The notes beneath the pieces are model-generated. The model was not told the DNA's origin and did not search any database. It saw only the letters and a program-made list of their open reading frames with translations. From the IMG/VR virus record IMGVR_UViG_3300035698_022190, positions 62,001 through 126,000 of that record: a DNA stretch of 64,000 nucleotides; one strand, 5' to 3'. Position 1 is the stretch's first letter; the number at the start of each line of letters is the position of its first letter. Both the position numbers and the translations under genes were made by a program. This document shows positions 1-64,000 of this stretch, one piece after another.

Positions 1-1
1 A

Positions 2-2398
2 ACCATGATTAAAAGTGTTGTTTTAAATCAGGGTGACGGAACTTTGTCTGCAACTGGGGGCACTGTTGGTTATATTACTTGTATAGTCCATAATAATGCT
101 TCAACAGCTATTACGCTAGAATTTCAATTTGATGATAGTATTGGAAACCCAGTTACTGTCGCAGAAACAGTTTCAACTGTTGTTGGGGGAACTGACGGAT
201 CTTCGGGATCTTCTGGCTCAAGTGGGTTGGCTGGAGCAGAGGGTGCAGAAGGAGCTGCAGGCGTGGACGCAAGGACAGTATCTTTAACAACAGACAAGCA
301 AGCTTTTGAATATTTAACAAGTAATGTACTAACTGGGACTACTACATGTACATTGACTGCAACTGCATTAAATACTACAGGAACAGTCTACTATCAATTT
401 TATAAAACACCAAAGGGCGGTGCCGCCAGCTCAGTTCAAAATTCAGCAAGCGCTACATATATATATACAGCTAATAGTTGGTACCCTGATATGCCCGAAA
501 CAATGGAAGTACAAATACGCGAGGGTGCGGTTACTGGACCAATATTAGCGCGTGATTCAATGACTATGATGGCCATTAAACCGGGTACAGATGGCGACGA
601 TGGTCTAGATGGTACAACTGTTTTAGTAACTAACGAAGCCCATTCTTTACCGACGACTAGCGCAGGCGCAGTAACTTATACAGGTTCCAGTACTTATATT
701 AAAGTTTGAATAGGAACTACTGCAATCCCAGTTGATCTTGTATCTAGCTATGCTTCCCCATCATTTAGAGTTACTGCAGCAGGTACAGGTATTACAGCGG
801 GAGGAATCTGACAGGATAGCACTTATGTTGTTGGTGTTGGTAATGCAAGTGCGGTAACCACAAACCCAGCCACAGTAAATTTAACTATAACAGTAAAAGA
901 TGCAGCAGGCACAGAAATTGTATATACCAAAATTCAGTCCCTTTCTCAATCTATTGAGGGTGATACGGGCGGAGCAGGAACTGCGGGCGATCCAGGTACT
1001 AGAGGGTCCTTACATTTTGAGGGCAACACTACAGAGATTTTGTGAACAAACGCCGCAGCAGAAGTAGTTATTGCTGATGCTATTGACGATGGTATTATTA
1101 CCGCAAAACAGAATCTAGATTCAGTTACTTTAAAAAATTCTGGTGTTGGGAGTTGAGACGGTTTTTGGGACACTACACAAAGTCCGGACGATTGAACTGT
1201 AGTTGAATACTATATGAATGGAAGTTTACTTGTGCAAGGAACTGTAACTGCCGCAGCACTAAACGCTGATAGTATTTTTTCAAAAGATTATACTCTAGGT
1301 ACTAATGGCTCTATTAAAACCAGCGGACGCGCTTATGGTGCAGCTTCAGCTGGTATATATTTAGGTAATGCTAGTAGTACGAGTAAATTAGATGTAACAA
1401 GTGCGAGTGGTACAAATTACATGCGCTGAGATGGGGCAAAATTTTCAGTTTATGGCGACGGTATGTGAATAATTGATTCATCGTCGGGACTAGTTGATGG
1501 TCCCATGTTAACTAGACATGTAGGAGATAGTCAAGGAGAGATCTTTACAAGCACTTCTACATCTTATGCTAAAAAAATGCAAGGTTCCTGTATATTAAAT
1601 TCTTTAGATACTAAAATTACTTGCGCTTATAGAGGATATAATTTAACTAATGATGCTGAAGGAAGGGTATGATTTAAAGTTTACTCTATTAACAACACCG
1701 TAACAGGATATAATACTGAGGTTGCAGCTGAAAGTGGTTGATTTGGAAACGGGGAAAGCACTACTAGCTGTTTTGTTGGAAATACACCAATTACTTTAGC
1801 TAGCGGAGAACAAGAATATATTAAATTTATAAAACCTGGAGATCTAGTACTTGGAAAGGATAATCAAATTAATGAAGTACAATCTATTCTAACCCCTACC
1901 CTTGGAACACAAACCTTATATAGAATAAATAAAAGTTTTCCTTTTGTAACAGGAGGACACCCATTTTGAACACAAAACGGCTGAAAAGTTATTGATCTAG
2001 ATGCCTATACAGAACTCCCTAATTTAGATGGACCTGTTACGGAATTTGAGCCTGGAGATTTTTTGCAAAGAGCGTCAGGAATCTTGGCACCGCTTAAGTC
2101 TATCGATTCTGTCCAAGAAGATCCAAACACACAATTATTTCATTTAGACGTTACAAATAATAATACTTATATTGCAAATAATTATGTTGTACATAATAAA
2201 GCAACACAATATCCACGTCACGTACCTGGTGTAATTTCATTATCTTTAAGCTCAAATCAAAAAGGCGCTCTTTGTTATTGAGAAGTATGATTAAAGCATG
2301 CTGGAGGAACTGCAGTTATAAGGGACATATCTATTGATGCAGGAAGACAAGGTTTAGACGAACTAGAAGACCACTACTATCCATTTAATGAGCTATAA
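2..2398 (+). CDS. Tail fibre/virion protein with C-terminal Hint domain; TGA read as Trp; probably 5'-truncated by window edge
   Basis: ORF-track pieces 5..709, 1214..1429 and 2063..2281 share one frame interrupted only by 13 TGAs and end at TAA 2396-2398. Gly/Thr/Ser-rich collagen-like stretches. Hint motifs CFVGNT...GHPF(W)TQNG(W)K...YIANNYVVHNK. Confidence 0.88.
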
Positions 2399-2406
2399 TA
2401 ATAAAG

Positions 2407-2435
2407 TTGCTTTTAAACTGAGAATTACTTATATT
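2407..2435 (+). promoter_or_regulatory. sigma70-type promoter TTGCTT-N17-TATATT
   Basis: Intergenic; the same TTGNNN-17-TATATT pattern occurs at 7 sites in the window. Confidence 0.6.
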
Positions 2436-2460
2436 TAAGAGAACATAAACCAGCTTAAAC

Positions 2461-2679
2461 ATGCCCTACTTAGAAGAACTAAACTCCGAAATTGCAAATG
2501 CAGCCGCAATAAATCAAGAACGTCTTACAGTTATTGAGGATTTAAATAGTAAACTTGATGAAATACGACAGAGTCTCTCTATTACTCAAGAAGCTTATGT
2601 AATTGAGCAGCAACGTATGGAAGGCTTGACAGCCGCTCGTACTCTATATTTAAAAACCAAAGAAAAAGATGGAAATTAA
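2461..2679 (+). CDS. Small coiled-coil hypothetical protein
   Basis: ORF downstream of promoter; heptad pattern. Confidence 0.65.
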   Translation: MPYLEELNSEIANAAAINQERLTVIEDLNSKLDEIRQSLSITQEAYVIEQQRMEGLTAARTLYLKTKEKDGN

Positions 2680-2792
2680 AGATATAGGTCCGTCTTACCG
2701 AAAGGAAAATGAAACCTTTCAGGATTATAAAATTCGTCAAAGAAAAGAAAATAGATTTATTAAACAATATTTAAAAGGAAAGAATATCTGGA

Positions 2793-3554
2793 ATGCCGCG
2801 ATCGCCAATACATATAGAAAGCCTAAAAAACAGATTTAAGAATTTTTCATTTAACAACACTGTAATTTCGGTGTTGTTAGGTGTCATTTTTATTGGCGGT
2901 ATCTATGCTAATTATAAAATAGGGCAGTTACAAACTGATGTAGCACATTTTCAAAATGAAGCTGCGTCCTCTGATACAATACATCAATTAGACTCCACTA
3001 CAATTAGTAAACTGACTTTAGACGTTAGAAATATCACATCAGATAACGGCGAGCTACAAACTTTTATTGACCGTTTACATGGTGAAATAAGAACACAAGC
3101 TGACCTTATAGCTTCTTTAAATGACAGTGTAGCTAATGTTGAGACAGATGCTGACACAATAATTATAGATGGCGACGGACAAGACATCCGTAGATTTAAT
3201 ATAGCTAAGGGGGCTTTTAAGCTTAGAGGCTATTTTCAATTAGATAGTCCATACGAAATAACATTCGACGAAATGGCGGCCAAGATAGCTCTTGAGCTGA
3301 ACATCGTTCAGCTCCGTAATGGCCAGTGGGAAGCCTTCGTCGATACAAAAAACCCAAGTTTGACGGTCACCGATCTCGTAACAAAAGTTAATCCGTACAA
3401 ACCGGCCTGGTGGCAAAAGATTAATCTAAGCGGCGGGGTATATTTGCAAAGCAATCAGCTTGGCTTAATAGGTGGATTCGGGTACAACAAATTCTTAGGA
3501 TTAATTGGCTATGATCCTCGGGGATACATGCTTGGTGTTCAGTATGTCTTTTAA
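2793..3554 (+). CDS. Membrane-anchored coiled-coil protein, possible lysis accessory (spanin-like)
   Basis: N-terminal TM helix, coiled coil, C-terminal beta-strand pattern ending in F; near endolysin. Confidence 0.55.
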   Translation: MPRSPIHIESLKNRFKNFSFNNTVISVLLGVIFIGGIYANYKIGQLQTDVAHFQNEAASSDTIHQLDSTTISKLTLDVRNITSDNGELQTFIDRLHGEIRTQADLIASLNDSVANVETDADTIIIDGDGQDIRRFNIAKGAFKLRGYFQLDSPYEITFDEMAAKIALELNIVQLRNGQWEAFVDTKNPSLTVTDLVTKVNPYKPAWWQKINLSGGVYLQSNQLGLIGGFGYNKFLGLIGYDPRGYMLGVQYVF

Positions 3555-3562
3555 AAAAAACA

Positions 3563-3591
3563 TTGTTTTTTTAACAAATAACCATTATATT
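3563..3591 (+). promoter_or_regulatory. sigma70-type promoter TTGTTT-N17-TATATT upstream of small ORF and suppressor tRNA
   Basis: Matches recurring promoter pattern. Confidence 0.55.
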
Positions 3592-3596
3592 TAATT

Positions 3597-3782
3597 GTGA
3601 CTGATATTAGTATACATATAGACGAAGTCGCTGGTACAAAAAACTTTTCTGTCGAGATTAATGACCATAAACAACAAAAATGTTTTTTACTAGATGACTG
3701 TTATAACTCTTATGAAAGATGCTTAGAGGCAGCCATGGATTATATAAAGATAATGAAAATAAATATACAAACAAATGAATAA
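3597..3782 (+). CDS. Small hypothetical protein
   Basis: GTG-start ORF 5 nt after -10 box (leaderless). Confidence 0.5.
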   Translation: MTDISIHIDEVAGTKNFSVEINDHKQQKCFLLDDCYNSYERCLEAAMDYIKIMKINIQTNE

Positions 3783-3785
3783 TTT

Positions 3786-3883
3786 AGGCCCTAGGTGTCA
3801 GATGGGTGACAGTGAGTCTTCAAAACTTTTCCCCCTTGTGTCCAAAGCAAGGTGCGTGGGTTCAATTCCTACAGGGCCTGCCA
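3786..3883 (+). tRNA. Opal suppressor tRNA (anticodon UCA), probably Trp-accepting
   Basis: Acceptor AGGCCCT/AGGGCCT-G-CCA, loop CTTCAAA (TCA at 3820-3822), T-arm GTGGG-TTCAATT-CCTAC, long variable arm. Confidence 0.85.
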
Positions 3884-3900
3884 ATTAACCAAATAGAATC

Positions 3901-4503
3901 ATGTGGAATTTTATACAAAAGATAATAGATGCTTTACTTCGTAAACCCGTTCAGGTACTTGATCCTGTCGAGACAGCTTTTCAGATAATTAATATTACTG
4001 ATCAACTTCCTTGGCACCCAACACGTAAATGGGCAAAAAGGGGTTTATCACAGATACGAAAAGTGGTAGTGCACCAAGCCTATTGTTCTTATACGCGAAC
4101 AACACTACAAGGCATAAATAAATATCATATTACCCCTGGCCCAAATAATCATTTATCTCCAAACGGTGCTCCGCATATTGCGTATCATTATGGAATTATA
4201 GGTGACGGAACAGTATATCAAACAAATTATCTTAGTAATTCAACCTGGCATTCTGCCGGGCATAACACTGCCAGTATTGGCATATTAGTGTTAGGAGATT
4301 TCCATGGTCCCACGAGAGTAGGTGCAGATAAGCATCCTACCCGTAATCAACTACTTAGTCTAGAGAAACTATTAAATTATTTAGTAGAAGATGCTCAGAT
4401 AAGTATTACAAGCCACGACATTTTTGGTCACGCCAACTTTGGTAAAATAAACTGTCCTGGCACTGCAATAACACGCTTTCTCGATGAATACAGGAGAACC
4501 TAA
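3901..4503 (+). CDS. N-acetylmuramoyl-L-alanine amidase (Amidase_2/PGRP-like endolysin)
   Basis: VVVHQ, IAYHY, WHSAGHN..SIGI, GH....KINCPG motifs. Confidence 0.9.
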   Translation: MWNFIQKIIDALLRKPVQVLDPVETAFQIINITDQLPWHPTRKWAKRGLSQIRKVVVHQAYCSYTRTTLQGINKYHITPGPNNHLSPNGAPHIAYHYGIIGDGTVYQTNYLSNSTWHSAGHNTASIGILVLGDFHGPTRVGADKHPTRNQLLSLEKLLNYLVEDAQISITSHDIFGHANFGKINCPGTAITRFLDEYRRT

Positions 4504-5585
4504 TGAGAAAAATAACAAACATGAGTCTAGATGTTGTAGACCATATAATGAATGATAATCTCGTAAAGTTAGCGGAGCTTGTAGAGCCCTTATCGGATGA
4601 AGCTAAAATTGCTTATGTGCCGTCTTATGAAGAACAGCAAGCAGCAAATGAAAAAGATTTCGCTCTTGTTCTGTGAGACCCTAAAGACGGGACAATCCAT
4701 AAATATGCTCTTTACACATCCGAATTAGCGGAACTCAACCTAGCTTTCTTAGCAGATCAAAAAGACAATTTACCAGAAGAAGTAATTAAAATAGCTGCTG
4801 CAAACTTAACTGCCGCTGCAAAAAATTATGACCTTCCTGTACCTGAAGTCTTAAAAGATTATGCATCAGATAAATATATATACAATGTGCTAGATACACG
4901 TAAAATCAGCGAGGTTGGTTTTATAAATAAAACGGCTGCGGTCGTTGAACATAAAAGTTTTGCTTGGGAAGCGGAAAAGAAATACCCGCTTCATGACAGG
5001 CTAAATATAAAGAAAGCTGCTGCTTTCTTTGAAAAAAACCATTATAAAATGGCTATCGCCAAAAAATCAGAGTTTTGTCAAAATGTTATAGAAGCAGCAG
5101 AGGAACAAAACGTACCACTTGACAAGACAGCAATTCATAAATATGCTAGTTTTGACACTATAATTAATCCTGACTTTGTGGACCACATGAAGGTACGCTT
5201 AAGTTATTTAAAAGATAATAAATCAGAGCAGCCACACAAAGATTCTTACAATGAGCTTATTAAACGTGCAGACACAAAACATCAACAACCTGTTGAAGAG
5301 TTAATGCGCAACGTAGAGGAAGCTGACATTGCTTCTGGCTTATTTAATACCTATGGTAAAGGCGTCGCTGATCCATATGAAACTACACTCTCTGTAATTA
5401 AAGTTGCAGAAAGAACAGTGGACGGGATGACAGTATCTTTAGAGCAACTTCGTAATATTCCAGACGGAGAGCTTACATCTCTGATAGGTAATGGCGGAAT
5501 ATCCGAACTAAAGGCTGAAAATGGTCTTGATGTTTTTGAAGCTTTACCCAGACCGGTAAGACAGGATATTTCAAACTTATTCTAA
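4503..5585 (+). CDS. Hypothetical virion/head protein; one TGA (4674) read as Trp
   Basis: ATG at 4503 overlaps the amidase stop and is in frame with 4887..5585; only TGA interrupts; repeated K-x-A motifs. Confidence 0.75.
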
Positions 5586-5586
5586 A

Positions 5587-5937
5587 ATGCTAAGTAATAT
5601 ATTAAATATTTTACAAGAGTCCTATAAAATAGAAAGCTGGGTTTTATTGGGAATGCTTGCGGTATATTTAGTATTTTATGGATTTAGAACTTTTAAGCGT
5701 TGTGTAAATGATGCTTTTAATCCTTCAAATTCTGGGGAAAAACATTTTTTTGCTTTGGATCCTCGGGATGAAATTGAAAAAGGAAAAAAAATAGATAGAA
5801 CAGAAATTCCTATTGAAGAAACTAAAACCTTTACAAAAACAAAGGCAACTAAAAGTAATATGCCTTCACAAAAAATAGATAGTAAAGTTAATACAAAACA
5901 AGATTTAAATAAATTAAGAGAAATCAAGAATAAATAA
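5587..5937 (+). CDS. Membrane protein, hypothetical
   Basis: N-terminal TM helix; tight gene packing. Confidence 0.7.
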   Translation: MLSNILNILQESYKIESWVLLGMLAVYLVFYGFRTFKRCVNDAFNPSNSGEKHFFALDPRDEIEKGKKIDRTEIPIEETKTFTKTKATKSNMPSQKIDSKVNTKQDLNKLREIKNK

Positions 5938-5938
5938 T

Positions 5939-6925
5939 ATGAAAGGATTAGATGTAGGAACAGGAAATTTTGTCTTATCAGATGATAGCGGTGTATATTT
6001 ACAACGCAATGCTTTTTTAAGTTTAGATAAAGGAACTGCTTCTTTACGACAGTTAAAAATACTCGGGGTGCCTTATATTGAGGTAGATGGTCGGATACAT
6101 ATTGTAGGACAGAAAGCTTATGAATATGCACAAGTCTTTAATACCACAGATTTAAGACGCCCTATGTCCAACGGATTGCTGAATCCATCAGAACAAGACG
6201 CCCTACCCGTTTTAAAAGTAATTATAGAAGAGCTCGTAAAACAATCTACAGCACCTGTTGACAATGAATTAATTGTGTATAGTGTGCCGGGACATCCTTT
6301 AGACCAAGACCGTGAAGTAGATTATCACGAGGATGTATTAGGACAAATAATAGAAAGTTTAGGTTTTAAAGCAAAATCATTAAATGAGGGAGTAGCCTTA
6401 GGGACTGCCGGATTAATTGATGACCAGCTTACTGGTATTGCAATTTCTATGGGGGCAGGAATGTGTAATATAGCTATTATGTATGCTGGTATGTCAGCAC
6501 TTCAATTTAGTGTTGCTAAAGGCGGGGACTGGATAGACCAGCAAATAAGTACTGAAACAGGTGTATCCAAGGCACAAGCACAGTTTGCAAAAGAGTCAGG
6601 AGATTACACAATTGATCCTGGATCAACAGAGCCCAGAAATAGGGCCCAACAAGCAGTTAAAACTTACTACGAATCTTTAATTAGATACCTTTTAGTAAAT
6701 ATAGAAAAACAATTTACAAGCAACAGCATGCCAACCTTTCCAAATCCAGTGCCTATAGTTGTGGGCGGGGGAACAGCCATGGTTAATGGGTTTTTAGAAG
6801 TATTTAAGGAGCAGTTTACACATAAGGAATTTCCTTTGAATATTAGTGAGATAGTTTTGGTTAAGGAACCTTTAACAGCTGTGGCGCGGGGATGTTATCT
6901 AGACGCCCAATTAGAGGAAGGATAA
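5939..6925 (+). CDS. Actin-fold ATPase (MreB/ParM/MamK-like)
   Basis: GLDVGT phosphate-1, ISMGAG phosphate-2, VVGGGTAM adenosine motif, EPLTAVARG. Confidence 0.85.
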   Translation: MKGLDVGTGNFVLSDDSGVYLQRNAFLSLDKGTASLRQLKILGVPYIEVDGRIHIVGQKAYEYAQVFNTTDLRRPMSNGLLNPSEQDALPVLKVIIEELVKQSTAPVDNELIVYSVPGHPLDQDREVDYHEDVLGQIIESLGFKAKSLNEGVALGTAGLIDDQLTGIAISMGAGMCNIAIMYAGMSALQFSVAKGGDWIDQQISTETGVSKAQAQFAKESGDYTIDPGSTEPRNRAQQAVKTYYESLIRYLLVNIEKQFTSNSMPTFPNPVPIVVGGGTAMVNGFLEVFKEQFTHKEFPLNISEIVLVKEPLTAVARGCYLDAQLEEG

Positions 6926-7537
6926 ATGAGCAAAGCCATATATATAATGGAAAAAAATAGCAAGCTTGGTATTTCAATAGGAGCACTTAAAGACTACCCT
7001 AAGGTGTGGCAAAAGCCAGACCCAAACCAAACAACTTTTGATAAATTAAAGCAAACCAATCAAATGCATTCTCCTAAAAAACGTTTAACAGATTTACAAT
7101 TGACACGTCTAGCGCGTAAACAAGATGTTAAACAATATAGACAAGCTAAACTGTTTAAGAACATGGGCACTAAAGCCGGCAATGTGGTAGAAAAAAGTAT
7201 GAAGCTTATTAAATTTGCTGAAAAAAAGAAACCTTATATGTCCTCAGCAGCTCAAGGACTTACAGCGGGAGGGTCCGCAGCCATGGTGGCTACAACAACA
7301 ATGTTTCCTATGGACACTTTTACTACTGGACGACAATCAAAAATGGTTGCCGATCTGGCTGCAGAAGGGTATACATTATCAGCTAAAACTTTCATTAATA
7401 ATCCAAAACTAATACCCAGACTATATCGGGGCCTTCCTCATAAGTTAGGAAAAACTGTTCCAGGAATGGCACTAACTTTTGCAACTTATGAAGGTGTAAA
7501 AAAATTGTTGGACAAAAAATTTACAAGCGAAAAATAA
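6926..7537 (+). CDS. Protein with a single mitochondrial-carrier (SLC25)-like repeat
   Basis: AGGSAAMVATTTMFPMDTF...LYRGL...KTVPGMALTFATYEGVKKLL resembles the Mito_carr repeat signature. Confidence 0.6.
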   Translation: MSKAIYIMEKNSKLGISIGALKDYPKVWQKPDPNQTTFDKLKQTNQMHSPKKRLTDLQLTRLARKQDVKQYRQAKLFKNMGTKAGNVVEKSMKLIKFAEKKKPYMSSAAQGLTAGGSAAMVATTTMFPMDTFTTGRQSKMVADLAAEGYTLSAKTFINNPKLIPRLYRGLPHKLGKTVPGMALTFATYEGVKKLLDKKFTSEK

Positions 7538-7538
7538 A

Positions 7539-8021
7539 ATGGATTTTCAAGATATAATAAAAAGTAAAGAAATTTACGAACCAGAAACACTAGAGATGTT
7601 GTTTCCACAATTGACCTCTCTAGACAGACAAAAGATACAAGTCTTATGGCTACTGCAGAACACCCGTTCGGCCTATGAAGATTTAGATGTCTTTGAAAAT
7701 GTCGTTCTAATTTTAAATGATATTGAGCCTGATCCTATAAAAATGGAAGGATCTACGCCTGAATTTATTTGGAAAGCGTTGGACATGGTTGCAAAAATAC
7801 ATAAAGATGTGGAGCTATCAGATGAAGTGCAAGCATATATTAAGTATATTTTTGATGATCATGGATACAACTTTTATCCGCCTACTTCAGGTTTAGACCA
7901 AACCCCATTGTATGATAGAGTCAAACGGACAGCAGATACCGGCCCATTTCCTTTAAAAGAAGATGCCTTTGGAATACAAGTTATACGATATTTACGTATA
8001 ATGAAATACATCAATAAATAA
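7539..8021 (+). CDS. Hypothetical protein
   Basis: Intact ORF in tight operon. Confidence 0.75.
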   Translation: MDFQDIIKSKEIYEPETLEMLFPQLTSLDRQKIQVLWLLQNTRSAYEDLDVFENVVLILNDIEPDPIKMEGSTPEFIWKALDMVAKIHKDVELSDEVQAYIKYIFDDHGYNFYPPTSGLDQTPLYDRVKRTADTGPFPLKEDAFGIQVIRYLRIMKYINK

Positions 8022-8035
8022 ACGGAGAGTTATAC

Positions 8036-9910
8036 ATGCCTGTCAGAAACGTGACTGAGGCAGATCTAGAACAGATTACGAGTAAAAAATACCCTAATCC
8101 GTTTTTTGATTTAGCCAACAATTACATTCCTAAAAATATTAAAACCCTTTTTAAGTTTTGTAGAGCCTATTTTTATACAAATGGTTTTCTACGAAACGTT
8201 GTTACTAAACTTACTGAGTATCCTATAACAGACATTTTATATGGCACCATTGATCCTGCCGCAAAAGAAAAATATGATGTAGCTTTATATGAAAAATTAC
8301 ACATTAGAAAATTTCTAATTGAAATTGGGCTTGATTATTTTACTTTCGGCAATGCTTTTGTATCCTTTAATATGCGATTTAAAAGATTTTTAAGATGTAA
8401 AAATTGTAACCATACCTTAACTATTGATGAAGCTTCTTTTAAAATGAGAAATTTTGAGCTTGAGTTAAAATCCTGTCCTAAGTGTCAAATGAAAAATGCA
8501 CCCACGGAAATAGAAGACCAAGAGATTAAATCAATAGACTCTTTTAATTTAGTAAAGTGGGATCCAGTAAATTTAGATATTGATTATAATCCATTAACAG
8601 GATCATCTACATATTATTATAACATCCCAGGTAAAATAAGACAAAAGATTATGGCTGGGGATAAAAAAACTATAAAGGAAGTACCAAAAGTTTTTCTAGA
8701 AGCTATAAAAAAGAAGAAAAAAATTGAACTAAATGCAGACAATATTTTCCATTTTAAACGTCCCACTCTTGCCGAAGATGATATGGGATGGGGTAAACCA
8801 ATTATATTGCCAGCATTAAAAGAATTATATTATTTAGCAACATTACGAAGAGGTAATGAAGCGATAGCTAATGAACACATTGTGCCTAAAAAAGCGGTGT
8901 TTCCAGCTAATACAACTACTATGGATCCGTTCACTCAAATGAATTTAGGTAAATGGTCCGGACAAATTCACAACCAAATAAAGAAGTGGAAGGCGGACCC
9001 TAATCATATTGGGGTGTTCCCCATACCTATTGGTTATCAAGAATTAGGTGGAAACGCTCGAACTTTACTATTAACACCGGAAATGAAGTTTATTGAAGAA
9101 TCTGTTATTAATAGTTTAGGAGTACCTTTAGAGTTTATTAAGGGCGGAACATCCTGGACAGGTTCTAGTATTTCATTAAGAATTGTTGAAAATCATTTCT
9201 TAGTTTATCGTGGGTTATTGGCCGACTTTTTAAACTTCTTTGTAATAAAAAAATTATCAGCCCTTTTGTCTTATCCACCCGTTAAGGTTCACTTTAAAGA
9301 TTTAAGAATGACAGATGATACAGAATCAAAACAATTGGCTATAAATTTAAATGCCGGCAATAAAATTTCTGATCATACTTTATTATCTCAATTAGGATAT
9401 GATCCGGAACATGAGGAATTTGCTAAAAAACAAAGTTTTGCTGATGCTCTAGCAGCTGAGATTGAAACACAAGAAACCCAAGCTGAGGCACAAGGTAAGG
9501 CACAAGTTATATTAGCTAGATATAATACTAGGGCCACAAAAGCTGCAGAAGACGAAGTATTTAGATTAAGAGCTGAGTTATTCCAAGATGAATTAAACAG
9601 AGAATTGGGGGCAATCCCTGAGGATCCAATGAAGTTAATTGAACGGTACGCAGTAATGATGTTAAGTATGCCGGAAGCTCAAGCTAAAAAGGAACTACAG
9701 CAATTAGCAATTAAATTGCCTACAACTTATACTCTTGTAAATGAGAGAATCCAAATGATGATGATGGCTAGTATGGAGGGCGAAGAAGAAATGGAAACAG
9801 TAAAATCTTCTGAAGCTCCAAACCAAAAAAAAGTCGGAACCCGTGAAGGGGATAAAGTAAAAATAAAAGGTGAGCGCCACAAAGGCTCCACTAAAGGACA
9901 ACCAAATTAG
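8036..9910 (+). CDS. Putative portal protein with Zn-ribbon insertion
   Basis: Portal-like motifs (DYFTFGNAF, IFHFKRP..GWGKPIILPAL, INSLGVPLEFI..G), CxxC..CxxC, size and context. Confidence 0.7.
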   Translation: MPVRNVTEADLEQITSKKYPNPFFDLANNYIPKNIKTLFKFCRAYFYTNGFLRNVVTKLTEYPITDILYGTIDPAAKEKYDVALYEKLHIRKFLIEIGLDYFTFGNAFVSFNMRFKRFLRCKNCNHTLTIDEASFKMRNFELELKSCPKCQMKNAPTEIEDQEIKSIDSFNLVKWDPVNLDIDYNPLTGSSTYYYNIPGKIRQKIMAGDKKTIKEVPKVFLEAIKKKKKIELNADNIFHFKRPTLAEDDMGWGKPIILPALKELYYLATLRRGNEAIANEHIVPKKAVFPANTTTMDPFTQMNLGKWSGQIHNQIKKWKADPNHIGVFPIPIGYQELGGNARTLLLTPEMKFIEESVINSLGVPLEFIKGGTSWTGSSISLRIVENHFLVYRGLLADFLNFFVIKKLSALLSYPPVKVHFKDLRMTDDTESKQLAINLNAGNKISDHTLLSQLGYDPEHEEFAKKQSFADALAAEIETQETQAEAQGKAQVILARYNTRATKAAEDEVFRLRAELFQDELNRELGAIPEDPMKLIERYAVMMLSMPEAQAKKELQQLAIKLPTTYTLVNERIQMMMMASMEGEEEMETVKSSEAPNQKKVGTREGDKVKIKGERHKGSTKGQPN

Positions 9911-9920
9911 GAGAATAATT

Positions 9921-10088
9921 ATGGAAAAATATGGAACATATAAAATCTATAAAAACACCACCACCGGTGAAATTCTTCGAGTTGCTTTTAATCCTGAAAC
10001 AGATGAAATGTCAGAAGACTTTCAAAAAATAGCAGAAGATTTATCGCAATGGGAAGAACTAGATAACGATCCAGAAGATAAAAAATAA
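9921..10088 (+). CDS. Small hypothetical protein
   Basis: AGGAG RBS before ATG 9921. Confidence 0.65.
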   Translation: MEKYGTYKIYKNTTTGEILRVAFNPETDEMSEDFQKIAEDLSQWEELDNDPEDKK

Positions 10089-10267
10089 TGAATTTTGATG
10101 ATAAAATTACTGAGGTGCGAATATTTCATTTGAATGAGGAATATGAAAAAGTTCAGTATGAAGAGATTCTAAATGAGCCCACATATGAAATATACAGGGA
10201 TGTATTTACATATGATAGGGCAGGACGAGCAATCGTTACTATATGATTTTATAAAGATGAGGATTAA
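10088..10267 (+). CDS. Small acidic protein; TGA 10244 read as Trp
   Basis: ATG overlaps the previous stop; readthrough ends at TAA just before the terminator. Confidence 0.6.
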
Positions 10268-10268
10268 A

Positions 10269-10298
10269 GAAAAAGGCCAGTAAATACTGGCCTTTTTT
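10269..10298. terminator. Bidirectional intrinsic terminator
   Basis: AAAAAGGCCAGTA-A-ATACTGGCCTTTTTT between convergent genes. Confidence 0.85.
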
Positions 10299-10299
10299 A

Positions 10300-11613
10300 T
10301 TAGTCTAACAGTTTAGCTAACTCAGTTTCTAATAGTTTTCTTTTGTCTTTCCATTGAAAATTAGTCTGTACATTTTTAATACATTCAATCCTTACTTCTT
10401 TTTCCCCTGTTCCTAAAGCTTTCCACCGCTTATACTCAACTTCTAAAGCCTCTACCATCTTCCATACATCCATTAAAGGTCTAAGGTGAGCGTTATCTAA
10501 GGCTTGATTAAAGACAGCTACATTAGGAATTTGATGGCCTGTACCTCTTAACATCTCTGGTATTGCAGAATTTTTAGGAGCTATACTAGGAGTTCCAGCG
10601 GCTGCAGCTTCTATTAAAGATAGTCCACACCCTTCTCCAAGTGTAGAGGTTATATTTAAATTAGCTGCATTATAAATTTTATTTACATCAGACTGTGGAA
10701 CTTCTTCGCTATATATTTTTTTAGCATTTATATTTATCATACCTGCTTTTAAATCTGTATCAGTAAACCCTGCATTTAAGGCGTGATTTTGTAGAAGGTT
10801 AGCTCTACCCCGTCCCATTGACATTTCTTGAGCTAACATGTGCAAATATAAAGTTACATCTTCTTTGGGGCTATCAACCGTCTTTATAATATCTGTAGAT
10901 GGGCACATATTTAAATCACATCTGGCTTTGTTTAAAGGCATTATGTTTCCACATTTACATTTTTTGTATCCTTTAGCAAATATGCTCCAAGCGCGAAGAG
11001 TTAATGGAATGGCTTTACGGGGTTGAAATCTATTAACATTACAAACTACAAATCTTTTATCCCATTTAAACTCTTTTCTTAAAGCTATTGTTTGTTCTGG
11101 GCTAACTGGAAAAAAAGTATTAAAATTAACACCATGATAAAGTTTTATCATGTCCCTGGTTAATCCTGGTAGAGCTTCTTGTATAACAGAACGTGCCCAC
11201 TCACTGTATATAAATATCGTATCGGCGCGCTCTAAAACATTTTTCCACCCAATTGAAAATGGAGCCCCATCTATAGGAAAATATACAGCCACTTTGGTTT
11301 CATTTTCTTTTAAAATTTTATCAATACGTGGAAGCACTTCAGAGATATGAAATATGTCTTGGAACATTAGGAAAATATCGGGCTTAGTTTTTTCTAGAAT
11401 AGTTTTTAAACGCATCTGTCCAAGCATATCTTCTCTTGTGACACTATACACAAAATACTTAGAAGTGTCATATCTTTTATCGCCTAAGTAATTGATGGCT
11501 AAAATAGATACGTCATAGGTTTTATGAAGTTCGGAAAAAAGGTTTTTGGCTACGACTCCGAAGCCGGTGTCCACGACAAAATCACACCAGCATAAAAGTT
11601 TGGGTTTTTTCAT
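10300..11613 (-). CDS. GT-B family 4 glycosyltransferase
   Basis: TGFGVV N-terminus, NVNRFQPRK, GEGCGLSLIEAAAAGTP motif. Confidence 0.88.
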   Translation of the reverse strand: MKKPKLLCWCDFVVDTGFGVVAKNLFSELHKTYDVSILAINYLGDKRYDTSKYFVYSVTREDMLGQMRLKTILEKTKPDIFLMFQDIFHISEVLPRIDKILKENETKVAVYFPIDGAPFSIGWKNVLERADTIFIYSEWARSVIQEALPGLTRDMIKLYHGVNFNTFFPVSPEQTIALRKEFKWDKRFVVCNVNRFQPRKAIPLTLRAWSIFAKGYKKCKCGNIMPLNKARCDLNMCPSTDIIKTVDSPKEDVTLYLHMLAQEMSMGRGRANLLQNHALNAGFTDTDLKAGMININAKKIYSEEVPQSDVNKIYNAANLNITSTLGEGCGLSLIEAAAAGTPSIAPKNSAIPEMLRGTGHQIPNVAVFNQALDNAHLRPLMDVWKMVEALEVEYKRWKALGTGEKEVRIECIKNVQTNFQWKDKRKLLETELAKLLD

Positions 11614-11644
11614 TTATAGAAATTGGTTATTAAACTGTTACTTT

Positions 11645-11673
11645 AATATAAACATTGTAGAGTTTAAAGTCAA
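11645..11673 (-). promoter_or_regulatory. sigma70-type promoter TTGACT-N17-TATATT
   Basis: Upstream of glycosyltransferase. Confidence 0.65.
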
Positions 11674-11684
11674 TTTTTAAGTTA

Positions 11685-11713
11685 AAAAAAGGGAATATAA
11701 GTATTCCCTTTTT
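11685..11713. terminator. Intrinsic terminator closing the RT-ncRNA array transcript
   Basis: AAAAAAGGGAATA-TAAG-TATTCCCTTTTT. Confidence 0.8.
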
Positions 11714-11734
11714 AAACGGTGTGTATGCTTTCGC

Positions 11735-12727
11735 ACTGTGTATATTAAACTTATCTACTTAAGATACGTAATTCCTTCTTAGGTGGAATCCTATACACGA
11801 ACTGACATCTCAGACCACGGCATCTCCAGTCGCCCGCTTCTCCTGCTTCCGGGTTTGTTCACGGCGCCTTCGATCCTCATCGATCGTGAGGTTGGGGCCG
11901 GTCAATAAGTACAGCGGTATTTTCTGCCTAGGTCCCATAGCTAGCTGCGGCCTTAGCACGACGGAGACCGACGGGCTTTAGAACCGGGCTGAGCTCTGCG
12001 CCATCCCATGGAGAGAAGCAGACGCCGCACGTAGTGCGAGATCCGGGACTCTGATGGAGGGCGAGTACTCGAAGAAGTTACGGCTAAAAAGTCATAAAGT
12101 CAAGGAGCTTTTGGAACACGGGCCTTCGGGAGCGCAGCGCTGCTGCGGTTCGAAGGTACCTTCCGTTCGCGACCTGTCGCACCGGCTATTGAAACGTTGC
12201 CAGTACTCTGGTGGCGGACGCGGGATACACGGTCCACATTTACATGTGCACGTGTCGCCGCGACCCCAGTCATCCGGGTGATCACCGGCTCAGTGCCCGC
12301 TGGGCATTTGGCTGGAGACCTCGAGAAGAGATGGAGGCCCACGACGTTCTTGGCCTGAATTCGCGAGACGTGTCTCACCGGCCTGGCATTCCAAAAGGAG
12401 CCGCGTCTTCGGCGCAGTACCTGCAGCTGTTAAGCCGCGTCGACATGCGGGAGGAGTTGGGGCCTGGAATGCACGCTCACATTACTGCGGGTCGTGGGGA
12501 TGTGTGGATATCAGTCAGAATGAATGACCGTTGGAAATAAATCCGATCGCGCAGCTTCTTGTAGGGCACGGCTTCCGGTTGATTCGGTGTTTTACCGAAT
12601 TCAAGTATTAAGGATGTCGTGGCTCTCAAGAGCTGTCGCACCAGGATTTATTTTGCAGCGGACATTCGTCCTTCGTTAGAAACGAAGCGTTTCTAAATTA
12701 GTAGTTCTGCGATTCTTATAATCACAC
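11735..12727 (-). ncRNA. Retron-like cassette G (giant, GC-rich, palindrome-dense); boundaries tentative
   Basis: Conserved hairpin AGAAACG-CUU-CGUUUCU (12678-12694); imperfect terminal IR 11738-11749/12716-12727; ~57% GC core. Confidence 0.5.
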
Positions 12728-12734
12728 TACCGAC

Positions 12735-13031
12735 AATTTTATACTGTGTGTAACATTTTTAGGGAAATAATATTAGTTGATACCCTTTTTGGTTGCGTGT
12801 GGCCATAAGCGGGCAAGAAAGCGGAACGCTTGACTTGACCGGTATGGACTGACGACCCAAAAGTGGGTAGACAACTCATAATATTTCCTTCAAGTTATAT
12901 ACAAGACTGTGACCCTGGAAAGAGGGAGGGTGCAGGTGAGAATATAACTTTCTTCTGTTTTTTAAAAAACAGTCACGGAAAGCGAAACACTTCCCCTGTC
13001 TTATTTTCATAAAACATACTTCTATAAAATT
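12735..13031 (-). ncRNA. Retron-like msr/msd cassette F
   Basis: IR AATTTTATA/TATAAAATT, G13022 opposite G12744, hairpin GGAAGUG-UUU-CGCUUUCC, long hairpin 12761-12890. Confidence 0.75.
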
Positions 13032-13036
13032 TGTGT

Positions 13037-13270
13037 TTTGTTATACTGAGTCGTGAGGCGTAGCAACCGCGTCACTCAATGCAGTACTGGGAGCTTCAGG
13101 TTTGTCGTTTAGACGTTCTTGGAGCGCTCAAGGCCCTTTCTTCACGAGAAGGGCGGCTAGGCGCCCACCTGAAGCGCAATACTGCTTCATTTATTGTAAT
13201 GCTCATCACAATAACGTCTATAAAAACGAAACGTTTCTATTGATCTTATTGATCTATACTCTATAACTAA
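13037..13270 (-). ncRNA. Retron-like msr/msd cassette E
   Basis: IR TTTGTTATA/TATAACTAA, G13261 opposite G13046, hairpin AGAAACG-UUU-CGUUUUU, long hairpin 13081-13185. Confidence 0.75.
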
Positions 13271-13276
13271 TTTTTT

Positions 13277-13565
13277 TTAACTATACTAAAGAAGTGATAA
13301 CTTCTTTTCTAAGGAGAAAATGTATATTCCTGTCAACCGGTTAGAGACCGGTCGATTAAAATTTTAGACAGCGGGATTCCAAAGAAGACCCGAAGAATCC
13401 TGAGGGGCTTCTGAGAATCAGATGTTCTAAAATTGTTAATCCAAGACCGGGTGCTTACCGGTAGGAGTATATACTTCATCCGTGGTGTGGCAAATTGCTT
13501 CACCCTCAATAGAGACGAAACGTCCCCAACAGTGTTTACACACTGGATAAGAAAACTATAGTTAA
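13277..13565 (-). ncRNA. Retron-like msr/msd cassette D
   Basis: IR TTAACTATA/TATAGTTAA, G13556 opposite G13286, hairpin GGGACG-UUU-CGUCUC, long hairpin 13321-13472. Confidence 0.78.
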
Positions 13566-13578
13566 GTTTTGTTGTTTG

Positions 13579-13820
13579 ATAATTATACTAAATCCCCTAG
13601 GGGATTGGTCATTCAAGAGGTTTTGAGCCGTTGCTCTGCTCCCGGTAGTTAAAACATCTCTGATTTAACTGGCGGGTGGAGATCAACGGGCTACGAAACC
13701 TTTTGTCCATATACCGCTGTTCTACCCCATTAGTGCGGGATATGTAATTAAGACTTTAATAGTCTACCTGCAAGAACGAATCATTCTTTCTGGATATTGC
13801 TTCCAATGTACTATAATTAT
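13579..13820 (-). ncRNA. Retron-like msr/msd cassette C
   Basis: IR ATAATTATA/TATAATTAT, G13811 opposite G13588, hairpin AAGAAUG-AUU-CGUUCUU, long hairpin 13614-13705. Confidence 0.78.
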
Positions 13821-14035
13821 TCAAATTTGTTTATGTTCTTTTCTTCTTGTAGGGACAACTTATAATATTCTGTTATTAGTGGTCTTAGTTCTCTGATACC
13901 TTTTCTAGCGGGTCTTCCATATTTTTTTATACCAAATAAGAAAAATCGCTTATGTGGATGACTAAATTCCTCTAGCTTTGCCTTAATATCTTTTACTATA
14001 TCATTAGTTGTTCTTACGCTTGTACTTTGTTCCAT
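13817..14035 (-). CDS. Small basic protein, histone H1-like (Hc1-type) candidate
   Basis: G.K..GRPARK..REL..LI.EY.KLS pattern resembles Bacteroidota Hc1-like proteins. Confidence 0.45.
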   Translation of the reverse strand: MEQSTSVRTTNDIVKDIKAKLEEFSHPHKRFFLFGIKKYGRPARKGIRELRPLITEYYKLSLQEEKNINKFE

Positions 14036-14751
14036 GTTTTTCCTCGTGTTTTATTTGAGCGCCAACATTTATTACAATGTGTGCAGCTCATATTATGTGC
14101 GAGAAGCCCACTGTCACAGGGACACTGTGCTTTGATGGTCTGCGCTTTTTCACGTTCTTCTTTTGTTCGTCCTATAGTGAAAAAGACATCGAGTTTATAC
14201 CCTTTCTTTAGCCAATGTTTGCAATCATCCGAAATACCAGTAAATGCATATGCTGTGTCCGGACGTGAACGATAGGTTTGAGTTGCTTTATAATTGGCTA
14301 AAATGTTTTGATTATCAAAACTAAAAAGGATATTCGTTAAGTTTTTTAACTTTAATACTTTATCTAATTCAGGGCGCATTTTTGCGCTTGTTAGATTTTT
14401 TGAAATAATATAAAATCTAAAATTTAATGCCTTTAAAAATTCATAATGTTCAGGAACATAATCTCCTGATCCATACATACGAACAGGTAACTTGTCTAAG
14501 CGAGTATACTGTTTTGCTTTGCTGTTTCTTAGTTTTTCGTATTCTTTGTTTAACTGTTTTGCAAATGTTTCCGGTTTTGTTGTTGCCCAGTTGCTATTAC
14601 GTTTCATTTTATCCCAGTAAGCCGGATATATTCTTTCTAGATTTCCAACATAGCAGTAATCGCAAATTTGATTGCAAGTTTTAGCTCTGTCGAAATCGAT
14701 TGAAAGTACCGTCTTACTATTATTAGTAAAAGCTTGCACCTGCATCAACAT
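14014..14751 (-). CDS. Radical-SAM-like Fe-S protein (phage Gp88-like)
   Basis: CNQICDYCY (Cx3Cx2C), RMYGSGD, C-terminal CPC...CTHCNKCW. Confidence 0.6.
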   Translation of the reverse strand: MLMQVQAFTNNSKTVLSIDFDRAKTCNQICDYCYVGNLERIYPAYWDKMKRNSNWATTKPETFAKQLNKEYEKLRNSKAKQYTRLDKLPVRMYGSGDYVPEHYEFLKALNFRFYIISKNLTSAKMRPELDKVLKLKNLTNILFSFDNQNILANYKATQTYRSRPDTAYAFTGISDDCKHWLKKGYKLDVFFTIGRTKEEREKAQTIKAQCPCDSGLLAHNMSCTHCNKCWRSNKTRGKTWNKVQA

Positions 14752-14763
14752 TTTTCGGTTAAC

Positions 14764-14988
14764 TTAGTTTAATGTATCTGTACTTTTTTTTGCTTTAGTT
14801 TCGTCGTACTTCTTAGAAACTCCCTTCATGTAGTCTTCATAGCTAACGGGAATTATGTTCGATAAGTGAGAATCACGAATTTTTTTGCTTATATTGAGGG
14901 CATCAATGATGTCATCAGTACGAACAAATAAAACTCGCGACTCACTTAAGTTTTTCCCTGTTTCCAGACTAATCTTAAAGTGTTGCAT
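14764..14988 (-). CDS. Small hypothetical protein
   Basis: ORF with GGAAAG upstream, in RT operon. Confidence 0.6.
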   Translation of the reverse strand: MQHFKISLETGKNLSESRVLFVRTDDIIDALNISKKIRDSHLSNIIPVSYEDYMKGVSKKYDETKAKKSTDTLN

Positions 14989-15193
14989 TGTATATTTCTT
15001 TCCGTATTTTGTGTGTTTTACTTCACGTTTTCAGTCTTACTGTTTTGCTCTATTCAATGTTGTGTTCGGCTAAGGCTGCAATCAATCTGCCTGCTGCGGC
15101 TATTATAATAAGCCACGTTTGCCGAGAAATTCTCTGATAGAACATAACTGTGTTCCCTGGTTACGTTTGGTAAAGTATGTATATATTATTCCA

Positions 15194-15787
15194 TTATCGT
15201 TTCTTTTTAGGAACTTCTATTGTACAATACATAAATAAAAATCTTCTACATTCTCCGAGAAGTTTTTGTATTTGGATTCTTATTTTTTTAGTATCTTTAG
15301 TCCCTAAGGAACTAGAGATTGTGGTTTTTTTATCCGTCCATTTATAAGTGAAGCCTCTTTGTTTTGAAACACGTCTCGCTGCCGGGACTTTATAAAAGGT
15401 TTGACTTAATCCTAAACGTCTGCGACCTTTTGTATTTTCAATACATAGACGCATATATTCATTTTGTGAGTATCTAGTTATTTCAGTAAATTCGTGTTTT
15501 ACAATCCCTTTAAACTCTATAAATTGGGTTGCGGGTGTTTTGAACTGACTCCACCCAAAAGGTAAATATATTTCTATTAAAGCTGGAAATTCTAGTTTAT
15601 TATAAGCTTCAAATAAAGTTAGGAAGTCAGTTTCCCATAAGCTTTCAGTAGCTGCTTTCCCCGATGGGGATTCAGGCTGTTTATCCACTCGATCTGGCCC
15701 CGTATTTTCTGCCGATCCTTGAGCTGTAACTTTACGGAATCTTTTGATAGATTGAATAGCTTCGCCCTCAGATTTCTCCACTTCCAT
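15194..15787 (-). CDS. Basic hypothetical protein overlapping RT 3' end (candidate RT partner); start uncertain
   Basis: Open frame directly downstream of and overlapping RT. Confidence 0.6.
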   Translation of the reverse strand: MEVEKSEGEAIQSIKRFRKVTAQGSAENTGPDRVDKQPESPSGKAATESLWETDFLTLFEAYNKLEFPALIEIYLPFGWSQFKTPATQFIEFKGIVKHEFTEITRYSQNEYMRLCIENTKGRRRLGLSQTFYKVPAARRVSKQRGFTYKWTDKKTTISSSLGTKDTKKIRIQIQKLLGECRRFLFMYCTIEVPKKKR

Positions 15788-16521
15788 TTGGGTACTCCTA
15801 ATTTATCATTGACTACTACACCTGTAACGCTCATTCTTCTGTGAGGTCGCATAATGCGTGTTTTTTTATAATTTAATTTAAAGCCCTGTTCTTTTATTAT
15901 ACCAATAATTTCAGCAATATCATCAACCGTAAATTCATATTTTGGCGCTGGGTGAGAGAAAGCCAAATCATCCGCATAACGTGTATATGTTAGCCCACGT
16001 TTTTTGCTGAAAGTTTGCAAAGCTATGTCCATTTTCATACTAATTAGATTAGCCATTGCTGGACTAGTCGGAGCACCCTGAGGTAAACGATACTTATAAG
16101 TGACCAGCTCTGCTAATAAAACAGCAGCGTTTGTTGAAAATTGAAATTCTTTATCCCTGGCTTCTAATTTTTTTCCTAAATAAGTTATTTCTCTTACAAC
16201 ATGGTTGAAGCTTACAGTATGAAAAAAATTACTTAGGTCCATACATAAAATAACTTTGTTCCCTAAATGTCTTTTTGCACCAGTAGATACACCATAATTT
16301 TTTCTAAAGCCTACTGCCGCACCATGTGGTCGAAATCGATATAAAAATTTATATAAAATAGACACTTGTAAATCTTTTAGTTCTTGTTGTGGCGCGTCAA
16401 TCCAACGTTTCTTTCCATTAGATTTTGAGATTGGATAACTTAAATAATGGTTCTTTTTATCCATTATTACTCTTGTAAGCTCATCCGCGCTCTTACCTAA
16501 CATGTCATATATTGTTGCCAT
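15619..16521 (-). CDS. Retron-type reverse transcriptase
   Basis: K.NGKKRWIDAP, GAKRH (region X), DLSNFF, LPQGAPTSP, YTRYADD, VTG (region Y); start probably ATG 16521. Confidence 0.95.
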   Translation of the reverse strand: MATIYDMLGKSADELTRVIMDKKNHYLSYPISKSNGKKRWIDAPQQELKDLQVSILYKFLYRFRPHGAAVGFRKNYGVSTGAKRHLGNKVILCMDLSNFFHTVSFNHVVREITYLGKKLEARDKEFQFSTNAAVLLAELVTYKYRLPQGAPTSPAMANLISMKMDIALQTFSKKRGLTYTRYADDLAFSHPAPKYEFTVDDIAEIIGIIKEQGFKLNYKKTRIMRPHRRMSVTGVVVNDKLGVPKWKWRNLRAKLFNLSKDSVKLQLKDRQKIRGQIEWINSLNPHRGKQLLKAYGKLTS

Positions 16522-16566
16522 TTTCGTAGTTATCTCTTTTATAGGGCGCAGCAAAGCTACGCCCTT

Positions 16567-16743
16567 CAGTTATACTAAGCTGTGCTACTATCAGTTAGTA
16601 GACAGCTTTTCTAGTAAATCGTCCGTTGAATTATACCAGTCAATCTGATTAATTCACACTATTATCTCTCCAAGAGCGTTTCGCTCTTTGTAATGCCTAC
16701 CTGTCTTTTAACTTCGCAATCGCAAGACCGGTTACTATAACTG
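16567..16743 (-). ncRNA. Retron-like cassette B (upstream of RT)
   Basis: IR CAGTTATA/TATAACTG, G16735 opposite G16575, hairpins 16577-16608, 16628-16655 and 16671-16690. Confidence 0.7.
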
Positions 16744-16910
16744 TACTATGTAACACGACAGATGGATCCCACTGGTTTTAATGTATTTACAGCGAGAGTG
16801 TAGAGCGTATTTTGCTCGCTACACTGAGCAGCGTATTATCATTTACTATTTGATTCTTGGGGTACGGATCGTACCCCTGAGTACTAGGTACAACATCTTT
16901 CTACAGTATA
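16736..16910 (-). ncRNA. Retron-like cassette A (upstream of RT)
   Basis: IR TATAACTGTA/TACAGTATA (one bulge), G16901 opposite G16746, hairpin GGGGUACG-AUC-CGUACCCC, hairpin 16797-16826. Confidence 0.65.
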
Positions 16911-16919
16911 ATTATTTTA

Positions 16920-17397
16920 CTACATATGAGAAAATATAGTAATAGCCAGTTTATCGGCGTGACTCTGCCGTAAATCACTTAAGATAGTAACACTATCAGA
17001 GAACTCTTCAAGAGTTCCTTTTGAATTCGCATGTGAATTAATTAATATAGAATATATTTTCACGTTGTTAGCTTTTTTCCAAGTCATATATGTAGCCAAC
17101 CAAGAATCTGTTACAGCACATAAACCATCAGTGATAAAAATTATATCACTTTTAGAGAACTCTTTTTTATCTGAAATAGTGTCTCGTGAGAGATCTAAAG
17201 CAGGTTCAAATCTTGTTCCCCCACTACTAAAATAGGTAGCCATATCAATAATTGTTCTTATATCATAGGCTTCCTTAGCTGGGAAATAATTTGTATGTAA
17301 TGATTCCTTTGGGCCAGCATCATAATGAATTACAAGAAAAGCTCTTTTTTGTGCTCTAGCTAAATCAAGTAAGCCAACTGCTACGGCTTTTGACCAT
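16920..17397 (-). CDS. VWA-domain protein (ViaA-like), exon 2
   Basis: WSKAVAVGL...GGTRFEPAL...DIIFITDG completes the MIDAS motif begun in exon 1. Confidence 0.88.
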
Positions 17398-17547
17398 CAG
17401 TTTGTTATCCTAAAAGTTTTTTATCTTTTAGTTCTATATGTTACCACATAGCTCGGCATATATTTTCACCTGTTCTAGGTGTCGGACACTCGTGGCAGGA
17501 TTATTGCTCGCTTAACGCTCACCTACTATGCTCTACGGTGCTAAATG

Positions 17548-18384
17548 CTATTTAGTTACCTCGGTATTGTCCCTTAGGAGTTCTACCGATTTTGCCCGAT
17601 TGTTATTCTTAATATTCCTACTAAGAACGGCATGTAATTCTTGACATACTTGGGTAGGATTATTTTTTATATCCTTTTCCCAAATGTAAATTATATTATA
17701 ATCTCTTTTTAAAAGATACTCGTGTTTATTTAAATCTCGTTGTACATTATTTTTTTGCATTTCATTAATGGACCCCTCTAAAAACAATTGAGGATCACAA
17801 TGCCAGTAAGATCCCTGGACTTCAATAACTGTATTATCAACTAAAAAATCCACCCAATATTTATTTATATGAACCTGTGTCTTAAAAGAAAGCAAGTTTA
17901 AAAACTTTTCAACTTCCTTTTCAATCCACGTACTTTTTCTATAAATTAATTTTTGTTTTCGTGCTGCATGCTCCACGCTTTTCCATGTTCGCTTTAGTTT
18001 TTTAGCAATGGCTGTTAAAGGCAGTTTGTAAAAGTTTTTATTTAAAAAATCTTTTTCTTTTAGAGTCCATGCCTTTAAACGTTGTGATTTTCCTAACTCC
18101 CACAATTTTGTTGAGACTGCACTAGTGCTTCGGCCCAACTGCTCTGAAATTTTAGTTAATTCTAAGGGAGTTGCATATAGTTGTAACAGTTTTTGAATTT
18201 CTTTAAGAGACCAATCAGGTTTTTGAGTGTTTATTTTTCGCCCCAATCGTCGCTCTTCTCTTTCTTTACGTAAATACTTATCACATATTTTACATTGAGA
18301 TTGTAAATATTTTCCACCCTGTCTTTTATAAAATTTAGACACAGGTTTAGAAATTTTACACTTTGTACATATTTTTTCTTTCAT
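17548..18384 (-). CDS. Intron-encoded homing endonuclease (Vsr/EDxHD-like) with Zn finger and HTH repeats
   Basis: CTKC..CKIC, W-repeat HTHs, VDFL...IEVQGSYWHC, YIWEKD. Confidence 0.85.
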   Translation of the reverse strand: MKEKICTKCKISKPVSKFYKRQGGKYLQSQCKICDKYLRKEREERRLGRKINTQKPDWSLKEIQKLLQLYATPLELTKISEQLGRSTSAVSTKLWELGKSQRLKAWTLKEKDFLNKNFYKLPLTAIAKKLKRTWKSVEHAARKQKLIYRKSTWIEKEVEKFLNLLSFKTQVHINKYWVDFLVDNTVIEVQGSYWHCDPQLFLEGSINEMQKNNVQRDLNKHEYLLKRDYNIIYIWEKDIKNNPTQVCQELHAVLSRNIKNNNRAKSVELLRDNTEVTK

Positions 18385-18389
18385 ACTTT

Positions 18390-18418
18390 AATATACACAT
18401 GATTTATATATTTGTCAA
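18390..18418 (-). promoter_or_regulatory. Intron-internal sigma70 promoter TTGACA-N17-TATATT
   Basis: Perfect -35; ATG 5 nt after -10 box. Confidence 0.75.
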
Positions 18419-18427
18419 GTTTTTTTT

Positions 18428-19521
18428 ACCTCTGGTTCACCCGTCATACTTCCACTATTATCAATACAGCAAATAATTGGGCCTTTGGCTTTTCGTTCTT
18501 TACCTCTATATTCATATTCAGTTAAGCTTCGTTCTGCAAATCCTTTATAAAAAAGCATTCGTAAAATCGGGTGCTTAATTTTCATCAGCTCAGTAGGAAT
18601 AAGTCTACGTAAGTTATTACCTAAGCGTAACTTATACACACTCTCAATACCCTTTTTAACTTTTTCTCTCATTGTAGAGAGGGCTAAACGTCTATATCTG
18701 CCTGCTAAAGCTGCAATTTTTTTTAACTTATCTGAACTTTTTAATTCATTAATAAGTTTAATTTTCTCTTGATATCCGGTTGATGAATAAGTAGGATCTT
18801 GCTCCAGTCCCCAATTGGTAATTAGGTCGGAAGTCTCTTTAGTTTGAGAAACTGTATGTTCTAACATCTTTGTTGTTGCACGACGTACGCGTCTCTCTCG
18901 TTTATCCTTATGTGTTTTTAAATGCTCTTCTAAACGTTTTTTTGCTTCTTTTAAAGTCCATGCTTTGTCAGCATTTGCTTTATCTTCGGCTTGTTTTTTT
19001 TCTTCATCAGTCCCTTCTCCGGCTGCAATTGCTTCCTGCTTTTTCTTTAATTCATCATCAGCTTGTTGCTGAGCTTGTTGCATCCCTTCGGCTGCTGATG
19101 CTAATTGCTTCTCAAATTCTTCTCTTAGCTCATCAACTAATTTTTTTACTTCTTCGCCCAAAACTTGTGTTCCTATAGTTGACTGAATTTTATGAAGTCT
19201 TGTTAAGTTTCGTAACTCCTTATATTTAACAGAACGCATCAACTCATCCATAATTTGACTATTTAATAAATAATCATAATCAATATCCATTTCTGGATAT
19301 TTCTGAGGGGTGTATTTATATAATGAATCAAACACATCTTGATGTAATTCTTTAAATTGAGGATAGTCAACTTGACCTTCTTCATAGGTATTTGCGATAT
19401 CGGGATTATGAAACCTTACTTCACTAAAAGCTCTTTTATCAAAAGCATCTAACTTAATTACATTCTTTTTAATACGAACTTCTTTTGTAACATCTGTTAT
19501 CTTAACCGATAATTTTCGCAC
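18428..19521 (-). CDS. VWA-domain protein (ViaA-like), exon 1
   Basis: LGNNLRRLIPTEL, KGPIICCIDNSGSM (DxSxS). Confidence 0.88.
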
Positions 19522-19530
19522 TCTAGCCTC

Positions 19531-20661
19531 CTATTTAAAAGTTAATCCTACTCGTTTATAAATGTCAACTAAGTAATCTTCAATATCGTTTTGAAGTTTA
19601 ATAACATATTTTACATCTTTGCCACGACTCTTTAAACTAGTTTCATATGTATGAAGTTCTTCGCTAGCTTCTTTTAGCTTATTAGCCTTTTCAACTGCTT
19701 CTGTTGTTAAAGCAACAGTCTTTGGATCTAGATCCATAAAATCTTTATAGATATCAGTTGCGTCATCAAATAATTCATCCATCTTGTTTTTATCAGGATT
19801 AATTTTTGTGAGGATATGGCTATAAATAGTTTTCCTATGATCAGGGTCCGACCACAGACAGTGCTGTAAGATGTCAAAATCACTTTCTCCTACCGCATCT
19901 CTGCCATTGAAAAAAGCTTCAGCTTTTAAAATATTTCGAACGGTCATGTATGTTCTGTCCGACACATAAGTGCCGTCGTCATTAATCATTGTTCGCAGCT
20001 CAGCTAATAAATTTTTATCAGCCTCAGCAATTTTTATTTTTTTTACTGCCTTCTGTGCTTTACGCATTTCCGCTAAGGTTAACACCGCATCTTCTTGAAA
20101 TTCTGGAATTTCTAACATTTTTATAAAGTTAGCAGATTCTGCAATAGGTTGTGTATAAAATTTTATTACAAACCTATCAAGCATTGCTTCGAGATCGTCA
20201 CCTTCTTCGGGAAGCTCATTAGAAGCCCCTATCATTGCTAATAATGGAACCTTAATTGGCAGCCCATTATTGTAAAATATACGTTCGTTCATCATTGTTA
20301 ATAAGAAATTAGCAACCCCTGTGTTTCCTTTATATACTTCATCTACAAAGGCAAAGTCTGCTTGCGGCATCATATTATCTGTGTTTCTTATATACTGGTC
20401 GTTTTCTAAACCTTTTAATGAAAAAGGCCCTGCTAACTCCTCTGGGGTAGAGAAAGAATTTAGCATCCAACTAAAATATTTTGCACCAGTAATTAATTGA
20501 CTATAATAATCTACTAACATTGATTTGGCAATACCGGGACGACCTAGCAATAAAACGTTTGTTCCTGCGAGTATCCCTAAAGTTATACCATGTACTTCTT
20601 GGTCTCGCTCTATTAAATACTTATTTAGGGTGTTTTCCACTTGTTGGAATTTTTTATACAT
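19531..20661 (-). CDS. MoxR/RavA-family AAA+ ATPase
   Basis: GRPGIAKS Walker A, FVDEVYK Walker B, GASNELP, LDRF; GAGGT RBS before ATG 20661. Confidence 0.9.
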   Translation of the reverse strand: MYKKFQQVENTLNKYLIERDQEVHGITLGILAGTNVLLLGRPGIAKSMLVDYYSQLITGAKYFSWMLNSFSTPEELAGPFSLKGLENDQYIRNTDNMMPQADFAFVDEVYKGNTGVANFLLTMMNERIFYNNGLPIKVPLLAMIGASNELPEEGDDLEAMLDRFVIKFYTQPIAESANFIKMLEIPEFQEDAVLTLAEMRKAQKAVKKIKIAEADKNLLAELRTMINDDGTYVSDRTYMTVRNILKAEAFFNGRDAVGESDFDILQHCLWSDPDHRKTIYSHILTKINPDKNKMDELFDDATDIYKDFMDLDPKTVALTTEAVEKANKLKEASEELHTYETSLKSRGKDVKYVIKLQNDIEDYLVDIYKRVGLTFK

Positions 20662-21053
20662 TAATACCTCGTTTGTAGGATTGGAAAGTGTATATTGACT
20701 TGTCTTCGTTTTTGACAGAAAATCCAATATCTGTGTTTTAAATCTCTGCTTGCTGTATGCTCTCTATCTTTGGTATGTGTCATCAAGCCCTCAATTGTAT
20801 CAAACTCATGTGGGTAGATGTTACACACATAGCTGGGTACAGTTGCGTGAATATCAGCAAAACCTAAATTAATGTGTGTAACTAAACCCAAAGTATTCTC
20901 ATGTATTGATAAAGTACAAGCTGAGATATGATCAGACGTGGAAGAATATGTAAGTATGCTATCTTCTTCAGACACTATCTTATGTTTTCGTATCCACGGT
21001 GTCTGTTTTATCTCCTTTATCAGTTTCTTTTTCGTTGTCATTTTTCTGTTCAT
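20661..21053 (-). CDS. Hypothetical protein
   Basis: ORF whose stop overlaps the MoxR start. Confidence 0.5.
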   Translation of the reverse strand: MNRKMTTKKKLIKEIKQTPWIRKHKIVSEEDSILTYSSTSDHISACTLSIHENTLGLVTHINLGFADIHATVPSYVCNIYPHEFDTIEGLMTHTKDREHTASRDLKHRYWIFCQKRRQVNIHFPILQTRY

Positions 21054-21147
21054 CAGTTCCTAAAGTCATTGTTAAAATAAGTTCCATAATACTATCAACT
21101 GCATTCCGCACTTGCTCTCTTATTTTATCTGCATTAGATTCTGCCAT
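20980..21147 (-). CDS. Small acidic hypothetical protein
   Basis: MAESNADK... first ORF after minus-strand motif at 21368. Confidence 0.4.
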   Translation of the reverse strand: MAESNADKIREQVRNAVDSIMELILTMTLGTDEQKNDNEKETDKGDKTDTVDTKT

Positions 21148-21273
21148 TTTATTATCTTGATTTTTAATGTAGAGAAAAAACAACAAAAACGTTTTTTCTC
21201 ATAATACTATGGTTCATAAATAGACGTTATTTTTTCCCCGGTGTAATATATATACTATCGTTCATTTCTGTCC

Positions 21274-21302
21274 TTGATTTTCAGCGTTGAATGCCTTATA
21301 TT
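21274..21302 (+). promoter_or_regulatory. sigma70-type promoter TTGATT-N17-TATATT for RNAP gene
   Basis: Matches recurring pattern. Confidence 0.6.
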
Positions 21303-21367
21303 TAAATGAATAGAGTTCTTATAAGGTAATAGTATCCGGAATTGAAAACGTCTCTATTGGGACAAAA

Positions 21368-21377
21368 TTCTTATACC
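21368..21377 (-). promoter_or_regulatory. Phage motif GGTATAAGAA (putative promoter; also at 34233, 43398, 46374, 49850, 52102)
   Basis: Six exact 10-mers, all upstream of minus-strand gene starts. Confidence 0.7.
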
Positions 21378-21405
21378 TAAATTTAATAAAAAATAGTAGA
21401 GCTAA

Positions 21406-24400
21406 ATGGCCAATAATTTACTTCGACATGATGCGCAGAATGCAGCAATTCAACGCGCACTAAAAAAATCTATACAAGAATCTTTCCCTATTGAATCCGG
21501 GGACAAAAAGCTAACGCTTACCAACATTCAAATCCCAAATACCCTTGAGAGTTGAGACTTTCCCAAACAAAAAGAATTTAAGCTAAATCGCAAAAGCTGG
21601 CAAGTCCCTATATATGCGGATATAAAAATTACTGACGTGAATGGTACCCGTATTATTAGTCAAAAGAAAAAGGCTAAAATAGGAAATATCCCCATCTTAA
21701 CAAATAGGTTTACTACAATTATTGATGGTAACGAGTATCAGACAACAAACCAGCTTCGTCGTAAATCTGGAATTTACTCTCATGTAAAACAAAATGGTGA
21801 GCTTGAGAGCGAATTTAATCTTGCCCAGGGTTTTAATTTCAAGATGCAATTAATTCCAACTACACAACTATTTGTGCTTATTTTGGGTAATCGTAAGTAT
21901 CGTTTATGGACCCTATTAAATGTTTTGGGCATGGATGATAAATCTATTGAAAAATTTTGAGGTAGATCTTTACTAGATATAAATAAAAAAGGTGCTTTAA
22001 ACACTGAAGTATCAGAAATGACTTCTATTTTTAAGAAGGTCTACAACAGAGAGCCGAAAGACTATAAAGAAGTATTAGCAAAGCTTAATGAATATTTTAA
22101 TATATATACAAAAGTAGATCCAGAAACCACAAAATTTACATTAGGAGAAAGTTTTGAGCATGTTACTGCCAAGACTCTTTTATCTGCTTCAAAAAAACTA
22201 TTAGCTATAAACAAAGGAACCGCAGAGCCAGATGAGCGTGACAACCTAATCTTTAAAAAACTCTATTCAGTTGAAGATCTGCTAGGTGCCCATTTTGAAA
22301 AACAAATTCCTGTTATTTCACGTAAACTGGCTCGGTCCTTATCACTAAAAGATAGCGTGGGAGAGATAATTAGTTCCAGCACTTTTGGTAAAACCGTTAA
22401 AGAATTCTTTACAACGGGCGATCTATCAGCCACACCACCACAAACAAACCCAGTAACTATTGTAGATGCTTGGCGCAAAACCACACCTATGGGTACGGGT
22501 GGTATACAAAGTCGACACTCCATTACAATGGAATCTCGTAATTTACAACCTACACATTTAGGGTATCTAGACTCATTGGCAACCCCTGAATCTGGACGTG
22601 TTGGTGTCACGGTGGGTCTAGCATCCGAAGTGGAAAAAGAGGGCAACGATATGACTACCCCGGTGTACACGCCGGCTGGTAAAGAAAAAAGATTAAAACC
22701 TCTAGAATTTTATAATGCCAAAGTAGGGTTTCCTGATCAATATAAATTTGAGGGAAAGGCTCTTATGCCTAAGAAAGGAAAAATTAAATCAATGTATAAG
22801 GGGGATCTTGTGGAGCTTGATTCTACCGAAATTGATTATTATCTTCGATCAGCTAAAACGATGTTCTCGTTTGCTACCAATTTAGTTCCCTTCATAGCTA
22901 ACACACAGGGTAATAGAACTTCCATGGGATCTAGAATGATGGTTCAAGCTATGTCCCTGGTCGATAGAGAGGTTCCTTTAGTACAAACTAAACGTTCTGA
23001 TGGTGAAACCTACGAAGATCTTTTAGGTAATTATTTAAACCCTGTTCTTGGTGTAAATGAAAAAGGTAAGCCTTATAAAACAGCTAAGGTAACTAAAATA
23101 GCCAATGACTACGTACATTTAGAAACCCCGGGTGGTATTAAATTAAAGCGTGGTTTATATAAAAATTTTCCACTGAACCAAGACGGTTTTTTAAATTCAA
23201 CTTCTTTAGTAAAAGTAGGAGACTCTGTCACTACTTATCAACCTTTAGCTGAGAATAATTATTCTCGTGGTAAAACACTTGCATTAGGTAAAAATTTAGT
23301 TGTAGCATATATGCCATACAAAGGATATAATTATGAGGATGGGGCCGTTATTACAGAATCTGCTGCCCAGAAATTATCGCACCAGATGATACATAAGGCC
23401 AACATCTTCTTTAGCCCTAAACTTACAAACTTTAATATTAAGAAATTCTTGGCCTGGTATCCAGACACTGTCAAGCAAGATAATTTAGCTAAACTGACGG
23501 AGGAAGGGCTTCCTAAAGTGGGCCAAATTTTTCAACCTGGGGAGTATTTGGCTGCCTATCTCGTTGAAAAAGATATGGATGATATAGATAGAGCTTTAAA
23601 AAAATTAGACAAACATACGTTCAGTCAATATGCTAAAAAACTTGTTGAATGGGATGAAGATGAGCCTGGGACAGTTATTGATGTAAAAAAAGTTGGACGA
23701 AATATAGACATATATATAAAAGCAGTTCATCCTTTTAAAGAAGGTGACAAACTTTCAGGAAGGTTCGGGAATAAAAATATTGTAACCAAAATTATTCCTG
23801 ACGATGTTGCCCCACATAGGAAAGATGGCACTCCTGTGGAAATTATGCTGAACCCACATGGGGTCCCATCACGTATGAATATTGGGCAGCTTCTAGAGAC
23901 AGCTGCTGGCAAAATCGCTGTAAAAACAGGTAAGCCTTATATCGTTGATAATTTTTCCGACCCTAATGACGATACATCAAATAGAGTATATGATGAGCTA
24001 AAAAAACACGGCCTTGAAGCAGATGAAAAATTAACAGATGGGACAACCGGAGAGGCTTTTGATAATAAAATTTTTGTAGGAAATCAATACTTCCTTAAGC
24101 TGCGCCACATTGTTAAAAAGAAACAAGGGGTCCATAGTTATGGTAGCTATGATGTAAATGAGCTTCCTGTTGGTAGAGGGGCGCAAAAGACAGGTACTAT
24201 GGAAACCTATGCTTATTTAGCACATGGAGCTAAAGCAAACTTAGCTGAAATGTCAACCGTTAAAGGACGCTCTAATGAAGAGTACTGGCGTAATCTTCAA
24301 CTAGGGTTGCCGCCCGTCCCGTCAAACAAAAATTTTATTTTTGATAAAATGTTAGCCCATTTAAAGGGGGCTGGTATTAATATTTCAAAGAAAGGAAATA

Positions 24401-27400
24401 AATTAAGAATTTTTCCTTTGTCAGATAAAGAAGCAATCAAAATGTCTAATGGCGAAATTAAGGATCCCGGAGCCTTTCTGGTAGGTAAGAATTTAGCTAC
24501 TAGAAAGAATGGACTATTTGATCCAGAAATTACTGGAGGCTTAGCAGGAACACATTGGTCACATATTAAATTAACAACAGCCATACCAAACCCAATGTAT
24601 TCAGACGCTATAATGAAGATATTAGATTTAACCGAAGCACAATTAAATGATACCATTGCTGGGAAATTTAAGGTTAATGGTAAAACAGGTGCTCCCGCCA
24701 TTGTTGCTGCTTTAAAAGAAGTAAATGTAAAAACAGAGATTACTAGCTTAAAGAAAGAATTAAAAACGGCTCCTCCTACAAATGTGAATAAACTAAACAA
24801 AAGAATTAGATATTTGCAGACTTTAGATGAGTTGAAATTAGGAGCTGTAGACGCATATACGATGAAAGTTGTGCCGGTATTACCGCCTGCATTTAGGCCC
24901 ATATATCCTTTACAGACGGGCGATCTAATGATCAGTGATTTAAATAAACATTATCGTGATATTGGTACAATTAATATTGCGTTGAAAGGAGCGAAGGAAG
25001 ATTTAAGTGCTTCGGAAATGGCGGAGGCTACAACCTCTCTTTATAATTCAGTAAAAGCTTTACAAGGTTTTATTGATCCAATAAATTATTCAAGTAAAAA
25101 ATACAAAGGTATTATAAAAGAATTGTCCGGTAAGCAAGCTCTAATTCAAGGGGCAGCTTGGGCAAAACGTCAAGACATTAGTGCACGGTCAACTATTACT
25201 GTGGAACCAAGTTTAGGTCTTAACCAACTAGGATTACCTACAGATATGGCCTATAAAATGTTTAAACCTTTTGTTATACAAGATTTAAAAACCCAGGGTT
25301 TAAAGGCCTCCACTGCTTTAAAAGAGTACCAAGATAAAACAAACTTGGCTTTTAACTCATTAAGGAACGTAGTAAAAAATAGACCTATAATTCTAAATCG
25401 AGCACCATCGCTCCATAAGCACTCTGTTCAAGCTTTTTGGCCCCAATTAATTACCGGCAAAGCTATCCAAATGAACCCTTTAATTATGAAAGGATTTAAT
25501 GCGGACTTTGATGGAGATACTATGTCAATTATGACACCCGTTAGTGCTTTAGCTGTAGAAGAAGCTAAGGGAATGCTCCCGAGTAAAATTCTTTTTAAAC
25601 ACGGAGATAATTCTCTTGTTCCTACAATAGACCAGGATTATTTATATGGTTTGCATGCGCTAAGCCAAGTTGAAAAAGTATCTGCCAAGAAATTTTCAAC
25701 TATAGCAGAAGCGAAAAAATCGGGAATTTCTTGAACGACACAATTTAAATTAAAAAATAAAAATATGACTATAGGTCAATACTATTTAAATGATAAATTG
25801 CCTCCATCTTTAAAGGACTTTTCCAGAATTCTCAATAAAAAGTCTGTGCGTGATATATTAACGAAGGTCGGAAAAGATCATAAGGGTTACTTTGTTGGGC
25901 TAATTAATTCTTGGAAAGATTTGGGCGGTTTCTATGCTTATAAAGTAGGGAATACCATATCATTAACTGATTTTGCAAACAGTAAGTCTTATCGTGACGA
26001 CATTATTAAGAAAGAAATGCCAGCTATTAATAAATTAAAAGGTAAGGCACGCATAGATGCTCTTAATCGCTTAACAAAAGATGTACAAAAAGCACAAGAC
26101 AAAACTTTTAAGGGCAAAAATAATATGTATAAAATGTTGATAGCTGGATCATTTTCAAAGCCTGATTCAGTGCGACAAATTTTATCTATGCCGGGTGTTT
26201 TAAATGACTTATACGGCAAACCGATTTCAATTCCTGTAACTAAAAGTTATGGAGAGGGTCTTGATTCAGCAGGCTATTTTACATCTTTATATGCGGTTCG
26301 AAGCGGAACTGTTGATAGATCAGTAAATACACAAGATACGGGGGCTTTAAATAAAACATTATTAAATGTGACCCGAAGGTTATTAATTACAACAGAAGAT
26401 TGTGCAACTCGAAAAGGTTTAGATCTTCCTGTGAATGGTAAAAACGTCTTAGATCGATTTATACTGGAAACAATTCCGGGAGTTGTAAAACGTAACCAAT
26501 TAGTAGATTCACAGACATTACTGAAATTAAAAGCAAAGGGAATAGTTACCGTAAAAGTTCGTAGCCCACTTACATGTGAAGCTGTCGAAGGCATTTGCCA
26601 ACATTGCTATGGTTTATTACCAAACGGTCAGTTACCTTCTGTAGGGACAAACGTTGGTGTGTTGGATGGACAAGCATTGACTGAGTCATTTACCCAGAAT
26701 GTTATGCGTACCTTCCACACCGGCGGTACTGCTCTAGGTGGGGGCGGGGTTACTGAGGGCTTCCCTCGAATGGAACAGTTATTAAAAGTTCCAGAAAAAC
26801 TTAGCCATAAAGCTACTTTAAGCACTGTTAAAGGAATAGTAAAAACTATTTCAAAGAATTTAACAGGTGGATATAACCTTCGTATTGAGGGATATGGTAC
26901 TATAAATGATAAAGATTTTGTTATTCCCCCAGGACGTTCCCCTATTGTAAGTATTGGGGACAAAGTAGAGCCTGGAGATCCATTAAGCGATGGCGTAATT
27001 AAGCCACAAGAATTGGGAGCTTTGACAACACACTTAGAGGCACAAAATTATCTTGTAGATGAAGCTTCTCAAGTAATGGGAGGAGGTTTCTTCCGTAAGA
27101 CATTTGAAACAGTTATTCGTGGTATCTCAGATAATGCTGTTGTGACTGAGGCTCCGGATAGAAGTGGTTTTTTACGTGGAGATAAAACAACAAAAAGCTA
27201 TATAGATAAATTAAATAGAGATCGAAAAAAAGAGAAATTAGAGCCCATTAAGTATAACTCATATTTTAAATCAATTGACACATTAAATACAGACTCAGAT
27301 GATTGGCTTACAAAAATAACTTCTAACAGAATCAAAGCCGCTCTAATGACAGGAGCAGCTAAAGGTCAATATGCAAACTTAAAGGGAAAAGACCCTATAC

Positions 27401-27465
27401 CCGCATATATCTACGGAGAAAACTTTGGTAAACAAATCATGCCAGATAAAGGAGAATTTTACTAA
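21406..27465 (+). CDS. Single-polypeptide fused beta-beta' DNA-directed RNA polymerase (~2019 aa); 3 TGA read as Trp
   Basis: One frame with TGA at 21553, 21958 and 25732; TPESGRVG, GYNYEDG, GDKLSGRFGNK, NPHGVPSRMNIGQ, LNRAPSLH, NADFDGD, RSPLTC..ICQHCYG, MRTFHTGG. Confidence 0.93.
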
Positions 27466-28673
27466 TGAGTAAATTTTTTAAGGAAGCAAAGAAGAAAAAG
27501 AAAAATACAAAGTTTAGAAAAGCTATGCAAAATATGGGTTTTGTAAATTCACTACAAGCTAGTCGAGTTAAATGGCCCAATGATTATGCTATGAAGGATA
27601 AGGATTTTACTGATGTTATTTTTGGAGCTTCTCCAGCCAATAATATGGCACAATCATTTATGCAGGGTAAAAAACTTGATACCCTGCAACTAAAAGAAAA
27701 AATTGAGTCTTTAATTAGTAAAGGACATGCCAAGCAAATTGGTACAAAACAAAAATATCTCTTAGTTGGGTACTTGTTTGAATATACATCAAGACGAGGT
27801 AAATTAGAAAGTATAAAAGGTATTCCAAAAGCAAACGTGAAAGGACTTGCTCAAGCTATTCGTAAGACAGAGAATAAATTAGAGCCTATCGATGGTACAG
27901 CGGGTATGACAACTATGGGACTTATTTTGGCTAATATTGGTATTGGTTTGTCTTTATCTGGTTTAAAAGAAGATAGTACAAGTCAAGGAATTCAGAGTTT
28001 TATTAGTACGGCTAAAAAAAGAAACAACATGCCTAATCTTGAATTAAAAATGATTGACAATCCTTTAGAAAGCCATTTTAACCCTAAAACGAATTATATA
28101 CAAACAGGTAGAATTAAAGGAATAGCTGCACATGAATTTGGGCACGCAATTAATTCTAAACGGTTCGGGCAAATCTTTGGTAAAAAACCAGGGGCCGCAA
28201 TTTCTGCTGGCCTATATCACGGGTTAGCTGATTATGTACCTATGGTGGGGCGCTCATTAGGCACACTTGGTATGGTTCCTATGTTACCCTTGGCAGTCGC
28301 CGCCCCATTAGCTATTTCGGATAAGCTGCAAAAAGCTATAAAAGGAAAAAGACGAAAAAGTATGCGTTATAGGGTAGGTAAATGGGTAGAAGACCATCCC
28401 GGAAGTTTGATGGGTGGTGCTATGATTCCTAAGCTAATAGAAGAAGGTAGTGCTACGGGAAGAGGTATGGCTGAAATTTTACGACAAACCCCCAAGCCAC
28501 AACAATTGGCCGCACTAAGAAAAGGTCTTGGTGCTACTGGTCCTGCTTTTCTAACCTATGCAACAATAGCTGGCATACCGGCAGTTGCAGGATGAGCTTT
28601 TGGTAAAAAACGTAAGATACAAAATAAATTAAAGACGCAGGAAAAGAACGAATTTCCTTTCAAAGTAAAATAA
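27465..28673 (+). CDS. Virion-associated protein with HExxH metallopeptidase-like motif; TGA 28593 read as Trp
   Basis: AAHEFGH...EE..A; readthrough ends at TAA abutting the next ATG. Confidence 0.7.
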
Positions 28674-30062
28674 ATGTCTAAATTTTTTAAAATTGCTTCG
28701 GAACTACAGCCACAACAAAAACGTGTGCTCAAAAAACTTGAGACTACCGATAGACTTTTGGTATATCATGGTTTAGGTTCTGGTAAAACTTTAACAGCTT
28801 TAAAAGCTAGTGAAAAGTTTAAAATGCCTATTACCGCTATAGGTCCGGCAGCTTTGAAAGAAAATTTTGGTAAAGAAAAAAGAAAGCATGGGGTAAAGGG
28901 CGCTCGTCCTAAATATTTTACTTATAGTAAACCTCCTAAAAATATCCCAGAAAAAAACATTGTTGTTTTTGATGAAGCACATCGCATGGGTAGAATGGAA
29001 TCTCAAAGATCCCATTATCCAGACAAATACAAAGGCGCTAAAACTCTTATGCTTACCGGAACACCTATCCGTAATGAACCTTCTGAATTAATTCCAATTA
29101 TGCGTGGGCTAGACATTAAAGTTCCACGCGATAAAAAGAAATTTGATGCTGGGTTCATAAAAGAAACTAAACAATACCCAGGTCTTTTTGCTAGAGTATT
29201 TAGAGGGGTAAAACCAGGTGTTATTAAACGAGGTAAAAATTTAGACATTTTAGAGAACGCTTTTAAGGGTAAGGTAGATTACCAGGGTTCAACGGAGAAA
29301 GGCCATCCTAGGGTCACTAGCGAGCGAATAACGACCGTTATGACCGATAAGCAGCGGGCAGCTTATAGAGTAGCTTTAAAAGGATCCGCTAATTTAAGAT
29401 ATAAAGTTAAACATGGCATATCACCAAGTAAAACTGAAGCACGCAATATGAATGCCTTCCTGACAGCTACAAGACAAATATCTAATAAACCTGGTAAATT
29501 TAATTTAAGTGCAACTTCTGCAGATGCCCCCAAGTTAAACAGAGCAATGAAAGAAATACAAGAACGATACACGAAAGACAAGAATTATAAGGGAGTTACT
29601 TATTCAGCTTTTCTTGCTCATGGTATAGACCCAATGGAAGATAGGCTTAAGAAATCTAAAATTCCATATGCCCGATTTACGGGAGAGACCTCAGATAAAG
29701 ATCGCAAAAGAATTATTAAAAGCTTTAATACCGGAAAAACTAAACATCTATTACTATCAGGAGCAGGCGGGGAAGGTTTAGATCTAAAAGGCACAAAACT
29801 ATTACAAGTTTTAGAGCCGCATTGGAATGATCCAACTATTCAACAGGTAAAGGGGCGCGTTAATCGCTATAAGTCCCATGCGCATCTTCCAAAAGGCGAA
29901 CGCAATGTCCGCATACAAACATTTATTAATAAACCACAAAAAACAAAGTTTTTTAGACGTCAGCATAAAGGAACAGATGAATATTTAGAGATGCTGTCAA
30001 AACAAAAAACACAACTTAACCAAGATTTTCTAAAAACATTACAGAGGGCATCAGATGGGTAA
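28674..30062 (+). CDS. SF2 (SNF2-like) helicase/ATPase
   Basis: HGLGSGKT, DEAH, LTGTP, GEGLDL, QVKGRVNR. Confidence 0.88.
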   Translation: MSKFFKIASELQPQQKRVLKKLETTDRLLVYHGLGSGKTLTALKASEKFKMPITAIGPAALKENFGKEKRKHGVKGARPKYFTYSKPPKNIPEKNIVVFDEAHRMGRMESQRSHYPDKYKGAKTLMLTGTPIRNEPSELIPIMRGLDIKVPRDKKKFDAGFIKETKQYPGLFARVFRGVKPGVIKRGKNLDILENAFKGKVDYQGSTEKGHPRVTSERITTVMTDKQRAAYRVALKGSANLRYKVKHGISPSKTEARNMNAFLTATRQISNKPGKFNLSATSADAPKLNRAMKEIQERYTKDKNYKGVTYSAFLAHGIDPMEDRLKKSKIPYARFTGETSDKDRKRIIKSFNTGKTKHLLLSGAGGEGLDLKGTKLLQVLEPHWNDPTIQQVKGRVNRYKSHAHLPKGERNVRIQTFINKPQKTKFFRRQHKGTDEYLEMLSKQKTQLNQDFLKTLQRASDG

Positions 30063-30564
30063 ATTTTTTAAAACAGCAGCAACTGCAAAGTTGATGCGTG
30101 AATATGCAAAAAGGTCTGGTATTACTATGAAAACAATACCGAGAAAACTTAATGATTGGGGATTATTTGAGGAAGGAAGTAAAGCAAAGTACCCTTGAAG
30201 AGATATGGGATTTAGTCGTTCTGACTCTACAAAAATATGGAACCAAATTGAAGGCACAGACGCCGCGCGACAGATAGCCCTGCTGCGTAAAAAACTACCG
30301 AAAGGGGTTCAAGTTCGTGGCTTGGGAGCAACCAAACGACCAAAGGGAAATGAAAACGCATCTTTCTTATTTAAAAAACCCGGCAAAAAAGCTGTGGAAT
30401 TTTTTCCGGCAACACACGGGAAGTCTTTTAAGCCTGTTGAAAAGTATATTGATAAAAAAGTTCCTGATTTGTGGTTTGATGTTGATCATGCATTTAGTCG
30501 AGCTTTTGTAGGAAGAAATTCTAAAGTGTTGCCAATAGGTTCAAAAAACAGAAAAACATATTAA
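30055..30564 (+). CDS. Basic hypothetical protein; TGA 30196 read as Trp
   Basis: ATG 30055 gives MGKFFKTA like its neighbours; in frame with 30205..30564. Confidence 0.7.
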
Positions 30565-31064
30565 TGCCTTTATTTTTTAATACTGCAACCTATGTTATAA
30601 AAGAACGCCAGCATGAATTAAACGCTGAGGTACTTGATGGCCGTTTAGAGCTATTGCCAAACAACGAGCACGTCTATATTGTAGCACACCATCCTAACAA
30701 ACAATGGTCTTATAACATTGGCTGAATCGATGAAGGGCCATTATCTAAAATGTGAGAACAAGTAAATGCTTTGGGACATATGCAAAAAATCGATAAGCCA
30801 CATTTATATTATGAGGCTATTCCGAAAAGATTTTATAAAGCCTATCAAGAATTATTCAAATTTCAAGACTTGCAAATTGATAAGGATCCGAAAAAACCAA
30901 AGAAACTTGTAAATGATCCTAAGCCTAATATAATTGATATGACTGGCAAAAAACCAGTTGTAGCTCAACCAAGGGTGGAAAGAAGCTCAAATTCGGGGGA
31001 TCCTAAGCTACAATACCCTAACGAACGAGCCACATATACTTACAGGCCTCCCAGCAAAAGATAA
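30564..31064 (+). CDS. Hypothetical protein; TGA 30723 and 30753 read as Trp
   Basis: ATG overlaps the previous TAA; in frame with 30771..31064. Confidence 0.7.
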
Positions 31065-31074
31065 TTTTTAAGTT

Positions 31075-31106
31075 AAAAAAAATGCGCCTGTTATAGACGC
31101 ATTTTT
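31075..31106. terminator. Bidirectional intrinsic terminator
   Basis: A-run, ATGCGCCT..AGACGCAT stem, T-run between convergent genes. Confidence 0.75.
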
Positions 31107-31108
31107 AA

Positions 31109-31915
31109 TTACAACAATTCGCTCACCCATTCAGCGAGCATTTCAGGATCTATTCCAGAGTCCTTGGCTTTCGGCGCTTTCCAAGAGCCCCAACAAGATA
31201 AAAATCCTGCGGGGTGGTGAAACCAATCCGGTAAGAACTCTCTGAGTCCATTGCCCAAATTTACATCACACGTATTGCTCCGTACGGCACCTATATTATA
31301 ATCTCTGGTATATATGATTACCTTTACTCCCAGTCCCCACAAGGCCTTTGTAGTTTGAGGGTGTTTTTGATTGCGCATTATGACTATTGGAAAGTCCTCG
31401 TACCATTCGGCACTTTGAGCTTCCACTTTAGCTATTTGATACGCATCATACGATTGTTGTATTCCTTTGATAATTTTAATCCATTCTTTTAAGAATTCCT
31501 TATCGGATTCACTTCCAAATAAATTAATACCAAAATAATTTTTAAATGCAAAAAAAGCTGTTAGAATTGTAGGCATTCTAGAAGCAGTATGCGAAAAGAC
31601 TATTTCAGGATATGCCGTACGCCAGTCTCCAGTCGAGTCTTGTGCGTCTATAAAATTAGCTAAATCGTCGAAACATTTTTGTTTATCTTTACCACCATAC
31701 ATTTCTAAAATACTTGAAAAGGCACTTAAAACTAGGGTATTACCATGTTTATCAAGTTTTTGCTCACCTTTTATTCCACTAAACATATCTATAATTAATA
31801 TGTTATCTAGCTTGTCTGGGTTCTCCCAGTCTGCACTCATAAAATGAACATTCTCTACTGGAATGTCAAAAATTAGCATCGCCAATGAAACTGCGGATGC
31901 GTTGTCTAAATCCAT
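31109..31915 (-). CDS. DHH-like/hydrolase-like hypothetical protein; true start may be upstream
   Basis: YTHQSMDLD N-terminal motif, WFHHPAGFL. Confidence 0.55.
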   Translation of the reverse strand: MDLDNASAVSLAMLIFDIPVENVHFMSADWENPDKLDNILIIDMFSGIKGEQKLDKHGNTLVLSAFSSILEMYGGKDKQKCFDDLANFIDAQDSTGDWRTAYPEIVFSHTASRMPTILTAFFAFKNYFGINLFGSESDKEFLKEWIKIIKGIQQSYDAYQIAKVEAQSAEWYEDFPIVIMRNQKHPQTTKALWGLGVKVIIYTRDYNIGAVRSNTCDVNLGNGLREFLPDWFHHPAGFLSCWGSWKAPKAKDSGIDPEMLAEWVSELL

Positions 31916-31957
31916 ACTTTGATGTGTATAGATGTGTGTATTGGAATTATAGATATT

Positions 31958-32209
31958 TTACCTCTTTATTAATGTATTTTTTAAATCTTCTTCAAATAAA
32001 TATATTATTTCATCTCGATCATTTTGTGGAAGTTCTGGGTAGTTATCAAGAATAGGAACAAGAAAAGCTGAAAGCTGTTTTATAAAAGACAATTTTCCAT
32101 GTTTGAAAAAATCTGTCGTTGTAAAAAAACTTTCAGCCTGCTCTAAAAGAGCATTAGCAGTTTCTCTTTGTGGGTCTTTTTCCATTAGCCCTTTATACGC
32201 TGAAAACAA
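31958..32209 (-). CDS. Hypothetical protein
   Basis: ORF in minus-strand operon. Confidence 0.55.
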   Translation of the reverse strand: MFSAYKGLMEKDPQRETANALLEQAESFFTTTDFFKHGKLSFIKQLSAFLVPILDNYPELPQNDRDEIIYLFEEDLKNTLIKR

Positions 32210-32847
32210 AGTTCATCTGGTTTTTTAGATCCTGGAGTTACTGCTTGCCAATTAGTCATAAATGCAAATCTCCATCCCTGCTTCCCGAAGGCATCAAGCA
32301 TATTTACTTTAAATTTACTATCCATTGGAACATGCTTCCATTCCCATTTACACTTGCCAATTTCTTCTTCTAAAATTTCTTTTACAGTGCGTTCTCTTCC
32401 GGTTGACTCAGTTAAAATTCTAACTTCTTTGATAACAGGTTTTTCTATTATTTTTTCTACTACCGTTTGTCTACTTTTAAAAACTGTTCGAACTGTTCCA
32501 TCATCAGACATGTCAACTTTATCTAAAACTTCTTCTTCATATGGAGTTTTAGATTTTAAGGTAGTTTTTATTACTTGACCAGAATCTTTATTTAAACGTT
32601 TTTTATCTTCTACTGTAACACCTCTGCGTTTTTCCTCAACCGAAAGCCCTACTTCAATTTCTTCTTGAGTTCTACGTAAGCGTGTGTGTTTATCGGGAGA
32701 TTTTTCTATAATATTTTTTCGTTTTTCTGTTTCTTTTTTTATATCATTCTGTTGTTTTTGCCAAGCTTTAAGGGTCATCCCATTCTTCTTAGCTGCAACA
32801 GGAAATCCGGCCTCTATCTCTGCCTGGGTTCTACGTATTTTGCTCAT
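32185..32847 (-). CDS. Hypothetical protein with duplicated RRTQxEIExG motif
   Basis: RRTQAEIEAG and RRTQEEIEVG repeats. Confidence 0.7.
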   Translation of the reverse strand: MSKIRRTQAEIEAGFPVAAKKNGMTLKAWQKQQNDIKKETEKRKNIIEKSPDKHTRLRRTQEEIEVGLSVEEKRRGVTVEDKKRLNKDSGQVIKTTLKSKTPYEEEVLDKVDMSDDGTVRTVFKSRQTVVEKIIEKPVIKEVRILTESTGRERTVKEILEEEIGKCKWEWKHVPMDSKFKVNMLDAFGKQGWRFAFMTNWQAVTPGSKKPDELCFQRIKG

Positions 32848-32886
32848 CTGTTGTGGTGGTTAAAGTGCTTCAATACCTATATTCAA

Positions 32887-33144
32887 TCATTTCTTCTGCG
32901 CCATATCTTTCAAACGTTGTGTTGCTTCATCAGTCGCGTCCTGTGTGAGTTCATCCATATATGCTCTTGCGCTCAATTCTAAGGCTTTATTAATAATCAT
33001 TTGTCTTTGCGCAATTAGTTTATCATAATTGACTGCTAAAGGGTTTTCTTTCATAAAGGGCGCTACTCCATTTATAACATCTTTTTCAAAGCGTTTATAT
33101 GGATCGTTGGCAAAAGGATCATATTCTTTTTTTGTATTAGTCAT
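32887..33144 (-). CDS. Hypothetical protein
   Basis: AAGGAA RBS, intact ORF. Confidence 0.6.
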   Translation of the reverse strand: MTNTKKEYDPFANDPYKRFEKDVINGVAPFMKENPLAVNYDKLIAQRQMIINKALELSARAYMDELTQDATDEATQRLKDMAQKK

Positions 33145-33205
33145 ATAAATTCCTTAAATAAAAAAAGACACGGCAGAAAGGTCCACCGTGTCTTTACATA
33201 TAATT

Positions 33206-33487
33206 TTAATCTGCGACTATAATCTCAGGTTCAATGGTCGATTTAACTGGTTGTTGAGCGTCCTCTAAAACTTCGACTTCAAGTGCTTGTATGCCTTTTT
33301 CTGTTGGCTTTTCAATAAAAGTAACTATTTGATCTTTTCTTAATTTTCTATAGCCTTCTTGTTTAAGCTCAGTATAATGGACAAAAATTTGTCCTTTTGC
33401 TTCGTCTTCTGTGGTTACGAAGCCATATCCAAGTGCTGGATTAAACCATTCTACGACCCCATGGGTGCGTTCTTGTGTAACAGCCAT
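33206..33487 (-). CDS. Cold-shock domain protein
   Basis: GVVEWFN..GYGFV..IFVHY RNP motifs. Confidence 0.9.
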   Translation of the reverse strand: MAVTQERTHGVVEWFNPALGYGFVTTEDEAKGQIFVHYTELKQEGYRKLRKDQIVTFIEKPTEKGIQALEVEVLEDAQQPVKSTIEPEIIVAD

Positions 33488-33541
33488 CTATTTGTTTCCT
33501 TGTTTTATATTGTTTAATACATATAACTCTTTTTATATGTG

Positions 33542-33943
33542 TGGAGCTGCGGGTATCGAAACCCGGTCCGAAATAAAGTCCCATAGAACCTTAATTACAA
33601 GTATTATATCTCGATATAAGGAGCTCGGCGTTCGAGATCAAAACGTTTGTGAGCTAATACTAGTTTCATTTTTGAATTGGGAAATTGTAGCTAAACACCA
33701 ATTATGTCTACATGGTTAGACGTTATAGACCCCGCCAAGCTTTCATGTTTCTCGGTAAGCTTTACGTCACATTAGCTAACCCGCGTAAGCGAAGTTAGAA
33801 TGACCGACTTGCCCTTGAGCAAGTAAGTTCACTGGTATGTTTTTGCCAGTTATTGTTTGTTTTTGAATATGTTTAACGAGAGAAATTCATTTCTCGACTT
33901 GTAGTTTTATCTTCTCTTATCCCGTCGAATCCAATTCAGCCCC
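33542..33943 (-). ncRNA. ssrA: tmRNA
   Basis: 5' GGGGCTGAATTGGATTCGAC, 3' T-arm and GCTCCA, ATAACT-GGC resume site with tag ORF. Confidence 0.93.
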
Positions 33944-33949
33944 ATATTT

Positions 33950-34210
33950 TTATTTATCAAAGGTCCACCAATTATAGTTATATAATATAGTGTTCCTGGC
34001 CTGATCCGCAAATGGAACAGGTTCATGTGTTATACGTTTTGTGGTTACATAGTTTCCACGATATTTTCCTGTGTAGTGAATTTTATGACCAGCTTGTTTT
34101 GCCATCTGCTGTCCTAATTTAATTTCATCATCAGTTAAATACAAATTTTGTTTTATCTGTGAACATCCTACAAATATAAGAATGCTTAGGATTACTGTGA
34201 AAATTTTCAT
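33950..34210 (-). CDS. Putative lipoprotein
   Basis: Signal peptide with FVGC lipobox; GGAG RBS. Confidence 0.65.
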   Translation of the reverse strand: MKIFTVILSILIFVGCSQIKQNLYLTDDEIKLGQQMAKQAGHKIHYTGKYRGNYVTTKRITHEPVPFADQARNTILYNYNWWTFDK

Positions 34211-34253
34211 AACTAGGTCTCCGTTTACAAGATTCTTATACCATAATAGATTA

Positions 34254-35110
34254 GCAAAGGGTACTGTCTATCGCTACCCACCAGTTCAGACCCTATCAGT
34301 CGCACCGCTGAATACGGATACCTTAAGGTGATGGACGAATCGCTCACACGTTTCCCTTTGCCAAAGTTTCTGAGATTAGTAAGGAATTGACGGGTATACC
34401 CGTATAGTCACCTTACGCCGCTTCCGTTTACCTGCACGACTTACGCTATTACTCCTACAGTTTCAAGTGAAGCCAAGTTCTCTTCATTTAATGTCGTGTT
34501 TTGCATTCTACTCTGCCATAACCTCAGATTAAATTTTTAGATCACTGGTCAGCCACCTTCAAAATAAACATTTCAAAGTATCTTAATAGTTCGCTTCCCA
34601 TCGCTATTTAACGACGTCCTTCCTTCAAAGAGGTTTCGCTGCCCGCGGGGTAACCTCACCACATTGCTGTGTAATTTTATCTCGGTCTTGCGCCGGAGCC
34701 TTGTCCGCTGCGTGATCTAATTTTAAACTAAACACCCCTAAGAGCTGGACCGTAACCTGGGTCTTTCAAGGGTTCTCGTTTGGGTGCGGTACTATAACCC
34801 TTTATTCCATCGTTAGTTTAAAAATTTTAAGGGCAGAATGTCCAAGAAATGACCTCACGCTGTTCATGCAACGCTGCTTCATAATCTTTTAGAACAACTA
34901 CCCCAATTTACTGCTACAAAGTTTGGCCCACTTAGATTTTTGACCAGTTGCCTTTCGGTGACCTCTACCCGTTACGATAGATACTGATTCGCTCGACCAT
35001 ATGGGACTCTTCATAGCAGATTTTTTTCATCGGTTGGTTCGTCCTTAGCTCACAATAGTCAGCCAACAAACCGTAGCTTTAAGGGCGTCGGACGATAGAG
35101 TATTAACCTC
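34254..35110 (-). ncRNA. Cluster of unassigned structured RNAs
   Basis: ORF-free; successive blocks closed by terminal stems and separated by AAATTTT linkers; strand inferred from context. Confidence 0.5.
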
Positions 35111-35136
35111 TACACAATGAAAAATTTAAAAATGTT

Positions 35137-35236
35137 AAAACAAGTAGGATTCGAACCTACAACCCTTGGGACTTACTTGACACGCCCAAGACTCTAATGA
35201 GCTTACGTACCTTCCATAGCCATTCACCTTGTTTAA
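35137..35236 (-). ncRNA. Aberrant tRNA-like RNA
   Basis: Canonical T-arm GTAGG-TTCGAAT-CCTAC and AAACAAG acceptor-like stem; no normal anticodon loop. Confidence 0.45.
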
Positions 35237-36144
35237 AAGAGTAACAATATTTCCTCGTCACAGAAATACCGTCCCTTCACTATGCAGAAGTGCTTTACCA
35301 TATTCGGCCATTGTTTTAATTTTGTTAAAAATGTTTTTGAGACAGGTAGTTGGTCTACAAGCGAGGTTTTGCACCTCAAGCATTGCTACTTTCTGACATC
35401 TATCAATCCTTGCGGGATATATAGTCACTGTGCTCAGGCTACCATGCCACTGTCTCAAATGTTTTGTTGTACTCGTGGACAATTTTATGGGACTCTGTCG
35501 TGCACGACTACGATTGATTTCACCCAACCACTTCACCATTCACAGCTAATGCGATAGCTCCCGGTATCGAAGCACAACAAAAACGTTTTTTAAATGTAGG
35601 GACAGCTGACTACGTTACTAGTCAAGCTTCGTCAAGCAGCAAATGTGCGTAAGCCTTGCGAGCCACGAGCGGAATCGAACCGCCCATAACCGTACATTTG
35701 ATATCATTTTGATTATGGTTTTAACGCTACACCAAGCATTCGCTACACCCTCCAGTGCTTCTGTCCCTAATGTTATTGATTGTGGCAGGATTTGAGCCTG
35801 CGACAAGTTTTCTGTCATGTCCTAATCCGAACCCACATCGTGCGGGATCACATTTTAGAATTGGCCCTACTGGAACATTACACTATAGGATAGGGATGTA
35901 TAATGCCCATACGGGTATGCCTTACCAGCATTTCACGATTATTCGTTTCACAACCAATTTAATTCTTTTGAAGCAGCCAGCATTAGAACTATCTTTCCCC
36001 ACGTACGTTCGCTAGTGGTGGTAATACTGATCAAGTATTTAACCGCATGAACGCCTCTGGACTACCAGATATTTATTTAGGGGCCTTTCTTCGCACGTCC
36101 AGAAAGCATCGTAGCTGGCGACTCGTGTGTCATTGCTTCAAATT

Positions 36145-36219
36145 TGGAAGCCCCGAGTGGTGTCGAACCACTGTTGCCAGGATCAAAACCTGGTGTCATG
36201 CCGTTAGACCACGGGGCCA
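36145..36219 (-). tRNA. tRNA-Gln(UUG)
   Basis: Cloverleaf, loop TTTTGAT, CCA. Confidence 0.9.
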
Positions 36220-36477
36220 ATGTAGTAGAATAGTTAACTGCTTTTCATTTTCAGATATTTCAGTATGTACTTGAAAGAAGCTCTCACCTCGTACATAAAG
36301 CGCATTTTAGGGGCCTTACCGGAAGACTGTGTACCATTCCGTTCTTACCCTCATCGGTCTCTTGCCGTAGCGGACTAAACTCTAGCTCAGAAAAGCTTAC
36401 CAGAAGCATTGTCTCTTATTCCCAGTATATTAAATTGGCCTGTTTATATACTGCTTTTGTTAACTATCCTACAAATT

Positions 36478-36588
36478 CTGGGGGCAAAACATTTCAGCCT
36501 TGCGACCTCTAATCCTAGGTGATTGCAAGTTCGCGCGAAACTTTATAGCAATTACCGTGTTAGCACTCTTTATACTGAGCTACCCCAG
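36478..36588 (-). ncRNA. tRNA-like RNA with greatly extended anticodon arm
   Basis: CTGGGG-TAGCTCAG D-arm start, ~45-nt hairpin in place of the anticodon loop, degenerate T-arm. Confidence 0.45.
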
Positions 36589-36591
36589 CTG

Positions 36592-36660
36592 TGGCGGTAG
36601 AGAGTCTTGATCTCTCGAACGAGGGCGTATGAAGCCCTGTTTACTTCCCAGCTTACCGCC
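36592..36660 (-). tRNA. tRNA with CAU anticodon, reduced D-arm
   Basis: AGGGC-TTCATAC-GCCCT; GGCGGTA acceptor. Confidence 0.6.
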
Positions 36661-36665
36661 GAACT

Positions 36666-37022
36666 TTAGAAATTAAAATAAGGTTTTCTAATAGACCCTG
36701 GCAACAGATTTTTAATATTTTCTGCGCCTACAGGATTTAAAGAATGTATAACTATTTCCGCCGAATACCCATCTACACCCTTCTCTTTTAAATGTTTGGC
36801 AAAAGTTGATCCAGTATTTAAATTTAAAGTACTGACCATTACTTTTCCGCCAAGATCATGGTCGAGATAGTATTTATCAAATGGAGCATTCTCATCGTGC
36901 AGTTTTTTCGCTTCTTCTATTTCTTCAGCAAAAAAAAGTTTTGCATCCGGATATTGTGCAGAGAGTTTTGCTACAAAACCTCTAATCCTGTATATGTTGT
37001 CTTCCAATATGAATATTTTCAT
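36666..37022 (-). CDS. Receiver-like (cyclic-phosphate-processing) domain protein
   Basis: IFILED, LDHDLG, IHSLNPVGA. Confidence 0.75.
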   Translation of the reverse strand: MKIFILEDNIYRIRGFVAKLSAQYPDAKLFFAEEIEEAKKLHDENAPFDKYYLDHDLGGKVMVSTLNLNTGSTFAKHLKEKGVDGYSAEIVIHSLNPVGAENIKNLLPGSIRKPYFNF

Positions 37023-37023
37023 G

Positions 37024-37096
37024 AGCCAATGAAGGGCTACGATCCCTTGACTTCCGGTTTACCGAACCGGTACTCTGCCGACTGAGTTACATTGGC
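37024..37096 (-). tRNA. tRNA-Thr(GGU)
   Basis: Cloverleaf, loop TCGGTAA. Confidence 0.85.
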
Positions 37097-37101
37097 AAAT
37101 C

Positions 37102-37396
37102 TGACGAGCGCTCTGCCACTAAGCTACATGACCGGAATAGTCATACCAGGATTCGAACCTGGGCCTCTCCCCGTATGGACGTCTTACCTTAGACCATTAG
37201 CGATTCCGCGTTAGCGCTATGCAAGTTTCGAGCTTGCGTTTTCCTTTTTAAATTTGGAGGTGTCCTAACCAATTAGACGACATGCCCCCGAAGGGACAAG
37301 CCGGGATTCGAACCCGTATTTCCTCGCTTGAAGGTGTCCTAACCACTAGACGACCTGGGTTGCCCCAGGACAGGAGTTGAACCTGTGTTTCCTTCC
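37102..37396 (-). ncRNA. Four tandem circularly permuted tRNA-like (YrlA-module-like) RNAs
   Basis: Order T-arm, loop-capped acceptor stem, D-arm; ends in anticodon stem; UUCG and GCAA caps. Confidence 0.75.
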
Positions 37397-37399
37397 TTG

Positions 37400-37473
37400 A
37401 GCCAGAGACAGGGTTCAAACCTGTATGCCCCAGTTTACGAAACTGGTGCCATTTTCTCTTCAGCCACTCTGGC
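37400..37473 (-). tRNA. tRNA-Thr(CGU)
   Basis: Cloverleaf, loop TTCGTAA. Confidence 0.85.
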
Positions 37474-37594
37474 ATAAATTTTAGTAGAGGGACGGCGCTT
37501 GCCTAGTCCGCCCCTCTTTTTCGTTTACCTTATTTTTAAATAAGAACCAACCTGTAAGGTTTGAATTTACGGTTTTTGTCTTTTTCATAAATTT

Positions 37595-37775
37595 GGTGCA
37601 TGTTTAACCCGACTTTCTTCACACTCTTTTTTTATTCTAATCTCCTTGTTCTGCCACTGAACTATTGGCGCGCAGAATACTTCGTAAAGTACACTGCGCG
37701 CCAACCGGGATTCGAACCCAGGCGTAGGATTTGAAACAACTAAATGTTGCTATAAAGAGTCGATACTTGTCAAAA
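37595..37775 (-). ncRNA. Y-RNA (YrlA)-like RNA
   Basis: T-arm, long capped acceptor-like stem TTGGCGCGCAG/CTGCGCGCCAA, D-arm, distal TCGAC/GTCGG stem. Confidence 0.65.
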
Positions 37776-37905
37776 GTTATGTCCGCGTGTACACTATAGA
37801 GCGATACACTAAAATGTAATAATAATGATAATAGCTTTCGTGTTACTTATGTTTAAGCATTATTTTTATAACACTCCCGCTTTTTATACTGATGCTAGCT
37901 CAAAA

Positions 37906-38661
37906 TTATTTTATAGTATTACCAAATATATGGTTTACTATATTTTGCCCAACCTTGGTGTCTACGACATTAGCTTGGTTTGCTTTAGCGCGTGCTTTCT
38001 TAACCTTAAAAAGTAGATCGTCTGCACGGGCTAATAAATCTGATTTGTCAGCAGGCGTAATTCTGCCGGAAAGATACATTGTGTCCCAGGTACCAACGGC
38101 TTTATCTACAGTTACTACTTGAACTTGTTCTTTGTGTTCTTTAGTAGCTGCAGCCAAACTTAATGGTGTATGCACTTTGTTAAATCGAATTTTCTTTTCT
38201 ACCGGAGTACCCAAGATTGCTCGATCATCTTTATCTAACGGTTGCCATACACGTGTTGGATCTAGTGTTGGAATCGTTTTTAAAACACTGCGAAACTGAG
38301 TTAATTGATTTTCTAGCGACAAAAAGCTTGTTGCTGAAAGTGTCATTTCAATTCCGTCTATAGTAATTGGAGCTGTTGCGTTTCCTGAAGAGTTAGTTTG
38401 CTCTTTGGAAATTAAAGCGTCGACAGCAGGTACAAAAGATTTTACAGTATACTTTAATTTTTCTGCTACTGTAGTTACTACTTCTTTTCGTTCGTCCTGT
38501 AAATCTCCAGCTTCAACATCAATAGCTGTATAATCTTTTTTCAGACCATCAAAATGCGAGTCTTTTTTCTGAAAAGTATGGATTGTTTCATTAATTATAT
38601 TTTGGCTTTGGGTACTTAGTGGACCTGTAACTGCCAAAATCTGATGTAGTTGATTTGCCAT
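37906..38661 (-). CDS. Conserved hypothetical protein upstream of Y-like RNA
   Basis: LHQILAV, IPTLDP, VKKARAKAN; AGGA RBS. Confidence 0.8.
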   Translation of the reverse strand: MANQLHQILAVTGPLSTQSQNIINETIHTFQKKDSHFDGLKKDYTAIDVEAGDLQDERKEVVTTVAEKLKYTVKSFVPAVDALISKEQTNSSGNATAPITIDGIEMTLSATSFLSLENQLTQFRSVLKTIPTLDPTRVWQPLDKDDRAILGTPVEKKIRFNKVHTPLSLAAATKEHKEQVQVVTVDKAVGTWDTMYLSGRITPADKSDLLARADDLLFKVKKARAKANQANVVDTKVGQNIVNHIFGNTIK

Positions 38662-38782
38662 GTGTTTCCTTTTGTTTTTATGTTTATATTAATATGGTCG
38701 CAGCGGGAGGTATTACCTCCTCCAAACATCTACATGAGATATTTAGCCAACGGCGCCTTTTTGTTGCTGTCTGCGTGTTAAA

Positions 38783-38859
38783 TGGTTGCGGGAGCAGGAA
38801 TTAAACCTACCTATCGGAGCTTATGAGGCTCCTGCTGCATCAGCTCTGTCTTTCCCGCG
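38783..38859 (-). tRNA. tRNA-fMet(CAU)
   Basis: C1:A72 mismatch, loop CTCATAA, CCA. Confidence 0.8.
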
Positions 38860-38861
38860 AG

Positions 38862-38934
38862 TGCACCTGGAGGGCTACGATCCCCCTACTCTCCGGTTAA
38901 AAGCCGGAAGCTCTACCAATTGAGCTACAGGTGC
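38862..38934 (-). tRNA. tRNA-Lys(UUU)
   Basis: Loop CTTTTAA. Confidence 0.9.
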
Positions 38935-38943
38935 AATTTTAAC

Positions 38944-39282
38944 TTATTTCTTGACTGTTGTTTTCGCTACTGTTTTCTTTAACTTTGTAGCAGAATCCAT
39001 CGCCAATAATTCTTTTACGTTTGATTCAACTTTTGATATATGGTCTGCTTGCGCATTTAATATCTTTTGCGCATCTTTTTCGTGACCAATAGCATCTTGC
39101 AATTCTTTAATACGAAGATTGCTTTTGCTTAATGATGACATAATATCTGCGCCAATTGTGTTAAGTTGATCTAGAAGCTTATTAAAAGCTGCTAATGCTT
39201 TGTTTGTTCTGGACTGAATACTTCCAGAAATTTTCTCGGTTGGTTTACTAACCCGAGTGATATTGATTCCGAATAACGTCAT
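38944..39282 (-). CDS. Coiled-coil hypothetical protein
   Basis: AAGGA RBS, heptads. Confidence 0.7.
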   Translation of the reverse strand: MTLFGINITRVSKPTEKISGSIQSRTNKALAAFNKLLDQLNTIGADIMSSLSKSNLRIKELQDAIGHEKDAQKILNAQADHISKVESNVKELLAMDSATKLKKTVAKTTVKK

Positions 39283-39337
39283 GAATCGTTCCTTTTTTTG
39301 TTTCGTGTTTTATTGTACAATAAGTCCGAAGACTCTG

Positions 39338-39410
39338 AGCCAGAGACAGGATTTAAACCTGCATAGTTCTCCTTACAGGGGAGCTGCCTTGTCGATCGAG
39401 CCACTCTGGC
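39338..39410 (-). tRNA. tRNA-Thr(UGU)
   Basis: Loop CCTGTAA. Confidence 0.8.
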
Positions 39411-39416
39411 ATAATA

Positions 39417-40145
39417 TTAATATCGAGCCCAATGTCCGAAATAGTTTTCGTTTAGGCCCTCTAATATTTCTTTTTTAACTTGTCGTTTTTCAGCCGCTTT
39501 TTCATTAGACTGTTCTACATCTTTCCATGGATCAGTATAGCAGTAATTATCCACTATTCGGAGACCGCGTCCCTGGTGCCATAACTTATCATCCAATCTC
39601 TCCATTTCTGAATCTACATCACCCTGTGGTAACCGTTGGTGTGTATAATAGTCATGTTCAATTTTAAAACTGAACATCCACCTGTACTTAAATTTATAAG
39701 CATACACAGTAACATTATCCCATGGGCGTTTTTCTAATTCAACTTTTTTAAAGTATCTCTGGAAGCGTTCTGGGACTTTATTCCACTTTTCCTTTGATAA
39801 AAGTTCCGGCTCTTGTTTTATTTCTTCTTGAAGCCATTCCCATCCACCGACGCCATGTCTACGTCTTAAGTCTGATTTTTTGGGAAACTTCTTTGTTCTG
39901 CACCACCATTGGTTTTGCAGAAAAGTATCCAATAGATATTGTATATCTTTTGCTTTTTTAGAGCGGCTAATATCATTCCTTAAAACAAAATATCTTATAT
40001 AACCGTTTGGAACAGGTTTATCTAATTCAACCCAAACTTCCTTTTCCTTACGTTGGTCCCAAAGTTCTTGATATCGATTGTAATCTCTGATATACTCTTT
40101 TTCTTTTTCTGTGTAATACTGTTTGCGATTTTCACGCTTACTCAT
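39417..40145 (-). CDS. Hypothetical basic/aromatic protein
   Basis: AGGA RBS, 242-aa ORF. Confidence 0.75.
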   Translation of the reverse strand: MSKRENRKQYYTEKEKEYIRDYNRYQELWDQRKEKEVWVELDKPVPNGYIRYFVLRNDISRSKKAKDIQYLLDTFLQNQWWCRTKKFPKKSDLRRRHGVGGWEWLQEEIKQEPELLSKEKWNKVPERFQRYFKKVELEKRPWDNVTVYAYKFKYRWMFSFKIEHDYYTHQRLPQGDVDSEMERLDDKLWHQGRGLRIVDNYCYTDPWKDVEQSNEKAAEKRQVKKEILEGLNENYFGHWARY

Positions 40146-40186
40146 ATATTATTCCTGTGGTTAGATTTTAATAAGTAATCATAATG

Positions 40187-40257
40187 CAGGCACGCGAGGA
40201 CTTGAACCCCGATCAAAAGATTTGGAATCTTCGATGCTACCATTACACCACGCGCCT
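40187..40257 (-). tRNA. tRNA-Trp(CCA)
   Basis: Loop TTCCAAA, AGG acceptor start, G73. Confidence 0.9.
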
Positions 40258-40260
40258 AAT

Positions 40261-40336
40261 TGGAGTGCCCGACAGGAATTAAACCTGCAAAAACCGGGGT
40301 TGCAATCCGGCGCTATAATCATTCAGCCACGAGCAC
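40261..40336 (-). tRNA. tRNA-Cys(GCA)
   Basis: Loop TTGCAAC, U73, CCA. Confidence 0.88.
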
Positions 40337-40340
40337 ATTG

Positions 40341-40411
40341 TGCAGTAGAAGGGTATCGATCCCTCGTCTCAACGTTGGCAACGTCATATTCTACCATTGA
40401 ACCACTACTGC
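40341..40411 (-). tRNA. tRNA-Gly(GCC)
   Basis: Loop TTGCCAA. Confidence 0.88.
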
Positions 40412-40416
40412 GTTTT

Positions 40417-40971
40417 TTATTTTGTGCGACGATTAGCAACTCTACTAGCAACCCAACCTTCTGGCTTAATAAGCCCTTCAAAGCCGTGTGCTTTTATAGT
40501 TCCTAATACTCCCGCTACAACTGAATTTGATAAGTATTTTTTATCTCTGTTTAGATCTGCATGTAGAGTATCTATTTCATGCACACCTAAACCTACCTTA
40601 GCTAATTCAGGGTTTAACCACATCGCTACTTTAATACTATCATATGCTTCTTCAATTAAGCGTGTGCGATTATCTAATCTTTTGCCGCCTATGTGTTGTT
40701 TTTTATATATTTTATAATAAACACGTCCGCCAGCCCCTACTCGCCATAAAGCTACAGCGGTTACAAACCGTGTACTATATTTATGTACTTGACTATCAGA
40801 ACCAACAATAATTCGTATTTCGCGACCTTCTGCAGTTGCCGAAATATCCTTAAACATTTCTTCAGGCAAGTTCTCAACAACTGTATTGTGTAGATCCATA
40901 CGCTTCCATACCCACCCTGGGGAATCCTGCGTCATTTTAGCTACATAATTGTTCTCTAGTTGATTTGTCAT
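40417..40971 (-). CDS. RNase H-like YkuK/DUF458 protein
   Basis: IIVGSDSQ, RLIEEA, HADLN, IKPEGWVASRVA. Confidence 0.8.
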   Translation of the reverse strand: MTNQLENNYVAKMTQDSPGWVWKRMDLHNTVVENLPEEMFKDISATAEGREIRIIVGSDSQVHKYSTRFVTAVALWRVGAGGRVYYKIYKKQHIGGKRLDNRTRLIEEAYDSIKVAMWLNPELAKVGLGVHEIDTLHADLNRDKKYLSNSVVAGVLGTIKAHGFEGLIKPEGWVASRVANRRTK

Positions 40972-40989
40972 CTTTATCTCCGTTTACAG

Positions 40990-41061
40990 AGCCCTATATC
41001 GGATTCAAACCGATGAGACCAGCTTGGAAGGCTGGTATGTTTTCAGCTACATCAATAGGGC
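40990..41061 (-). tRNA. tRNA-Gly(UCC)
   Basis: Loop CTTCCAA. Confidence 0.88.
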
Positions 41062-41062
41062 A

Positions 41063-41137
41063 TGGTAGGGACAGCAGGTTATGATCCGACGTTTCGGGTT
41101 TATCAGACCCGTGTTCTACCAATTGAACTATGTCCCC
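41063..41137 (-). tRNA. tRNA-Ile(GAU)
   Basis: Loop CTGATAA, CCA. Confidence 0.85.
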
Positions 41138-41141
41138 AATG

Positions 41142-41221
41142 CGGAGAGTAGAAGAATCGAACTCCAATGTTGCCACCCCAACAGTTTTCAAGACTGCTTG
41201 TGCCCATGCACGGTACTCTCC
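41142..41221 (-). tRNA. tRNA-Ser(UGA)
   Basis: Loop CTTGAAA, long variable arm, G73. Confidence 0.85.
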
Positions 41222-41275
41222 AGTGTGCAAAGCGAGGCATAAATGAATATGCCGCGCTCCGAACTTGAAACAGTG

Positions 41276-41485
41276 CTAAATAACTATTACGTTATTAGCA
41301 GCTTCACCTTTTTCAGTTTGTACGACGTCAAATTCAACTTTTTCGTTTTCTTTCAATGATTTAAAACCATCTGCGATAATTGAATTGTGGTGTACAAAGA
41401 GGTCATTGCCTTCATCACGAGTGATAAAGCCAAAACCTTTACTGTCGTTGAACCATTTTACTGTTCCAACTTCTTTTTTTGCCAT
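41276..41485 (-). CDS. Cold-shock protein (CspA family)
   Basis: [20 protein letters not shown]; start at MAKK. Confidence 0.93.
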
Positions 41486-41547
41486 CTTTGTTTTTCCTAC
41501 TTGTTTATTGTTAACTACCTGGTAAACTTTCGTAGTTTCCAGGGTTG

Positions 41548-41629
41548 CGGAAGATATAGGGATCAAACCTATGGAGGTGTTACCCTCACGGGTTAGCAAC
41601 CCGCTGCATTATCACTCTGCCAATCTTCC
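41548..41629 (-). tRNA. tRNA-Ser(GCU)
   Basis: Loop TTGCTAA, long variable arm. Confidence 0.88.
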
Positions 41630-41635
41630 AATTGT

Positions 41636-41866
41636 TTACTTAAAATCGTCTTTTTCGTAAATCATAAAACTTTTCACATCTTCTAGCCAATCCTCTTCTT
41701 CATTATCCATTAAAAATAAAATGGCTGCTACAATTAGGCCAACCCACCCTAGTAATAATATTAGAAGTGCTATAATAGTATCTAAACCCGATACCCCATC
41801 GTTTTCTTTTAATTGTATAGAAAGATATATTCCTGCGGCTACTAAGCCTGCTATGAGTCCAAACAT
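41636..41866 (-). CDS. Small membrane protein
   Basis: Two hydrophobic helices. Confidence 0.7.
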   Translation of the reverse strand: MFGLIAGLVAAGIYLSIQLKENDGVSGLDTIIALLILLLGWVGLIVAAILFLMDNEEEDWLEDVKSFMIYEKDDFK

Positions 41867-41868
41867 AT

Positions 41869-42426
41869 TTATTTTCCTGTTTGTTTTTTGTCTAGGTATT
41901 CAAATACTTCATCATAATTCTTAACGCGGGTTCCTGAGTAATTTTTATCCATATTAGAGGGTCTAGTAAATAAAAGATCTTGACTCGGATCGCAGTTCTC
42001 AAATTTATCATCTATCAGTATTCCCGGTACTATGTGTTTATCTAAACCATGGGAATAAATTAAATAGTCATATTTAATACCGTGTTTATTTAGCCATTGT
42101 ACAGTATACATAAATGTCTTTGCATTTTGGTGTGTGTTTACAACTACTGTATAGCCTTGTTTTCTTAATTTTTTCATAAATGCTTTTGCTCCTCTAAAGG
42201 GCTCAGCATTAATTAAAAATACTTCTTTTGCTTTTATATCGAATAAAAAATTTAATAGTTCTTTCTTCGGTATTTCTGGGTAATGTTCTTCCATTCCCCA
42301 CTCTGATGTTGGGTTCATTTCTTCGGGAGTTTTATCGGGATAAAATTCTCTCAAAGTAATATGTGCAGATTTTAAAAAATATCTTAATACCCCATCAATG
42401 TCTACATTAATTGTTTTTGTATTTAT
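41869..42426 (-). CDS. HAD 5'(3')-deoxyribonucleotidase; start uncertain
   Basis: Frame extends upstream to INVDIDGVL (DxDGV); ILIDDKFEN. Confidence 0.8.
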   Translation of the reverse strand: MNTKTINVDIDGVLRYFLKSAHITLREFYPDKTPEEMNPTSEWGMEEHYPEIPKKELLNFLFDIKAKEVFLINAEPFRGAKAFMKKLRKQGYTVVVNTHQNAKTFMYTVQWLNKHGIKYDYLIYSHGLDKHIVPGILIDDKFENCDPSQDLLFTRPSNMDKNYSGTRVKNYDEVFEYLDKKQTGK

Positions 42427-42977
42427 GTTAGTACCCTTCCGTCTATTCTGTGCCTATAAGCAACTATTAATGGCACTTGTTTTAAATTTGCTTTTGTTAT
42501 AATACGTTTCCATTCGGGTGGAGATTTTATTGTGCAGTGTGCATTTTTACCGTTTGGTAAAGTTGTATTTGCAAGAGCACAAAAAACTGAAATATAAACA
42601 AATTTTGTAGCTAATAAAAAAATATTATAAAGGGCAGTATCTAGCTCCTTTCCTTCAGGAACATGCTCTAGTACATCCGTGCATATTACACCATCATAAG
42701 CCTCGTGCTGTATCTGATTATATTTTACTACAGCTGGATCATAACAAAAGACATTTTGATCCTTTATAGCAAATAACCTATTTTTATGTCTTTCTGTGTA
42801 TTGTTTACCAACCCCACTACCATAATCCAAAATTGTTTTTGATTGGCTGCCTATAACCAGACCATGCAAAATTTTTAAATCTTTGTCACTTATAGAGTCT
42901 TCATCATATATTCCACGCTTGTGTAAAACTTTATACTGAGCTATTCCTAGCCCTATAACTAGTTTCGGTTTTTCCAT
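42423..42977 (-). CDS. Class I SAM-dependent methyltransferase
   Basis: ILDYGSGVG, CTDVLEHVP. Confidence 0.8.
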   Translation of the reverse strand: MEKPKLVIGLGIAQYKVLHKRGIYDEDSISDKDLKILHGLVIGSQSKTILDYGSGVGKQYTERHKNRLFAIKDQNVFCYDPAVVKYNQIQHEAYDGVICTDVLEHVPEGKELDTALYNIFLLATKFVYISVFCALANTTLPNGKNAHCTIKSPPEWKRIITKANLKQVPLIVAYRHRIDGRVLT

Positions 42978-42994
42978 GTTATTCCTTTTTAAAT

Positions 42995-43071
42995 TGGGGT
43001 GACCGACGGAACTTGAATCCGCATCTACCTGGGCCACATCCAGGTGCTTTACCAATTAAGCTACGGCCAAC
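42995..43071 (-). tRNA. tRNA-His(GUG)
   Basis: Loop ATGTGGC, G-1/C73, CCA. Confidence 0.88.
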
Positions 43072-43072
43072 G

Positions 43073-43158
43073 TACCGGAGACAGGCATCGAACCTGCACG
43101 TCTTATTTCATACACAAGGGCTTAAACCTTGCGCGCCTACCAATTACGCCACTCCGGC
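43073..43158 (-). tRNA. tRNA-Leu(UAA)
   Basis: Loop TTTAAGC, long variable arm. Confidence 0.88.
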
Positions 43159-43164
43159 AATTTA

Positions 43165-43362
43165 CTACATTTCTAATTCTATACTTGCTTCTAGCAAACG
43201 AATCAATTCTGCTAAAGATAAAAACTCAATTCCAATTAATTCGCCGTCGGAATTAAAATCAAAATTGAACATTCCATCTTTGCTTTCAATTGATCTAATG
43301 CCTTTTGGGTATTTAATACTAATATACCCACTATCTGTTTCTTCGTTGTAAGTAATATCCAT
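43165..43362 (-). CDS. DUF2283-like small protein
   Basis: ITYNEETDSGYI...DFNSDGELIGIE. Confidence 0.7.
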   Translation of the reverse strand: MDITYNEETDSGYISIKYPKGIRSIESKDGMFNFDFNSDGELIGIEFLSLAELIRLLEASIELEM

Positions 43363-43430
43363 TTTTTTCCTAAAAGATGAAAGGTTTTCATCACTTGTTC
43401 TTATACCAAGTTTCTTATTGTAAATCTTTG

Positions 43431-43501
43431 TACCCCGTGATGGTATCGATCCACCGCTCCTGGTATGTAACACCAGAACTCTTCCATTAAGTTAACGGGG
43501 C
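43431..43501 (-). tRNA. tRNA-Val(UAC)
   Basis: Loop GTTACAT. Confidence 0.85.
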
Positions 43502-43505
43502 ATTG

Positions 43506-43578
43506 CGCCAACGGAAGGACTCAAACCTTCATTCCTCCGCTTAACAGGCGGTCGCTTTATCGAGTTAGCTACGATGGC
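43506..43578 (-). tRNA. tRNA-Asn(GUU)
   Basis: Loop CTGTTAA, G73. Confidence 0.85.
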
Positions 43579-43582
43579 AATG

Positions 43583-43668
43583 TGCTCACAACAGGCATCG
43601 AACCTGCACGTCTTATTTCATACACTACCGTTTGAAGATAGCGCGCCTACCAATTACGCCATGTGAGC
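43583..43668 (-). tRNA. tRNA-Leu(CAA)
   Basis: Loop TTCAAAC, long variable arm. Confidence 0.85.
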
Positions 43669-43750
43669 GATAGTGAAATTACAGTCTGAGACCCTTAGAG
43701 CCACATGATGTTGGACATCTGCCGGCTGCTCTAAATAATTTCACTACTTG

Positions 43751-43824
43751 TGGAAGCTCCCGGTTACGCTCCGGATTCTCTGGATTTTCAGTCCAGCGCT
43801 ATGTACTACATCAGCTAAGCTTCC
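43751..43824 (-). tRNA. tRNA-Phe(GAA)
   Basis: Loop CTGAAAA. Confidence 0.82.
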
Positions 43825-43828
43825 ATTG

Positions 43829-43913
43829 TGACGCCTGAGGGAATTGAACCCACTCGAACCCGAAGATACTAGTTTTACAGACTAGGCTGCCTGCCTTAAC
43901 AGTTTACGACGCC
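43829..43913 (-). tRNA. tRNA-Tyr(GUA)
   Basis: Loop CTGTAAA, long variable arm. Confidence 0.82.
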
Positions 43914-43915
43914 AT

Positions 43916-44560
43916 TTAAAATTTAAATATGTTATTTCTAGTTTCAACTTGTATGTTTAGAGTGCATACTTTCGAAAAATGACTATGAAGACTGTCCATT
44001 GCCATTAATTCAAGAGAAGATTCCGCCACTGCTTGCGTTTTCTGTGAAGGACCATCTGTATAAAATTTAGTGATATATCCTTTTTCATAAGGCCATTTTA
44101 AATCAATATATTCATAGTGCCCTCGTTCCTGTCCTTCAGAAGAAACTTTTGGTACCATCACATAGGAAGTTGCGAGTAGATCAATAACACCCCAAGAAAC
44201 GCCTTCAAAAGGTTCATCTAATTTTTGGAGGAGTAGCCAGTGTTTTGTTAAATTTGTAAATTCTCTTTTCTGATTATGATTATCAACTAAATCTAAACTT
44301 CTAATAGGAATAACGAAAGGCTTTACTTGGCTTTGTATATCCTTGGGAAGTACATAGTGATAAATATATTCTGCTAATTTATAACTATCTTGGATCCAGT
44401 AAGATCCGTACAGCCATTTCTTTTTCGGTTTATGTCTAAGCCAAGGATAATTAAACAATGCCTCTTTAAAACGATATAATTCTTCTCTAAAATTTAAAGT
44501 GGCTATCCAAGGAACATTTACACGATAATTATCTGTAGTTAATACTTTTCCTGTTTTCAT
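43916..44560 (-). CDS. Hypothetical protein
   Basis: 214-aa ORF between tRNAs. Confidence 0.7.
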   Translation of the reverse strand: MKTGKVLTTDNYRVNVPWIATLNFREELYRFKEALFNYPWLRHKPKKKWLYGSYWIQDSYKLAEYIYHYVLPKDIQSQVKPFVIPIRSLDLVDNHNQKREFTNLTKHWLLLQKLDEPFEGVSWGVIDLLATSYVMVPKVSSEGQERGHYEYIDLKWPYEKGYITKFYTDGPSQKTQAVAESSLELMAMDSLHSHFSKVCTLNIQVETRNNIFKF

Positions 44561-44576
44561 TTCTTATTATGGTTTG

Positions 44577-44660
44577 TACCGGAGACAGGCATCGAACCTG
44601 CATGTATATTTCAACACTGCGGCCTAAACGCAGCGCGCCTACCAATTACGCCACTCCGGC
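44577..44660 (-). tRNA. tRNA-Leu(UAG)
   Basis: Loop TTTAGGC. Confidence 0.88.
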
Positions 44661-44665
44661 AATTG

Positions 44666-44737
44666 CAGACCATGGGAGAGTTGAACTCCGTCTTCCAACT
44701 TGACAGGCTGGCGTGCATCCGTTACACTTCATAGTCT
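44666..44737 (-). tRNA. tRNA-Asp(GUC)
   Basis: Loop CTGTCAA, G73. Confidence 0.85.
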
Positions 44738-44749
44738 AATTATTAAATC

Positions 44750-44825
44750 TGGTACTCTCGAGAGGATTCAAACCCCTATTACAGGTGTAGAAGACCCGTG
44801 TACTCTTCAATTGTACGACGAGAGC
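44750..44825 (-). tRNA. tRNA-Arg(UCU)
   Basis: Loop CTTCTAC, CCA. Confidence 0.88.
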
Positions 44826-44829
44826 ATTG

Positions 44830-44902
44830 TGGAATCAGTAGGTCACGATCCTACAATCTTCGGCTTAAGAGGCCGCTGCATTACCAATTTTGCTATGATT
44901 CC
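44830..44902 (-). tRNA. tRNA-Lys(CUU)
   Basis: Loop CTCTTAA. Confidence 0.85.
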
Positions 44903-44979
44903 TGGTACCCTCTGGAGGACTCAAACCCCACATCTCATGGTCCGTAGCCACGTGTTCTATTCAATTGAACTAAGAGGGC
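44903..44979 (-). tRNA. tRNA-Arg(ACG)
   Basis: Loop CTACGGA, CCA. Confidence 0.88.
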
Positions 44980-44982
44980 ATA

Positions 44983-45050
44983 TCTAGAGAGTACTTCCGC
45001 CAGGCCTATCCGCTAAGACAGGTGGAATCGAACCTTACTGTACCCTCTGG
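44983..45050 (-). ncRNA. Small permuted tRNA-like RNA
   Basis: Closing stem CAGAGGGTAC/GTACTCTCTAG, GGTTCGATTCC T-loop, capped stem. Confidence 0.45.
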
Positions 45051-45053
45051 TTG

Positions 45054-45125
45054 TACTCGCAGACGGTTACGATCCGCCTACTGACCCTTATAAGGAGCCG
45101 GCTTTACCGATTAAGCTATGCGAGT
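45054..45125 (-). tRNA. tRNA-Ile(UAU)
   Basis: Loop CTTATAA. Confidence 0.8.
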
Positions 45126-45134
45126 GTTTACGAG

Positions 45135-45211
45135 TGGAGCATATGGGTAACGATCCCATCTGATATTCCTGATTGCAAAACAGGTGACCACCCCATGCAG
45201 TCCCATGCCCC
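45135..45211 (-). tRNA. tRNA-Ala(UGC)
   Basis: Loop TTTGCAA, G3:U70. Confidence 0.82.
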
Positions 45212-45220
45212 GTAATTAAA

Positions 45221-45438
45221 TAATATTCCATAGCCAGGATTCTGTTCTATCCTATGATTTCTCTGTTGGCATCTACCTTTGCATTATAGAGCTGCTTTCC
45301 CTCTAGCTATTTTGAATTGCTCCCTGGGAAGTGCTGACGATTGTTATTCGAGTTCCTTTTAACAATCTCCTTCCGTTAGCAGTGGAGTCCTGAGCTTCCT
45401 CTCATCCCTTTCGGGGTAGAGCCATAGGTCGAATATTA
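45221..45438 (-). ncRNA. rnpB: Miniature RNase P RNA
   Basis: P1 TAATATTC/GAATATTA; GAGGAAGCTCAGGACT and ACAGAATCCTGGCTAT form P4; GGAGCAA and AGAGAAAT conserved motifs. Confidence 0.8.
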
Positions 45439-45443
45439 TTTTG

Positions 45444-45514
45444 TAGCCGATAGGGGTATTGATCCCCTGTTGTCGGGATGAAAGCCCGGTATCCTACCAT
45501 TAGATGAATCGGCC
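45444..45514 (-). tRNA. tRNA-Glu(UUC)
   Basis: Loop CTTTCAT. Confidence 0.88.
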
Positions 45515-45527
45515 ATTGTTGTTCTTG

Positions 45528-45601
45528 TCTAGACGAGGAGCCATGATCTCCTACCCACGTGGTTCCAAACCACGGACTCTGCCTACTTGAGCTACGTCTA
45601 G
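45528..45601 (-). tRNA. tRNA-Pro(UGG)
   Basis: Loop TTTGGAA, C1-G72. Confidence 0.85.
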
Positions 45602-45657
45602 AATGTATGTCCACTTGTCAAATAACGAAAAAACTGGATGAATACCCAGTCATTGGA

Positions 45658-45686
45658 AATATAGATAATAAAAATTTAAATGTCAA
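45658..45686 (-). promoter_or_regulatory. sigma70 promoter TTGACA-N17-TATATT heading the tRNA/ncRNA cluster
   Basis: Perfect -35; ~55 nt upstream of tRNA-Pro. Confidence 0.75.
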
Positions 45687-45873
45687 GTACTTTTTCAACT
45701 TTTTTTCTTTTAAGCCCTAAATCTTCTAGATAACCTGTATCTTCAAAATTATCTAAAAGGATGCCTTTTAATAAATCAATAGTTTTTTCTAATTTATCTA
45801 CTTGATCTATTAATGAATTTATCGTCGGAATTACTACTTGCGACTTCTTTTCACCTACTTTTAATTTTTCCAT
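45676..45873 (-). CDS. Small hypothetical protein
   Basis: Intact ORF. Confidence 0.5.
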   Translation of the reverse strand: MEKLKVGEKKSQVVIPTINSLIDQVDKLEKTIDLLKGILLDNFEDTGYLEDLGLKRKKVEKVLDI

Positions 45874-45918
45874 GGTAAAAAAAAGCAGGCCAATAAAGAC
45901 CTGCTTTTAATTTGTAAT

Positions 45919-46293
45919 TTAAGATGCTTGTTCGTTTTCATCTTTATCTACTCTAGCCTTTAGAGCTAATCGCTGTTTATCGAGCGCTTCAAGGTAAGCG
46001 CTAACGCTTCCTTTATCAGATGGGTATAAGCCCGCACTAGTGCGGTATATTTTTGGAAGATAGGGGAGTTTATCCCGCCTCTTCACCCACCTAGCAATAA
46101 AATGCGCTGCTTGTTCGGTGTCAACGACAGACACCATTCTTATTTCTGAATCTGCAGCTCGATTAACATAATCGCCTAAGTAACAAACGATTATATAATT
46201 GTCTCCTTTGCCTGAGGTTACAGGCTTGCGGCTATTTAAATATCCGAATAGACGTCCAAGATCTTCGTAACGCTCTTTTTCAAACGTTTGCAT
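45919..46293 (-). CDS. Hypothetical protein
   Basis: ORF followed by terminator 45877-45908. Confidence 0.7.
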   Translation of the reverse strand: MQTFEKERYEDLGRLFGYLNSRKPVTSGKGDNYIIVCYLGDYVNRAADSEIRMVSVVDTEQAAHFIARWVKRRDKLPYLPKIYRTSAGLYPSDKGSVSAYLEALDKQRLALKARVDKDENEQAS

Positions 46294-46398
46294 AATTACG
46301 TGTCCCTAATTTTCAATTCCGAAAATCGTTCCATCTCCTCGCTTGGGACAATTCAAGCAACTTGATCGTATAGTTCTTATACCTAAATTAGATCAGAA

Positions 46399-46740
46399 CT
46401 ATTTTACCTTTAACGATACTGCTTGGAATTCTTTTGCAATCGGCATGATTACACGAAGAATACCATTTTCTAGTTTCACTAGATCTTCTGCTTTTGTGAA
46501 GTCGTACTTCTTGTCATCAGTAATTGCGAAGAAATTAGTAAATCCTGGTGCAAAGGTGCCTTTACCAGCAGCTTTACGGGGTTTACCGGAAACAACAACA
46601 CCATTTTTATGCTTTTTAACTTCAATGTCCTCTACTAAGTAACCTGGAGCTTTTAATTCAATTAGTAATTGGGTGTCATCTGCTTGGTAAGCAACGTAGG
46701 TTGCCTCAGCATATGTTGGTGTATCTTTGATTATTCTCAT
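46399..46740 (-). CDS. Small heat-shock protein (Hsp20)
   Basis: IELKAPGY..EDIEV, KLENGILRV.MP. Confidence 0.8.
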   Translation of the reverse strand: MRIIKDTPTYAEATYVAYQADDTQLLIELKAPGYLVEDIEVKKHKNGVVVSGKPRKAAGKGTFAPGFTNFFAITDDKKYDFTKAEDLVKLENGILRVIMPIAKEFQAVSLKVK

Positions 46741-46797
46741 TTTGTTGTATGGTTTCTGTTTTATTAGCTAATAAATTAGAGCTTATGCTCTAACCAT

Positions 46798-47142
46798 TTA
46801 TAGACGTGATTCCCACTCTGTAAGCATACGCGCAAAACTTTTACCTGGTACGTACGGTTCACTCTGGATCACACGAATTGTTTTATTCAACGCAAAAGCA
46901 ACTCCCATATCAAAATGGGACCCTTTGCTGCTTGAGTTGAAAAATATATGTATTTCATCTGCTTCTCGGATAGCTTCTGCATTTTGTTCGCATATTGCCA
47001 ATCCAGTAGCTTCTTGGTCTGTGTCACGATGCGGTAAGTGTACTTTGTCACCCTTATCTTCCAAAATTTGAGTATAAGATTCTAAGCGATCTCGGTATTC
47101 TTGTGTTGCATCACGCACGGAACATATGATAAATATTTTCAT
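46798..47142 (-). CDS. Nucleoside 2-deoxyribosyltransferase-like protein
   Basis: IFIICSVR, HLPHRD, AIREAD, SKGSHFDMGVAFAL. Confidence 0.65.
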   Translation of the reverse strand: MKIFIICSVRDATQEYRDRLESYTQILEDKGDKVHLPHRDTDQEATGLAICEQNAEAIREADEIHIFFNSSSKGSHFDMGVAFALNKTIRVIQSEPYVPGKSFARMLTEWESRL

Positions 47143-47148
47143 AAATTA

Positions 47149-47862
47149 TTATGGTTGTATATCTTCAAATATAATAGGCACTTGTGCCTGTATATCTTTT
47201 AAGAGGGGTATTGCTATCTCTCTCATTTGGGGGTGGGCAGCTTTGTGTGTTCTTAATTTAAAAAAGTGTCTCCATTCTCTTAAATTTGCTGTCATGGTAA
47301 GCTCAGTTTTTAAACTGTTTGGGAGTACGCTTCTAGCTTGTTGTGGCGACCATCCACTTTTTAATAAATGAAAATAAGACGCCTCTGTCTGCCACATAGC
47401 TGTAAGCCATTCCCTCGTTTCAGTTTTAAATGAAGATTTGTCTGAAAAAATATGAACCCCAAGTTTACCTTCTCCCAATAAATGATCTAAAATGTTTTTT
47501 ACATCTTTTAAATCTTTTAAATCCAACCAAGGTGGTATTATAAAAGTAATGTGTTCTCCAAATTTTGCTTTTGAATAATTACAGTACCTTGTACTTTCTT
47601 GTGTGTAGGAGGCTAACCGGTGGCGAACTATTTCGTGCGACACTCCCCTATCACAGATAAATTTTACGGAGATTGACTCGTGTTCAATTACTGATTCATG
47701 TTTAAATTCATGAACAATCTTTTTTATAAATTTTTCTGCTGATCCTTCTTTTATAAGCCCCTCTGATTTATACGCGGAACGTCCCGCTAATTCCAAGGAT
47801 TTTAGTATTTCAGGCCCATCAATTTTTGTTAAAATCTCGTAGCTTGGTGATAATAACTGCAT
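47149..47862 (-). CDS. thyX: Flavin-dependent thymidylate synthase
   Basis: HESVIEH, HEIVRHRLASYTQESTRY, ARSVLP, NLREWRHF. Confidence 0.95.
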   Translation of the reverse strand: MQLLSPSYEILTKIDGPEILKSLELAGRSAYKSEGLIKEGSAEKFIKKIVHEFKHESVIEHESISVKFICDRGVSHEIVRHRLASYTQESTRYCNYSKAKFGEHITFIIPPWLDLKDLKDVKNILDHLLGEGKLGVHIFSDKSSFKTETREWLTAMWQTEASYFHLLKSGWSPQQARSVLPNSLKTELTMTANLREWRHFFKLRTHKAAHPQMREIAIPLLKDIQAQVPIIFEDIQP

Positions 47863-47874
47863 ATATATGTTTGG

Positions 47875-48072
47875 TTAAGTTATATCTTGTCCGAGTAGAA
47901 CATTTTGACACAAAATTTCAGCACCTTCAAGCGTTGCCTTGTACTGTCGATGGTTTTTTAAAAGTTGCTCTCGCTCAGTTTTTGCTAGATACTTTTTAAT
48001 CTCCGATATCCCTCCTCGGGTATACATGTTCACTAATCGCAACTTTAAATCCGCTCGAATGTGTGCTTTCAT
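47875..48072 (-). CDS. Small hypothetical protein
   Basis: ATGA-coupled to upstream ORF. Confidence 0.55.
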   Translation of the reverse strand: MKAHIRADLKLRLVNMYTRGGISEIKKYLAKTEREQLLKNHRQYKATLEGAEILCQNVLLGQDIT

Positions 48073-48263
48073 ACTTCTTTCCGTTTTCGTGGTTTACGTT
48101 GTTTAGGCTGTGCCTTTAAAACAAGGTGCAAAGCTGCCGGAGCCTTATATTTCTTTTTTTCTTCGCCAACCCAAATCCACCCTCTTTTTCTACTCTTTGA
48201 AATCTGTCTGGCAGTAGTGCCCAGTTGTTGTGCTAATTCTTTGTTTGATAATGGTTTTGCCAT
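48069..48263 (-). CDS. Small HTH DNA-binding protein
   Basis: SNKELAQQLGTTARQISK; AGGAG RBS before MAKP. Confidence 0.6.
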   Translation of the reverse strand: MAKPLSNKELAQQLGTTARQISKSRKRGWIWVGEEKKKYKAPAALHLVLKAQPKQRKPRKRKEV

Positions 48264-48335
48264 ATTGCTCCTAAATTTTAGGGTAAAAAAGGGCAGCAAT
48301 TAATGTTGCCCTTTTTATTAAATATTTAAAGTGGT

Positions 48336-49538
48336 CTACTTATTAGCAGTAGCCGAATTTGTTGATAAATCAATCATCATTTTTAACATCAAAGCATTTT
48401 CAATGTTGGAACCACCATCTTCTCCACCACCACCTGTGATAACATTTACCGGACCTACCCAATCTTTCAATGCGGTTGCAACCCCAATATCGCGTTTTAC
48501 ATTTGCATCTATTTGATATTTCTCTCTTTCAGATAGTCCATCTGCAATACGTAACTCTTCCGAAATACCTTGTGCAGTTTTAATCTTTTTGATCTTATCC
48601 TGTTCCGCTTCAAGTGCTGCATATTTAGCAACTTCATATAATTTAGATGCTTGTAATTCTGCAACTTCTTTTTCTTTCTTTCCAATGGTTACCATCTTAA
48701 TCTTATCAACTTCTTGAATCGCGCGTTCTTTAGCAATCTTAGTATCACCCTCTGCTTTTGCAGTTATGGCGTCTTGACTTGCTTTTTGTGCGTCTTTTCT
48801 TGATTCAATTAAAGCGGTTAATTTAGGATCAAAGTCCATGTCCTTGATGTTGAACTGAATAATTTTAATTCCATATTGAGAGAATACCGGTGCTTTATTA
48901 ATTACAGGCATGGTAGTCTCTTTATCACGTAAGAAATCAAATTTCTTTGTTGTTCTCTTCGTACCATCTTTATTAGTAGATTCTTGTACCTTTACTTCTG
49001 GTACATATAGCCCCTGCTCTAGTTGTGCTTTAGCAAGTCTAATAAATTCAGATCGTTTATCAGCATAAGCCTCTTCGGAGTTCATCAGTGAGCCTGTATT
49101 TTTCAGGGCTTCAACTACTTGTTGTCTGATCATTCCTTTAGTTGCTTCATTAGAACTATATAGCTCATGAAGTGCATATAAATTCTCCGGTAATCTTGAT
49201 AATTCATATTGCATTACACAGCTTACATCAGCATACCCATCTGGAAATTGAACTCGAACTGCTCCGGTAACATTTCCTCGGCCACCATCTTCAACTTCTT
49301 TTGATAAAAATACAACATCAGATAATTTATACTTTGAAATAGTGCCAAAATATTGACCATACCAACCGGGAGCGTTTCTAACTGACATATTACCCTTAGG
49401 CCATGATTGTTTTATTTGATAATATCCGAAATCATTTCTTTCAACGAGATTGTTCAAAGAAAAACCGATAAAAACTACAGCTAAAACTACGATAATAGAA
49501 AATATAGATTTGCTGATTTGCTTCTTACTATAAGGCAT
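48336..49538 (-). CDS. SPFH/Band-7 domain membrane protein
   Basis: N-terminal TM, SPFH-like core, AEA-rich coiled coil. Confidence 0.8.
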   Translation of the reverse strand: MPYSKKQISKSIFSIIVVLAVVFIGFSLNNLVERNDFGYYQIKQSWPKGNMSVRNAPGWYGQYFGTISKYKLSDVVFLSKEVEDGGRGNVTGAVRVQFPDGYADVSCVMQYELSRLPENLYALHELYSSNEATKGMIRQQVVEALKNTGSLMNSEEAYADKRSEFIRLAKAQLEQGLYVPEVKVQESTNKDGTKRTTKKFDFLRDKETTMPVINKAPVFSQYGIKIIQFNIKDMDFDPKLTALIESRKDAQKASQDAITAKAEGDTKIAKERAIQEVDKIKMVTIGKKEKEVAELQASKLYEVAKYAALEAEQDKIKKIKTAQGISEELRIADGLSEREKYQIDANVKRDIGVATALKDWVGPVNVITGGGGEDGGSNIENALMLKMMIDLSTNSATANK

Positions 49539-49553
49539 GTAGCCTCCTTTTTT

Positions 49554-49769
49554 TTATTTTTGTGATAGATCTTTTAAACCATCCAACTTCTTTTTAGAAG
49601 CAGTTGATCTCTTTTTCAAGTCCGAGGGGATTCTATCTGCAGCTTTTGCGCGGTCTTGAATATCCTCGACAGCTGCTTTTACATCTTCCGTAAGTGTTGC
49701 TCTCCTATACCACTTCCATATAAAATATAGAATGGTAAAGAAAATAATAGCGATAAGTAGTTGTGCCAT
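49554..49769 (-). CDS. Small membrane protein
   Basis: TM helix, upstream of SPFH gene. Confidence 0.65.
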   Translation of the reverse strand: MAQLLIAIIFFTILYFIWKWYRRATLTEDVKAAVEDIQDRAKAADRIPSDLKKRSTASKKKLDGLKDLSQK

Positions 49770-49909
49770 TTTATTGCTAATTCCTTATATTATTAATTAG
49801 TATATAGCTTGTTACAAAAAAAATACATAAGATCTAGGTGTTGCTAAAATTCTTATACCAGAAAAGGCCAACATATTGCTGGCCTTTTTAGTTCAATGTT
49901 TAAGAGTTA

Positions 49910-50647
49910 TCAGGCTCTTTGTCCGCAATGTCTGCAGAACTGGTCACCCTTTCTTAACCTTCCACCACACCCACCACAATAAGAGCGGATGCTCTTTGGT
50001 GTATGTACTTGTGCGCTGGTTGGCAATAAGTGGTATGTATATGAAGCTGTACATATAGACTCAAACTTCAGATATACTTCTGTGAAATCTTGATCTGATT
50101 TATCTCCATGCTCTACACGTCCTGTTTCAATACCCTTCTTTGTGCTTCTAAAAATGTTTTCTGCTGATGATTTAACATTGCTTGTGTCAAAGCTCATTGT
50201 ATTATTACACGTTACAGTGCCATATTGTGGCGCTCCCCCAGTACCAATACCGTTTACATGCGTCACCCAAGGATCATTTAATGTAGTTTGAATTGGATAA
50301 TAAGGCTGGACTGGTGTTGATTCTTTGTAAAAAAGAATCTCAACCAAACCGTTTTTTTCAATGGCTTTTTTGGCTGCTTTCGTGTTAGGTACATCATATG
50401 TATTAAAGAGCAACTTTTCATCTGTATCAATAAAACGGTCTAAATAAAAATGTTGTCCCGGATTAAGAACTATTCCGGCATTGCTAATAAATTTGCCATT
50501 TAGCTTAATCTTAGCTTTGTATACATCTTGAGTTGAGTTTTGTAATTCGATTTGAAATTCCGTTTGATCTTTTAAATAGATCATTTGTCCGGAATACTTC
50601 CTGAGACGATTGCCATTAACAGCAATCTCTGCGATTGGTTTATACAT
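49910..50647 (-). CDS. Hypothetical protein with C-terminal zinc ribbon
   Basis: CGGCG..FCRHCG; AGGAG RBS before MYKP. Confidence 0.75.
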   Translation of the reverse strand: MYKPIAEIAVNGNRLRKYSGQMIYLKDQTEFQIELQNSTQDVYKAKIKLNGKFISNAGIVLNPGQHFYLDRFIDTDEKLLFNTYDVPNTKAAKKAIEKNGLVEILFYKESTPVQPYYPIQTTLNDPWVTHVNGIGTGGAPQYGTVTCNNTMSFDTSNVKSSAENIFRSTKKGIETGRVEHGDKSDQDFTEVYLKFESICTASYTYHLLPTSAQVHTPKSIRSYCGGCGGRLRKGDQFCRHCGQRA

Positions 50648-50755
50648 AGGTATTCTCCTGTTTTGTGTTATACTGTCAAACCAATTTGCAAGCATAATGC
50701 TTCTTGCTCTAATGCCTTAGTGACACTTGGCGCAACAGCGCGAGTAATATACTTA

Positions 50756-50784
50756 AATATAATAAATTTAAACTAAAAAAGCAA
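50756..50784 (-). promoter_or_regulatory. sigma70-type promoter TTGCTT-N17-TATATT
   Basis: Recurring pattern. Confidence 0.55.
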
Positions 50785-50789
50785 GCAGT

Positions 50790-50978
50790 TTAAGTGCTTG
50801 CTTCTGAATCTTTTTCTTCCATTGATTTTGCCAACGGTTTGCCACATTTAGTACAACGTATTTCTGCTTGTTGCACAAATTTATCTTTGCCTGTTGGTGA
50901 CAAAATTTTTGAAAGCTTTTTTACTGTGTAGATTGGTGCAAACTCTAGACTACCACATGTACATGCAACATCTGTCAT
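50790..50978 (-). CDS. Small zinc-finger protein
   Basis: CTCG...CTKCG. Confidence 0.65.
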   Translation of the reverse strand: MTDVACTCGSLEFAPIYTVKKLSKILSPTGKDKFVQQAEIRCTKCGKPLAKSMEEKDSEAST

Positions 50979-50995
50979 CTTTGATAAATCTACAT

Positions 50996-51556
50996 TTACT
51001 GTGTTGCTAATTTTTCTTCGCCTTCCTTTTCAGTCGGTTTAAATATTTTTTTTCTTATTAGATCGGTTACCTTAGTGCGTACAGCTTCTGCATATTCCAA
51101 AGAAGCGGATGAATTTGAGTATCCTCCATTATAACCAGCATATATCTTAGTCCAGCTATTTGGCCCAAACTGCGATTGCCACATTTTTAAATCTGTAACA
51201 GCAAGAGCTGCTGCATAATCCATATTTTGAATTAACTCAAGCATAGCAAGATTTCTATTTAAGTTGTTTAGATGTCTTCCTTCCTGAATTAATAAGTAGT
51301 CAATATGTTTGTGCCAATACCCACCACTTGGATCTCCAATATTAAAAGGTACTATGTCTTCACCCACAAATGACTCATGCCACATGATAGCTGCCATGCT
51401 ATACCCAAGATCAAACTCTTTTCCATAGTCAAAGGCTTTCTTCATCAAAGCTTTTTGTTGCAAAGTTAACTTATCATAATTGTTTTGTGGCTGGGCAAGC
51501 AACAAAAGCGGTAAGGCTAACGTAAAAAGCCATAACATTATTTTCATTATTTTCAT
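50996..51556 (-). CDS. Secreted lysozyme-like/lytic transglycosylase (SLT) protein
   Basis: Signal peptide, AAIMWHES, AGYNGG. Confidence 0.7.
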   Translation of the reverse strand: MKIMKIMLWLFTLALPLLLLAQPQNNYDKLTLQQKALMKKAFDYGKEFDLGYSMAAIMWHESFVGEDIVPFNIGDPSGGYWHKHIDYLLIQEGRHLNNLNRNLAMLELIQNMDYAAALAVTDLKMWQSQFGPNSWTKIYAGYNGGYSNSSASLEYAEAVRTKVTDLIRKKIFKPTEKEGEEKLATQ

Positions 51557-51614
51557 AGATGTCCCTATTTTACGCAAGCCGACCAAGTTGCGATCGGCTT
51601 GCAATTTTATTCTA

Positions 51615-52043
51615 TTACGGTACTATTACTAGGTCCTCAAAAAGTAGATCTTCTGGATTAGCAAAAGGCCCAGTAAAAGCTGGTTGAGATAAGCGTACTC
51701 GCTCATATTTATCCTTAAACTGTTTATCCACAACTTCGCCCTCTATAGGGCATAGCTGACAACCGTCATCAGTTTCTCTAAACTCAAAGACAGTTAATCT
51801 ATCTTGTATTGGAACACCAATAGTGTCCAAACCTTCCGAATGTCTTTGGGGGGTAAGACATAACAACTCTTGTTGTTCACAAATTATAACGTCATCTGGA
51901 AGAGCAATACAACTATTAAATTCGAACATTGCTTCTGCATCATCAAGATGGTCACATAAATTTGTTTCTATAAGGTTCAATGCATCTGGACTTTCCAATA
52001 TAATCCCCAGTCCCATGTCAAACGTTCTTCGCTTTGGAGGCAT
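51615..52043 (-). CDS. Acidic hypothetical protein
   Basis: AGGAG RBS before MPPK; downstream of GGTATAAGAA motif. Confidence 0.65.
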   Translation of the reverse strand: MPPKRRTFDMGLGIILESPDALNLIETNLCDHLDDAEAMFEFNSCIALPDDVIICEQQELLCLTPQRHSEGLDTIGVPIQDRLTVFEFRETDDGCQLCPIEGEVVDKQFKDKYERVRLSQPAFTGPFANPEDLLFEDLVIVP

Positions 52044-52125
52044 ACTATCTCCTTTTTTAGGATTGATTAATTGGATCTGAACAAAAACTAGATCTGTATT
52101 TTTCTTATACCCATAAGTATTGTTT

Positions 52126-52830
52126 TTATGGGAGCTTGTTTGTGATATTCTGGATAACATCTACTAGATACGGAAGCTCGTATTCTGTAGCTCCCCAGTC
52201 TTGTAAATGTACCAGTGCTTGTGTTTTGACTTGTTTACCATAATACCTTTCCAAGAGAAACCTATACATACTTAATTGAAGCGCGTAATGCCAATAGTTA
52301 CTATCATGTAAATGGTCCGTAGTTGGATCCGTCCCTCTCTTATTACCAAAGGCTGTTTTTCTAATTGCTTTATTAGTTTTCCAGTCTATAATTGTATAAA
52401 TATCTGTAACAGGGTTATGGACTAATAGATCTATCGTGCCAGAAATTCCTATTTCTTCGCTGTATATAATTACTTCTGGGTACCAGTTGTATTTATCGCG
52501 GGTGAATTGTTCTAGCCATTTTACCCCCTGTATTCCCTTTATATCAGTTACAGGAACTTTTGTGTTTATATAATCTTCTAGCTGATTATGGACCCTTGTT
52601 CCATCTAATCCGGCTTGTTCCCACTCTCCTAATAAACTCTCTTTCGTATAGGATGCATATTTAGGGGAATTTGCGACCAATTTAGATGCAATCTTTTCTG
52701 CCTCGAAAGGCCTAAATAAGCTGTGTATAATCGTAGTAGTGCTAGTAAATTCAGCCTTGGGGTTAGACGTAAGTGTATAAATATGTGTTGCATCATCTAA
52801 CGTGATGTCTTTACTAAAGAGCTGATTCAT
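52126..52830 (-). CDS. PD-(D/E)XK exonuclease (RecB/Cas4-like)
   Basis: GTRVH, GTIDLL, IIDWKT, QLSMY. Confidence 0.85.
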   Translation of the reverse strand: MNQLFSKDITLDDATHIYTLTSNPKAEFTSTTTIIHSLFRPFEAEKIASKLVANSPKYASYTKESLLGEWEQAGLDGTRVHNQLEDYINTKVPVTDIKGIQGVKWLEQFTRDKYNWYPEVIIYSEEIGISGTIDLLVHNPVTDIYTIIDWKTNKAIRKTAFGNKRGTDPTTDHLHDSNYWHYALQLSMYRFLLERYYGKQVKTQALVHLQDWGATEYELPYLVDVIQNITNKLP

Positions 52831-52835
52831 TTATT

Positions 52836-53444
52836 TTATATGATTTCGTCTACTAACCCATATTCTAAGCACTGTTCTGCATCAAAATATAAGTCATGTT
52901 CTAGTATACCTTTTATCTCGCCTTCTGGGATCTTGGTGTACTTTTTATAAATCCCCATAATTTTATTCATTAAAACGTCCGCATTTTTTAAACCATCTTT
53001 TAAATCCGCATACTTACCAAGAATCTTAGAGGAAAGTTGGTGAATTAGCATCATTGAATTAGATCCAATTTGTCTATGGTTTCCTATTACGCTAAATAAA
53101 GTAGCGGAACTGGCAACAAGCCCATCTATAATGGTAGTAACTTTTAAACCGTTAGATTGAATTCTTCCGATCGCGTCCATGATGGCAAAACCATCCAATA
53201 CAAAACCACCATTGCTATTAATGTGTAAATATATAGGATCAATACCTTCAAGTTCCCGAATAATTTTATCTCTTAAGTGTATATGACTCATCTCTAAAAG
53301 TATTTTGTTTACCCTTAAAGCAGATTCAGAGTCTACTCCTGAATAAAAATAGATTCTATTAGCTGTTTCCTCTACGTTTTTTTCTGCGTCGTCTTTCGTT
53401 CCCCTAATGGGAGCACCCCAAACTGGGGCTATGTTCTCAGTCAT
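52836..53444 (-). CDS. ClpP-like protease
   Basis: LHINSNGG, ASSAT, MLIHQ, AEQCLEYGLVDEI. Confidence 0.88.
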   Translation of the reverse strand: MTENIAPVWGAPIRGTKDDAEKNVEETANRIYFYSGVDSESALRVNKILLEMSHIHLRDKIIRELEGIDPIYLHINSNGGFVLDGFAIMDAIGRIQSNGLKVTTIIDGLVASSATLFSVIGNHRQIGSNSMMLIHQLSSKILGKYADLKDGLKNADVLMNKIMGIYKKYTKIPEGEIKGILEHDLYFDAEQCLEYGLVDEII

Positions 53445-53540
53445 TCATTTTCCTTTTTTATTATTGTTTACTACTAACAACCCCATAGTTTAAGCTATGG
53501 GGCTATATTAATAGTTAGTCGAGTTTCTGGATTTATCTTT

Positions 53541-54059
53541 TTATTCAGTTTGCGAATGTTGGGAGAATGTTTTTAAAAAATCTATATCCGCCCTCTTCGC
53601 ATCTATATATGTTTTTGATTTTTTGTCATAAAAAACCAACGAATTGTGTGCCCATTCTGCCAGGTTATCTAAATCCCACCCAAGAGTCTCTACCATATTA
53701 ATTACAATACTCTGTGGTTCGGCCCCGGCCGTAATGCACTCATTACAAATTTGATAAGATGTGGGAGCTAGTTTTGAAGCAACAACTCCTAAACTAATGT
53801 GGTCCCCACAAACGTCGCATATATTTGTTTTTTTCATACTATCTAATACCTCCCAATCAAAAATTTCTCCTAATAAAGCTTCGCCAGAAGCAAATTCTAG
53901 TTCTACTGTTTTATTGGATCCTATTTCCGGTATCAAGGTTACTGTCATTTTTCCTTTCGGTGAGGTTTTCTTTGAAACATACCAACCTTCCTCGCCCGTC
54001 AAAGTGCGTACGCGTAAATTTTTAAAGCGTACTGTTTCTTTTAATTCTTTAATCTTCAT
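53541..54059 (-). CDS. Hypothetical protein with CxxC pairs
   Basis: CDVC..CNEC. Confidence 0.65.
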   Translation of the reverse strand: MKIKELKETVRFKNLRVRTLTGEEGWYVSKKTSPKGKMTVTLIPEIGSNKTVELEFASGEALLGEIFDWEVLDSMKKTNICDVCGDHISLGVVASKLAPTSYQICNECITAGAEPQSIVINMVETLGWDLDNLAEWAHNSLVFYDKKSKTYIDAKRADIDFLKTFSQHSQTE

Positions 54060-54459
54060 CTTCTTCTTCGTTTTCTTTCCAAAACTTGGTTTTGGGTAAT
54101 TTGATTTTTAAAATCTCTAATAACATCTTACCACGGGCATCTGCTTCCGTTTGTTCTTGCGTTGTGATTAATGCAACCCCCTCTTCTTCGTTTTCATAGG
54201 TGCATATCCAGCGCGGTCCTTGGTCATCTACATATCGCCACAAAGTTTGCACCTGTGTTGGTAATAAGATTCCAAGTTCACCGCTTGTATAAGCAGAACA
54301 AAATCGATGCTGTCTTTTAGCAACAGCCGCCGATTCAACTTTTATTCGTCCATCCAAGTAGCTTACCCAAAAAAATATAGTATTCATAGCAACGTCCGCT
54401 TCTACTAGGTCATGGGAAAGTTCAAAACTAGTGACCTGATGGTCAAGGAGTAGAATCAT
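54049..54459 (-). CDS. Hypothetical protein
   Basis: GAGG RBS, intact ORF. Confidence 0.65.
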   Translation of the reverse strand: MILLLDHQVTSFELSHDLVEADVAMNTIFFWVSYLDGRIKVESAAVAKRQHRFCSAYTSGELGILLPTQVQTLWRYVDDQGPRWICTYENEEEGVALITTQEQTEADARGKMLLEILKIKLPKTKFWKENEEEDED

Positions 54460-54528
54460 AATTTTAGCCTCAGTTATGTGTTCATGCTTTAAATTTAAGC
54501 TATAAATACCTCATTAGTCAAGCTTTTT

Positions 54529-54726
54529 CTACTCTTGGGCCTTCCAGCCCATGTCTTTAAAAACCTTTTGAAAATTGACAGATGTTGCTCTGTTTGCCAA
54601 TCTTTTTGAATGTGAGAAAGTTTTTTTAGGATTTGTAATTGTCAGCTCATGACGATTATGCTCTGCCTGTTGAAAAATTGCTATCAACTGGCCTCGTGGT
54701 GTATGTTTTATATATGTTGTACTCAT
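54529..54726 (-). CDS. Small hypothetical protein
   Basis: ATGA-coupled to pncA. Confidence 0.55.
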   Translation of the reverse strand: MSTTYIKHTPRGQLIAIFQQAEHNRHELTITNPKKTFSHSKRLANRATSVNFQKVFKDMGWKAQE

Positions 54727-55322
54727 TGGGCATCTCCTGTGTGTATAATAACGCCAGCTTCTCGTAGTTCAGTAATAACCCCATCTACAGTACTTGGGTC
54801 TACGGCCCTAGTGCCTGACATTAATAAATTTGTTGTTAAGTTTTCTTTAATTCCATCCAATGCTGTTTCTTTGACGCAATACTCCAAGGCCAATCCTACA
54901 ACATCTATTTCTTTTATTCCGCGCTGAAATAAGAAGGTCCATAGTTTTTGTCCCAGCTTTCTGCCCTCAAAACCGCTAAAAGGATGCTTTGTTGGGTTCT
55001 CACCTTTAGTAAAAACATGTGCGTCTTCTGCCCATTCCCATCTAAGATCAGGATGAAATTGTGCTCCGGCTGTGTATTGAACACAATGATCTGGCCAGAA
55101 CCATTGGCCCTTTACTTCTGTAAATGGCTCAATGTCTTTATGATTACTCGCAAAATTTAGATGATGTTTCGGGTGCCAGTCCCTAGTAAGGATCACACAA
55201 CTATATCTATCAGAAATAATCAGTGAATTAATGTGTTGAATCATGGCATCTGTTCCTTTAGATTCTAAAGGGCCACCTTCGCAAAAATCGATTTGTGTAT
55301 CTACAATTATTAATGCTTTCAT
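54723..55322 (-). CDS. pncA: Nicotinamidase
   Basis: IIVDTQIDF, TRDWHP, WPDHCVQ, GLALEYCVKETA. Confidence 0.92.
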   Translation of the reverse strand: MKALIIVDTQIDFCEGGPLESKGTDAMIQHINSLIISDRYSCVILTRDWHPKHHLNFASNHKDIEPFTEVKGQWFWPDHCVQYTAGAQFHPDLRWEWAEDAHVFTKGENPTKHPFSGFEGRKLGQKLWTFLFQRGIKEIDVVGLALEYCVKETALDGIKENLTTNLLMSGTRAVDPSTVDGVITELREAGVIIHTGDAQ

Positions 55323-55867
55323 TTTCGTAAGCTCCTTGCTTTTTCAAAACCTATGGCAAAAGTTAGTAACCGGGAGCTAAGTACAACCCCATTAACTGCC
55401 TTCTCATAAGTAATGTAGCTATATAAATCTTCTAATGGAATAATTAAGCTTTGAATTATCTCATGCTCGTCGGGTAACTCCTCACTCTTTAGTAGGCAAT
55501 CTACATCATACTCTATAACGACAATCTTTTCATCTGACACGCCAGCGCTCGAATATGATTTTGGATGTATCAGAGTTAGGTCTTCAGATTGAACTAGAAA
55601 ACCAGTCTCTTCTGAAAACTCTCTCATGGCTGCAATATCAAATGCTTCCCCTTCCTGCACTAAACCAGCGGGAAAAGAAAACATATATTTGTTTAGAGCA
55701 TGTCTAAACTCTTTGATTATTATCACGGAGTTTTTATTATAATATACAACAGGTATAACTGCTTGGGTGTCATTATTACGCTCTACCCTTTCCCATTTTA
55801 CCTTATTGTTACCCTCGACCTCAACAAAAGTGAGATATTTTCCCTCGTATTTTACTTCTCTTTTCAT
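55319..55867 (-). CDS. NUDIX hydrolase (ADP-ribose pyrophosphatase-like)
   Basis: FPAGL..GE...AAMREFSEETG, YSSAGVSDE. Confidence 0.88.
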   Translation of the reverse strand: MKREVKYEGKYLTFVEVEGNNKVKWERVERNNDTQAVIPVVYYNKNSVIIIKEFRHALNKYMFSFPAGLVQEGEAFDIAAMREFSEETGFLVQSEDLTLIHPKSYSSAGVSDEKIVVIEYDVDCLLKSEELPDEHEIIQSLIIPLEDLYSYITYEKAVNGVVLSSRLLTFAIGFEKARSLRK

Positions 55868-57030
55868 TCTTCAAGTCCTAGTATTTGTTTAGATATTTTT
55901 ATTGCCTCTGGCGTTCCTGTGTTTTTACCTTCTACATCAGATAATTTAACAGTTGGCTGCCACTTTCCGTTACGTCCTAAAACATCCGTCATTTTAATAA
56001 CGATGTTCAACGGCTTAACGCCGGGAATGTCATTAGATAGTGCTGTGCCTATACCATAAGATGTGTGAAATAAATTGCCCACACGTTGTTTTAATTTTGC
56101 TGCTGAATCTACAGTTAAGCCATCGGAAAATACAATCGACTTGCTGCCTGGATCAATTCCTTTATCCATATAATGCTTTATCATTTTTTGATAAAAATCA
56201 AAAGGATCTCCGCTGTCTTGTCTAACACCATCAAACAACCGTGCAAACCTATTTCCAAAAGATAATAAAAATTGTTCTGTTGTATAAGTGTCTGTTAATG
56301 CAATACCTAAATTGCCTTGATAAACCGATACCCATTTTTTCATTCCCATATAATTTGCTGATGGATATCCATATTTAGTAGCATGGAACATATACCACTC
56401 GTGTGCCTGAGTCCCTATAGCTTTTAATTTATATTCCTTCGCTAAGTAAACATTGCTAGTACCTATTAAAGCGCCCAAAGCTTTTAATTCTTCAACAACT
56501 TGTTTTTGGGTCGAAAAAGAAAATCTACGGCGAGTACCAAATTCTGCCACAGACATTTCGTTTCCCTTTATGATCTCTGCTTTAGCTGTATTTGTTTTAG
56601 TTAAAACTTCCGGATCGTATTTCTGTCCTGTCATTTTAAAATAAGTCTCAGAAATTAAAGCTAAGAGGGGCACTTCCCATAAAATAGCGCGGTACCACGG
56701 CCCTTGAATAGTTAGACTAAATTTTCCATCTTTTTGTTCCATTTGGATTTCAGAGGGTTGATATCTATATGCCTTTAAAAAGTCTACATAAGGAGGACTA
56801 AGATATGAACAATGTTCTAATAAGAAATCTTTTTCTTCATAATGTAATGTCAAATGGCCCATATAATGTATTTTAGGCCATAACTCTTTAACGAACCCTT
56901 CTGGATAAACTGTATTGCCACGATCAATAAATTTATATTTAACGATAGCCCGTGGATATTTTTGTATGACTGCGTTTTGCATAGCATATTTATACAAATC
57001 ATTATCTGTAAAATGTTCTATAAATCCCAT
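55864..57030 (-). CDS. pncB: Nicotinate phosphoribosyltransferase
   Basis: DNDLYK, EFGTRRR, GTSNV, GTQAHEW, RQDSGDP, VFSDGL, VKLSD. Confidence 0.93.
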   Translation of the reverse strand: MGFIEHFTDNDLYKYAMQNAVIQKYPRAIVKYKFIDRGNTVYPEGFVKELWPKIHYMGHLTLHYEEKDFLLEHCSYLSPPYVDFLKAYRYQPSEIQMEQKDGKFSLTIQGPWYRAILWEVPLLALISETYFKMTGQKYDPEVLTKTNTAKAEIIKGNEMSVAEFGTRRRFSFSTQKQVVEELKALGALIGTSNVYLAKEYKLKAIGTQAHEWYMFHATKYGYPSANYMGMKKWVSVYQGNLGIALTDTYTTEQFLLSFGNRFARLFDGVRQDSGDPFDFYQKMIKHYMDKGIDPGSKSIVFSDGLTVDSAAKLKQRVGNLFHTSYGIGTALSNDIPGVKPLNIVIKMTDVLGRNGKWQPTVKLSDVEGKNTGTPEAIKISKQILGLEE

Positions 57031-57040
57031 TGTGTTTCTC

Positions 57041-57904
57041 CTAAAATAGTATTGACGCTTTCGAGTTCCAGGACGTATATAAATGTCCATCTTCTTGAAA
57101 AATTAAGGACCTTAAGTCAGTTCCAGATGATTGCTCTTGAATACAATAATCTATAGAAACAACGGACACTCCTTCCACATCATATACCATTTCTCCAGTA
57201 TTTAATGTTCGAATGTGCTGTCCATTTTTCTTTATCATTTTTTCAAGATCTTCCTGCATTTTTTCATACTGACCATTATCTGCATGTTTTGCTATCCAGG
57301 CATGTGGTATAAAATCTTGTATATTATATGTAGGCACTGTCAATTTTCGTAAAAGTAGTTGTTTAATTTTATGTACTTTACAAAAAGTCAGTAATTTACG
57401 TGCTGTTAAATCTCCTAGTTGGTCCGAGACATTTACTGTAATGCGCGGTGTCATCCAAATATTTAAACCTTCAGCACTTGAAATTGTTCGCATTTCCTTA
57501 AATACCGGCCTCATCTTATCGAGCTGTGTTTTGCTGTCAATCGAAATAGCTATCGTATCATACCCTCTGGACCATAAATGTCCCACATACTCTGGATTCT
57601 TCATCAAGAATAACCCATTAGTCTGCAGCTCCAATGGCCACTCTCTAAAGCTTTTAGCCATGTTATCAACCCTGCTTCTGCTTCTTTCATTAACCAACGG
57701 CTCGCCCTTTCCGGTAATAAGTACACTAGTAATTCCAGCACTTTCTGCAACTTTTTTAACCTTTAATTTATTTCTTCCCATAAGGGATGGACTGGGATTT
57801 TCTTCATAACCAGTCATCTTACTTATGCAGTACTTACAATCTTTGTCGCAGCCCTCATAGGGCATAGCGATTGTAAGATTTTCTGATCTAAGTGATGCGC
57901 TCAT
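57041..57904 (-). CDS. Radical SAM protein
   Basis: CDKDCKYC, ITGKGEP, QTNG. Confidence 0.85.
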   Translation of the reverse strand: MSASLRSENLTIAMPYEGCDKDCKYCISKMTGYEENPSPSLMGRNKLKVKKVAESAGITSVLITGKGEPLVNERSRSRVDNMAKSFREWPLELQTNGLFLMKNPEYVGHLWSRGYDTIAISIDSKTQLDKMRPVFKEMRTISSAEGLNIWMTPRITVNVSDQLGDLTARKLLTFCKVHKIKQLLLRKLTVPTYNIQDFIPHAWIAKHADNGQYEKMQEDLEKMIKKNGQHIRTLNTGEMVYDVEGVSVVSIDYCIQEQSSGTDLRSLIFQEDGHLYTSWNSKASILF

Positions 57905-58290
57905 AATTTACCCCTGTTTTTTTCTATAGCTTCTAAAATTTCAAAGACTCGCTGGGCACACCAACGCATGCCTTCCTCAGGCTCATAAAAACCACCTGTG
58001 TCCATCATCCCTTCATCATCAAATTTGGAAATCATTGCCAATATTTTAGGACTGGGAGAAGTTACATCGGATTGGATGTCGAGAGTCAAGCCTATACCGC
58101 GATCACAGGCAAATGGGACCAGATAGCCCCAAATGGTGCGTATGTTTACTGCTTGTACTAAGTGTTTACTTATTACTCTGCCCGAAGCTAGTAAATTTAA
58201 CTTTCCATTGCTTTCGTCCCAACAATAATCTTGGAAATCTTCCATAGTTTTTGTTGTTTCATGCTTTAAATAAGTTGCTTTCCACCTCAT
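57901..58290 (-). CDS. Hypothetical protein
   Basis: ATGA-coupled. Confidence 0.6.
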   Translation of the reverse strand: MRWKATYLKHETTKTMEDFQDYCWDESNGKLNLLASGRVISKHLVQAVNIRTIWGYLVPFACDRGIGLTLDIQSDVTSPSPKILAMISKFDDEGMMDTGGFYEPEEGMRWCAQRVFEILEAIEKNRGKL

Positions 58291-58484
58291 GCTTCTTCTC
58301 TTGGTAATAATATTATTTTTGCGTCGGGAACCAACGCTAGTTTTATACTTTCTTCAAAAATAGCATATGTTGTTCTGGAGGCTATTACCCGCTCAATATC
58401 GTTGCGACCCCGCACGACGTTGTCATGCTTACAGCCGTCCATCACTAACAATGTTTTTTTCCCACCTATTTGGTGTATGAACAT
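58287..58484 (-). CDS. Small hypothetical protein
   Basis: AGGAG RBS, ATGA-coupled. Confidence 0.55.
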   Translation of the reverse strand: MFIHQIGGKKTLLVMDGCKHDNVVRGRNDIERVIASRTTYAIFEESIKLALVPDAKIILLPREEA

Positions 58485-58552
58485 ATAATTTGTTCTCCTG
58501 TGTTTTTATTCAATAGTAGTGTGACTATAAGAATCAAAAACAAAAATGTTTT

Positions 58553-58720
58553 TTATTTTAGTACTAGATACATCACAGCAAAAAATCCAAGTATAATAGT
58601 TAAAGGTATGCCAACCGGGGCCAGTACCCAAAACCATGACCAATGTATAAAGCCGGTTAATTTTAAAGCTACAAAAAGTATTAATAAAAATCCTAGTATT
58701 CCTGGTCCATTGTTACTCAT
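58553..58720 (-). CDS. Small membrane protein (absent from ORF track)
   Basis: MSNNGPGILGFLLILFVALKLTGFIHWSWFWVLAP...; AGGAG RBS. Confidence 0.7.
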   Translation of the reverse strand: MSNNGPGILGFLLILFVALKLTGFIHWSWFWVLAPVGIPLTIILGFFAVMYLVLK

Positions 58721-59336
58721 GTGTGTCTCCTATGTCTGGGGAGTTTCCAAGAAACTCCGTTGTTAATTTGTTCATCATATTTTCATGCTTACTGCCATGC
58801 TTATAATAATTTTCTTGTTTAATAAGAATGCCGTGTGCATATTCATGTATAATTATATCTTCCCACGATTCAGTGGTGTCCTTTCCTACTATAATTTCTA
58901 CAGGTTCTTTTTTGTTAGTGGTTATAAAGCCTCCTCCATACTTTTGTTTTAAAGTTTGAAAAAAGAGAGGGATGTTGATATTATATTTGGCTTCGAGCCT
59001 ATTATATAAATCATACATTTCGTCAACCACACTTGCTTCATTTTCTAAAAAGGCATCTATAGATTTATAGTAAGACAAGACATTACATGCATATAGAAAA
59101 GCTGGGTCATCATCAATTAATATATCAGCATTGGGTGTTATTTCTGCGTCCTTTGAAACAAATGGGCAGCCCAGTAGTCTTGCTATTGCCGGACCATATT
59201 CGCTAGATGACCAAAAAGTTATATCATGCTGGAATAACTCGCCATATCTATGATGGGGCAGATACCCTGTTCCTTGGTGTATTAAAAAGGTGTCATCAAT
59301 ATCCAACAAAATCGTTTTTTGTAAAAATCTACTCAT
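58713..59336 (-). CDS. HAD-like domain fused to HExxH (SprT-like) domain
   Basis: LLDIDDT, LIDDD; IIIHEYAH..HG. Confidence 0.6.
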   Translation of the reverse strand: MSRFLQKTILLDIDDTFLIHQGTGYLPHHRYGELFQHDITFWSSSEYGPAIARLLGCPFVSKDAEITPNADILIDDDPAFLYACNVLSYYKSIDAFLENEASVVDEMYDLYNRLEAKYNINIPLFFQTLKQKYGGGFITTNKKEPVEIIVGKDTTESWEDIIIHEYAHGILIKQENYYKHGSKHENMMNKLTTEFLGNSPDIGDTHE

Positions 59337-59867
59337 TTATAAGTTATATAGTCTAGCCATTGCCTGTAATGCCTCGGCATTTCCTTTAGCATCATTTACA
59401 GGATTATGGTCATGCTTTGTTTTTCTAAATTTTCGCTTCCACTCACTATTGGATCTTAAATTTTTAACTAGTCCGCAGTATAAATCTCCAATGCGTCTGG
59501 CTGAAAAGCCAAATGGGTTTTTTTTATCTTTAATAAATTCATCAAAATAGTAGTTCATCCATTGCCAGTCAAATGCCGGGTTATCGCTCACAAGTGTTGC
59601 ACGATCCCCAACAGTTTCTCTAATCCAGCTGTCAAAGCCGTACATAGTAACTACAGGCTCATCAAATTGTTCGTGTTCCTCTCTTGTAAATCCAGAAATT
59701 GCTAAAGCTTCGAGACTATATTCTTGAGTAATAGGTTTGGTAGTTCCATAAAATGTTTTAGATAAATCTGTTACAGATACTGCCCCAAAACACACCATGC
59801 TACCTGTTGCTGGGGAAGCATTGTCTGCCTCTACATCCACGACTATCCAATTTTTCATATTTGTCAT
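59337..59867 (-). CDS. DEDDh 3'-5' exonuclease
   Basis: VDVEAD, NPAFDW, HNPVNDA. Confidence 0.85.
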   Translation of the reverse strand: MTNMKNWIVVDVEADNASPATGSMVCFGAVSVTDLSKTFYGTTKPITQEYSLEALAISGFTREEHEQFDEPVVTMYGFDSWIRETVGDRATLVSDNPAFDWQWMNYYFDEFIKDKKNPFGFSARRIGDLYCGLVKNLRSNSEWKRKFRKTKHDHNPVNDAKGNAEALQAMARLYNL

Positions 59868-60118
59868 ATTCTTTTTTTTATGTTATTAAATTATTTTGAC
59901 CAGCTATATGAAATGAATCTCCATATAGTTTTAATCTTTTACTAAATAAATTATGAACTACAAAATCATTTGCTAGTTCATATGGTTCAAAATCTTTTGG
60001 TTCTACCAGTTTTAAATATTCATATGGGGCAGTCCGGTAGAGGTAAGCAAATTTGTTTATTGTCTTTATATATATGGCAAAAACACTCCGCTCACTTATC
60101 TGCCCCATATAAAATTTA

Positions 60119-61566
60119 TTATCCTGCATGGGGCGGTTTACCCCCGACAAGCTTTATTAAATTAAAAAGCTCAGTCATTTGGTCCCGTACGCCTTGCAAT
60201 TCTTCGGTTACGGCCTTCATTTGAGATGTATGTCTTTTATCCAGATCATCAAACATAGCCTGTTGTTCGGGAGTTAAAATTGGTTTTTCTACATCTTTTG
60301 CGAAGCTCGAGTCTAGGGACACATACTCACCCAGATATTCTTGTTGAGTTTCCCTCTTGTCTTCATTCTTCATTTTCTATTCCCTCATTTAATCCCTCAT
60401 TTAATCCCTCTTTTATCACTGCAGAACCAATAAGTCTTAATAAATTTAAAACTTCAGTCACCTTATCATCGAGGGCTCCCACATGAGCCATTAAACTTAT
60501 TATAGCAGGATCAGTTTTTACTTTTTCTGTAAAAGTATCATCTGAGCTGTTTCTTGCTATAAAAGCTTCTTGTTGTTCCCGGGTTAGGTCTTTAAAAGCA
60601 CTTAGCGAATCAAACTCAATTTTTCTTCCTTTATGCTCATAGACTGCCTGAGTTGGAGGATTGGGCAGTGCACACTCCATTTCTTTTAACATATCCGTAA
60701 GGCTATTTTTTGATTTTTTCATTTTGGGGCAATTATTTCCTTTAACGTAAATAAATTAATTACATTATCTAATTTTTGTTCTACTCGGATCAGCCTATGC
60801 TCGCCAGGAAACTTTTCAGGCCCTGAGTCCGCATCTTTAGTATTTATAAATTCAAAACCCTGAGTCTTCATAGCCCCTACAATATATAACATAAGGTGCT
60901 CAACTTCTTTTGGATCTAAACCTTCTAAAAATCCCTTAATGTCCATCTTTATCTTTTCCCTTTTTTATTACAGCGGAGCCTATTAATTTTATTAAATTTG
61001 TTAAGTCATCTACTTTTTGGTGTAACATTTCTATCGATAGGTCAGGGCCTTTTTCTTCTTCGGCTGCAAATCCCTTAACTATACTGTCCTGAAGATTTGT
61101 CAGCTCATCAAGCTGTGTCTGATGTCTTCTTAAATTATCTTCAGCCTGGATTCTGTATATTACCTCACTAGTATGGCCCTTTCTATCTTCAGATTCTGCT
61201 ACGTGGCGGCGCAGTTCTTTTAATGCTTCGTCTTCATTGCTCATCTTTTTCTTTTGGTTCAATACGTGTGTACATATTAAATGCTCCCGCACCTATTAAT
61301 TTTAGTAATGCCAATACGTCGGCTATTTGTTCTTCTATTCTATCTAGACGCATCTCGATAGGGTAAGAATTCCAAGATTCCGTTGCCCTAGGCTCTGAAG
61401 GTTTTGCAGTTATAGGTACTCCTGCTTGAGACAATAAAGGATTTACGCCCCCCATTGCTCCCGCGATATTCCCAGCTATGGCCGCGCCCCAATCTATAGT
61501 GTTATTACCCAAATAATTTTTATATTTGTTTATTAATTCTTTGGTATTATCTTCTTCGTTGCTCAT
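60119..61566 (-). repeat. Five tandem small ORFs sharing a C-terminal motif (60119-60373, 60363-60722, 60719-60946, 60936-~61244, 61234-61566)
   Basis: ELFNLIKLVGG; EVLNLLRLIGSAVIKEG; NVINLFTL; DLTNLIKLIGSAVIKKG; DVLALLKLIGAG. Confidence 0.7.
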
Positions 61567-61832
61567 TATTTTTGTAATGATTGAAATCTTCGAAAAGCTT
61601 TATCTATGTTTATGTGAGCCTTTTTAAAACCCGCTAACATACACTCTTCGTTTTGCTCATATAGAGCTTGTAATTGTTTGTCAAATGATAATTTTTTAAC
61701 TTTAGTGGCATATCCTTTAGCAAATCTAATGCCTTGTTTCTCGGTATAGCCCATGCCTTCCATAAAAGCTACCCATATGTCAAAAGTATCCTCTATTTCC
61801 TCTAGTAAGTTATTCTGTGTTCTGTTTTTCAT
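61566..61832 (-). CDS. Hypothetical protein
   Basis: Tightly packed ORF. Confidence 0.6.
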   Translation of the reverse strand: MKNRTQNNLLEEIEDTFDIWVAFMEGMGYTEKQGIRFAKGYATKVKKLSFDKQLQALYEQNEECMLAGFKKAHINIDKAFRRFQSLQK

Positions 61833-62091
61833 CTGCAGTCACAAACATTACGTTTTCCGGTAGCGGCGTGCTATCTTCGATCTCAACAAAACCGTTTTGT
61901 GCCTTCTTTGTTATGTCATCTATACAATCTTGAAAAAGCCATGCTGCATATCCCGCAACCTGCTTATGGTCTTCAATAACCAACAAAACGTTTTTTACTG
62001 TATCATTTTCGGCCGTTTGTAAAGATTCTTTTAGTTTAAAAATTTTCCGGTTCAACGCAGTTATCTGTTGCTGCCATGTTATTTTTGTCAT
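61810..62091 (-). CDS. Hypothetical protein
   Basis: AGGA RBS. Confidence 0.6.
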   Translation of the reverse strand: MTKITWQQQITALNRKIFKLKESLQTAENDTVKNVLLVIEDHKQVAGYAAWLFQDCIDDITKKAQNGFVEIEDSTPLPENVMFVTADEKQNTE

Positions 62092-62093
62092 AT

Positions 62094-62342
62094 TTAATTC
62101 CTATTGACTATTAAGGTGGTGTACTTTATAGCTTCATCAGCGATGTCTCCAATTTCTTTAATTGTTGACAAAGGGGGCTGTAGATCAACTACAAAATCCA
62201 GCGATACAAACCGGTTTCCTACTAGCTGGAGAGTATTATTACTCCAAACCATTATGGCACCGTCAGACCCTACCCATTCATATTTTATGTCTCCTGCCTT
62301 GTCGACAGAAATTGATAACGGGGCGGTCTTATCCTTCTTCAT
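62094..62342 (-). CDS. Hypothetical protein
   Basis: Tightly packed ORF. Confidence 0.55.
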   Translation of the reverse strand: MKKDKTAPLSISVDKAGDIKYEWVGSDGAIMVWSNNTLQLVGNRFVSLDFVVDLQPPLSTIKEIGDIADEAIKYTTLIVNRN

Positions 62343-62526
62343 CTACTATCACCTTACATTCTTTTTGCGCTAATTTAACGCGTTTTTGAATTGCCAAGTT
62401 TTTTTCCTCTAAAGTTTTACACTTTTGGAAATAGGTTCGCAATTCATAATTTTCTAAATCGATGCCTAAATACCTAACCCCTTCATACCAGCCAAGTATG
62501 TAGGCATCTTTTTCTTCTTTCGTCAT
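62329..62526 (-). CDS. Hypothetical protein
   Basis: Follows rtcB. Confidence 0.55.
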   Translation of the reverse strand: MTKEEKDAYILGWYEGVRYLGIDLENYELRTYFQKCKTLEEKNLAIQKRVKLAQKECKVIVDEEG

Positions 62527-62532
62527 TTTTAC

Positions 62533-63717
62533 TTAACCCTTTATTACTGCTAAGGGCCTTAATTTTGTGTGTATTCTAACAAGATCTTTTTGATTTTTCA
62601 TAACCTCATTAATATCTTTATATGCACTTGGTGCCTCATCTAGCCTACTTGCGTCTAAATCATGGACAATATATTGATCGTCAAGAGTTTTTCGCTCTTG
62701 TGCAAGATTAAGCGTTTGATTAGCTACACGTCTTCCCATTTTTCTTCCTGCACCATGTGAGCAGCTTTGAAAGGAGTCTCTGTTTCCAAGGCCTTCTACT
62801 ATATATGAGTTTGTACCCATCGATCCGGGGATAATTCCTAGTTCCCCGTCACGCGCCCTCGTAGCACCTTTACGATGTACAAGTACGTTTGCACCAAAGT
62901 GATTCTCCCACGCTGCGTAGTTGTGTGCTATATTTATTGTATGGCTTCCACAGTTAACGGTGCATGTACCTTTCATTACTCCCTGAAAAGCTTCTAGCAC
63001 ACGTGTCATCATTAGTTCTCTATTTGCCAAAGCAAAATCTACACAATATTGCATTTCTTCTAGGTAGGCTTTTCCTTCTTTTGTGTCTACAGGTAAAAAA
63101 GCCAAGTCAAAAGGTTTTGGCACACTAGTGTACCACTTTACGTTTTCAGCTTTTGCTATTTTATTGTAATGATCGGCAACTTGCTTTCCAAGATTGCGAC
63201 TCCCAGAATGTATCATAATCCAAATATGGTTCTGTTCATCTGATTGTACTTCTATGAAGTGATTACCGCCCCCCAGGGTTCCTAATTGTAATAATGCTTT
63301 ACCATAATTTCGCGCCACAACACTATCTGAGTCAGCCAATGAAACACTCTCTGGCATCATTTTCTCGTCTTGTGGTTTCTCATGCCAATTAAATCCTACA
63401 GGTACCAGCTCTTTTATTTTCTTTGTAAGAGACTTTAACATGCCTGTTGACACTTGACTAGCTAAATTTAAATTTGTTTTGTAGGCTAGCATTCCGCAGC
63501 CTATATCGACCCCCACGGCATTTGGTACTACAACCTTTTGGGTAGCCATTACGCCACCAATAGGCATACCGAAGCCGCAATGCACATCCGGCATTAAAGC
63601 TATGTGCTTATATGCGAATGGCAATTGCGATAGGTTTTGAGCCTGTGACATTGCTCCCGGCTCTATCTCCGGTGCCCAAGATTTTATTGGGACTCTTCCT
63701 TCTGTAAATACTCTCAT
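62533..63717 (-). CDS. rtcB: RNA-splicing/repair ligase RtcB
   Basis: MPDVH.G.G.PIG, VGVDIGCG, LGTLGGGNHFIE, HSGSR, HRKGAT, SHGAGR, DEAPSAYK. Confidence 0.95.
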   Translation of the reverse strand: MRVFTEGRVPIKSWAPEIEPGAMSQAQNLSQLPFAYKHIALMPDVHCGFGMPIGGVMATQKVVVPNAVGVDIGCGMLAYKTNLNLASQVSTGMLKSLTKKIKELVPVGFNWHEKPQDEKMMPESVSLADSDSVVARNYGKALLQLGTLGGGNHFIEVQSDEQNHIWIMIHSGSRNLGKQVADHYNKIAKAENVKWYTSVPKPFDLAFLPVDTKEGKAYLEEMQYCVDFALANRELMMTRVLEAFQGVMKGTCTVNCGSHTINIAHNYAAWENHFGANVLVHRKGATRARDGELGIIPGSMGTNSYIVEGLGNRDSFQSCSHGAGRKMGRRVANQTLNLAQERKTLDDQYIVHDLDASRLDEAPSAYKDINEVMKNQKDLVRIHTKLRPLAVIKG

Positions 63718-63986
63718 GCTTTATATACTCCTTCAAATTCTTTTAAATCAGGGGGAAAGGCTCCAATCTTTTCAATAAGAGCGTCGTCTTCATCTGTAAC
63801 CTCATCAATAACTAAATCTTTCGAAGTGAAATTATATTTTTCCGCCATTCGTAATAAAAATGTTCTGGAATTACCTTCGCCCAATTCGTGACCCTCATCA
63901 ACAAGTCTACCATTTATAAAAAAGCCTTCCCAATCCCCTTCCTGTGTTGTAAGAACAACAACACTCCAGGGTTTTTCTTTTGTCAT
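63714..63986 (-). CDS. Hypothetical protein
   Basis: GGAGGA RBS; ATGA-coupled to rtcB. Confidence 0.65.
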   Translation of the reverse strand: MTKEKPWSVVVLTTQEGDWEGFFINGRLVDEGHELGEGNSRTFLLRMAEKYNFTSKDLVIDEVTDEDDALIEKIGAFPPDLKEFEGVYKA

Positions 63987-64000
63987 TTTTCTTCCTCCAC

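What the first reader, a model, noticed from the sequence alone, without database searches (positions are those of the whole stretch)
2..31064. Two genetic codes in one genome: TGA=Trp on + strand late genes, TGA=stop on - strand genes
Seen: 22 in-frame TGAs in 7 plus-strand genes (13 in the tail gene; 4674; 10244; 21553, 21958, 25732; 28593; 30196; 30723, 30753). The Hint motif HPF*TQNG*K fixes the residue as Trp, and all + genes end in TAA/TAG. Minus-strand genes use ATGA stop-start coupling (48069, 54723, 55319, 55864, 57901, 58287, 60719, 63714). Known: stop-codon recoding limited to late genes occurs in phages of standard-code hosts. Notable here: the endolysin and portal are TGA-free, while the RNAP and tail gene are gated.
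Basis: partly seen in the sequence, partly recalled or inferred. Interest (0 to 1): 0.75.

Follow-up and report, generated by a model that had tools for sequence, protein, structure and literature searches.

The report
Late-gene TGA-to-tryptophan recoding in phage
A 210-kb salt-lake phage writes its virion, packaging and tail genes with TGA meaning tryptophan and carries its own unusual TGA-reading tRNA, while its early genes stay readable in the standard code; the strategy is already known in phages, and this is a well-documented new example with an odd tRNA.

Summary

TGA = Trp is supported at 9 of the 22 window sites by homologues that use TGG:
- 1982: W in 128/146
- 21958: W in 62/63
- 25732, 21553, 4674, 10244 and 28593: W in the nearest relatives
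- 30723 and 30753: TGG in an orthologue that in turn has TGA at a window TGG

Genome-wide, about 129 TGAs lie evenly along genes of the virion, packaging and tail modules. Replication and metabolism genes have none in their cores. TGA is their first stop in 23 of 162 genes, 20 of them inside ATGA overlaps; such junctions number 19 on the - strand and 0 on +.

It has Trp-type acceptor features but a long extra arm. It recurs at the same place, with compensatory changes, in two other lineages, one shown to be recoded, and is absent from the nearest standard-code relative.

The pattern follows gene modules, not strands. The 'RNAP gated, portal and endolysin spared' idea is not statistically supported; only the tail fibre is TGA-enriched.

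This is a new member of a known kind (late-gene code-4 recoding). The tRNA shape is the only possibly new element.

The parts
2..2398 (+). C-terminal 799 codons of a 2588-codon tail-fibre gene (genome 56632-64398). It has 13 in-frame TGA here and 32 in all, and ends in TAA.
   Evidence: PHROG straight-fibre hit and Pfam PB4_spike hit. TGA makes up 32 of 50 Trp codons, an enrichment with p=8.5e-5.
1742..2278 (+). Hint (intein-like) domain at the end of the tail fibre, containing HPF*TQNG*K with TGA at 1967 and 1982.
   Evidence: Pfam Hom_end_hint, Vint and Hint_2 on the first piece and Intein_splicing on the second. The Vint match runs across one TGA. Column 1982 is W in 128/146 homologues; column 1967 is variable hydrophobic.
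2793..3554 (+). Spanin-like lysis gene, TGA-free.
   Evidence: Weak PHROG Rz-like spanin hit.
3786..3883 (+). tRNA with anticodon UCA (opal suppressor), 98 nt. It has a 7-bp acceptor stem, A1-U72, G2-C71, G3-C70, G73, encoded CCA, a 5-bp D stem and a 26-nt variable region that forms a helix. It lies 17 nt upstream of the endolysin start.
   Evidence: ARAGORN. Rfam tRNA-Sec scores 32.5 bits, below the cut-off of 47. The nearest tRNA in the genome is the phage's own tRNA-Trp(CCA). Syntenic homologues in L012/L013 and L015 show 7 covarying stem pairs and a variable-arm helix rebuilt from different letters.
3901..4503 (+). Endolysin (N-acetylmuramoyl-L-alanine amidase), TGA-free.
   Evidence: Pfam Amidase_2 at 3.7e-16; PHROG amidase/endolysin.
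4503..5585 (+). 360-codon gene of unknown function with TGA at 4674.
   Evidence: The orthologue in standard-code relative L005 has W at that column (44% identity over 358 aa).
8036..9910 (+). Portal protein, TGA-free (5 TGG).
   Evidence: Aligns to the Arash and D69 portals; PHROG portal; binomial p=0.17.
10130..10267 (+). Small gene with TGA at 10244.
   Evidence: Relative L005 has W there.
10300..21053 (-). Standard-coded island between portal and RNAP: glycosyltransferase, a 2.2-kb ORF-free stretch, GP88-like gene, reverse transcriptase (15619-16554), VWA-like gene (ends in TGA at 18415-18417) and MoxR ATPase.
   Evidence: The same gene set occurs in relatives.
21406..27465 (+). Single fused beta-beta' RNA polymerase, 2019 codons, with TGA at 21553, 21958 and 25732.
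   Evidence: Pfam Rpb2/Rpb1 domains. About 50 homologues have 2005-2029 aa. W at 21958 in 62/63 homologues, at 25732 in the 11 nearest and at 21553 in the nearest. Those homologues use TGG.
27465..28673 (+). 402-codon gene with TGA at 28593. It ends in TAA directly before the next ATG.
   Evidence: The nearest homologue, P0271 (58% identity), has W at the column and aligns on to the TAA.
28674..30062 (+). SNF2-type helicase, TGA-free.
   Evidence: Pfam SNF2-rel_dom and Helicase_C.
30055..30564 (+). 169-codon ORF with TGA at 30196. An alternative start at 30205 would avoid the TGA.
   Evidence: No homologue covers the column, so this site is untested.
30564..31064 (+). 166-codon gene with TGA at 30723 and 30753.
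   Evidence: Orthologue L026 has TGG at both columns, and has TGA where the window has TGG (30705).
31109..64000 (-). Early/metabolic block written in the standard code. It has no TGA in gene cores. TGA stops lie inside ATGA overlaps at 48069, 54723, 55319, 55864, 57901, 58287, 60719 and 63714, among others. It includes a tmRNA (33541-33943), 25 tRNAs found by ARAGORN plus 2 more found by Rfam (36145-45601), and tRNA-Trp(CCA) at 40186-40257.

Best explanation
This is a lytic jumbo phage that uses two readings of TGA.

The standard-coded part. Genes for replication, nucleotide and NAD metabolism and most small early genes are written so that the host's standard code reads them correctly. These are mostly on the - strand, with two TGA-free + strand blocks.

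The recoded part. Genes for the virion, tail, baseplate, terminase and virion-type RNA polymerase carry about 129 in-frame TGA codons that stand for tryptophan.

The agent. The phage encodes one tRNA with anticodon UCA, placed in the lysis cassette on the late strand. It keeps the acceptor-end features of tRNA-Trp, so a host TrpRS probably charges it with Trp. Once made, it competes with release factor 2 and lets ribosomes read through TGA. Full-length late proteins can therefore be made only after the tRNA has accumulated.

Shown versus inferred. Shown here: the TGA sites, their equivalence to Trp/TGG in relatives, the module-specific distribution, the tRNA and its conservation, and the link between the tRNA and recoding among relatives. 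Inferred: a standard-code host, charging with Trp, the timing of tRNA expression, and any regulatory benefit.
For: TGA = Trp:
- RNAP column 21958 is W in 62/63 homologues; 25732 is W in the 11 nearest; 21553 is W in the nearest. Those homologues use TGG and have no TGA.
- Hint column 1982 is W in 128/146.
- 4674 and 10244 are W in relative L005; 28593 is W in P0271.
- Reciprocal TGA/TGG swaps with L026 at 30705, 30723 and 30753.
- PhoH TGAs in recoded relatives align with W and F.

Codon statistics:
- TGG 0.87% plus TGA 0.41% on + genes, against TGG 1.47% on - genes.
- TGA is spread evenly along + genes.
- In - strand ORFs, TGA occurs only in the last 1-42 codons or in 5' extensions.
- Code 4 raises + block coverage from 0.72-0.88 to 0.93-0.97. 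The replication block (genome 7.8-36.5 kb) goes only from 0.94 to 0.95; the other - strand blocks gain 0.06-0.08.
- ATGA junctions: 19 on -, 0 on +.

tRNA:
- One UCA tRNA in the genome. Its closest match is the phage's own tRNA-Trp.
- Syntenic, covarying homologues occur in recoded relative L012/L013 and in L015. None is present in the fetched 36 kb of the standard-code relative L003/L005.

Modules:
- Replication genes (Pol A, RNR, primase, helicase) are TGA-free.
- Terminase has 8 TGA, baseplate 6 and tail fibre 32.

Literature: the same pattern is described by Borges et al. (bioRxiv 10.1101/2021.08.26.457843).
Against: - There are no protein or RNA data, so neither the residue inserted nor the timing is shown.
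- The tRNA has a long variable arm and G73, features that SerRS uses (my own knowledge). Mischarging with Ser cannot be excluded from sequence.
- No release factor or TrpRS gene was found in the phage, so how RF2 is outcompeted is open.
- The host is unknown.
- Thirteen of the 22 window sites have no clear homologue support: 11 tail sites and 30196 have no informative column, and 1967 is a variable hydrophobic column.
- The tRNA lies on the late strand, apparently without the motif found before - strand units. It may therefore be made together with, not before, the mRNAs that need it.
Confidence: 0.85

Rival explanations
1. Leaky, dose-setting suppression rather than a clean switch. After the tRNA appears, every TGA is a contest between RF2 and the suppressor. 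TGA-rich genes then yield less full-length product. The codon serves mainly to hold down low-copy proteins (fibre, terminase, baseplate), and abundant proteins avoid it.
For: TGA use among late genes is heterogeneous (chi-square 125 on 62 df; 0 of 5000 simulations reached it). The tail fibre has 32 of 50 Trp codons as TGA and a 214-codon gene has 9 of 11. A 401-aa gene has 0 of 11 and a 929-aa methyltransferase-domain protein 1 of 18. The major head protein, the tail sheath and the genes with the strongest codon bias are TGA-free. No RF1 gene or other aid against RF2 was found.
Against: A 2588-codon protein with 32 TGAs would hardly ever be finished unless suppression were very efficient. The Trp counts of the head and sheath genes are too low for their zero TGA to be significant on its own. 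This reading is compatible with, not exclusive of, the main explanation.
Confidence: 0.3
2. TGA is decoded as something other than Trp through the long-arm tRNA: Ser via SerRS, Sec, Cys, or Gly as in code 25.
For: ARAGORN labels the tRNA as SeC, and its best Rfam match is tRNA-Sec. It has a long variable arm, a 5-bp D stem and G73.
Against: The informative columns are W, not S, C or G. The tRNA-Sec score is below the cut-off and the acceptor/T stems are 7/5, not 8/5. A1-U72, G2-C71, G3-C70 and G73 are invariant while pairs 4-7 covary, and the closest tRNA is the phage's own tRNA-Trp. 129 Sec sites would each need a SECIS element (my own knowledge).
Confidence: 0.07
3. The whole phage uses code 4 because its host does (for example a mollicute), and the lack of TGA in early genes is chance or mutation bias.
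For: The genome has low GC (36%).
Against: About 162 - strand genes with 422 TGG have no TGA in their cores, whereas 36% of Trp codons in late genes are TGA. TGA closes 23 early genes, 20 of them in ATGA overlaps. The nearest relative uses no TGA sense codons at all.
Confidence: 0.03
4. The TGAs are errors or mark decaying pseudogenes in a defective genome.
For: None found.
Against: Only TGA interrupts the frames, never TAA or TAG. ORF lengths match those of homologues. Identical sequence is present in four other runs. Relatives with the same tRNA have TGA at the same kind of columns.
Confidence: 0.01

Closest known systems
TGA-recoded (code 4) gut phages with standard-code hosts: Agate, Jade and some crAss-like phages (Borges et al., bioRxiv 10.1101/2021.08.26.457843)
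   Same: In-frame TGA aligns with Trp. Recoding sits in structural and packaging genes while the replication genes stay standard. The phage encodes a UCA suppressor tRNA next to the lysis cassette. Close relatives use the standard code. TGA stops are already scarce in the lineage.
   Different: This phage comes from salt-lake and marine samples, not the gut. It is a different lineage: a 210-kb phage with a fused beta-beta' RNAP, distantly related to Salmonella phage Arash. The lysis genes here (endolysin, spanin-like) are TGA-free, whereas Borges et al. found lysis genes preferentially recoded. It has no RF1 or TrpRS, unlike the two Jade genomes. The suppressor tRNA has a long variable arm.
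TAG-to-Gln recoded crAss-like and Lak phages (code 15), validated by metaproteomics (PMC9523058)
   Same: They share the logic of a phage-borne suppressor tRNA and recoding limited to late genes.
   Different: The codon and amino acid differ, and some of those phages carry RF2. No proteomic validation exists for this phage.
Bacterial tRNA-Trp and its opal-suppressor derivatives; tRNA-Trp(UCA) of mollicutes (my own knowledge)
   Same: A1-U72, G2-C71, G3-C70 and G73, and the anticodon loop CU-NCA-AA with only position 34 changed. The nearest tRNA in the genome is tRNA-Trp(CCA).
   Different: Those are class I tRNAs of about 75 nt with a 4-5-nt variable loop. This one has a 24-26-nt variable arm that forms a 5-6-bp helix, and a 5-bp D stem.
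tRNA-Sec (Rfam RF01852)
   Same: UCA anticodon, long variable arm, long D stem and G73.
   Different: The score of 32.5 bits is below the cut-off of 47, the acceptor/T geometry is 7/5, and the first pair is A1-U72. The decoded columns are Trp.

Membership tests
Phage late-gene stop-codon recoding, TGA to Trp (code 4 in a standard-code setting) | In-frame TGA inside genes whose full length matches that of homologues | tested here: met
   The RNAP has 2019 codons against 2005-2029 aa in about 50 homologues. The gene at 27465-28673 aligns with P0271 beyond its TGA.
Phage late-gene stop-codon recoding, TGA to Trp (code 4 in a standard-code setting) | TGA columns correspond to Trp (TGG) in relatives | tested here: met
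   Nine window sites, with reciprocal TGA/TGG swaps. Column 1967 is variable. Twelve sites have no informative homologue.
Phage late-gene stop-codon recoding, TGA to Trp (code 4 in a standard-code setting) | Recoding confined to structural, packaging or lysis modules, with replication genes in the standard code | tested here: met
   The temporal class (late versus early) is inferred from function only.
Phage late-gene stop-codon recoding, TGA to Trp (code 4 in a standard-code setting) | Phage-encoded suppressor tRNA with the matching anticodon | tested here: met
   tRNA(UCA) at 3786-3883, conserved and covarying in relatives.
Phage late-gene stop-codon recoding, TGA to Trp (code 4 in a standard-code setting) | Host uses the standard code | not testable with these tools
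   The host is unknown. This is inferred from the TGA-free early genes and their TGA stops.
Phage late-gene stop-codon recoding, TGA to Trp (code 4 in a standard-code setting) | Trp actually inserted at TGA during translation | not testable with these tools
   No proteomic data are available, and the run search (kind 'any') listed no RNA run.
tRNA-Sec / selenocysteine decoding | Match to the tRNA-Sec model above its cut-off, with 8/5 acceptor/T-stem geometry | tested here: not met
   32.5 bits against a cut-off of 47. The stems are 7 and 5 bp in all three homologues.
Whole-genome code 4 or code 25 phage of a recoded host | TGA sense codons in all gene classes; Gly at TGA columns for code 25 | tested here: not met
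   There is no TGA in the cores of about 162 - strand genes. The columns are W, not G.
Canonical class I tRNA-Trp | Trp-type acceptor end (A1-U72, G73) and a short variable loop | tested here: not met
   The acceptor end is met and invariant in three homologues. The variable region is 24-26 nt and forms a helix, so the tRNA is class II-like in shape.

The most novel reading that the evidence does not exclude
The opal suppressor is a previously undescribed tRNA design. It combines a tryptophan-type acceptor end and anticodon loop with a class II/Sec-like body (5-bp D stem, helical 24-26-nt extra arm). Selection has kept it in at least three phage lineages, always directly upstream of the endolysin. 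The extra arm would then have a job in the code switch itself. Possible jobs are helping the tRNA beat RF2, making it a poor target for host tRNA-directed defences, or tying its charging or processing to a phage factor.
Probability: 0.25. Interest if true: 0.65.

Novelty: new member of a known kind. Interest (0 to 1): 0.4.

Why it matters
The case extends late-gene TGA-to-Trp recoding from gut phages to an environmental (salt-lake and marine) jumbo-phage lineage. It gives a clean natural comparison set:
- a recoded genome;
- a sister lineage at 69% RNAP identity with no TGA sense codons and no suppressor tRNA in the 36 kb fetched;
- a second recoded clade with the same tRNA at the same place.

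That set is suited to asking how a code change starts and spreads gene by gene. The long-armed Trp-like suppressor is a concrete, testable molecule. If host TrpRS charges it despite its shape, it says something about TrpRS recognition and could be of use as a natural opal suppressor. On the practical side, this genome and its relatives are mis-annotated by standard gene callers, which split the RNAP, portal, terminase and fibre genes.

Tried and rejected
- Megablast of the RNAP region against the phage collection found nothing. tblastn found only distant relatives (Arash, Vibrio D69; about 32% identity), whose residues at 21553 and 21958 were uninformative.
- In those distant phages the RNAP is split exactly where the window has TGA 25732. 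I therefore considered that this TGA was a true gene end, and rejected it: about 50 closer homologues are single 2005-2029-aa proteins with W at that column.
- A single-protein scan of IMG/VR for relatives of the RNAP found none.
- An exact-pattern scan for the tRNA failed. A looser pattern then found two relatives.
- tblastn of the two Hint pieces against phages gave one weak hit and nothing usable. The representative-library search solved this.
- Searches of the genome for RF-1/RF-2 and TrpRS domains were negative.
- A sigma-70-type promoter scan around the tRNA gave fewer sites than shuffles. A k-mer search found no shared motif upstream of + strand units.
- I looked for a DGR or ncRNA in the ORF-free stretch next to the reverse transcriptase. 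There were no template/variable repeats, no Rfam hit and no nucleotide conservation.
- Population variants (TGA/TGG polymorphism) were sought in other runs. Only identical low-depth contigs were found.

Full report
WHAT THE WINDOW IS
The window is bases 62001-126000 of a single 210,208-bp IMG/VR virus record, rated 100% complete by CheckV, with about 36% GC. It is a tailed jumbo-type phage. The genome encodes:
- a portal, an amidase endolysin and a spanin-like protein;
- a very long tail fibre;
- a tail sheath, a major head protein, a baseplate wedge and a large terminase;
- a fused beta-beta' RNA polymerase;
- 27 or more tRNAs and a tmRNA.

Identical fragments occur in several salt-lake metagenome runs. 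The nearest cultured phages are only distant: Salmonella phage Arash and Vibrio phages D69/D181/D148, at about 32% RNAP identity.

CHECK OF THE OBSERVATION
- TAA/TAG-bounded ORFs on the + strand contain in-frame TGA at the 13 stated tail-gene positions and at 4674, 21553, 21958, 25732, 28593, 30196, 30723 and 30753. Site 10244 lies in a small gene.
- The ORFs are real genes. The RNAP ORF has 2019 codons and about fifty database homologues have 2005-2029 residues.
- The tail gene starts 5.4 kb upstream of the window. It has 2588 codons and 32 TGAs in all.
- The eight ATGA stop-start junctions on the - strand are all present.

WHICH RESIDUE TGA STANDS FOR
I aligned homologous proteins from public collections against the window's raw translation and read off the residue opposite each stop.
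- RNAP: 21958 is W in 62 of 63 homologues. 25732 is W in the eleven nearest. 21553 is W in the nearest and variable further out.
- The two nearest RNAP genes contain no TGA at all, and 13-14 TGG. The W residues therefore come from ordinary Trp codons, not from code-4 gene calling.
- 4674 and 10244 are W in the syntenic relative L005.
- 28593 is W in the nearest homologue, P0271, and the alignment continues to the TAA.
- For 30723 and 30753, the orthologue L026 has TGG at both. It also has TGA where the window has TGG at 30705. This reciprocal exchange is the behaviour of synonymous codons.
- In the Hint domain, 150 homologues found with the first piece were laid on the window. Column 1982 is W in 128 of 146.
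- No column favours Gly, Cys or Ser.
- Codon usage agrees. TGG is 0.87% and TGA 0.41% of + strand codons, against 1.47% TGG on the - strand.

In sum, nine of the 22 window sites have direct support for Trp, one (1967) is merely compatible, and twelve have no informative homologue.

TWO READINGS IN ONE GENOME
Genome-wide, about 129 TGAs lie inside + strand genes of four blocks: 0.2-7.8 kb, 37-72 kb, 83-93 kb and 177-210 kb. They are spread evenly along gene length.

In - strand ORFs, TGA occurs only within the last 1-42 codons (median about 8) or in what look like spurious 5' extensions.

Reading TGA as sense changes ORF coverage as follows:
- + blocks rise from 0.72-0.88 to 0.93-0.97.
- The replication block (genome 7.8-36.5 kb) goes only from 0.94 to 0.95.
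- The other - strand blocks gain 0.06-0.08.

Of 162 - strand genes, 23 have TGA as their first stop. Twenty of these lie inside ATGA overlaps with the next start. Junctions of that kind number 19 on the - strand and none on the + strand, where 1-nt overlaps of the TAATG/TAGTG type are used instead.

The divide follows function, not strand. The + strand blocks at 154.7-165.5 kb and 175.0-176.8 kb are TGA-free. The TGA-free - strand block holds DNA polymerase A, ribonucleotide reductase, primase and helicase.

That early genes 'use TGA as stop' is an inference from this architecture. If read through, they would gain only short tails, so they are in effect safe under both readings.

ARAGORN finds exactly one tRNA with anticodon UCA in the genome, at window 3786-3883 on the + strand. 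It lies 231 nt after the spanin-like gene and 17 nt before the endolysin start.

It is 98 nt long and is labelled 'SeC'. It scores 32.5 bits on Rfam tRNA-Sec, below the cut-off of 47. Its structure:
- a 7-bp acceptor stem and a 5-bp T stem;
- A1-U72, G2-C71, G3-C70 and G73;
- an encoded CCA end;
- the anticodon loop CUUCAAA;
- a 5-bp D stem;
- a 26-nt variable region that folds into a helix.

Among the phage's own tRNAs it is closest to tRNA-Trp(CCA).

Homologues of 96 nt lie at the same place, directly upstream of the amidase gene, in two other lineages:
- L012/L013/L014, a 73-kb contig from another sample;
- L015, a 4-kb contig.

Across the three sequences, acceptor pairs 4-7 and one pair each in the D, anticodon and T stems change on both sides without breaking. 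The variable-arm helix is rebuilt from different letters. Pairs 1-3, G73 and the anticodon loop never change. This is a functional tRNA whose long arm is under selection and whose acceptor end looks like that of tRNA-Trp. The identity rules are from my own knowledge of E. coli and B. subtilis TrpRS, not tested here.

LINK BETWEEN THE tRNA AND RECODING AMONG RELATIVES
- The 73-kb relative is itself recoded. Its RNAP ORF has 2041 codons with four TGAs, one apparently at the same conserved Trp column as 21958 (codon 184 there against codon 185 in the window; not aligned). Its portal and PhoH also carry TGA.
- The window's nearest relative is L003/L005 (69% RNAP identity). Its 22 late-strand genes over 36 kb have no in-frame TGA, and it has no tRNA at the syntenic site.
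- On an RNAP tree, the window pairs with that TGA-free lineage (support 100). The recoded 73-kb relative pairs with the P0003 lineage, whose PhoH also has TGA. At least two changes of state are therefore needed. Whether these are two gains or a gain and a loss is open.
- Stand-alone TGA stops are already rare in the early genes of the standard-code relatives: five of six TGA stops are ATGA overlaps. This fits the published idea that depletion of the stop comes before recoding.

THE 'GATING' REMARK
Of the Trp codons in late genes, 36% are TGA.
- The portal's 0 of 5 (p=0.17) and the RNAP's 3 of 14 (p=0.40) are unremarkable. The endolysin has too few Trp codons to test.
- The tail fibre (32 of 50, p=8.5e-5) and a 214-codon gene at genome 1199-1843 (9 of 11) are enriched.
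- A 401-aa gene (0 of 11) and a 929-aa methyltransferase-domain protein (1 of 18) are depleted.
- Heterogeneity overall is real.
- The major head protein and tail sheath are TGA-free, while terminase (8), baseplate wedge (6) and fibre (32) are rich. This suggests avoidance in abundant proteins, but the counts are small.
- In Arash, the RNAP subunits and the neighbouring helicase were among the most abundant proteins found in virions (PMC10585845). The RNAP here sits next to the portal on the late strand and is probably a packaged late product, not a specially gated enzyme. This is an inference.

MECHANISM
Shown: the sites, the Trp equivalence, the modular distribution, the conserved tRNA, and its co-occurrence with recoding.

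Inferred:
- The host uses the standard code.
- Host TrpRS charges the tRNA.
- The tRNA is transcribed with the late strand. A motif, GGTATAAGA, occurs 21 times on the - strand and never on the + strand. It sits ahead of - strand units and is absent before the tRNA.
- Accumulation of the tRNA then allows full-length late proteins.

No release factor or TrpRS gene is present, so competition with RF2 is unassisted as far as known domains show. A dose-setting reading, in which inefficient suppression holds down TGA-rich genes, is compatible with the data and cannot be separated from a temporal switch without expression data.

COMPARISON WITH WHAT IS KNOWN
The pattern matches the code-4 recoded phages of Borges et al. 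point by point:
- Trp at TGA;
- structural genes recoded and replication genes not;
- a suppressor tRNA beside the lysis cassette;
- close standard-code relatives;
- scarce TGA stops.

The differences are:
- habitat (salt lake and marine, not gut) and lineage;
- TGA-free lysis genes;
- no RF1 or TrpRS;
- the tRNA's shape.

A recent survey found that only a small share of jumbo phages use an alternative code, and only a few of those recode TGA (PMC13037316). I found no paper describing a long-armed Trp-type opal suppressor. That is a limited full-text search, not proof of novelty.

VERDICT
This is a new, well-documented member of a known kind. The element worth a bench test is the tRNA.

Noticed in passing
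window 11613-13817: A 2.2-kb stretch with no ORF over 115 codons in any frame and 46% GC against a 36% background. It lies inside the - strand island between portal and RNAP. It has no repeats of note, no Rfam match and no nucleotide conservation with the gaps at the same place in relatives.
   Followed up: partly
window 14014-20727 (- strand): A gene set of GP88-like, reverse transcriptase (RVT_1, 15619-16554), VWA-like and MoxR ATPase genes is kept between portal and RNAP in most relatives fetched (L004, L010/L011, L025; L003 shows the glycosyltransferase and RVT_1 only). No template/variable repeat pair of a diversity-generating retroelement was found in the genome.
   Followed up: partly
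window 21377, 34242, 43407, 46383, 49859, 52111 (and 15 more in the genome): The motif GGTATAAGA occurs 21 times, always on the - strand and never on the + strand, mostly in intergenic DNA ahead of - strand genes. It is a candidate promoter element of the standard-coded genes.
   Followed up: partly
window 5939-7537: The late block encodes a Volactin-type actin homologue (2e-70) followed by a protein with one mitochondrial-carrier repeat (2.9e-10). Both are kept in relatives.
   Followed up: no
window 21406-27465; L001, L002: Beta and beta' are fused into one roughly 2,020-aa polypeptide in this clade. In the distant phages Arash and D69 the gene is split into two, at the spot where the window has TGA 25732.
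   Followed up: partly
L003/L005 10888-13875: The portal gene of the nearest relative has 995 codons, against 624 here. The two flanks align with the window's portal and there is a faint LAGLIDADG match in between, so it probably carries an intein.
   Followed up: no
genome 60217-62706 (window -1783 to 706): The tail fibre has an 830-codon middle part with no TGA, although 32 lie in the rest. That part contains two similar segments, both beginning YF(I/L)KP..GTAIKNG.
   Followed up: no
window 33541-33943 and 36145-45601: A phage-borne tmRNA (108 bits) and a cluster of 25 tRNAs found by ARAGORN, plus two more found only by Rfam (44667-44736 and 45444-45514; anticodons GTC and TTC by eye). tRNA-Tyr is 74 nt, that is, without the long arm usual in bacteria.
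   Followed up: no
window 54723-57090 and 62533-63717: NAD-salvage genes in a row (nicotinamidase-like isochorismatase, NUDIX, NAPRTase), joined by ATGA overlaps, and an RtcB RNA ligase.
   Followed up: no
L025 17392-18168; L011 16731-17543: In the second recoded clade, PhoH carries two TGAs at the same columns in both members. They lie opposite W and F of the standard-code relative.
   Followed up: yes

What the first reader, a model, noticed from the sequence alone, without database searches (positions are those of the whole stretch)
3786..3883. Structurally unusual opal suppressor tRNA placed in the late block
Seen: 98 nt with Trp-type identity (A1-U72, G2-C71, G3-C70, G73), but a 5-bp D-stem TGTCA/TGACA, a 4-bp anticodon stem with a U:U top pair, and a long variable arm (CCTTG..CAAGG). 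It is the only + strand tRNA, far from the 30-tRNA cluster that has a normal tRNA-Trp(CCA), and lies behind its own sigma70-type promoter. Inference: a separately timed code-switch tRNA with a Trp/Sec-like hybrid shape, possibly needing a dedicated synthetase.
Basis: partly seen in the sequence, partly recalled or inferred. Interest (0 to 1): 0.72.

Follow-up and report, generated by a model that had tools for sequence, protein, structure and literature searches.

The report
Phage opal-suppressor tRNA-Trp with decoy anticodon arm
This is a real phage tRNA that reads the stop codon UGA as tryptophan in the phage's late genes, and it carries an extra hairpin that copies the normal tryptophan anticodon loop, a design not found described in the literature searched.

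Summary
The 98-nt element at window 3786-3883 (+) is real. It is the only UCA-anticodon tRNA in a 210-kb salt-lake jumbo phage.

**What it is**
- Not tRNA-Sec. The acceptor/T stems are 7/5 bp, Rfam tRNA-Sec scores 32.5 bits against a threshold of 47, and the genome has no SelA.
- In-frame TGA codons align with Trp or TGA in four relatives, almost never with Ser, Cys or Gly.
- TGA makes up 34% of Trp codons in + strand (structural and lysis) genes. It is nearly absent from − strand replication genes.
- This fits the known phage late-gene code switch (TGA to Trp, code 4).

**Context**
- The tRNA ends 17 nt before the endolysin start codon, and this synteny holds in relatives.
- No sigma70-type promoter lies upstream.
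- The phage encodes no TrpRS, SerRS-class enzyme or release factor.

**What appears new**
- The long variable arm is a covarying 5-6 bp stem closing a 7-nt loop N-U-C-C-A-A-A/C, which matches the anticodon loop of tRNA-Trp(CCA).
- In an unbiased scan, 37 of 42 unique long-arm UCA tRNAs from 56 viral contigs show this loop (chance about 3.6).
- None of 45 carriers encodes TrpRS. Three of 8 class I tRNA(UCA) carriers (one lineage) do.

**Inference**
The arm may keep the CCA identity element for host TrpRS. This is untested.

The parts
3786..3883 (+). Opal-suppressor tRNA(UCA), 98 nt, Trp-type body with a long extra arm and an encoded CCA end
   Evidence: ARAGORN. Covariance model R1 scores 76.2 bits. 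Rfam tRNA-Sec scores only 32.5 bits against a threshold of 47. Covariation in 30 homologues.
3786..3792 (+). Acceptor stem 5' strand, pairing with 3873-3879 (7 bp; A1-U72, G2-C71, G3-C70)
   Evidence: Sequence. 99.5% of cells are paired and 6 of 7 pairs show double changes. The 1:72 pair is only ever A-U (26) or G.U (4).
3796..3811 (+). D-arm: 5-bp stem TGTCA/TGACA with the 6-nt loop GATGGG
   Evidence: Sequence. Compensatory CGTCA/TGACG in L049 and L080.
3813..3829 (+). Anticodon arm. Loop CUUCAAA, anticodon UCA at 3820-3822, top pair U:U mismatch (effectively a 4-bp stem)
   Evidence: In the family the top pair is G.U in 16 of 30 and unpaired in 4 of 30.
3834..3852 (+). Extra (variable) arm: 6-bp stem closing the 7-nt loop GUCCAAA (3840-3846; CCA at 3842-3844). 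It copies a tRNA-Trp(CCA) anticodon stem-loop
   Evidence: MFE fold. All 5 modelled pairs covary. UCCA lies in the loop in 37 of 42 unique homologues from an unbiased scan, against 3.6 by chance. The phage's own tRNA-Trp(CCA) loop is UUCCAAA.
3856..3872 (+). T-arm (GTGGG / TTCAATT / CCTAC)
   Evidence: 100% of cells paired.
3880..3883 (+). Discriminator G73 and encoded CCA end
   Evidence: G73 is invariant in 30 homologues.
1..2398 (+). 3' part of a 2588-aa late ORF (genome 56632-64398) with 32 in-frame TGAs; GDSL lipase and Hint domains
2793..3554 (+). 253-aa protein with one N-terminal transmembrane segment and a weak Rz-like spanin match; a lysis-cassette candidate
   Evidence: PHROG 739, E = 1.5e-4. 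Hydropathy scan.
3597..3782 (+). 61-aa ORF of unknown function whose stop codon lies 3 nt before the tRNA
3901..4503 (+). Amidase_2 endolysin starting 17 nt after the tRNA. It has no in-frame TGA here, but 1-5 TGAs at Trp positions in relatives
   Evidence: Pfam PF01510, E = 3.7e-16. PHROG amidase/endolysin. Synteny and TGA counts.
4503..5585 (+). 360-aa ORF open only if the TGA at 4674-4676 is read. That codon is TGA in L015 and TGG (Trp) in L011 and L016
40186..40257 (-). The phage's ordinary class I tRNA-Trp(CCA), anticodon loop UUCCAAA
   Evidence: It is the best-scoring class I tRNA of the window against model R1 (46.2 bits).
33541..45601 (-). Cluster of about 27 tRNAs plus a tmRNA on the early (standard-code) strand

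Best explanation
The element is a phage-encoded opal-suppressor tRNA of tryptophan identity.

**Proposed sequence of events**
- Early in infection the phage expresses its - strand genes: replication enzymes, a phage sigma factor, about 27 ordinary tRNAs and a tmRNA. These genes avoid in-frame TGA, so they can be read in the host's standard code.
- When + strand (late) transcription starts, the tRNA(UCA) is made as part of the late transcript. It lies between a lysis-cassette ORF and the endolysin gene, and is presumably released by RNase P and 3' processing (inferred).
- It is charged with tryptophan by the host TrpRS (inferred). The phage encodes no synthetase. The tRNA carries G73, A1-U72, G2-C71, G3-C70, C35 and A36.
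- It then decodes the 155 internal in-frame TGA codons of + strand genes (baseplate, tail, portal-like and lysis-module genes) as Trp. Virion and lysis proteins can therefore only be completed once the tRNA has accumulated.

**Sub-hypothesis for the extra arm (inferred, about 40-45% likely)**
- The extra arm is a duplicate of the Trp anticodon stem-loop: a 5-6 bp stem and a 7-nt loop N-U-C-C-A-A-A.
- It would preserve the C34-C35-A36 identity signal for TrpRS, which the real anticodon lost through C34-to-U.
- Decoding (UCA, read by the ribosome) and identity (CCA, read by the synthetase) would then sit on two separate arms.
For: **TGA is sense, and means Trp**
- Abutting long + strand ORFs are open only if TGA is read through.
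- Opposite this genome's TGAs, relatives have TGA 37, W 23, L 5, Y 4, S 1, C 0 and G 0. Opposite the relatives' TGAs, this genome has W 49, TGA 37, L 4, F 3 and Y 3.
- Independent carriers give the same profile: W 52, TGA 24, F 21, Y 14, S 10.
- TGG is depleted in + strand genes (9.7 against 15.7 per 1000 codons). TGG plus TGA restores it to 14.8.

**Strand and time split**
- The + strand has 4.5 internal TGA per 1000 codons, the - strand 0.9. The 10-40 kb - strand block has none.
- The - strand genes include an AEP primase, a helicase, a family A DNA polymerase, a class II RNR and a sigma factor.
- The + strand genes include Baseplate_J, a portal-like protein and an endolysin.

**The tRNA**
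- It is the only UCA tRNA in the genome.
- The tRNA-to-endolysin gap is a conserved 16-22 nt in five relatives, and the relatives' endolysins contain 1-5 TGAs.
- The fold covaries.
- Carriers of this tRNA type are enriched for TGA recoding: ORF-coverage gain of 0.18 for TGA-as-sense against 0.05 for the TAG-as-sense control.
- The genome has no TrpRS, SerRS-class enzyme, release factor or SelA.

**The extra arm**
- UCCA lies in the hairpin loop in 37 of 42 unique sequences from a scan that did not require it. Chance gives 3.6, with a maximum of 10 in 1000 shuffles.
- The motif is retained even in G001, whose T-loop has degenerated.
- None of 45 long-arm carriers encodes TrpRS: the 40, G001-G004 and this genome. 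Eleven of them are at least 90% complete.
- Three of 8 class I tRNA(UCA) carriers encode a bona fide trpS.

**Literature**
- Bacterial Trp identity rests on G73, the CCA anticodon, A1-U72 and G2-C71/G3-C70 (PMC9976931).
- Phage tRNA(UCA) species insert Trp in E. coli extract (PMC12636597).
- The late-gene and lysis recoding model is from bioRxiv 10.1101/2021.08.26.457843.
Against: - There is no expression, processing or charging data. No RNA run was listed.
- The complex prediction was not folded, so it says nothing.
- A long variable arm plus G73 is the SerRS signature, so some serylation cannot be excluded.
- The endolysin of this particular genome has no TGA, so lysis gating here is weaker than in relatives.
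- The TrpRS anticorrelation rests on one TrpRS-bearing lineage (the three enzymes are 79-100% identical), and many records are fragments.
- Opal suppressors derived from ordinary tRNA-Trp are already tryptophanylated without any extra arm (stated in the Borges preprint). The arm may therefore not be needed for identity.
- Whether an arm leaving the tRNA core at positions 45/46 can reach the TrpRS anticodon-binding domain is unknown.
Confidence: 0.85

Rival explanations
1. The tRNA is a Trp opal suppressor, but the CCA-loop arm serves something other than TrpRS recognition. Possibilities are a binding site for a phage or host factor (a modification enzyme or processing nuclease), a decoy against a host anticodon nuclease or tRNA-targeting defence, a blocker of mischarging, or a way to tune competition with RF2.
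For: - The motif is strongly conserved, which shows selection but not its target.
- Ordinary tRNA-Trp-derived UCA suppressors are already charged with Trp, as discussed in bioRxiv 10.1101/2021.08.26.457843 and PMC12636597.
- The arm is joined by 3-5 unpaired nucleotides on each side, unlike the arms of tRNA-Ser.
Against: - The loop matches the full Trp anticodon loop (U33-like U, CCA, A37-like and A38-like A), not just a short motif.
- The stem and loop have the same size as an anticodon arm.
- Carriers lack their own TrpRS, whereas a class I lineage has one.
- No candidate partner protein was identified.
Confidence: 0.35
2. The tRNA is a class II, serine-accepting suppressor charged by host SerRS through its long arm and G73, so that UGA is read as Ser.
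For: It has a long variable arm and G73. SerRS ignores the anticodon (PMC7609411).
Against: - Ser is almost never found opposite TGA: 1 of 83 and 0 of 107 in the window's clade, and 10 of 150 in other carriers.
- The Trp-codon deficit of late genes is filled exactly by TGA.
- Thirteen of 30 family members have C2-G71, listed as an antideterminant against E. coli SerRS (PMC9976931).
- The extra arm has long single-stranded linkers and a 7-nt loop, unlike the phage's own tRNA-Ser arms.
Confidence: 0.06
3. It is a genuine selenocysteine tRNA (selC), as ARAGORN labels it.
For: ARAGORN label 'SeC', UCA anticodon, long arm, G73, and a sub-threshold Rfam tRNA-Sec match.
Against: - The acceptor/T stems are 7/5 bp rather than 8/5, and the D-arm is 5 bp with a 6-nt loop rather than 6 bp with 4 nt.
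- Rfam scores 32.5 bits against a threshold of 47.
- The genome has no SelA.
- There are 155 internal TGAs, up to 32 in one gene, aligning with Trp and never with Cys.
Confidence: 0.02
4. The tRNA gene is a non-functional relic, and TGA is read by another route, such as near-cognate reading by tRNA-Trp(CCA) or a host suppressor.
For: - There is no expression data.
- The window copy has a mismatch at the top of its anticodon stem, and G001's copy has an aberrant T-loop.
- tRNA-Trp(CCA) species with 4-bp anticodon stems can read UGA (PMC13092985).
Against: - Compensatory changes occur in every helix across 30 homologues.
- Synteny is conserved.
- The anticodon loop and G73 are invariant.
- The tRNA co-occurs with TGA recoding.
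- Thirty-two TGAs in one gene demand efficient decoding.
Confidence: 0.03

Closest known systems
Suppressor tRNA(UCA) of TGA-recoded (code 4) phages, such as Jade and Agate phages (Borges et al., bioRxiv 10.1101/2021.08.26.457843) and the AP1/HF2 tRNA-Trp(UCA) pairs (Seki et al., PMC12636597)
   Same: - It is phage-encoded and reads UGA as Trp.
- Recoding is concentrated in structural and lysis genes.
- The tRNA sits directly at the lysis cassette.
- Early genes are in standard code, and the genome has low GC.
   Different: - There is no TrpRS or RF1 'code change module' here.
- The tRNA has a long extra arm that copies the Trp anticodon loop. Neither paper mentions this ('variable' searches).
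- The source is a salt-lake or marine phage, not a gut phage.
Cellular tRNA-Trp(UCA) of code-4 bacteria (Mycoplasma, Spiroplasma) and E. coli opal suppressors derived from tRNA-Trp
   Same: UCA anticodon on a Trp-identity body (A1-U72, G73), charged by TrpRS despite U34.
   Different: Those are class I tRNAs with a 4-5 nt variable loop. This one has a 19-nt hairpin inserted in the variable region.
Bacterial tRNA-Sec, allo-tRNAs and selC* tRNA-Cys (Mukai et al., PMC5389517; PMC7609411)
   Same: UCA anticodon, G73 and a long variable arm. ARAGORN files it as SeC.
   Different: - The stems are 7/5 bp rather than 8/5, 8/4 or 9/3.
- The extra-arm loop is 7 nt with UCCA, and the linkers are long.
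- The meaning of UGA is Trp, not Sec, Ser or Cys.
tRNA-Trp(CCA) with a 4-bp anticodon stem that reads UGA (Blastocrithidia, Condylostoma and some bacteria; PMC13092985)
   Same: The window tRNA also has an unpaired top anticodon-stem pair (U:U). Most family members have a weak G.U at that position.
   Different: Here the anticodon itself is fully cognate (UCA). Any effect of the weak top pair is unknown.
Anticodon-arm mimics read by synthetases outside tRNA, such as the thrS mRNA operator bound by ThrRS (reviewed in PMC9976931)
   Same: A hairpin with an anticodon-like loop is presented to a synthetase that recognises anticodons.
   Different: The mimic here would lie inside a functional tRNA and serve aminoacylation rather than translational repression. 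This remains hypothetical.

Membership tests
Bacterial selenocysteine tRNA (selC, Rfam RF01852) | 13-bp acceptor/T domain (8 + 5 bp) | tested here: not met
   The acceptor stem is 7 bp and the T stem 5 bp. Position 8 (A) faces C and does not pair. The 7-bp register covaries in 30 homologues.
Bacterial selenocysteine tRNA (selC, Rfam RF01852) | Score at or above the Rfam gathering threshold | tested here: not met
   32.5 bits against a threshold of 47, with many non-canonical pairs in the alignment. Not listed at gathering threshold.
Bacterial selenocysteine tRNA (selC, Rfam RF01852) | Sec machinery, and UGA at rare Cys-equivalent sites | tested here: not met
   No SelA in the genome. There are 155 internal TGAs aligning with Trp and never with Cys. 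SelB and SECIS elements were not searched.
Bacterial tRNA-Trp identity set | Discriminator G73 | tested here: met
   G at 3880, invariant in 30 homologues.
Bacterial tRNA-Trp identity set | A1-U72 with G2-C71 and G3-C70 | tested here: met
   Present in the window tRNA. In the family, 1:72 is A-U in 26 and G.U in 4, and U72 is invariant. 2:71 is G-C in 17 and C-G in 13.
Bacterial tRNA-Trp identity set | Anticodon C34-C35-A36 | tested here: inconclusive
   The decoding anticodon is U34-C35-A36, so two of three match. A full U-C-C-A-A-A loop is present in the extra arm. Whether TrpRS reads it is unknown.
Bacterial tRNA-Trp identity set | Class I shape (4-5 nt variable loop) | tested here: not met
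   The variable region is 26 nt and contains a 6-bp hairpin.
Bacterial tRNA-Trp identity set | Aminoacylation with Trp by TrpRS | not testable with these tools
   Only indirect evidence: TGA aligns with Trp. The complex prediction was not run.
Phage late-gene stop-codon recoding, code 4 (Borges et al.) | In-frame TGA in structural and lysis genes that aligns with Trp in homologues | tested here: met
Phage late-gene stop-codon recoding, code 4 (Borges et al.) | Early and replication genes compatible with the standard code | tested here: met
   The - strand has 0.9 TGA per 1000 codons and none across 10-40 kb. These are replication genes and a sigma factor.
Phage late-gene stop-codon recoding, code 4 (Borges et al.) | Phage-encoded suppressor tRNA, often next to the lysis cassette | tested here: met
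   The tRNA ends 17 nt upstream of the Amidase_2 endolysin, and this is conserved in relatives.
Phage late-gene stop-codon recoding, code 4 (Borges et al.) | Optional TrpRS + RF1 code-change module (Jade type) | tested here: not met
   No PF00579 or PF00472 match in the complete genome.
tRNA-Ser / allo-tRNA type class II suppressors | UGA positions equivalent to Ser; 8/4 or 9/3 stems for allo-tRNA | tested here: not met
   Ser is opposite TGA in 1 of 83 and 0 of 107 sites. The stems are 7/5.

The most novel reading that the evidence does not exclude
This would be a natural 'two-anticodon-arm' tRNA. The ribosome reads the true anticodon UCA, while host TrpRS is recruited by a duplicated anticodon arm that still carries CCA. 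Identity and decoding would then be physically uncoupled. That would let phages reassign UGA to Trp in a standard-code host without encoding a synthetase.
Probability: 0.4. Interest if true: 0.9.

Novelty: new variant of a known kind. Interest (0 to 1): 0.78.

Why it matters
- **Detection of code-4 phage suppressors.** Phage TGA-to-Trp recoding is known. How the suppressor tRNA is charged in a standard-code host is not, and Borges et al. found suppressors in only 35% of code-4 phages. This family explains part of that gap. ARAGORN files it as 'SeC' or misses it, and Rfam's tRNA model does not report it.
- **A testable answer to the charging problem.** The tRNA keeps a spare copy of the Trp anticodon arm. 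If TrpRS reads that arm, this would be an example of an identity element moved to a variable arm, and a design principle for orthogonal or efficient UGA suppressors.
- **Value without the mechanism.** Even if the mechanism is wrong, the result is a conserved, covarying family with a model (R1) and a simple signature. It occurs in at least 56 viral contigs from diverse environments.

Tried and rejected
- **DNA similarity to GenBank phages:** no match in near or distant mode.
- **PHROG search of seven large late ORFs:** nothing.
- **Exact 26-nt T-arm/acceptor search in viral contigs:** no hit.
- **The search for related loci with the baseplate N-terminus:** no relatives. Relatives were reached instead through the Volactin-like gene and record handles.
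- **First codon comparison over all frames:** misleading, because shadow frames of conserved DNA gave many Cys and Asp. It was redone on the longest non-overlapping frames.
- **Complex prediction of the B. subtilis TrpRS dimer with the tRNA:** the job was counted but not folded, so it is no evidence either way.
- **Sequencing runs:** only DNA runs from salt-lake and marine metagenomes. No RNA run was listed, so expression and processing could not be examined, and read laying was not used.
- **Supplementary tables of Seki et al.:** not held, so I could not tell whether long-arm tRNAs were among their 31 tested tRNA(UCA).
- **Converse TrpRS test:**
  - The search for related loci recovered only the same three contigs.
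  - tblastn against GenBank phages gave mostly host-contaminated records.
  - The TrpRS anticorrelation therefore rests on one lineage.
- **Rejected readings:** tRNA-Sec, a Ser suppressor, and a promoter of its own (see rivals and observation check).

Full report
**Observation**

ARAGORN calls a 98-nt tRNA with anticodon UCA at exactly window 3786-3883 (+) and labels it 'SeC'.
- A1-U72, G2-C71, G3-C70, G73 and an encoded CCA end.
- A 5-bp D-stem TGTCA/TGACA with a 6-nt loop.
- An anticodon stem whose top pair is a U:U mismatch.
- A long extra arm.

The minimum-free-energy fold reproduces five helices. Its energy is not unusual against shuffles (z = -0.72), as is common for tRNAs. Rfam does not report the element at gathering thresholds. 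The tRNA-Sec model reaches only 32.5 bits against a threshold of 47, with many mismatched pairs. It is the only + strand tRNA of the window. About 27 tRNAs and a tmRNA lie on the - strand at 33.5-45.6 kb, including a normal tRNA-Trp(CCA) at 40186-40257.

The claimed sigma70-type promoter is not supported. The consensus scan finds no site within about 600 nt upstream, and the region has fewer matches than shuffles. The tRNA begins 3 nt after the stop codon of a 61-aa ORF and ends 17 nt before the ATG of the next gene.

**Genome and code**

The window is bases 62001-126000 of a single 210,208-bp contig with 36.7% GC. The record is classed as a virus and CheckV estimates it complete. Near-identical DNA occurs in salt-lake and marine metagenomes.

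Reading TGA as sense merges many fragments into long, abutting + strand ORFs. At genome 37.4-64.4 kb these are 1023, 1143, 383, 725, 1018, 481, 684 and 2588 aa long, and the last has 32 TGAs. A similar run lies at 177-209 kb. One of them is a Baseplate_J protein.

I reached four relatives' records through the neighbouring Volactin-like gene, including a 99%-complete 210,263-bp genome. I then compared codons in the longest non-overlapping frames:
- Opposite this genome's TGAs the relatives have TGA 37, Trp 23, Leu 5, Tyr 4, Ser 1, Cys 0 and Gly 0.
- Opposite the relatives' TGAs this genome has Trp 49, TGA 37, Leu 4, Phe 3 and Tyr 3.
- This is the substitution profile of Trp itself.

Two independent results agree. 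Late-strand genes have only 9.7 TGG per 1000 codons against 15.7 on the other strand, and adding TGA restores the figure to 14.8. TGA supplies 34% of Trp codons in + strand genes here, and 42-64% in relatives.

So the genome itself shows TGA = Trp (table 4) for these genes. Ser, Sec/Cys and Gly are excluded as the meaning.

**Division of labour between the strands**

| | Internal in-frame TGAs | Codons | Per 1000 codons | Genes with an internal TGA |
|---|---|---|---|---|
| + strand | 155 | 34,698 | 4.5 | 53 of 110 |
| - strand | 24 | 25,960 | 0.9 | 12 of 134 |

The 10-40 kb - strand block has none.

The TGA-free - strand genes are an AEP primase, a helicase, a family A DNA polymerase, a class II ribonucleotide reductase and a sigma factor with regions 2 and 4. 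The + strand carries baseplate, portal-like and lysis genes. This matches the published model in which early genes use the host's standard code while late and lysis genes need a phage suppressor (bioRxiv 10.1101/2021.08.26.457843). The phage sigma factor gives a plausible reason why no host-type promoter precedes the tRNA.

**Local context**

The genes around the tRNA are:
- Upstream, a 253-aa protein with one N-terminal transmembrane segment and a weak Rz-like spanin match.
- Upstream, a 61-aa ORF.
- Directly downstream, an Amidase_2 endolysin.
- Next, a 360-aa ORF that needs the TGA at 4674-4676. That codon is TGG in two relatives.

The tRNA-to-endolysin gap of 16-22 nt is conserved in L010, L015, L016 and L011. 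In those relatives the endolysin contains 2, 5, 1 and 1 in-frame TGAs at positions that are Trp here. This genome's endolysin has none. The lysis-gating logic is therefore clearer in the relatives than in this genome.

**The tRNA family**

Syntenic homologues differ by compensatory changes in every helix. A signature search found 41 viral contigs. Because that pattern demanded TCCAAA, I repeated it without that requirement. This gave 58 hits, of which 2 are not tRNAs. The same signature with a class I spacing gave only 8.

An alignment of 30 distinct members supports five helices:
- 92.8% of cells are paired, against 67.3% in column shuffles and 37-46% in slid registers.
- Twenty of 26 pairs have changes on both sides.
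- All five extra-arm pairs covary. For example, one pair is CG 8, GC 7, AU 5, UA 3.
- U72 and G73 are invariant, and pair 1:72 is only ever A-U (26) or G.U (4).
- The acceptor stem is 7 bp, so the fold is 7/5. It is not the 8/5 of tRNA-Sec or the 8/4 and 9/3 of allo-tRNAs (PMC5389517).

Most members have an obvious tRNA-Trp body. The covariance model built from the alignment scores the phage's own tRNA-Trp(CCA) best among the window's class I tRNAs. It also recovers the homologue that ARAGORN missed in the complete relative (L030:16160-16258). That copy has a degenerate T-loop but keeps A1-U72, G73, UCA and the extra arm.

**The extra arm**

In the window it is a 6-bp stem (3834-3839 / 3847-3852) closing the 7-nt loop GUCCAAA. 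Across the unbiased set there are 42 unique variable regions from 56 loci:
- 37 place U-C-C-A inside the predicted hairpin loop.
- Shuffled regions contain the tetramer 3.6 times on average, with a maximum of 10.
- The loop consensus is N-U-C-C-A-A-(A/C) on a 4-8 bp stem of free sequence.
- The commonest loops are CUCCAAA and GUCCAAA.

This is the anticodon loop of bacterial-type tRNA-Trp(CCA). The phage's own tRNA-Trp has UUCCAAA. The phage's tRNA-Ser and tRNA-Leu arms look different. The arm has the size of an anticodon arm and is joined to the core by 3-5 unpaired nucleotides on each side.

The few long-arm UCA tRNAs that lack the motif (L093, L095, L097, L104) sit in loci with no sign of TGA recoding. 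Carriers of the motif gain 0.18 in long-ORF coverage when TGA is read as sense, against 0.05 for the TAG control. Their TGAs again align with Trp and aromatic residues.

The signature is nearly absent from 185,579 prokaryotic species genomes. It occurs in only 6 MAG contigs of scattered taxonomy.

**Who charges it**

This genome encodes no class Ib synthetase (TrpRS/TyrRS), no class IIa synthetase (SerRS class), no release factor and no SelA. Charging must therefore be done by a host enzyme, and the codon evidence says the product is Trp-tRNA.

Published identity rules for bacterial TrpRS are G73, the CCA anticodon, A1-U72 and G2-C71/G3-C70 (PMC9976931). The body has all of them except C34, which had to become U to read UGA. 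The extra arm supplies a complete CCA loop.

| Carriers | Total with TrpRS | Records at least 90% complete with TrpRS |
|---|---|---|
| Long-arm tRNA(UCA) | 0 of 45 | 0 of 11 |
| Class I tRNA(UCA) | 3 of 8 | 2 of 2 |

The three class I enzymes are bona fide trpS, scoring 304-318 bits against a cutoff of 177. In contig G048 the trpS lies about 2.6 kb from the tRNA.

This fits two alternative solutions: bring your own TrpRS, or keep a CCA arm for the host's. However, the three TrpRS genes are 79-100% identical and so form one lineage. The test is therefore weak. I found no description of such a tRNA in the library searched. Seki et al. report that all 13 phage tRNA(UCA) they analysed insert Trp in E. 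coli extract, but they do not discuss variable arms.

**Verdict**

- **Observation:** largely confirmed. The promoter claim is not.
- **Interpretation:** right that this is a late-gene code-switch tRNA of Trp identity.
- **Corrections:** wrong, or unsupported, that it is Sec-like in any functional sense or needs a dedicated synthetase.
- **Known versus new:** the system belongs to the known kind of phage code-4 recoding. The tRNA architecture is a new variant, a Trp suppressor carrying a conserved copy of the Trp anticodon arm.
- **Mechanism:** the identity-decoy role of the arm is an inference that biochemical tests can settle quickly.

Noticed in passing
window 33541-33943 (-): A phage-encoded tmRNA (Rfam 108.5 bits) with an unusually long predicted tag, GKNIPVNLLAQGQVGHSNFAYAG. 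Relatives G001 and G004 also carry tmRNAs, with different tags (GKTQFALAA and AKLGRALLIEPVY).
   Followed up: no
window 5939-6925 (+) and 6926-7537 (+): A strong Volactin-family actin homologue (Pfam PF25216, E = 2e-70) is followed directly by a protein with a mitochondrial-carrier repeat (PF00153, E = 3e-10). Both are unusual in a bacteriophage. The actin gene is conserved in 14 viral contigs.
   Followed up: partly
genome 56632-64398 (window -5368 to 2398), + strand; L004:1632-9395: A 2588-aa ORF with 32 in-frame TGAs carries a GDSL lipase/acylhydrolase domain near the N-terminus and weak Hint (intein-like) matches near residue 2380.
   Followed up: no
L001:10611-11423 (-) = genome 10611-11423: A phage sigma factor (Sigma70 regions 2 and 4) lies in the TGA-free early block. 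It is a candidate driver of + strand late transcription, including the suppressor tRNA.
   Followed up: no
G001 115365-115439 (-) (in L032): The complete relative G001 carries a tRNA with anticodon CUA (ARAGORN labels it 'Pyl') in its tRNA cluster, in addition to the UCA suppressor. This is a possible amber suppressor in a TGA-recoded phage. TAG usage was not examined.
   Followed up: no
L030:16160-16258 (+) and L011:3470-3568 (+): The suppressor tRNA of G001 and L011 has a non-canonical T-loop (GGCGGUA in place of UUCGAAU). ARAGORN therefore misses it. It still keeps the UCCAA extra-arm loop.
   Followed up: partly
window 45444-45514 (-), 44667-44736 (-), 43826-43913 (-), 38783-38859 (-): Further tRNA-like elements lie in the - strand cluster that ARAGORN did not call. 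Two are found by Rfam above threshold and two only by model R1 at lower scores. Their anticodons were not examined.
   Followed up: no
L093:9791-9884, L095, L097:1866-1962, L104:5111-5204: These long-arm UCA tRNAs lack the CCA motif in the extra arm and begin with G1. They lie in viral contigs that show no TGA recoding. Their amino-acid identity and role are open.
   Followed up: no
L119:192-1415 and L121:2336-3814: In the phages that pair a class I tRNA(UCA) with their own TrpRS, the trpS gene sits next to a Lon protease homologue (TIGR00763, up to 706 bits).
   Followed up: no
L002:10144-12876 (-) = genome 30144-32876: A 909-aa early protein has an AEP primase domain of the 'TOTE conflict system' type (PF22548, E = 4e-31) together with DUF927.
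   Followed up: no

What the first reader, a model, noticed from the sequence alone, without database searches (positions are those of the whole stretch)
6926..7537. Mitochondrial-carrier-like repeat in a phage protein
Seen: AGGSAAMVATTTMFPMDTF..RQ...LYRGL...KTVPGMALTFATYEGVKKLL follows the SLC25 repeat pattern (helix-PxD...Q...YRG...P...F..YE..K). Known: SLC25 carriers are eukaryotic three-repeat proteins, and a one-repeat ancestor is only hypothesised. Inference: a single-repeat, possibly oligomeric membrane protein in the virion gene block.
Basis: inference. Interest (0 to 1): 0.7.

Follow-up and report, generated by a model that had tools for sequence, protein, structure and literature searches.

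The report
Single-repeat mitochondrial-carrier protein in phage
A 210-kb marine/salt-lake jumbo bacteriophage encodes a conserved small protein that is one free-standing repeat of the "mitochondrial carrier" (SLC25) fold, which normally has three fused repeats and is thought to be eukaryote-only. It is predicted to form a three-copy ring, so the idea that carriers arose by tripling a two-helix unit could be tested at the bench.

Summary
ORF 6926..7537 (+, 203 aa) matches Pfam Mito_carr over one full repeat (40.2 bits against a cut-off of 22.3; E 2.9e-10). A profile of its relatives hits solved carriers (UCP2 E 1.8e-18, bovine AAC1 1.5e-15).

It belongs to a small family of 110-200-aa single-repeat proteins. 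These occur only on marine or saline phage contigs, in a fixed late module: amidase, DUF6582-type protein, single-pass membrane protein, Volactin-type actin, this gene, a 160-aa protein, then the portal. The gene is usually translationally coupled to the actin gene and is under strong purifying selection (dN/dS 0.09).

P-x-D, the Q brace, Y-[KR]-G and the contact-point lysine are conserved. Both salt-bridge gate motifs are not.

A homotrimer is predicted with ipSAE 0.64 against 0.00 for the best control, with carrier-like helix 1 to helix 2 packing. The monomer fold searches were uninformative.

My reading is a homo-oligomeric, carrier-like membrane protein that works in the actin/portal module, not a classical antiporter. 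The function and the evolutionary origin (capture from a eukaryote or an older lineage) remain open. I found no report of such a protein in the literature I could search.

The parts
6926..7537 (+). Gene for the single-repeat mitochondrial-carrier-like protein (203 aa, stop TAA, no internal TGA)
   Evidence: ORF; Pfam Mito_carr 40.2 bits, one repeat; family and synteny; stop codon and absence of in-frame TGA
6926..7177 (+). N-terminal extension (residues 1-84), basic and helical, specific to this phage. Relatives of 111-128 aa lack it, and one relative (L030) has a C-terminal extension instead.
   Evidence: No homologue for residues 1-85. Closest relative P0001 is 119 aa and starts right after the upstream gene. 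The region is coding: mostly synonymous changes and M80I in an independent sample. Conserved RBS before the ATG at 6926. L030 extension.
7178..7243 (+). Family-conserved basic amphipathic lead-in helix and the 'KPYMS' segment (residues 85-106)
   Evidence: Alignments A1 and A3; residues 102-107 lie in the predicted trimer interface
7244..7336 (+). Helix 1 with a GxxxG/A small-residue motif, followed by the carrier signature P128-x-D130-T131...Q137. The salt-bridge Lys of the canonical motif is Thr133.
   Evidence: Invariant G115, P128, D130, T131 and Q137; alignment to AAC1 and UCP repeats
7337..7441 (+). Basic connecting loop (the equivalent of the matrix loop and short helix), ending in the conserved L-Y-[KR]-G
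   Evidence: Invariant Y167 and G169. Mean loop net charge is +8 in the family against +4 in eukaryotic repeats.
7442..7534 (+). Helix 2 (K173, K176, P179, T184, then Y188-E-x-x-K192) and the basic tail with the family motif L-D-K-x-F
   Evidence: Conservation. K176 aligns with the Arg of 'RYFP' in AAC1 repeat 1. Packs on helix 1 of the next copy in the predicted trimer.
5939..6925 (+). Volactin-family actin homologue (328 aa). Its stop codon abuts the start of the carrier-like gene.
   Evidence: Pfam PF25216 E 2e-70, full length; weak MamK/MreB/FtsA matches; orthologues 57-60% identical directly upstream of the carrier-like gene in other loci
5587..5937 (+). Small single-pass membrane protein (116 aa) with a conserved basic C-terminal tail
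   Evidence: Strong TM helix (Kyte-Doolittle 1.7-2.2) in the window and in the L004, L007 and L019 homologues
4503..5585 (+). DUF6582-type acidic protein gene (360 codons) interrupted by one in-frame TGA at 4674-4676
   Evidence: It aligns through the TGA to the 356-aa homologue of L007 (44% identity over 363 aa; X opposite W). DUF6582 hits.
3901..4503 (+). Amidase_2 peptidoglycan hydrolase, first gene of the tightly packed + strand block
   Evidence: Pfam PF01510 E 3.7e-16; the same position relative to the module in L023
7539..8021 (+). Conserved acidic 160-aa protein of unknown function between the carrier-like gene and the portal
   Evidence: 45-53% identical homologues in L003, L007, L019 and L021; no informative family or fold match
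8036..9910 (+). Portal protein (624 aa), last gene of the block
   Evidence: phrog_16240 portal; Atlas neighbours are all portal families; 32-34% identity to Vibrio phage D69 and the annotated Salmonella phage Arash portal, and to the Bacillus phage G portal
3786..3883 (+). tRNA with anticodon UCA (reads UGA), probably used to read the in-frame TGA codons of this phage
   Evidence: ARAGORN; Rfam tRNA-Sec 32.5 bits, below the cut-off of 47; TGA statistics

Best explanation
SHOWN. The gene encodes a genuine, functional, free-standing single repeat of the mitochondrial-carrier (SLC25/MCF) fold. It has two weakly hydrophobic helices joined by a basic loop. It belongs to a small family confined to a clade of marine and saline jumbo myophages.

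INFERRED. Three copies assemble head-to-tail, helix 1 of one copy against helix 2 of the next, into a six-helix carrier-like bundle in the host inner membrane. Both termini lie on the same side of the membrane.

The family keeps the structural hallmarks of the fold: the P-x-D kink, the Q brace, Y-[KR]-G, GxxxG-type packing residues and a Lys at the substrate-contact position. It has lost the charged partners of both the matrix and the cytoplasmic salt-bridge gates. It therefore probably does not work as a classical alternating-access antiporter. A fixed or loosely gated membrane pore or platform is more likely.

The gene is a late gene, translationally coupled in most genomes to a phage actin (Volactin family). 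It sits with a single-pass membrane protein in a module that ends at the portal gene. My best guess is that it is the membrane-embedded partner of this actin/portal-proximal machinery, and that its variable basic N- or C-terminal extensions make the cytoplasmic contacts.

I am about 0.9 confident of the identity, about 0.5 of the trimeric membrane assembly, and about 0.3 of the link to the actin module. The figure given for this explanation is for the combined statement.
For: Identity:
- Pfam Mito_carr match above cut-off over a whole repeat.
- 267 carrier hits in the exhaustive search.
- The family profile hits UCP2, AAC1, UCP1, GTP/GDP and oxoglutarate carriers.

A functional gene family:
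- Eleven or more distinct short members, 30-66% identical, with invariant G115, P128, D130, T131, Q137, Y167 and G169.
- dN/dS 0.09 between two close members.
- Mostly synonymous variation in a second sample.

Phage context and linkage:
- The same module is present in the window, L004, L006, L007-9, L019, L023 and L031. Volactin C-termini lie upstream in L003, L005, L028 and L030.
- A conserved RBS precedes the gene, and its start abuts or overlaps the stop of the upstream gene by 0-17 nt (0-8 nt where that gene is the actin).

Membrane likeness: helix hydropathy (0.77 and 0.56) lies within or near the range of real carrier repeats (0.98-1.18 and 0.31-0.68).

Trimer: ipSAE 0.64/0.63/0.64 against 0.00 for the best of 3 controls, partner pLDDT at least 74, at least 85% contact agreement between runs. 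The mark was reached by 20 of 30 true pairs and 1 of 23 single chains in the tool's calibration, which holds only roughly here because my own alignment and three copies were used. The interface is helix 1 (102-133) against helix 2 (172-203) of the neighbouring copy, in a ring.

Termini on one side: the extension is N-terminal in the window and C-terminal in L030.

Gate loss: Thr133 aligns with the salt-bridge Lys of P-x-[DE]-x-x-[KR]. The cytoplasmic Y-[DE]-x-x-K motif is Y-G/A/T-x-x-K in most members.
Against: - The monomer model is only a helical hairpin (pLDDT 71). It has no significant structural neighbour: Foldseek PDB E>=3, AFDB SLC25A39/40 at E 0.4, VIA Z<=7.5.
- The trimer score may reflect the model's memory of the SLC25 fold.
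- Conservation is not enriched at the predicted interface once the comparison is limited to the helices (p=0.3).
- The proteins are strongly basic on both sides of the hairpin (net +8 to +24). The positive-inside rule therefore gives no consistent topology, and moving either side across a bacterial membrane looks costly.
- Actin adjacency is not universal. In L020 the gene directly follows the DUF6582-type gene, and in L021/L022 a different gene lies upstream.
- Two huge phages with Volactin homologues have no carrier-like gene.
- No direct test of binding to the actin could be run.
- No expression data: only DNA runs hold the stretch.
Confidence: 0.45

Rival explanations
1. A minimal homotrimeric solute carrier or channel that acts on its own, for example moving anions, nucleotides or ions across the host inner membrane, or dissipating membrane potential. 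Its position next to the actin and portal genes would be incidental.
For: It is homologous to carriers. A ring-shaped trimer is predicted. The invariant Lys176 aligns with the Arg of 'RYFP' in AAC1 repeat 1, which by my own knowledge of AAC is substrate-contact Arg79. Three copies would give a positively charged cavity. The GxxxG-type packing residues and the Q brace are kept. The phage carries nucleotide and NAD metabolism genes (RNR, NAPRTase).
Against: Neither salt-bridge gate network is conserved, so alternating access as known in carriers is unlikely. A strictly three-fold symmetric site does not suit asymmetric substrates. Tight translational coupling and conserved synteny with the actin module argue for a joint function.
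Confidence: 0.2
2. A virion-associated or head-assembly factor. It would either anchor portal or prohead initiation at the membrane, as membrane chaperones do for T4, or be packaged and delivered into the envelope at infection. Delivery from outside would let the membrane potential pull the basic loop inward, as in carrier import into mitochondria.
For: It is conserved next to the portal. In L021 the gene keeps the 160-aa and portal neighbours without an upstream actin. It lies in a late, tightly packed block with no convincing internal terminator. The very basic composition could suit DNA or acidic lipids.
Against: No similarity to any known structural, scaffold or ejection protein. In L023 the portal is not nearby, yet the actin pairing persists. 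The cultured relatives with the most similar portals lack the gene altogether.
Confidence: 0.12
3. A soluble, non-membrane adaptor for the phage actin, analogous to ParR or AlpA, which are encoded just downstream of ParM and AlpC. On this view the carrier repeat has been re-used as a basic helical hairpin that binds filaments and perhaps DNA.
For: The gene lies immediately downstream of an actin-like ATPase and is translationally coupled to it. The protein is small and very basic. The monomer model is a plain helical hairpin.
Against: No centromere-like repeat arrays nearby. The helices are rich in small residues (Gly/Ala/Ser/Thr). The conserved P-x-D kink and carrier packing motifs are typical of membrane-embedded carrier helices. 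Their hydropathy matches real carrier helices. The predicted assembly is a closed ring.
Confidence: 0.1
4. A lysis protein of the holin or pinholin type: a small two-helix late protein that depolarises the membrane to time lysis.
For: An Amidase_2 hydrolase and a TM plus coiled-coil protein lie just upstream in the window, and an amidase lies upstream in L023. The protein is small, has two helices and a charged tail. Loss of the gates could give an open pore.
Against: It is separated from the amidase by three genes. No amidase is nearby in L004, L007 or L019. The helices are far less hydrophobic than holin TM domains, and the 26-67-residue basic loop (about 42 on average) is atypical. No holin family match.
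Confidence: 0.08
5. A decaying fragment of a eukaryotic carrier gene picked up by chance, with no function.
For: It has only one repeat and a restricted distribution. Other short Mito_carr hits in the databases are exon fragments of eukaryotic genes.
Against: dN/dS is 0.09. Variation is synonymous-biased in a second sample. Core residues are invariant across members only 30% identical. Synteny, RBS and coupling are conserved.
Confidence: 0.02

Closest known systems
SLC25 / mitochondrial carrier family (ADP/ATP carrier, uncoupling proteins; Pfam PF00153)
   Same: The sequence is clearly homologous over one full ~95-residue repeat. It keeps the P-x-D kink, the Q brace, Y-[KR]-G, small-residue packing motifs, the Pro of helix 2 and a basic residue at the contact-point position. 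Helix hydropathy is comparable. The predicted inter-copy packing (helix 1 on helix 2 of the neighbour) mirrors inter-repeat packing.
   Different: It has one repeat per chain instead of three fused repeats. It is encoded by a bacteriophage, not a eukaryotic nucleus. [quoted passage not shown] The loop is twice as basic. It carries family-specific lead-in and tail motifs and variable terminal extensions.
Full-length carriers acquired outside eukaryotes: Mimivirus VMC1 (dATP/dTTP carrier) and Legionella LncP (named from my own knowledge, not tested here)
   Same: They are precedents for carrier genes in a virus and in a bacterium, explained by transfer from eukaryotic hosts.
   Different: Those are complete three-repeat carriers that act in a eukaryotic host's mitochondria. 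Here there is a single repeat in a tailed phage whose tmRNA points to a bacterial host, with no eukaryotic target evident.
SemiSWEET versus SWEET sugar transporters (analogy, from my own knowledge)
   Same: A prokaryote-side protein carrying one structural repeat that must oligomerise to rebuild the fold its eukaryotic relatives have in one chain.
   Different: Different fold and stoichiometry (dimer of 3-TM units against a putative trimer of 2-TM units). SemiSWEET transport is demonstrated. Here nothing has been measured.
CysZ / YihY, proposed remote bacterial homologues of AAC (bioRxiv 10.64898/2026.03.31.715626)
   Same: Both bear on the origin of SLC25 outside eukaryotes and on the 'arch-repeat' that was triplicated.
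   Different: That proposal rests on structural similarity with a circular permutation and on one motif. The phage family is detectable by plain sequence HMMs at E 1e-10 to 1e-18 and is a free-standing repeat.
Actin-like ATPase plus downstream adaptor pairs (ParM/ParR; prophage AlpC/AlpA), from my own knowledge
   Same: A small basic protein is encoded directly downstream of an actin-fold ATPase and co-expressed with it.
   Different: No centromere-like repeats and no DNA-binding fold detected. The partner here is homologous to a membrane carrier repeat.

Membership tests
SLC25 / mitochondrial carrier family (PF00153) | Significant match to the Mito_carr repeat profile above the curated cut-off | tested here: met
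   40.2 bits against 22.3, E 2.9e-10, profile positions 4-95 of 96; 41.6 bits in the six-frame genome search
SLC25 / mitochondrial carrier family (PF00153) | Homology to carriers of known structure | tested here: met
   Family profile against PDB: UCP2 2lck 1.8e-18, AAC1 1okc 1.5e-15, UCP1, 6gci, 9wv2, 4c9g/4c9j and oxoglutarate carrier chains. All three repeats of UCP2, AAC1 and UCP1 align.
SLC25 / mitochondrial carrier family (PF00153) | Tripartite chain: three tandem ~100-residue repeats giving six TM helices in one polypeptide | tested here: not met
   There is one repeat only (residues 107-198). The rest of the protein has no carrier similarity, and there is no second carrier gene in the genome.
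SLC25 / mitochondrial carrier family (PF00153) | Signature P-x-[DE]-x-x-[KR]-x-[KR] on the odd helix, forming the matrix salt-bridge network | tested here: not met
   P128 and D130 are invariant, but the first [KR] is Thr133 (Thr/Ser/Asn/Ala in the family). The second [KR] is Gly in the window (Arg one residue later) and Arg in several members.
SLC25 / mitochondrial carrier family (PF00153) | Gln brace following the signature (…x-Q) | tested here: met
   Q137 is invariant in all members and aligns with the Q of AAC1/UCP repeats
SLC25 / mitochondrial carrier family (PF00153) | [DE]-G-x(4,5)-[WYF]-[KR]-G motif of the matrix helix and linker | tested here: inconclusive
   The L-Y-[KR]-G part is conserved (Y167 and G169 invariant). 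An E-G pair exists in the window (147-148), but it is 18 residues upstream of Y167 and is not conserved in the family.
SLC25 / mitochondrial carrier family (PF00153) | Cytoplasmic network motif [FY]-[DE]-x-x-[KR] on the even helix | tested here: inconclusive
   Present in the window (Y188-E-G-V-K192) and in P0076. Most members have Y-G/A/T-x-x-K, so the acidic partner is not a family feature.
SLC25 / mitochondrial carrier family (PF00153) | Six-helix barrel with three-fold (pseudo)symmetry | tested here: inconclusive
   A homotrimer with a cyclic helix 1/helix 2 interface is predicted: ipSAE 0.64 against a best control of 0.00, pLDDT at least 74, at least 85% contact agreement. The score may come from fold memory. 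No coordinates were available for comparison with AAC. The monomer fold searches were not significant.
SLC25 / mitochondrial carrier family (PF00153) | Integral inner-membrane location and solute exchange activity | not testable with these tools
   Only indirect evidence: helix hydropathy is similar to that of real repeats
Phage holins (class II, two TM domains) | Small late protein with strongly hydrophobic TM domains and a short turn, encoded next to the endolysin | tested here: not met
   Maximum 19-residue hydropathy is 0.81. The loop is 26-67 residues (about 42 on average) with a net charge near +8. Three genes separate it from the amidase, and no amidase is nearby in several relatives. 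No holin family hit.
ParR/AlpA-type adaptors of actin-like segregation systems | Gene downstream of the actin-like ATPase, plus a centromere-like repeat array and a DNA-binding fold | tested here: inconclusive
   The position and coupling are met. No repeat arrays were found in 2500-8100. No DNA-binding domain was detected.

The most novel reading that the evidence does not exclude
The phage family may be a natural, working 'one-third carrier': a two-helix SLC25 unit that builds a functional six-helix transporter or channel as a homotrimer. That is the architecture postulated for the pre-triplication ancestor of all mitochondrial carriers. It could be a survivor of that lineage, or a repeat recaptured from a eukaryote and selected to work alone. 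Either way it would play the role for SLC25 that SemiSWEETs play for SWEETs, and it would be the first such protein outside eukaryotes. The stronger version, that it descends from the pre-eukaryotic ancestor and not from a captured eukaryotic repeat, is not excluded by the unresolved tree. I put that version at only about 0.07.
Probability: 0.25. Interest if true: 0.92.

Novelty: new variant of a known kind. Interest (0 to 1): 0.8.

Why it matters
Mitochondrial carriers are regarded as a eukaryotic invention with no prokaryotic relatives. Their origin by triplication of a two-helix unit has remained a hypothesis, because no free-standing unit was known.

A conserved single-repeat family under purifying selection in bacteriophages gives an experimentally tractable object. 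Can one repeat trimerise? What does a perfectly symmetric carrier without salt-bridge gates do? Was the repeat captured, or does it come from an older lineage?

The family also adds a new item to the list of eukaryote-like features of jumbo phages. It is linked to a phage-encoded actin of the Volactin family, so it may reveal a membrane-attached cytoskeletal or assembly system in a large, uncultured marine phage clade.

Tried and rejected
- **Monomer structure route.** The AF2 model (pLDDT 71) was searched with Foldseek against PDB and AFDB Swiss-Prot and with VIA-align wide. It gave only generic helical hairpins, so no structural confirmation came from the monomer.
- **Donor repeat.** The family HMM seemed to prefer repeat 3. 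Repeat-specific HMMs do not discriminate (59/54/58 bits), and repeat 3 is generically the most consensus-like. The quick ML tree shows one phage group (aLRT 76-89), but its placement is unresolved. No donor can be named.
- **Interface conservation.** There is no enrichment at the predicted trimer interface within the helices.
- **Search for relatives in cultured phages and IMG/VR.** None found. The Fusobacterium phage FNU1 'mitochondrial carrier' mention is a chance BLAST hit at E 8.5.
- **Other short Mito_carr proteins.** P0190 and P0230 turned out to be exon fragments in eukaryotic contigs. P0190 had been included as one row of the alignment used for folding, which is a minor blemish.
- **Neighbour function.** The 160-aa protein has no informative family or fold match. 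PHROGs and NCBIfam give nothing for the target.
- **Centromere-like repeats** near the actin gene: none.
- **Promoter and terminator scan:** not informative.
- **Host identification** was not achieved beyond 'bacterial', from the tmRNA.
- **RNA evidence:** only DNA runs hold the locus.
Full report
**1. The observation.**

Pfam's Mito_carr model matches residues 107-198 over profile positions 4-95 of 96. The score is 40.2 bits against a curated cut-off of 22.3 (E 2.9e-10). A six-frame search of the whole 210,208-bp virus record that contains the window finds this match and no other above cut-off.

An exhaustive phmmer search of 1.84 billion cluster representatives returns 267 hits at E<=1e-3. 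All cover the C-terminal half only. The top hits are short proteins, followed by ordinary ~300-aa three-repeat carriers at E 1e-9 to 1e-4.

A profile of the short relatives hits solved carriers. UCP2 scores E 1.8e-18, bovine AAC1 1.5e-15, and UCP1, fungal and yeast AACs, a GTP/GDP carrier and the oxoglutarate carrier also match. All three repeats of UCP2, AAC1 and UCP1 align. The resemblance is homology, not chance.

**2. What kind of genome this is.**

The record is a tailed jumbo phage. It has the following features:
- A tail sheath, ribonucleotide reductase and primase.
- A multisubunit RNA polymerase, a MoxR ATPase, a reverse transcriptase, a SNF2 helicase and NAPRTase.
- 25 tRNAs and a tmRNA confirmed by Rfam at 108.5 bits. 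The tmRNA points to a bacterial host.
- A portal protein, the 624-aa product two genes downstream of the target. It is 32-34% identical to Vibrio phage D69 and to the annotated portal of Salmonella phage Arash, and more distantly related to the Bacillus phage G portal.

The stretch is held by salt-lake and marine metagenomes.

**3. A conserved family in a conserved module.**

The short relatives are 111-151 aa (P0001, P0002, P0004, P0007, P0075, P0076, P0082, P0118, P0141, P0151, P0152 and near copies). They are complete genes on phage-like contigs of up to 106 kb from Tara Oceans and other marine or saline samples.

The recurring gene order is:
1. (Amidase_2, in some loci)
2. A DUF6582-type acidic protein of ~356 aa
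3. A small single-pass membrane protein
4. A Volactin-family actin of ~340 aa
5. The carrier-like gene
6. A conserved 160-aa protein
7. The portal

The carrier-like gene starts 0-17 nt from the stop of the upstream gene (0-8 nt where that gene is the actin). A GGAGG-type ribosome-binding site sits inside the 3' end of the actin gene, which indicates translational coupling.

The actin orthologues are 57-60% identical, while the carrier-like proteins are only 30-40% identical.

The pairing is frequent but not absolute. In L020 the gene follows the DUF6582-type gene directly. In L021/L022 a different gene lies upstream, while the 160-aa and portal genes follow. In L023 the portal is not nearby.

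Two huge uncultured phages have Volactin homologues but no carrier-like gene. The cultured phages with the closest portals have neither.

GenBank phages and IMG/VR contain no further member. Other short Mito_carr proteins in the databases proved to be exon fragments on eukaryotic contigs.

**4. The gene is functional, and its odd N-terminus is real.**

Two close members differ with dN/dS 0.09, and the helices are unchanged between them.

The window protein has an 84-residue basic, helical N-terminal extension that the others lack. Its closest relative is 119 aa and starts directly after the upstream gene.

The extension is translated. The conserved RBS precedes the ATG at 6926. A contig from an independent marine sample spans 6781-7257 with no indel. 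In that contig 10 of 13 changes in codons 58-87 are synonymous, and Met80 is replaced by Ile, so Met80 cannot be the start.

In the related contig L030 the protein instead carries a ~65-residue basic C-terminal extension. Extensions at either end fit a hairpin whose two termini lie on the same side.

**5. Anatomy compared with carriers.**

These positions are invariant or nearly so across the family:
- G115 in a GxxxG/A stretch of helix 1
- P128-x-D130-T131
- Q137
- L166-Y167-x-G169
- K173 and K176
- P179 and T184
- The Tyr and Lys of Y-x-x-x-K
- A family-specific L-D-K-x-F tail

Against AAC1 and UCP sequences, P128, D130 and Q137 align with the P-x-[DE]…Q signature. K176 aligns with the Arg of 'RYFP' in AAC1 repeat 1, which by my own knowledge of AAC is a substrate contact point. 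Thr133 occupies the place of the Lys that makes the matrix salt bridge. The acidic residue of the cytoplasmic [FY]-[DE]-x-x-[KR] motif is present in the window protein but is Gly, Ala or Thr in most members.

So the fold-determining residues are kept, and the charged gate networks that drive alternating access are not.

Mean hydropathy of the two helices is 0.77 and 0.56. Real carrier repeats score 0.98-1.18 and 0.31-0.68, so the values are comparable. The connecting loop is about twice as basic (+8 against +4).

The proteins are basic on both sides of the hairpin, so the positive-inside rule gives no clear topology. This is a genuine difficulty for simple insertion into a bacterial membrane.

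**6. Oligomer.**

The AlphaFold monomer (pLDDT 71) is a helical hairpin preceded by a long helix. Structural searches with it are not significant.

Three copies of residues 80-203 are predicted to bind with ipSAE 0.64, 0.63 and 0.64. The best of three controls scores 0.00. Partner pLDDT is at least 74, and at least 85% of contacts are shared between runs. In the tool's calibration this mark was reached by 20 of 30 true pairs and 1 of 23 single chains. That calibration applies only roughly here, because my own alignment and three copies were used.

The interface is helix 1 (102-133) of one copy against helix 2 (172-203) of the next, going round a ring. This is how repeats pack in carriers.

The score may partly be memory of the SLC25 fold. 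Conservation is not specifically enriched at the interface.

**7. Origin.**

The phage proteins form one group in a quick ML tree with 135 eukaryotic repeats (one change, aLRT 76-89), but their position is unresolved.

An apparent preference for repeat 3 disappears with repeat-specific models (59, 54 and 58 bits) and is partly a generic property of repeat 3.

The narrow distribution, and a similarity to eukaryotic repeats as high as those repeats show to each other, make a single capture from a eukaryote the more economical reading. That is an inference, and the data do not exclude an older lineage.

**8. How it most likely works.**

Shown:
- It is a real single carrier repeat.
- It is under purifying selection.
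- It is late-module encoded and usually coupled to a phage actin.

Inferred:
- It forms a homotrimeric six-helix bundle in the host inner membrane.
- It lacks classical gating.
- It acts as the membrane-embedded partner of the actin/portal-proximal module, with basic terminal extensions as contact sites.

The rivals are an autonomous symmetric carrier or channel, a portal-assembly or virion-delivered membrane protein, a soluble actin adaptor, and a holin-like protein. The report sections give the evidence for each and the result that would refute it. A dead gene fragment is contradicted by the selection data.

**9. Novelty.**

The accessible literature states that SLC25 has no known prokaryotic homologues and that triplication of a two-helix unit is a hypothesis. 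A 2026 preprint proposes CysZ/YihY as remote structural relatives.

No paper combines phage with mitochondrial carrier or Mito_carr in a relevant way. Neither a marine jumbo-phage survey nor a 2026 jumbo-phage review mentions carriers or phage actins of this kind. The Volactin papers do not mention viruses.

I therefore rate this as a new variant of a known kind. The domain is known. The architecture and the host realm are new.

**10. Side finding that affects gene calling.**

The DUF6582-type gene (4503..5585) has one in-frame TGA, which aligns with Trp in homologues. The carrier-like gene of L030 has an in-frame TGA where its closest homologue has Trp.

In-frame TGA junctions between long ORFs are strongly enriched on the + strand. 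Treating TGA as sense raises ORF coverage from 0.83 to 0.90. A tRNA with anticodon UCA lies at 3786-3883.

The target gene itself has no internal TGA and stops at TAA, so its boundaries are unaffected.

Noticed in passing
window 4674-4676 (in gene 4503..5585); tRNA at 3786-3883; L030:701-703; genome-wide: UGA appears to be read through in this phage clade. One in-frame TGA in the DUF6582-type gene aligns with Trp (Phe in some homologues). One in the carrier-like gene of L030 aligns with Trp in its closest homologue. There are 47 in-frame TGA junctions between ORFs of at least 55 codons on the + strand, against 6 on the - strand. ORF coverage rises from 0.83 to 0.90 if TGA is treated as sense. 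The phage carries a 98-nt tRNA with anticodon UCA. It scores 32.5 bits against Rfam tRNA-Sec (below cut-off), and its acceptor-stem ends resemble those of the phage tRNA-Trp.
   Followed up: partly
window 5939-6925: A full-length Volactin-family actin homologue (Pfam E 2e-70) is encoded by a jumbo phage. The family was described in haloarchaea. Homologues 31-37% identical occur in two huge uncultured phages (LR745208, 485 kb; LR756511, 595 kb). The papers I could search do not report phage Volactins.
   Followed up: partly
window 22018-27465: Multisubunit RNA polymerase in which beta and the N-terminal part of beta' are fused in one 1238-aa ORF. An in-frame TGA (25732-25734) follows, and then an ORF with the rest of beta'. 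Read through, this would be one ~1815-residue polypeptide. The related Salmonella phage Arash has a single 1525-aa RNAP gene next to its portal.
   Followed up: partly
window 33539-45601 (- strand): A dense RNA gene island with a tmRNA (Rfam 108.5 bits; unusual tag ending ...FAYAG) and about 25 tRNA genes.
   Followed up: partly
window 2793-3554 and 3901-4503: A possible lysis cluster just upstream of the module. One protein has an N-terminal TM helix, a coiled coil and a beta-rich C-terminus ending in ...QYVF (spanin- or outer-membrane-like). It is followed by an Amidase_2 hydrolase. An amidase occupies the same relative position in L023.
   Followed up: partly
window 14014-16554 (- strand), with counterparts in L004, L007, L019, L023: A conserved block with a reverse transcriptase (RVT_1, E 6.6e-21) and a GP88-family protein. 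In relatives it also holds a Chlamydia Hc1-like histone-type protein and glycosyltransferases. It may be a diversity-generating retroelement. Not examined.
   Followed up: no
L030:446-997 and 1034-1282: The L030 relative of the target has a ~65-residue basic C-terminal extension instead of the window's N-terminal one. An extra 82-aa gene with a glycine-zipper-like TM segment lies before the 160-aa gene. A similar glycine-rich segment ends the ORF upstream of the carrier-like gene in L021/L022.
   Followed up: no
G000:C1:1-60 and 210149-210208 (outside the window): Both ends of the 210-kb record consist of the same short GGAACATC/GGGACATC-type repeat, which looks like collagen-like Gly-X-Y coding. 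The assembly therefore probably breaks inside a repetitive gene, and the genome may be circularly permuted. Window ORF 5..709 also has a weak collagen-repeat match.
   Followed up: no
window 19531-20727, 48336-49538, 55864-57090: Accessory genes: a MoxR-type AAA ATPase (with a VWA protein nearby in relatives), an SPFH/Band-7 membrane-scaffold protein, and a nicotinate phosphoribosyltransferase for NAD salvage.
   Followed up: no
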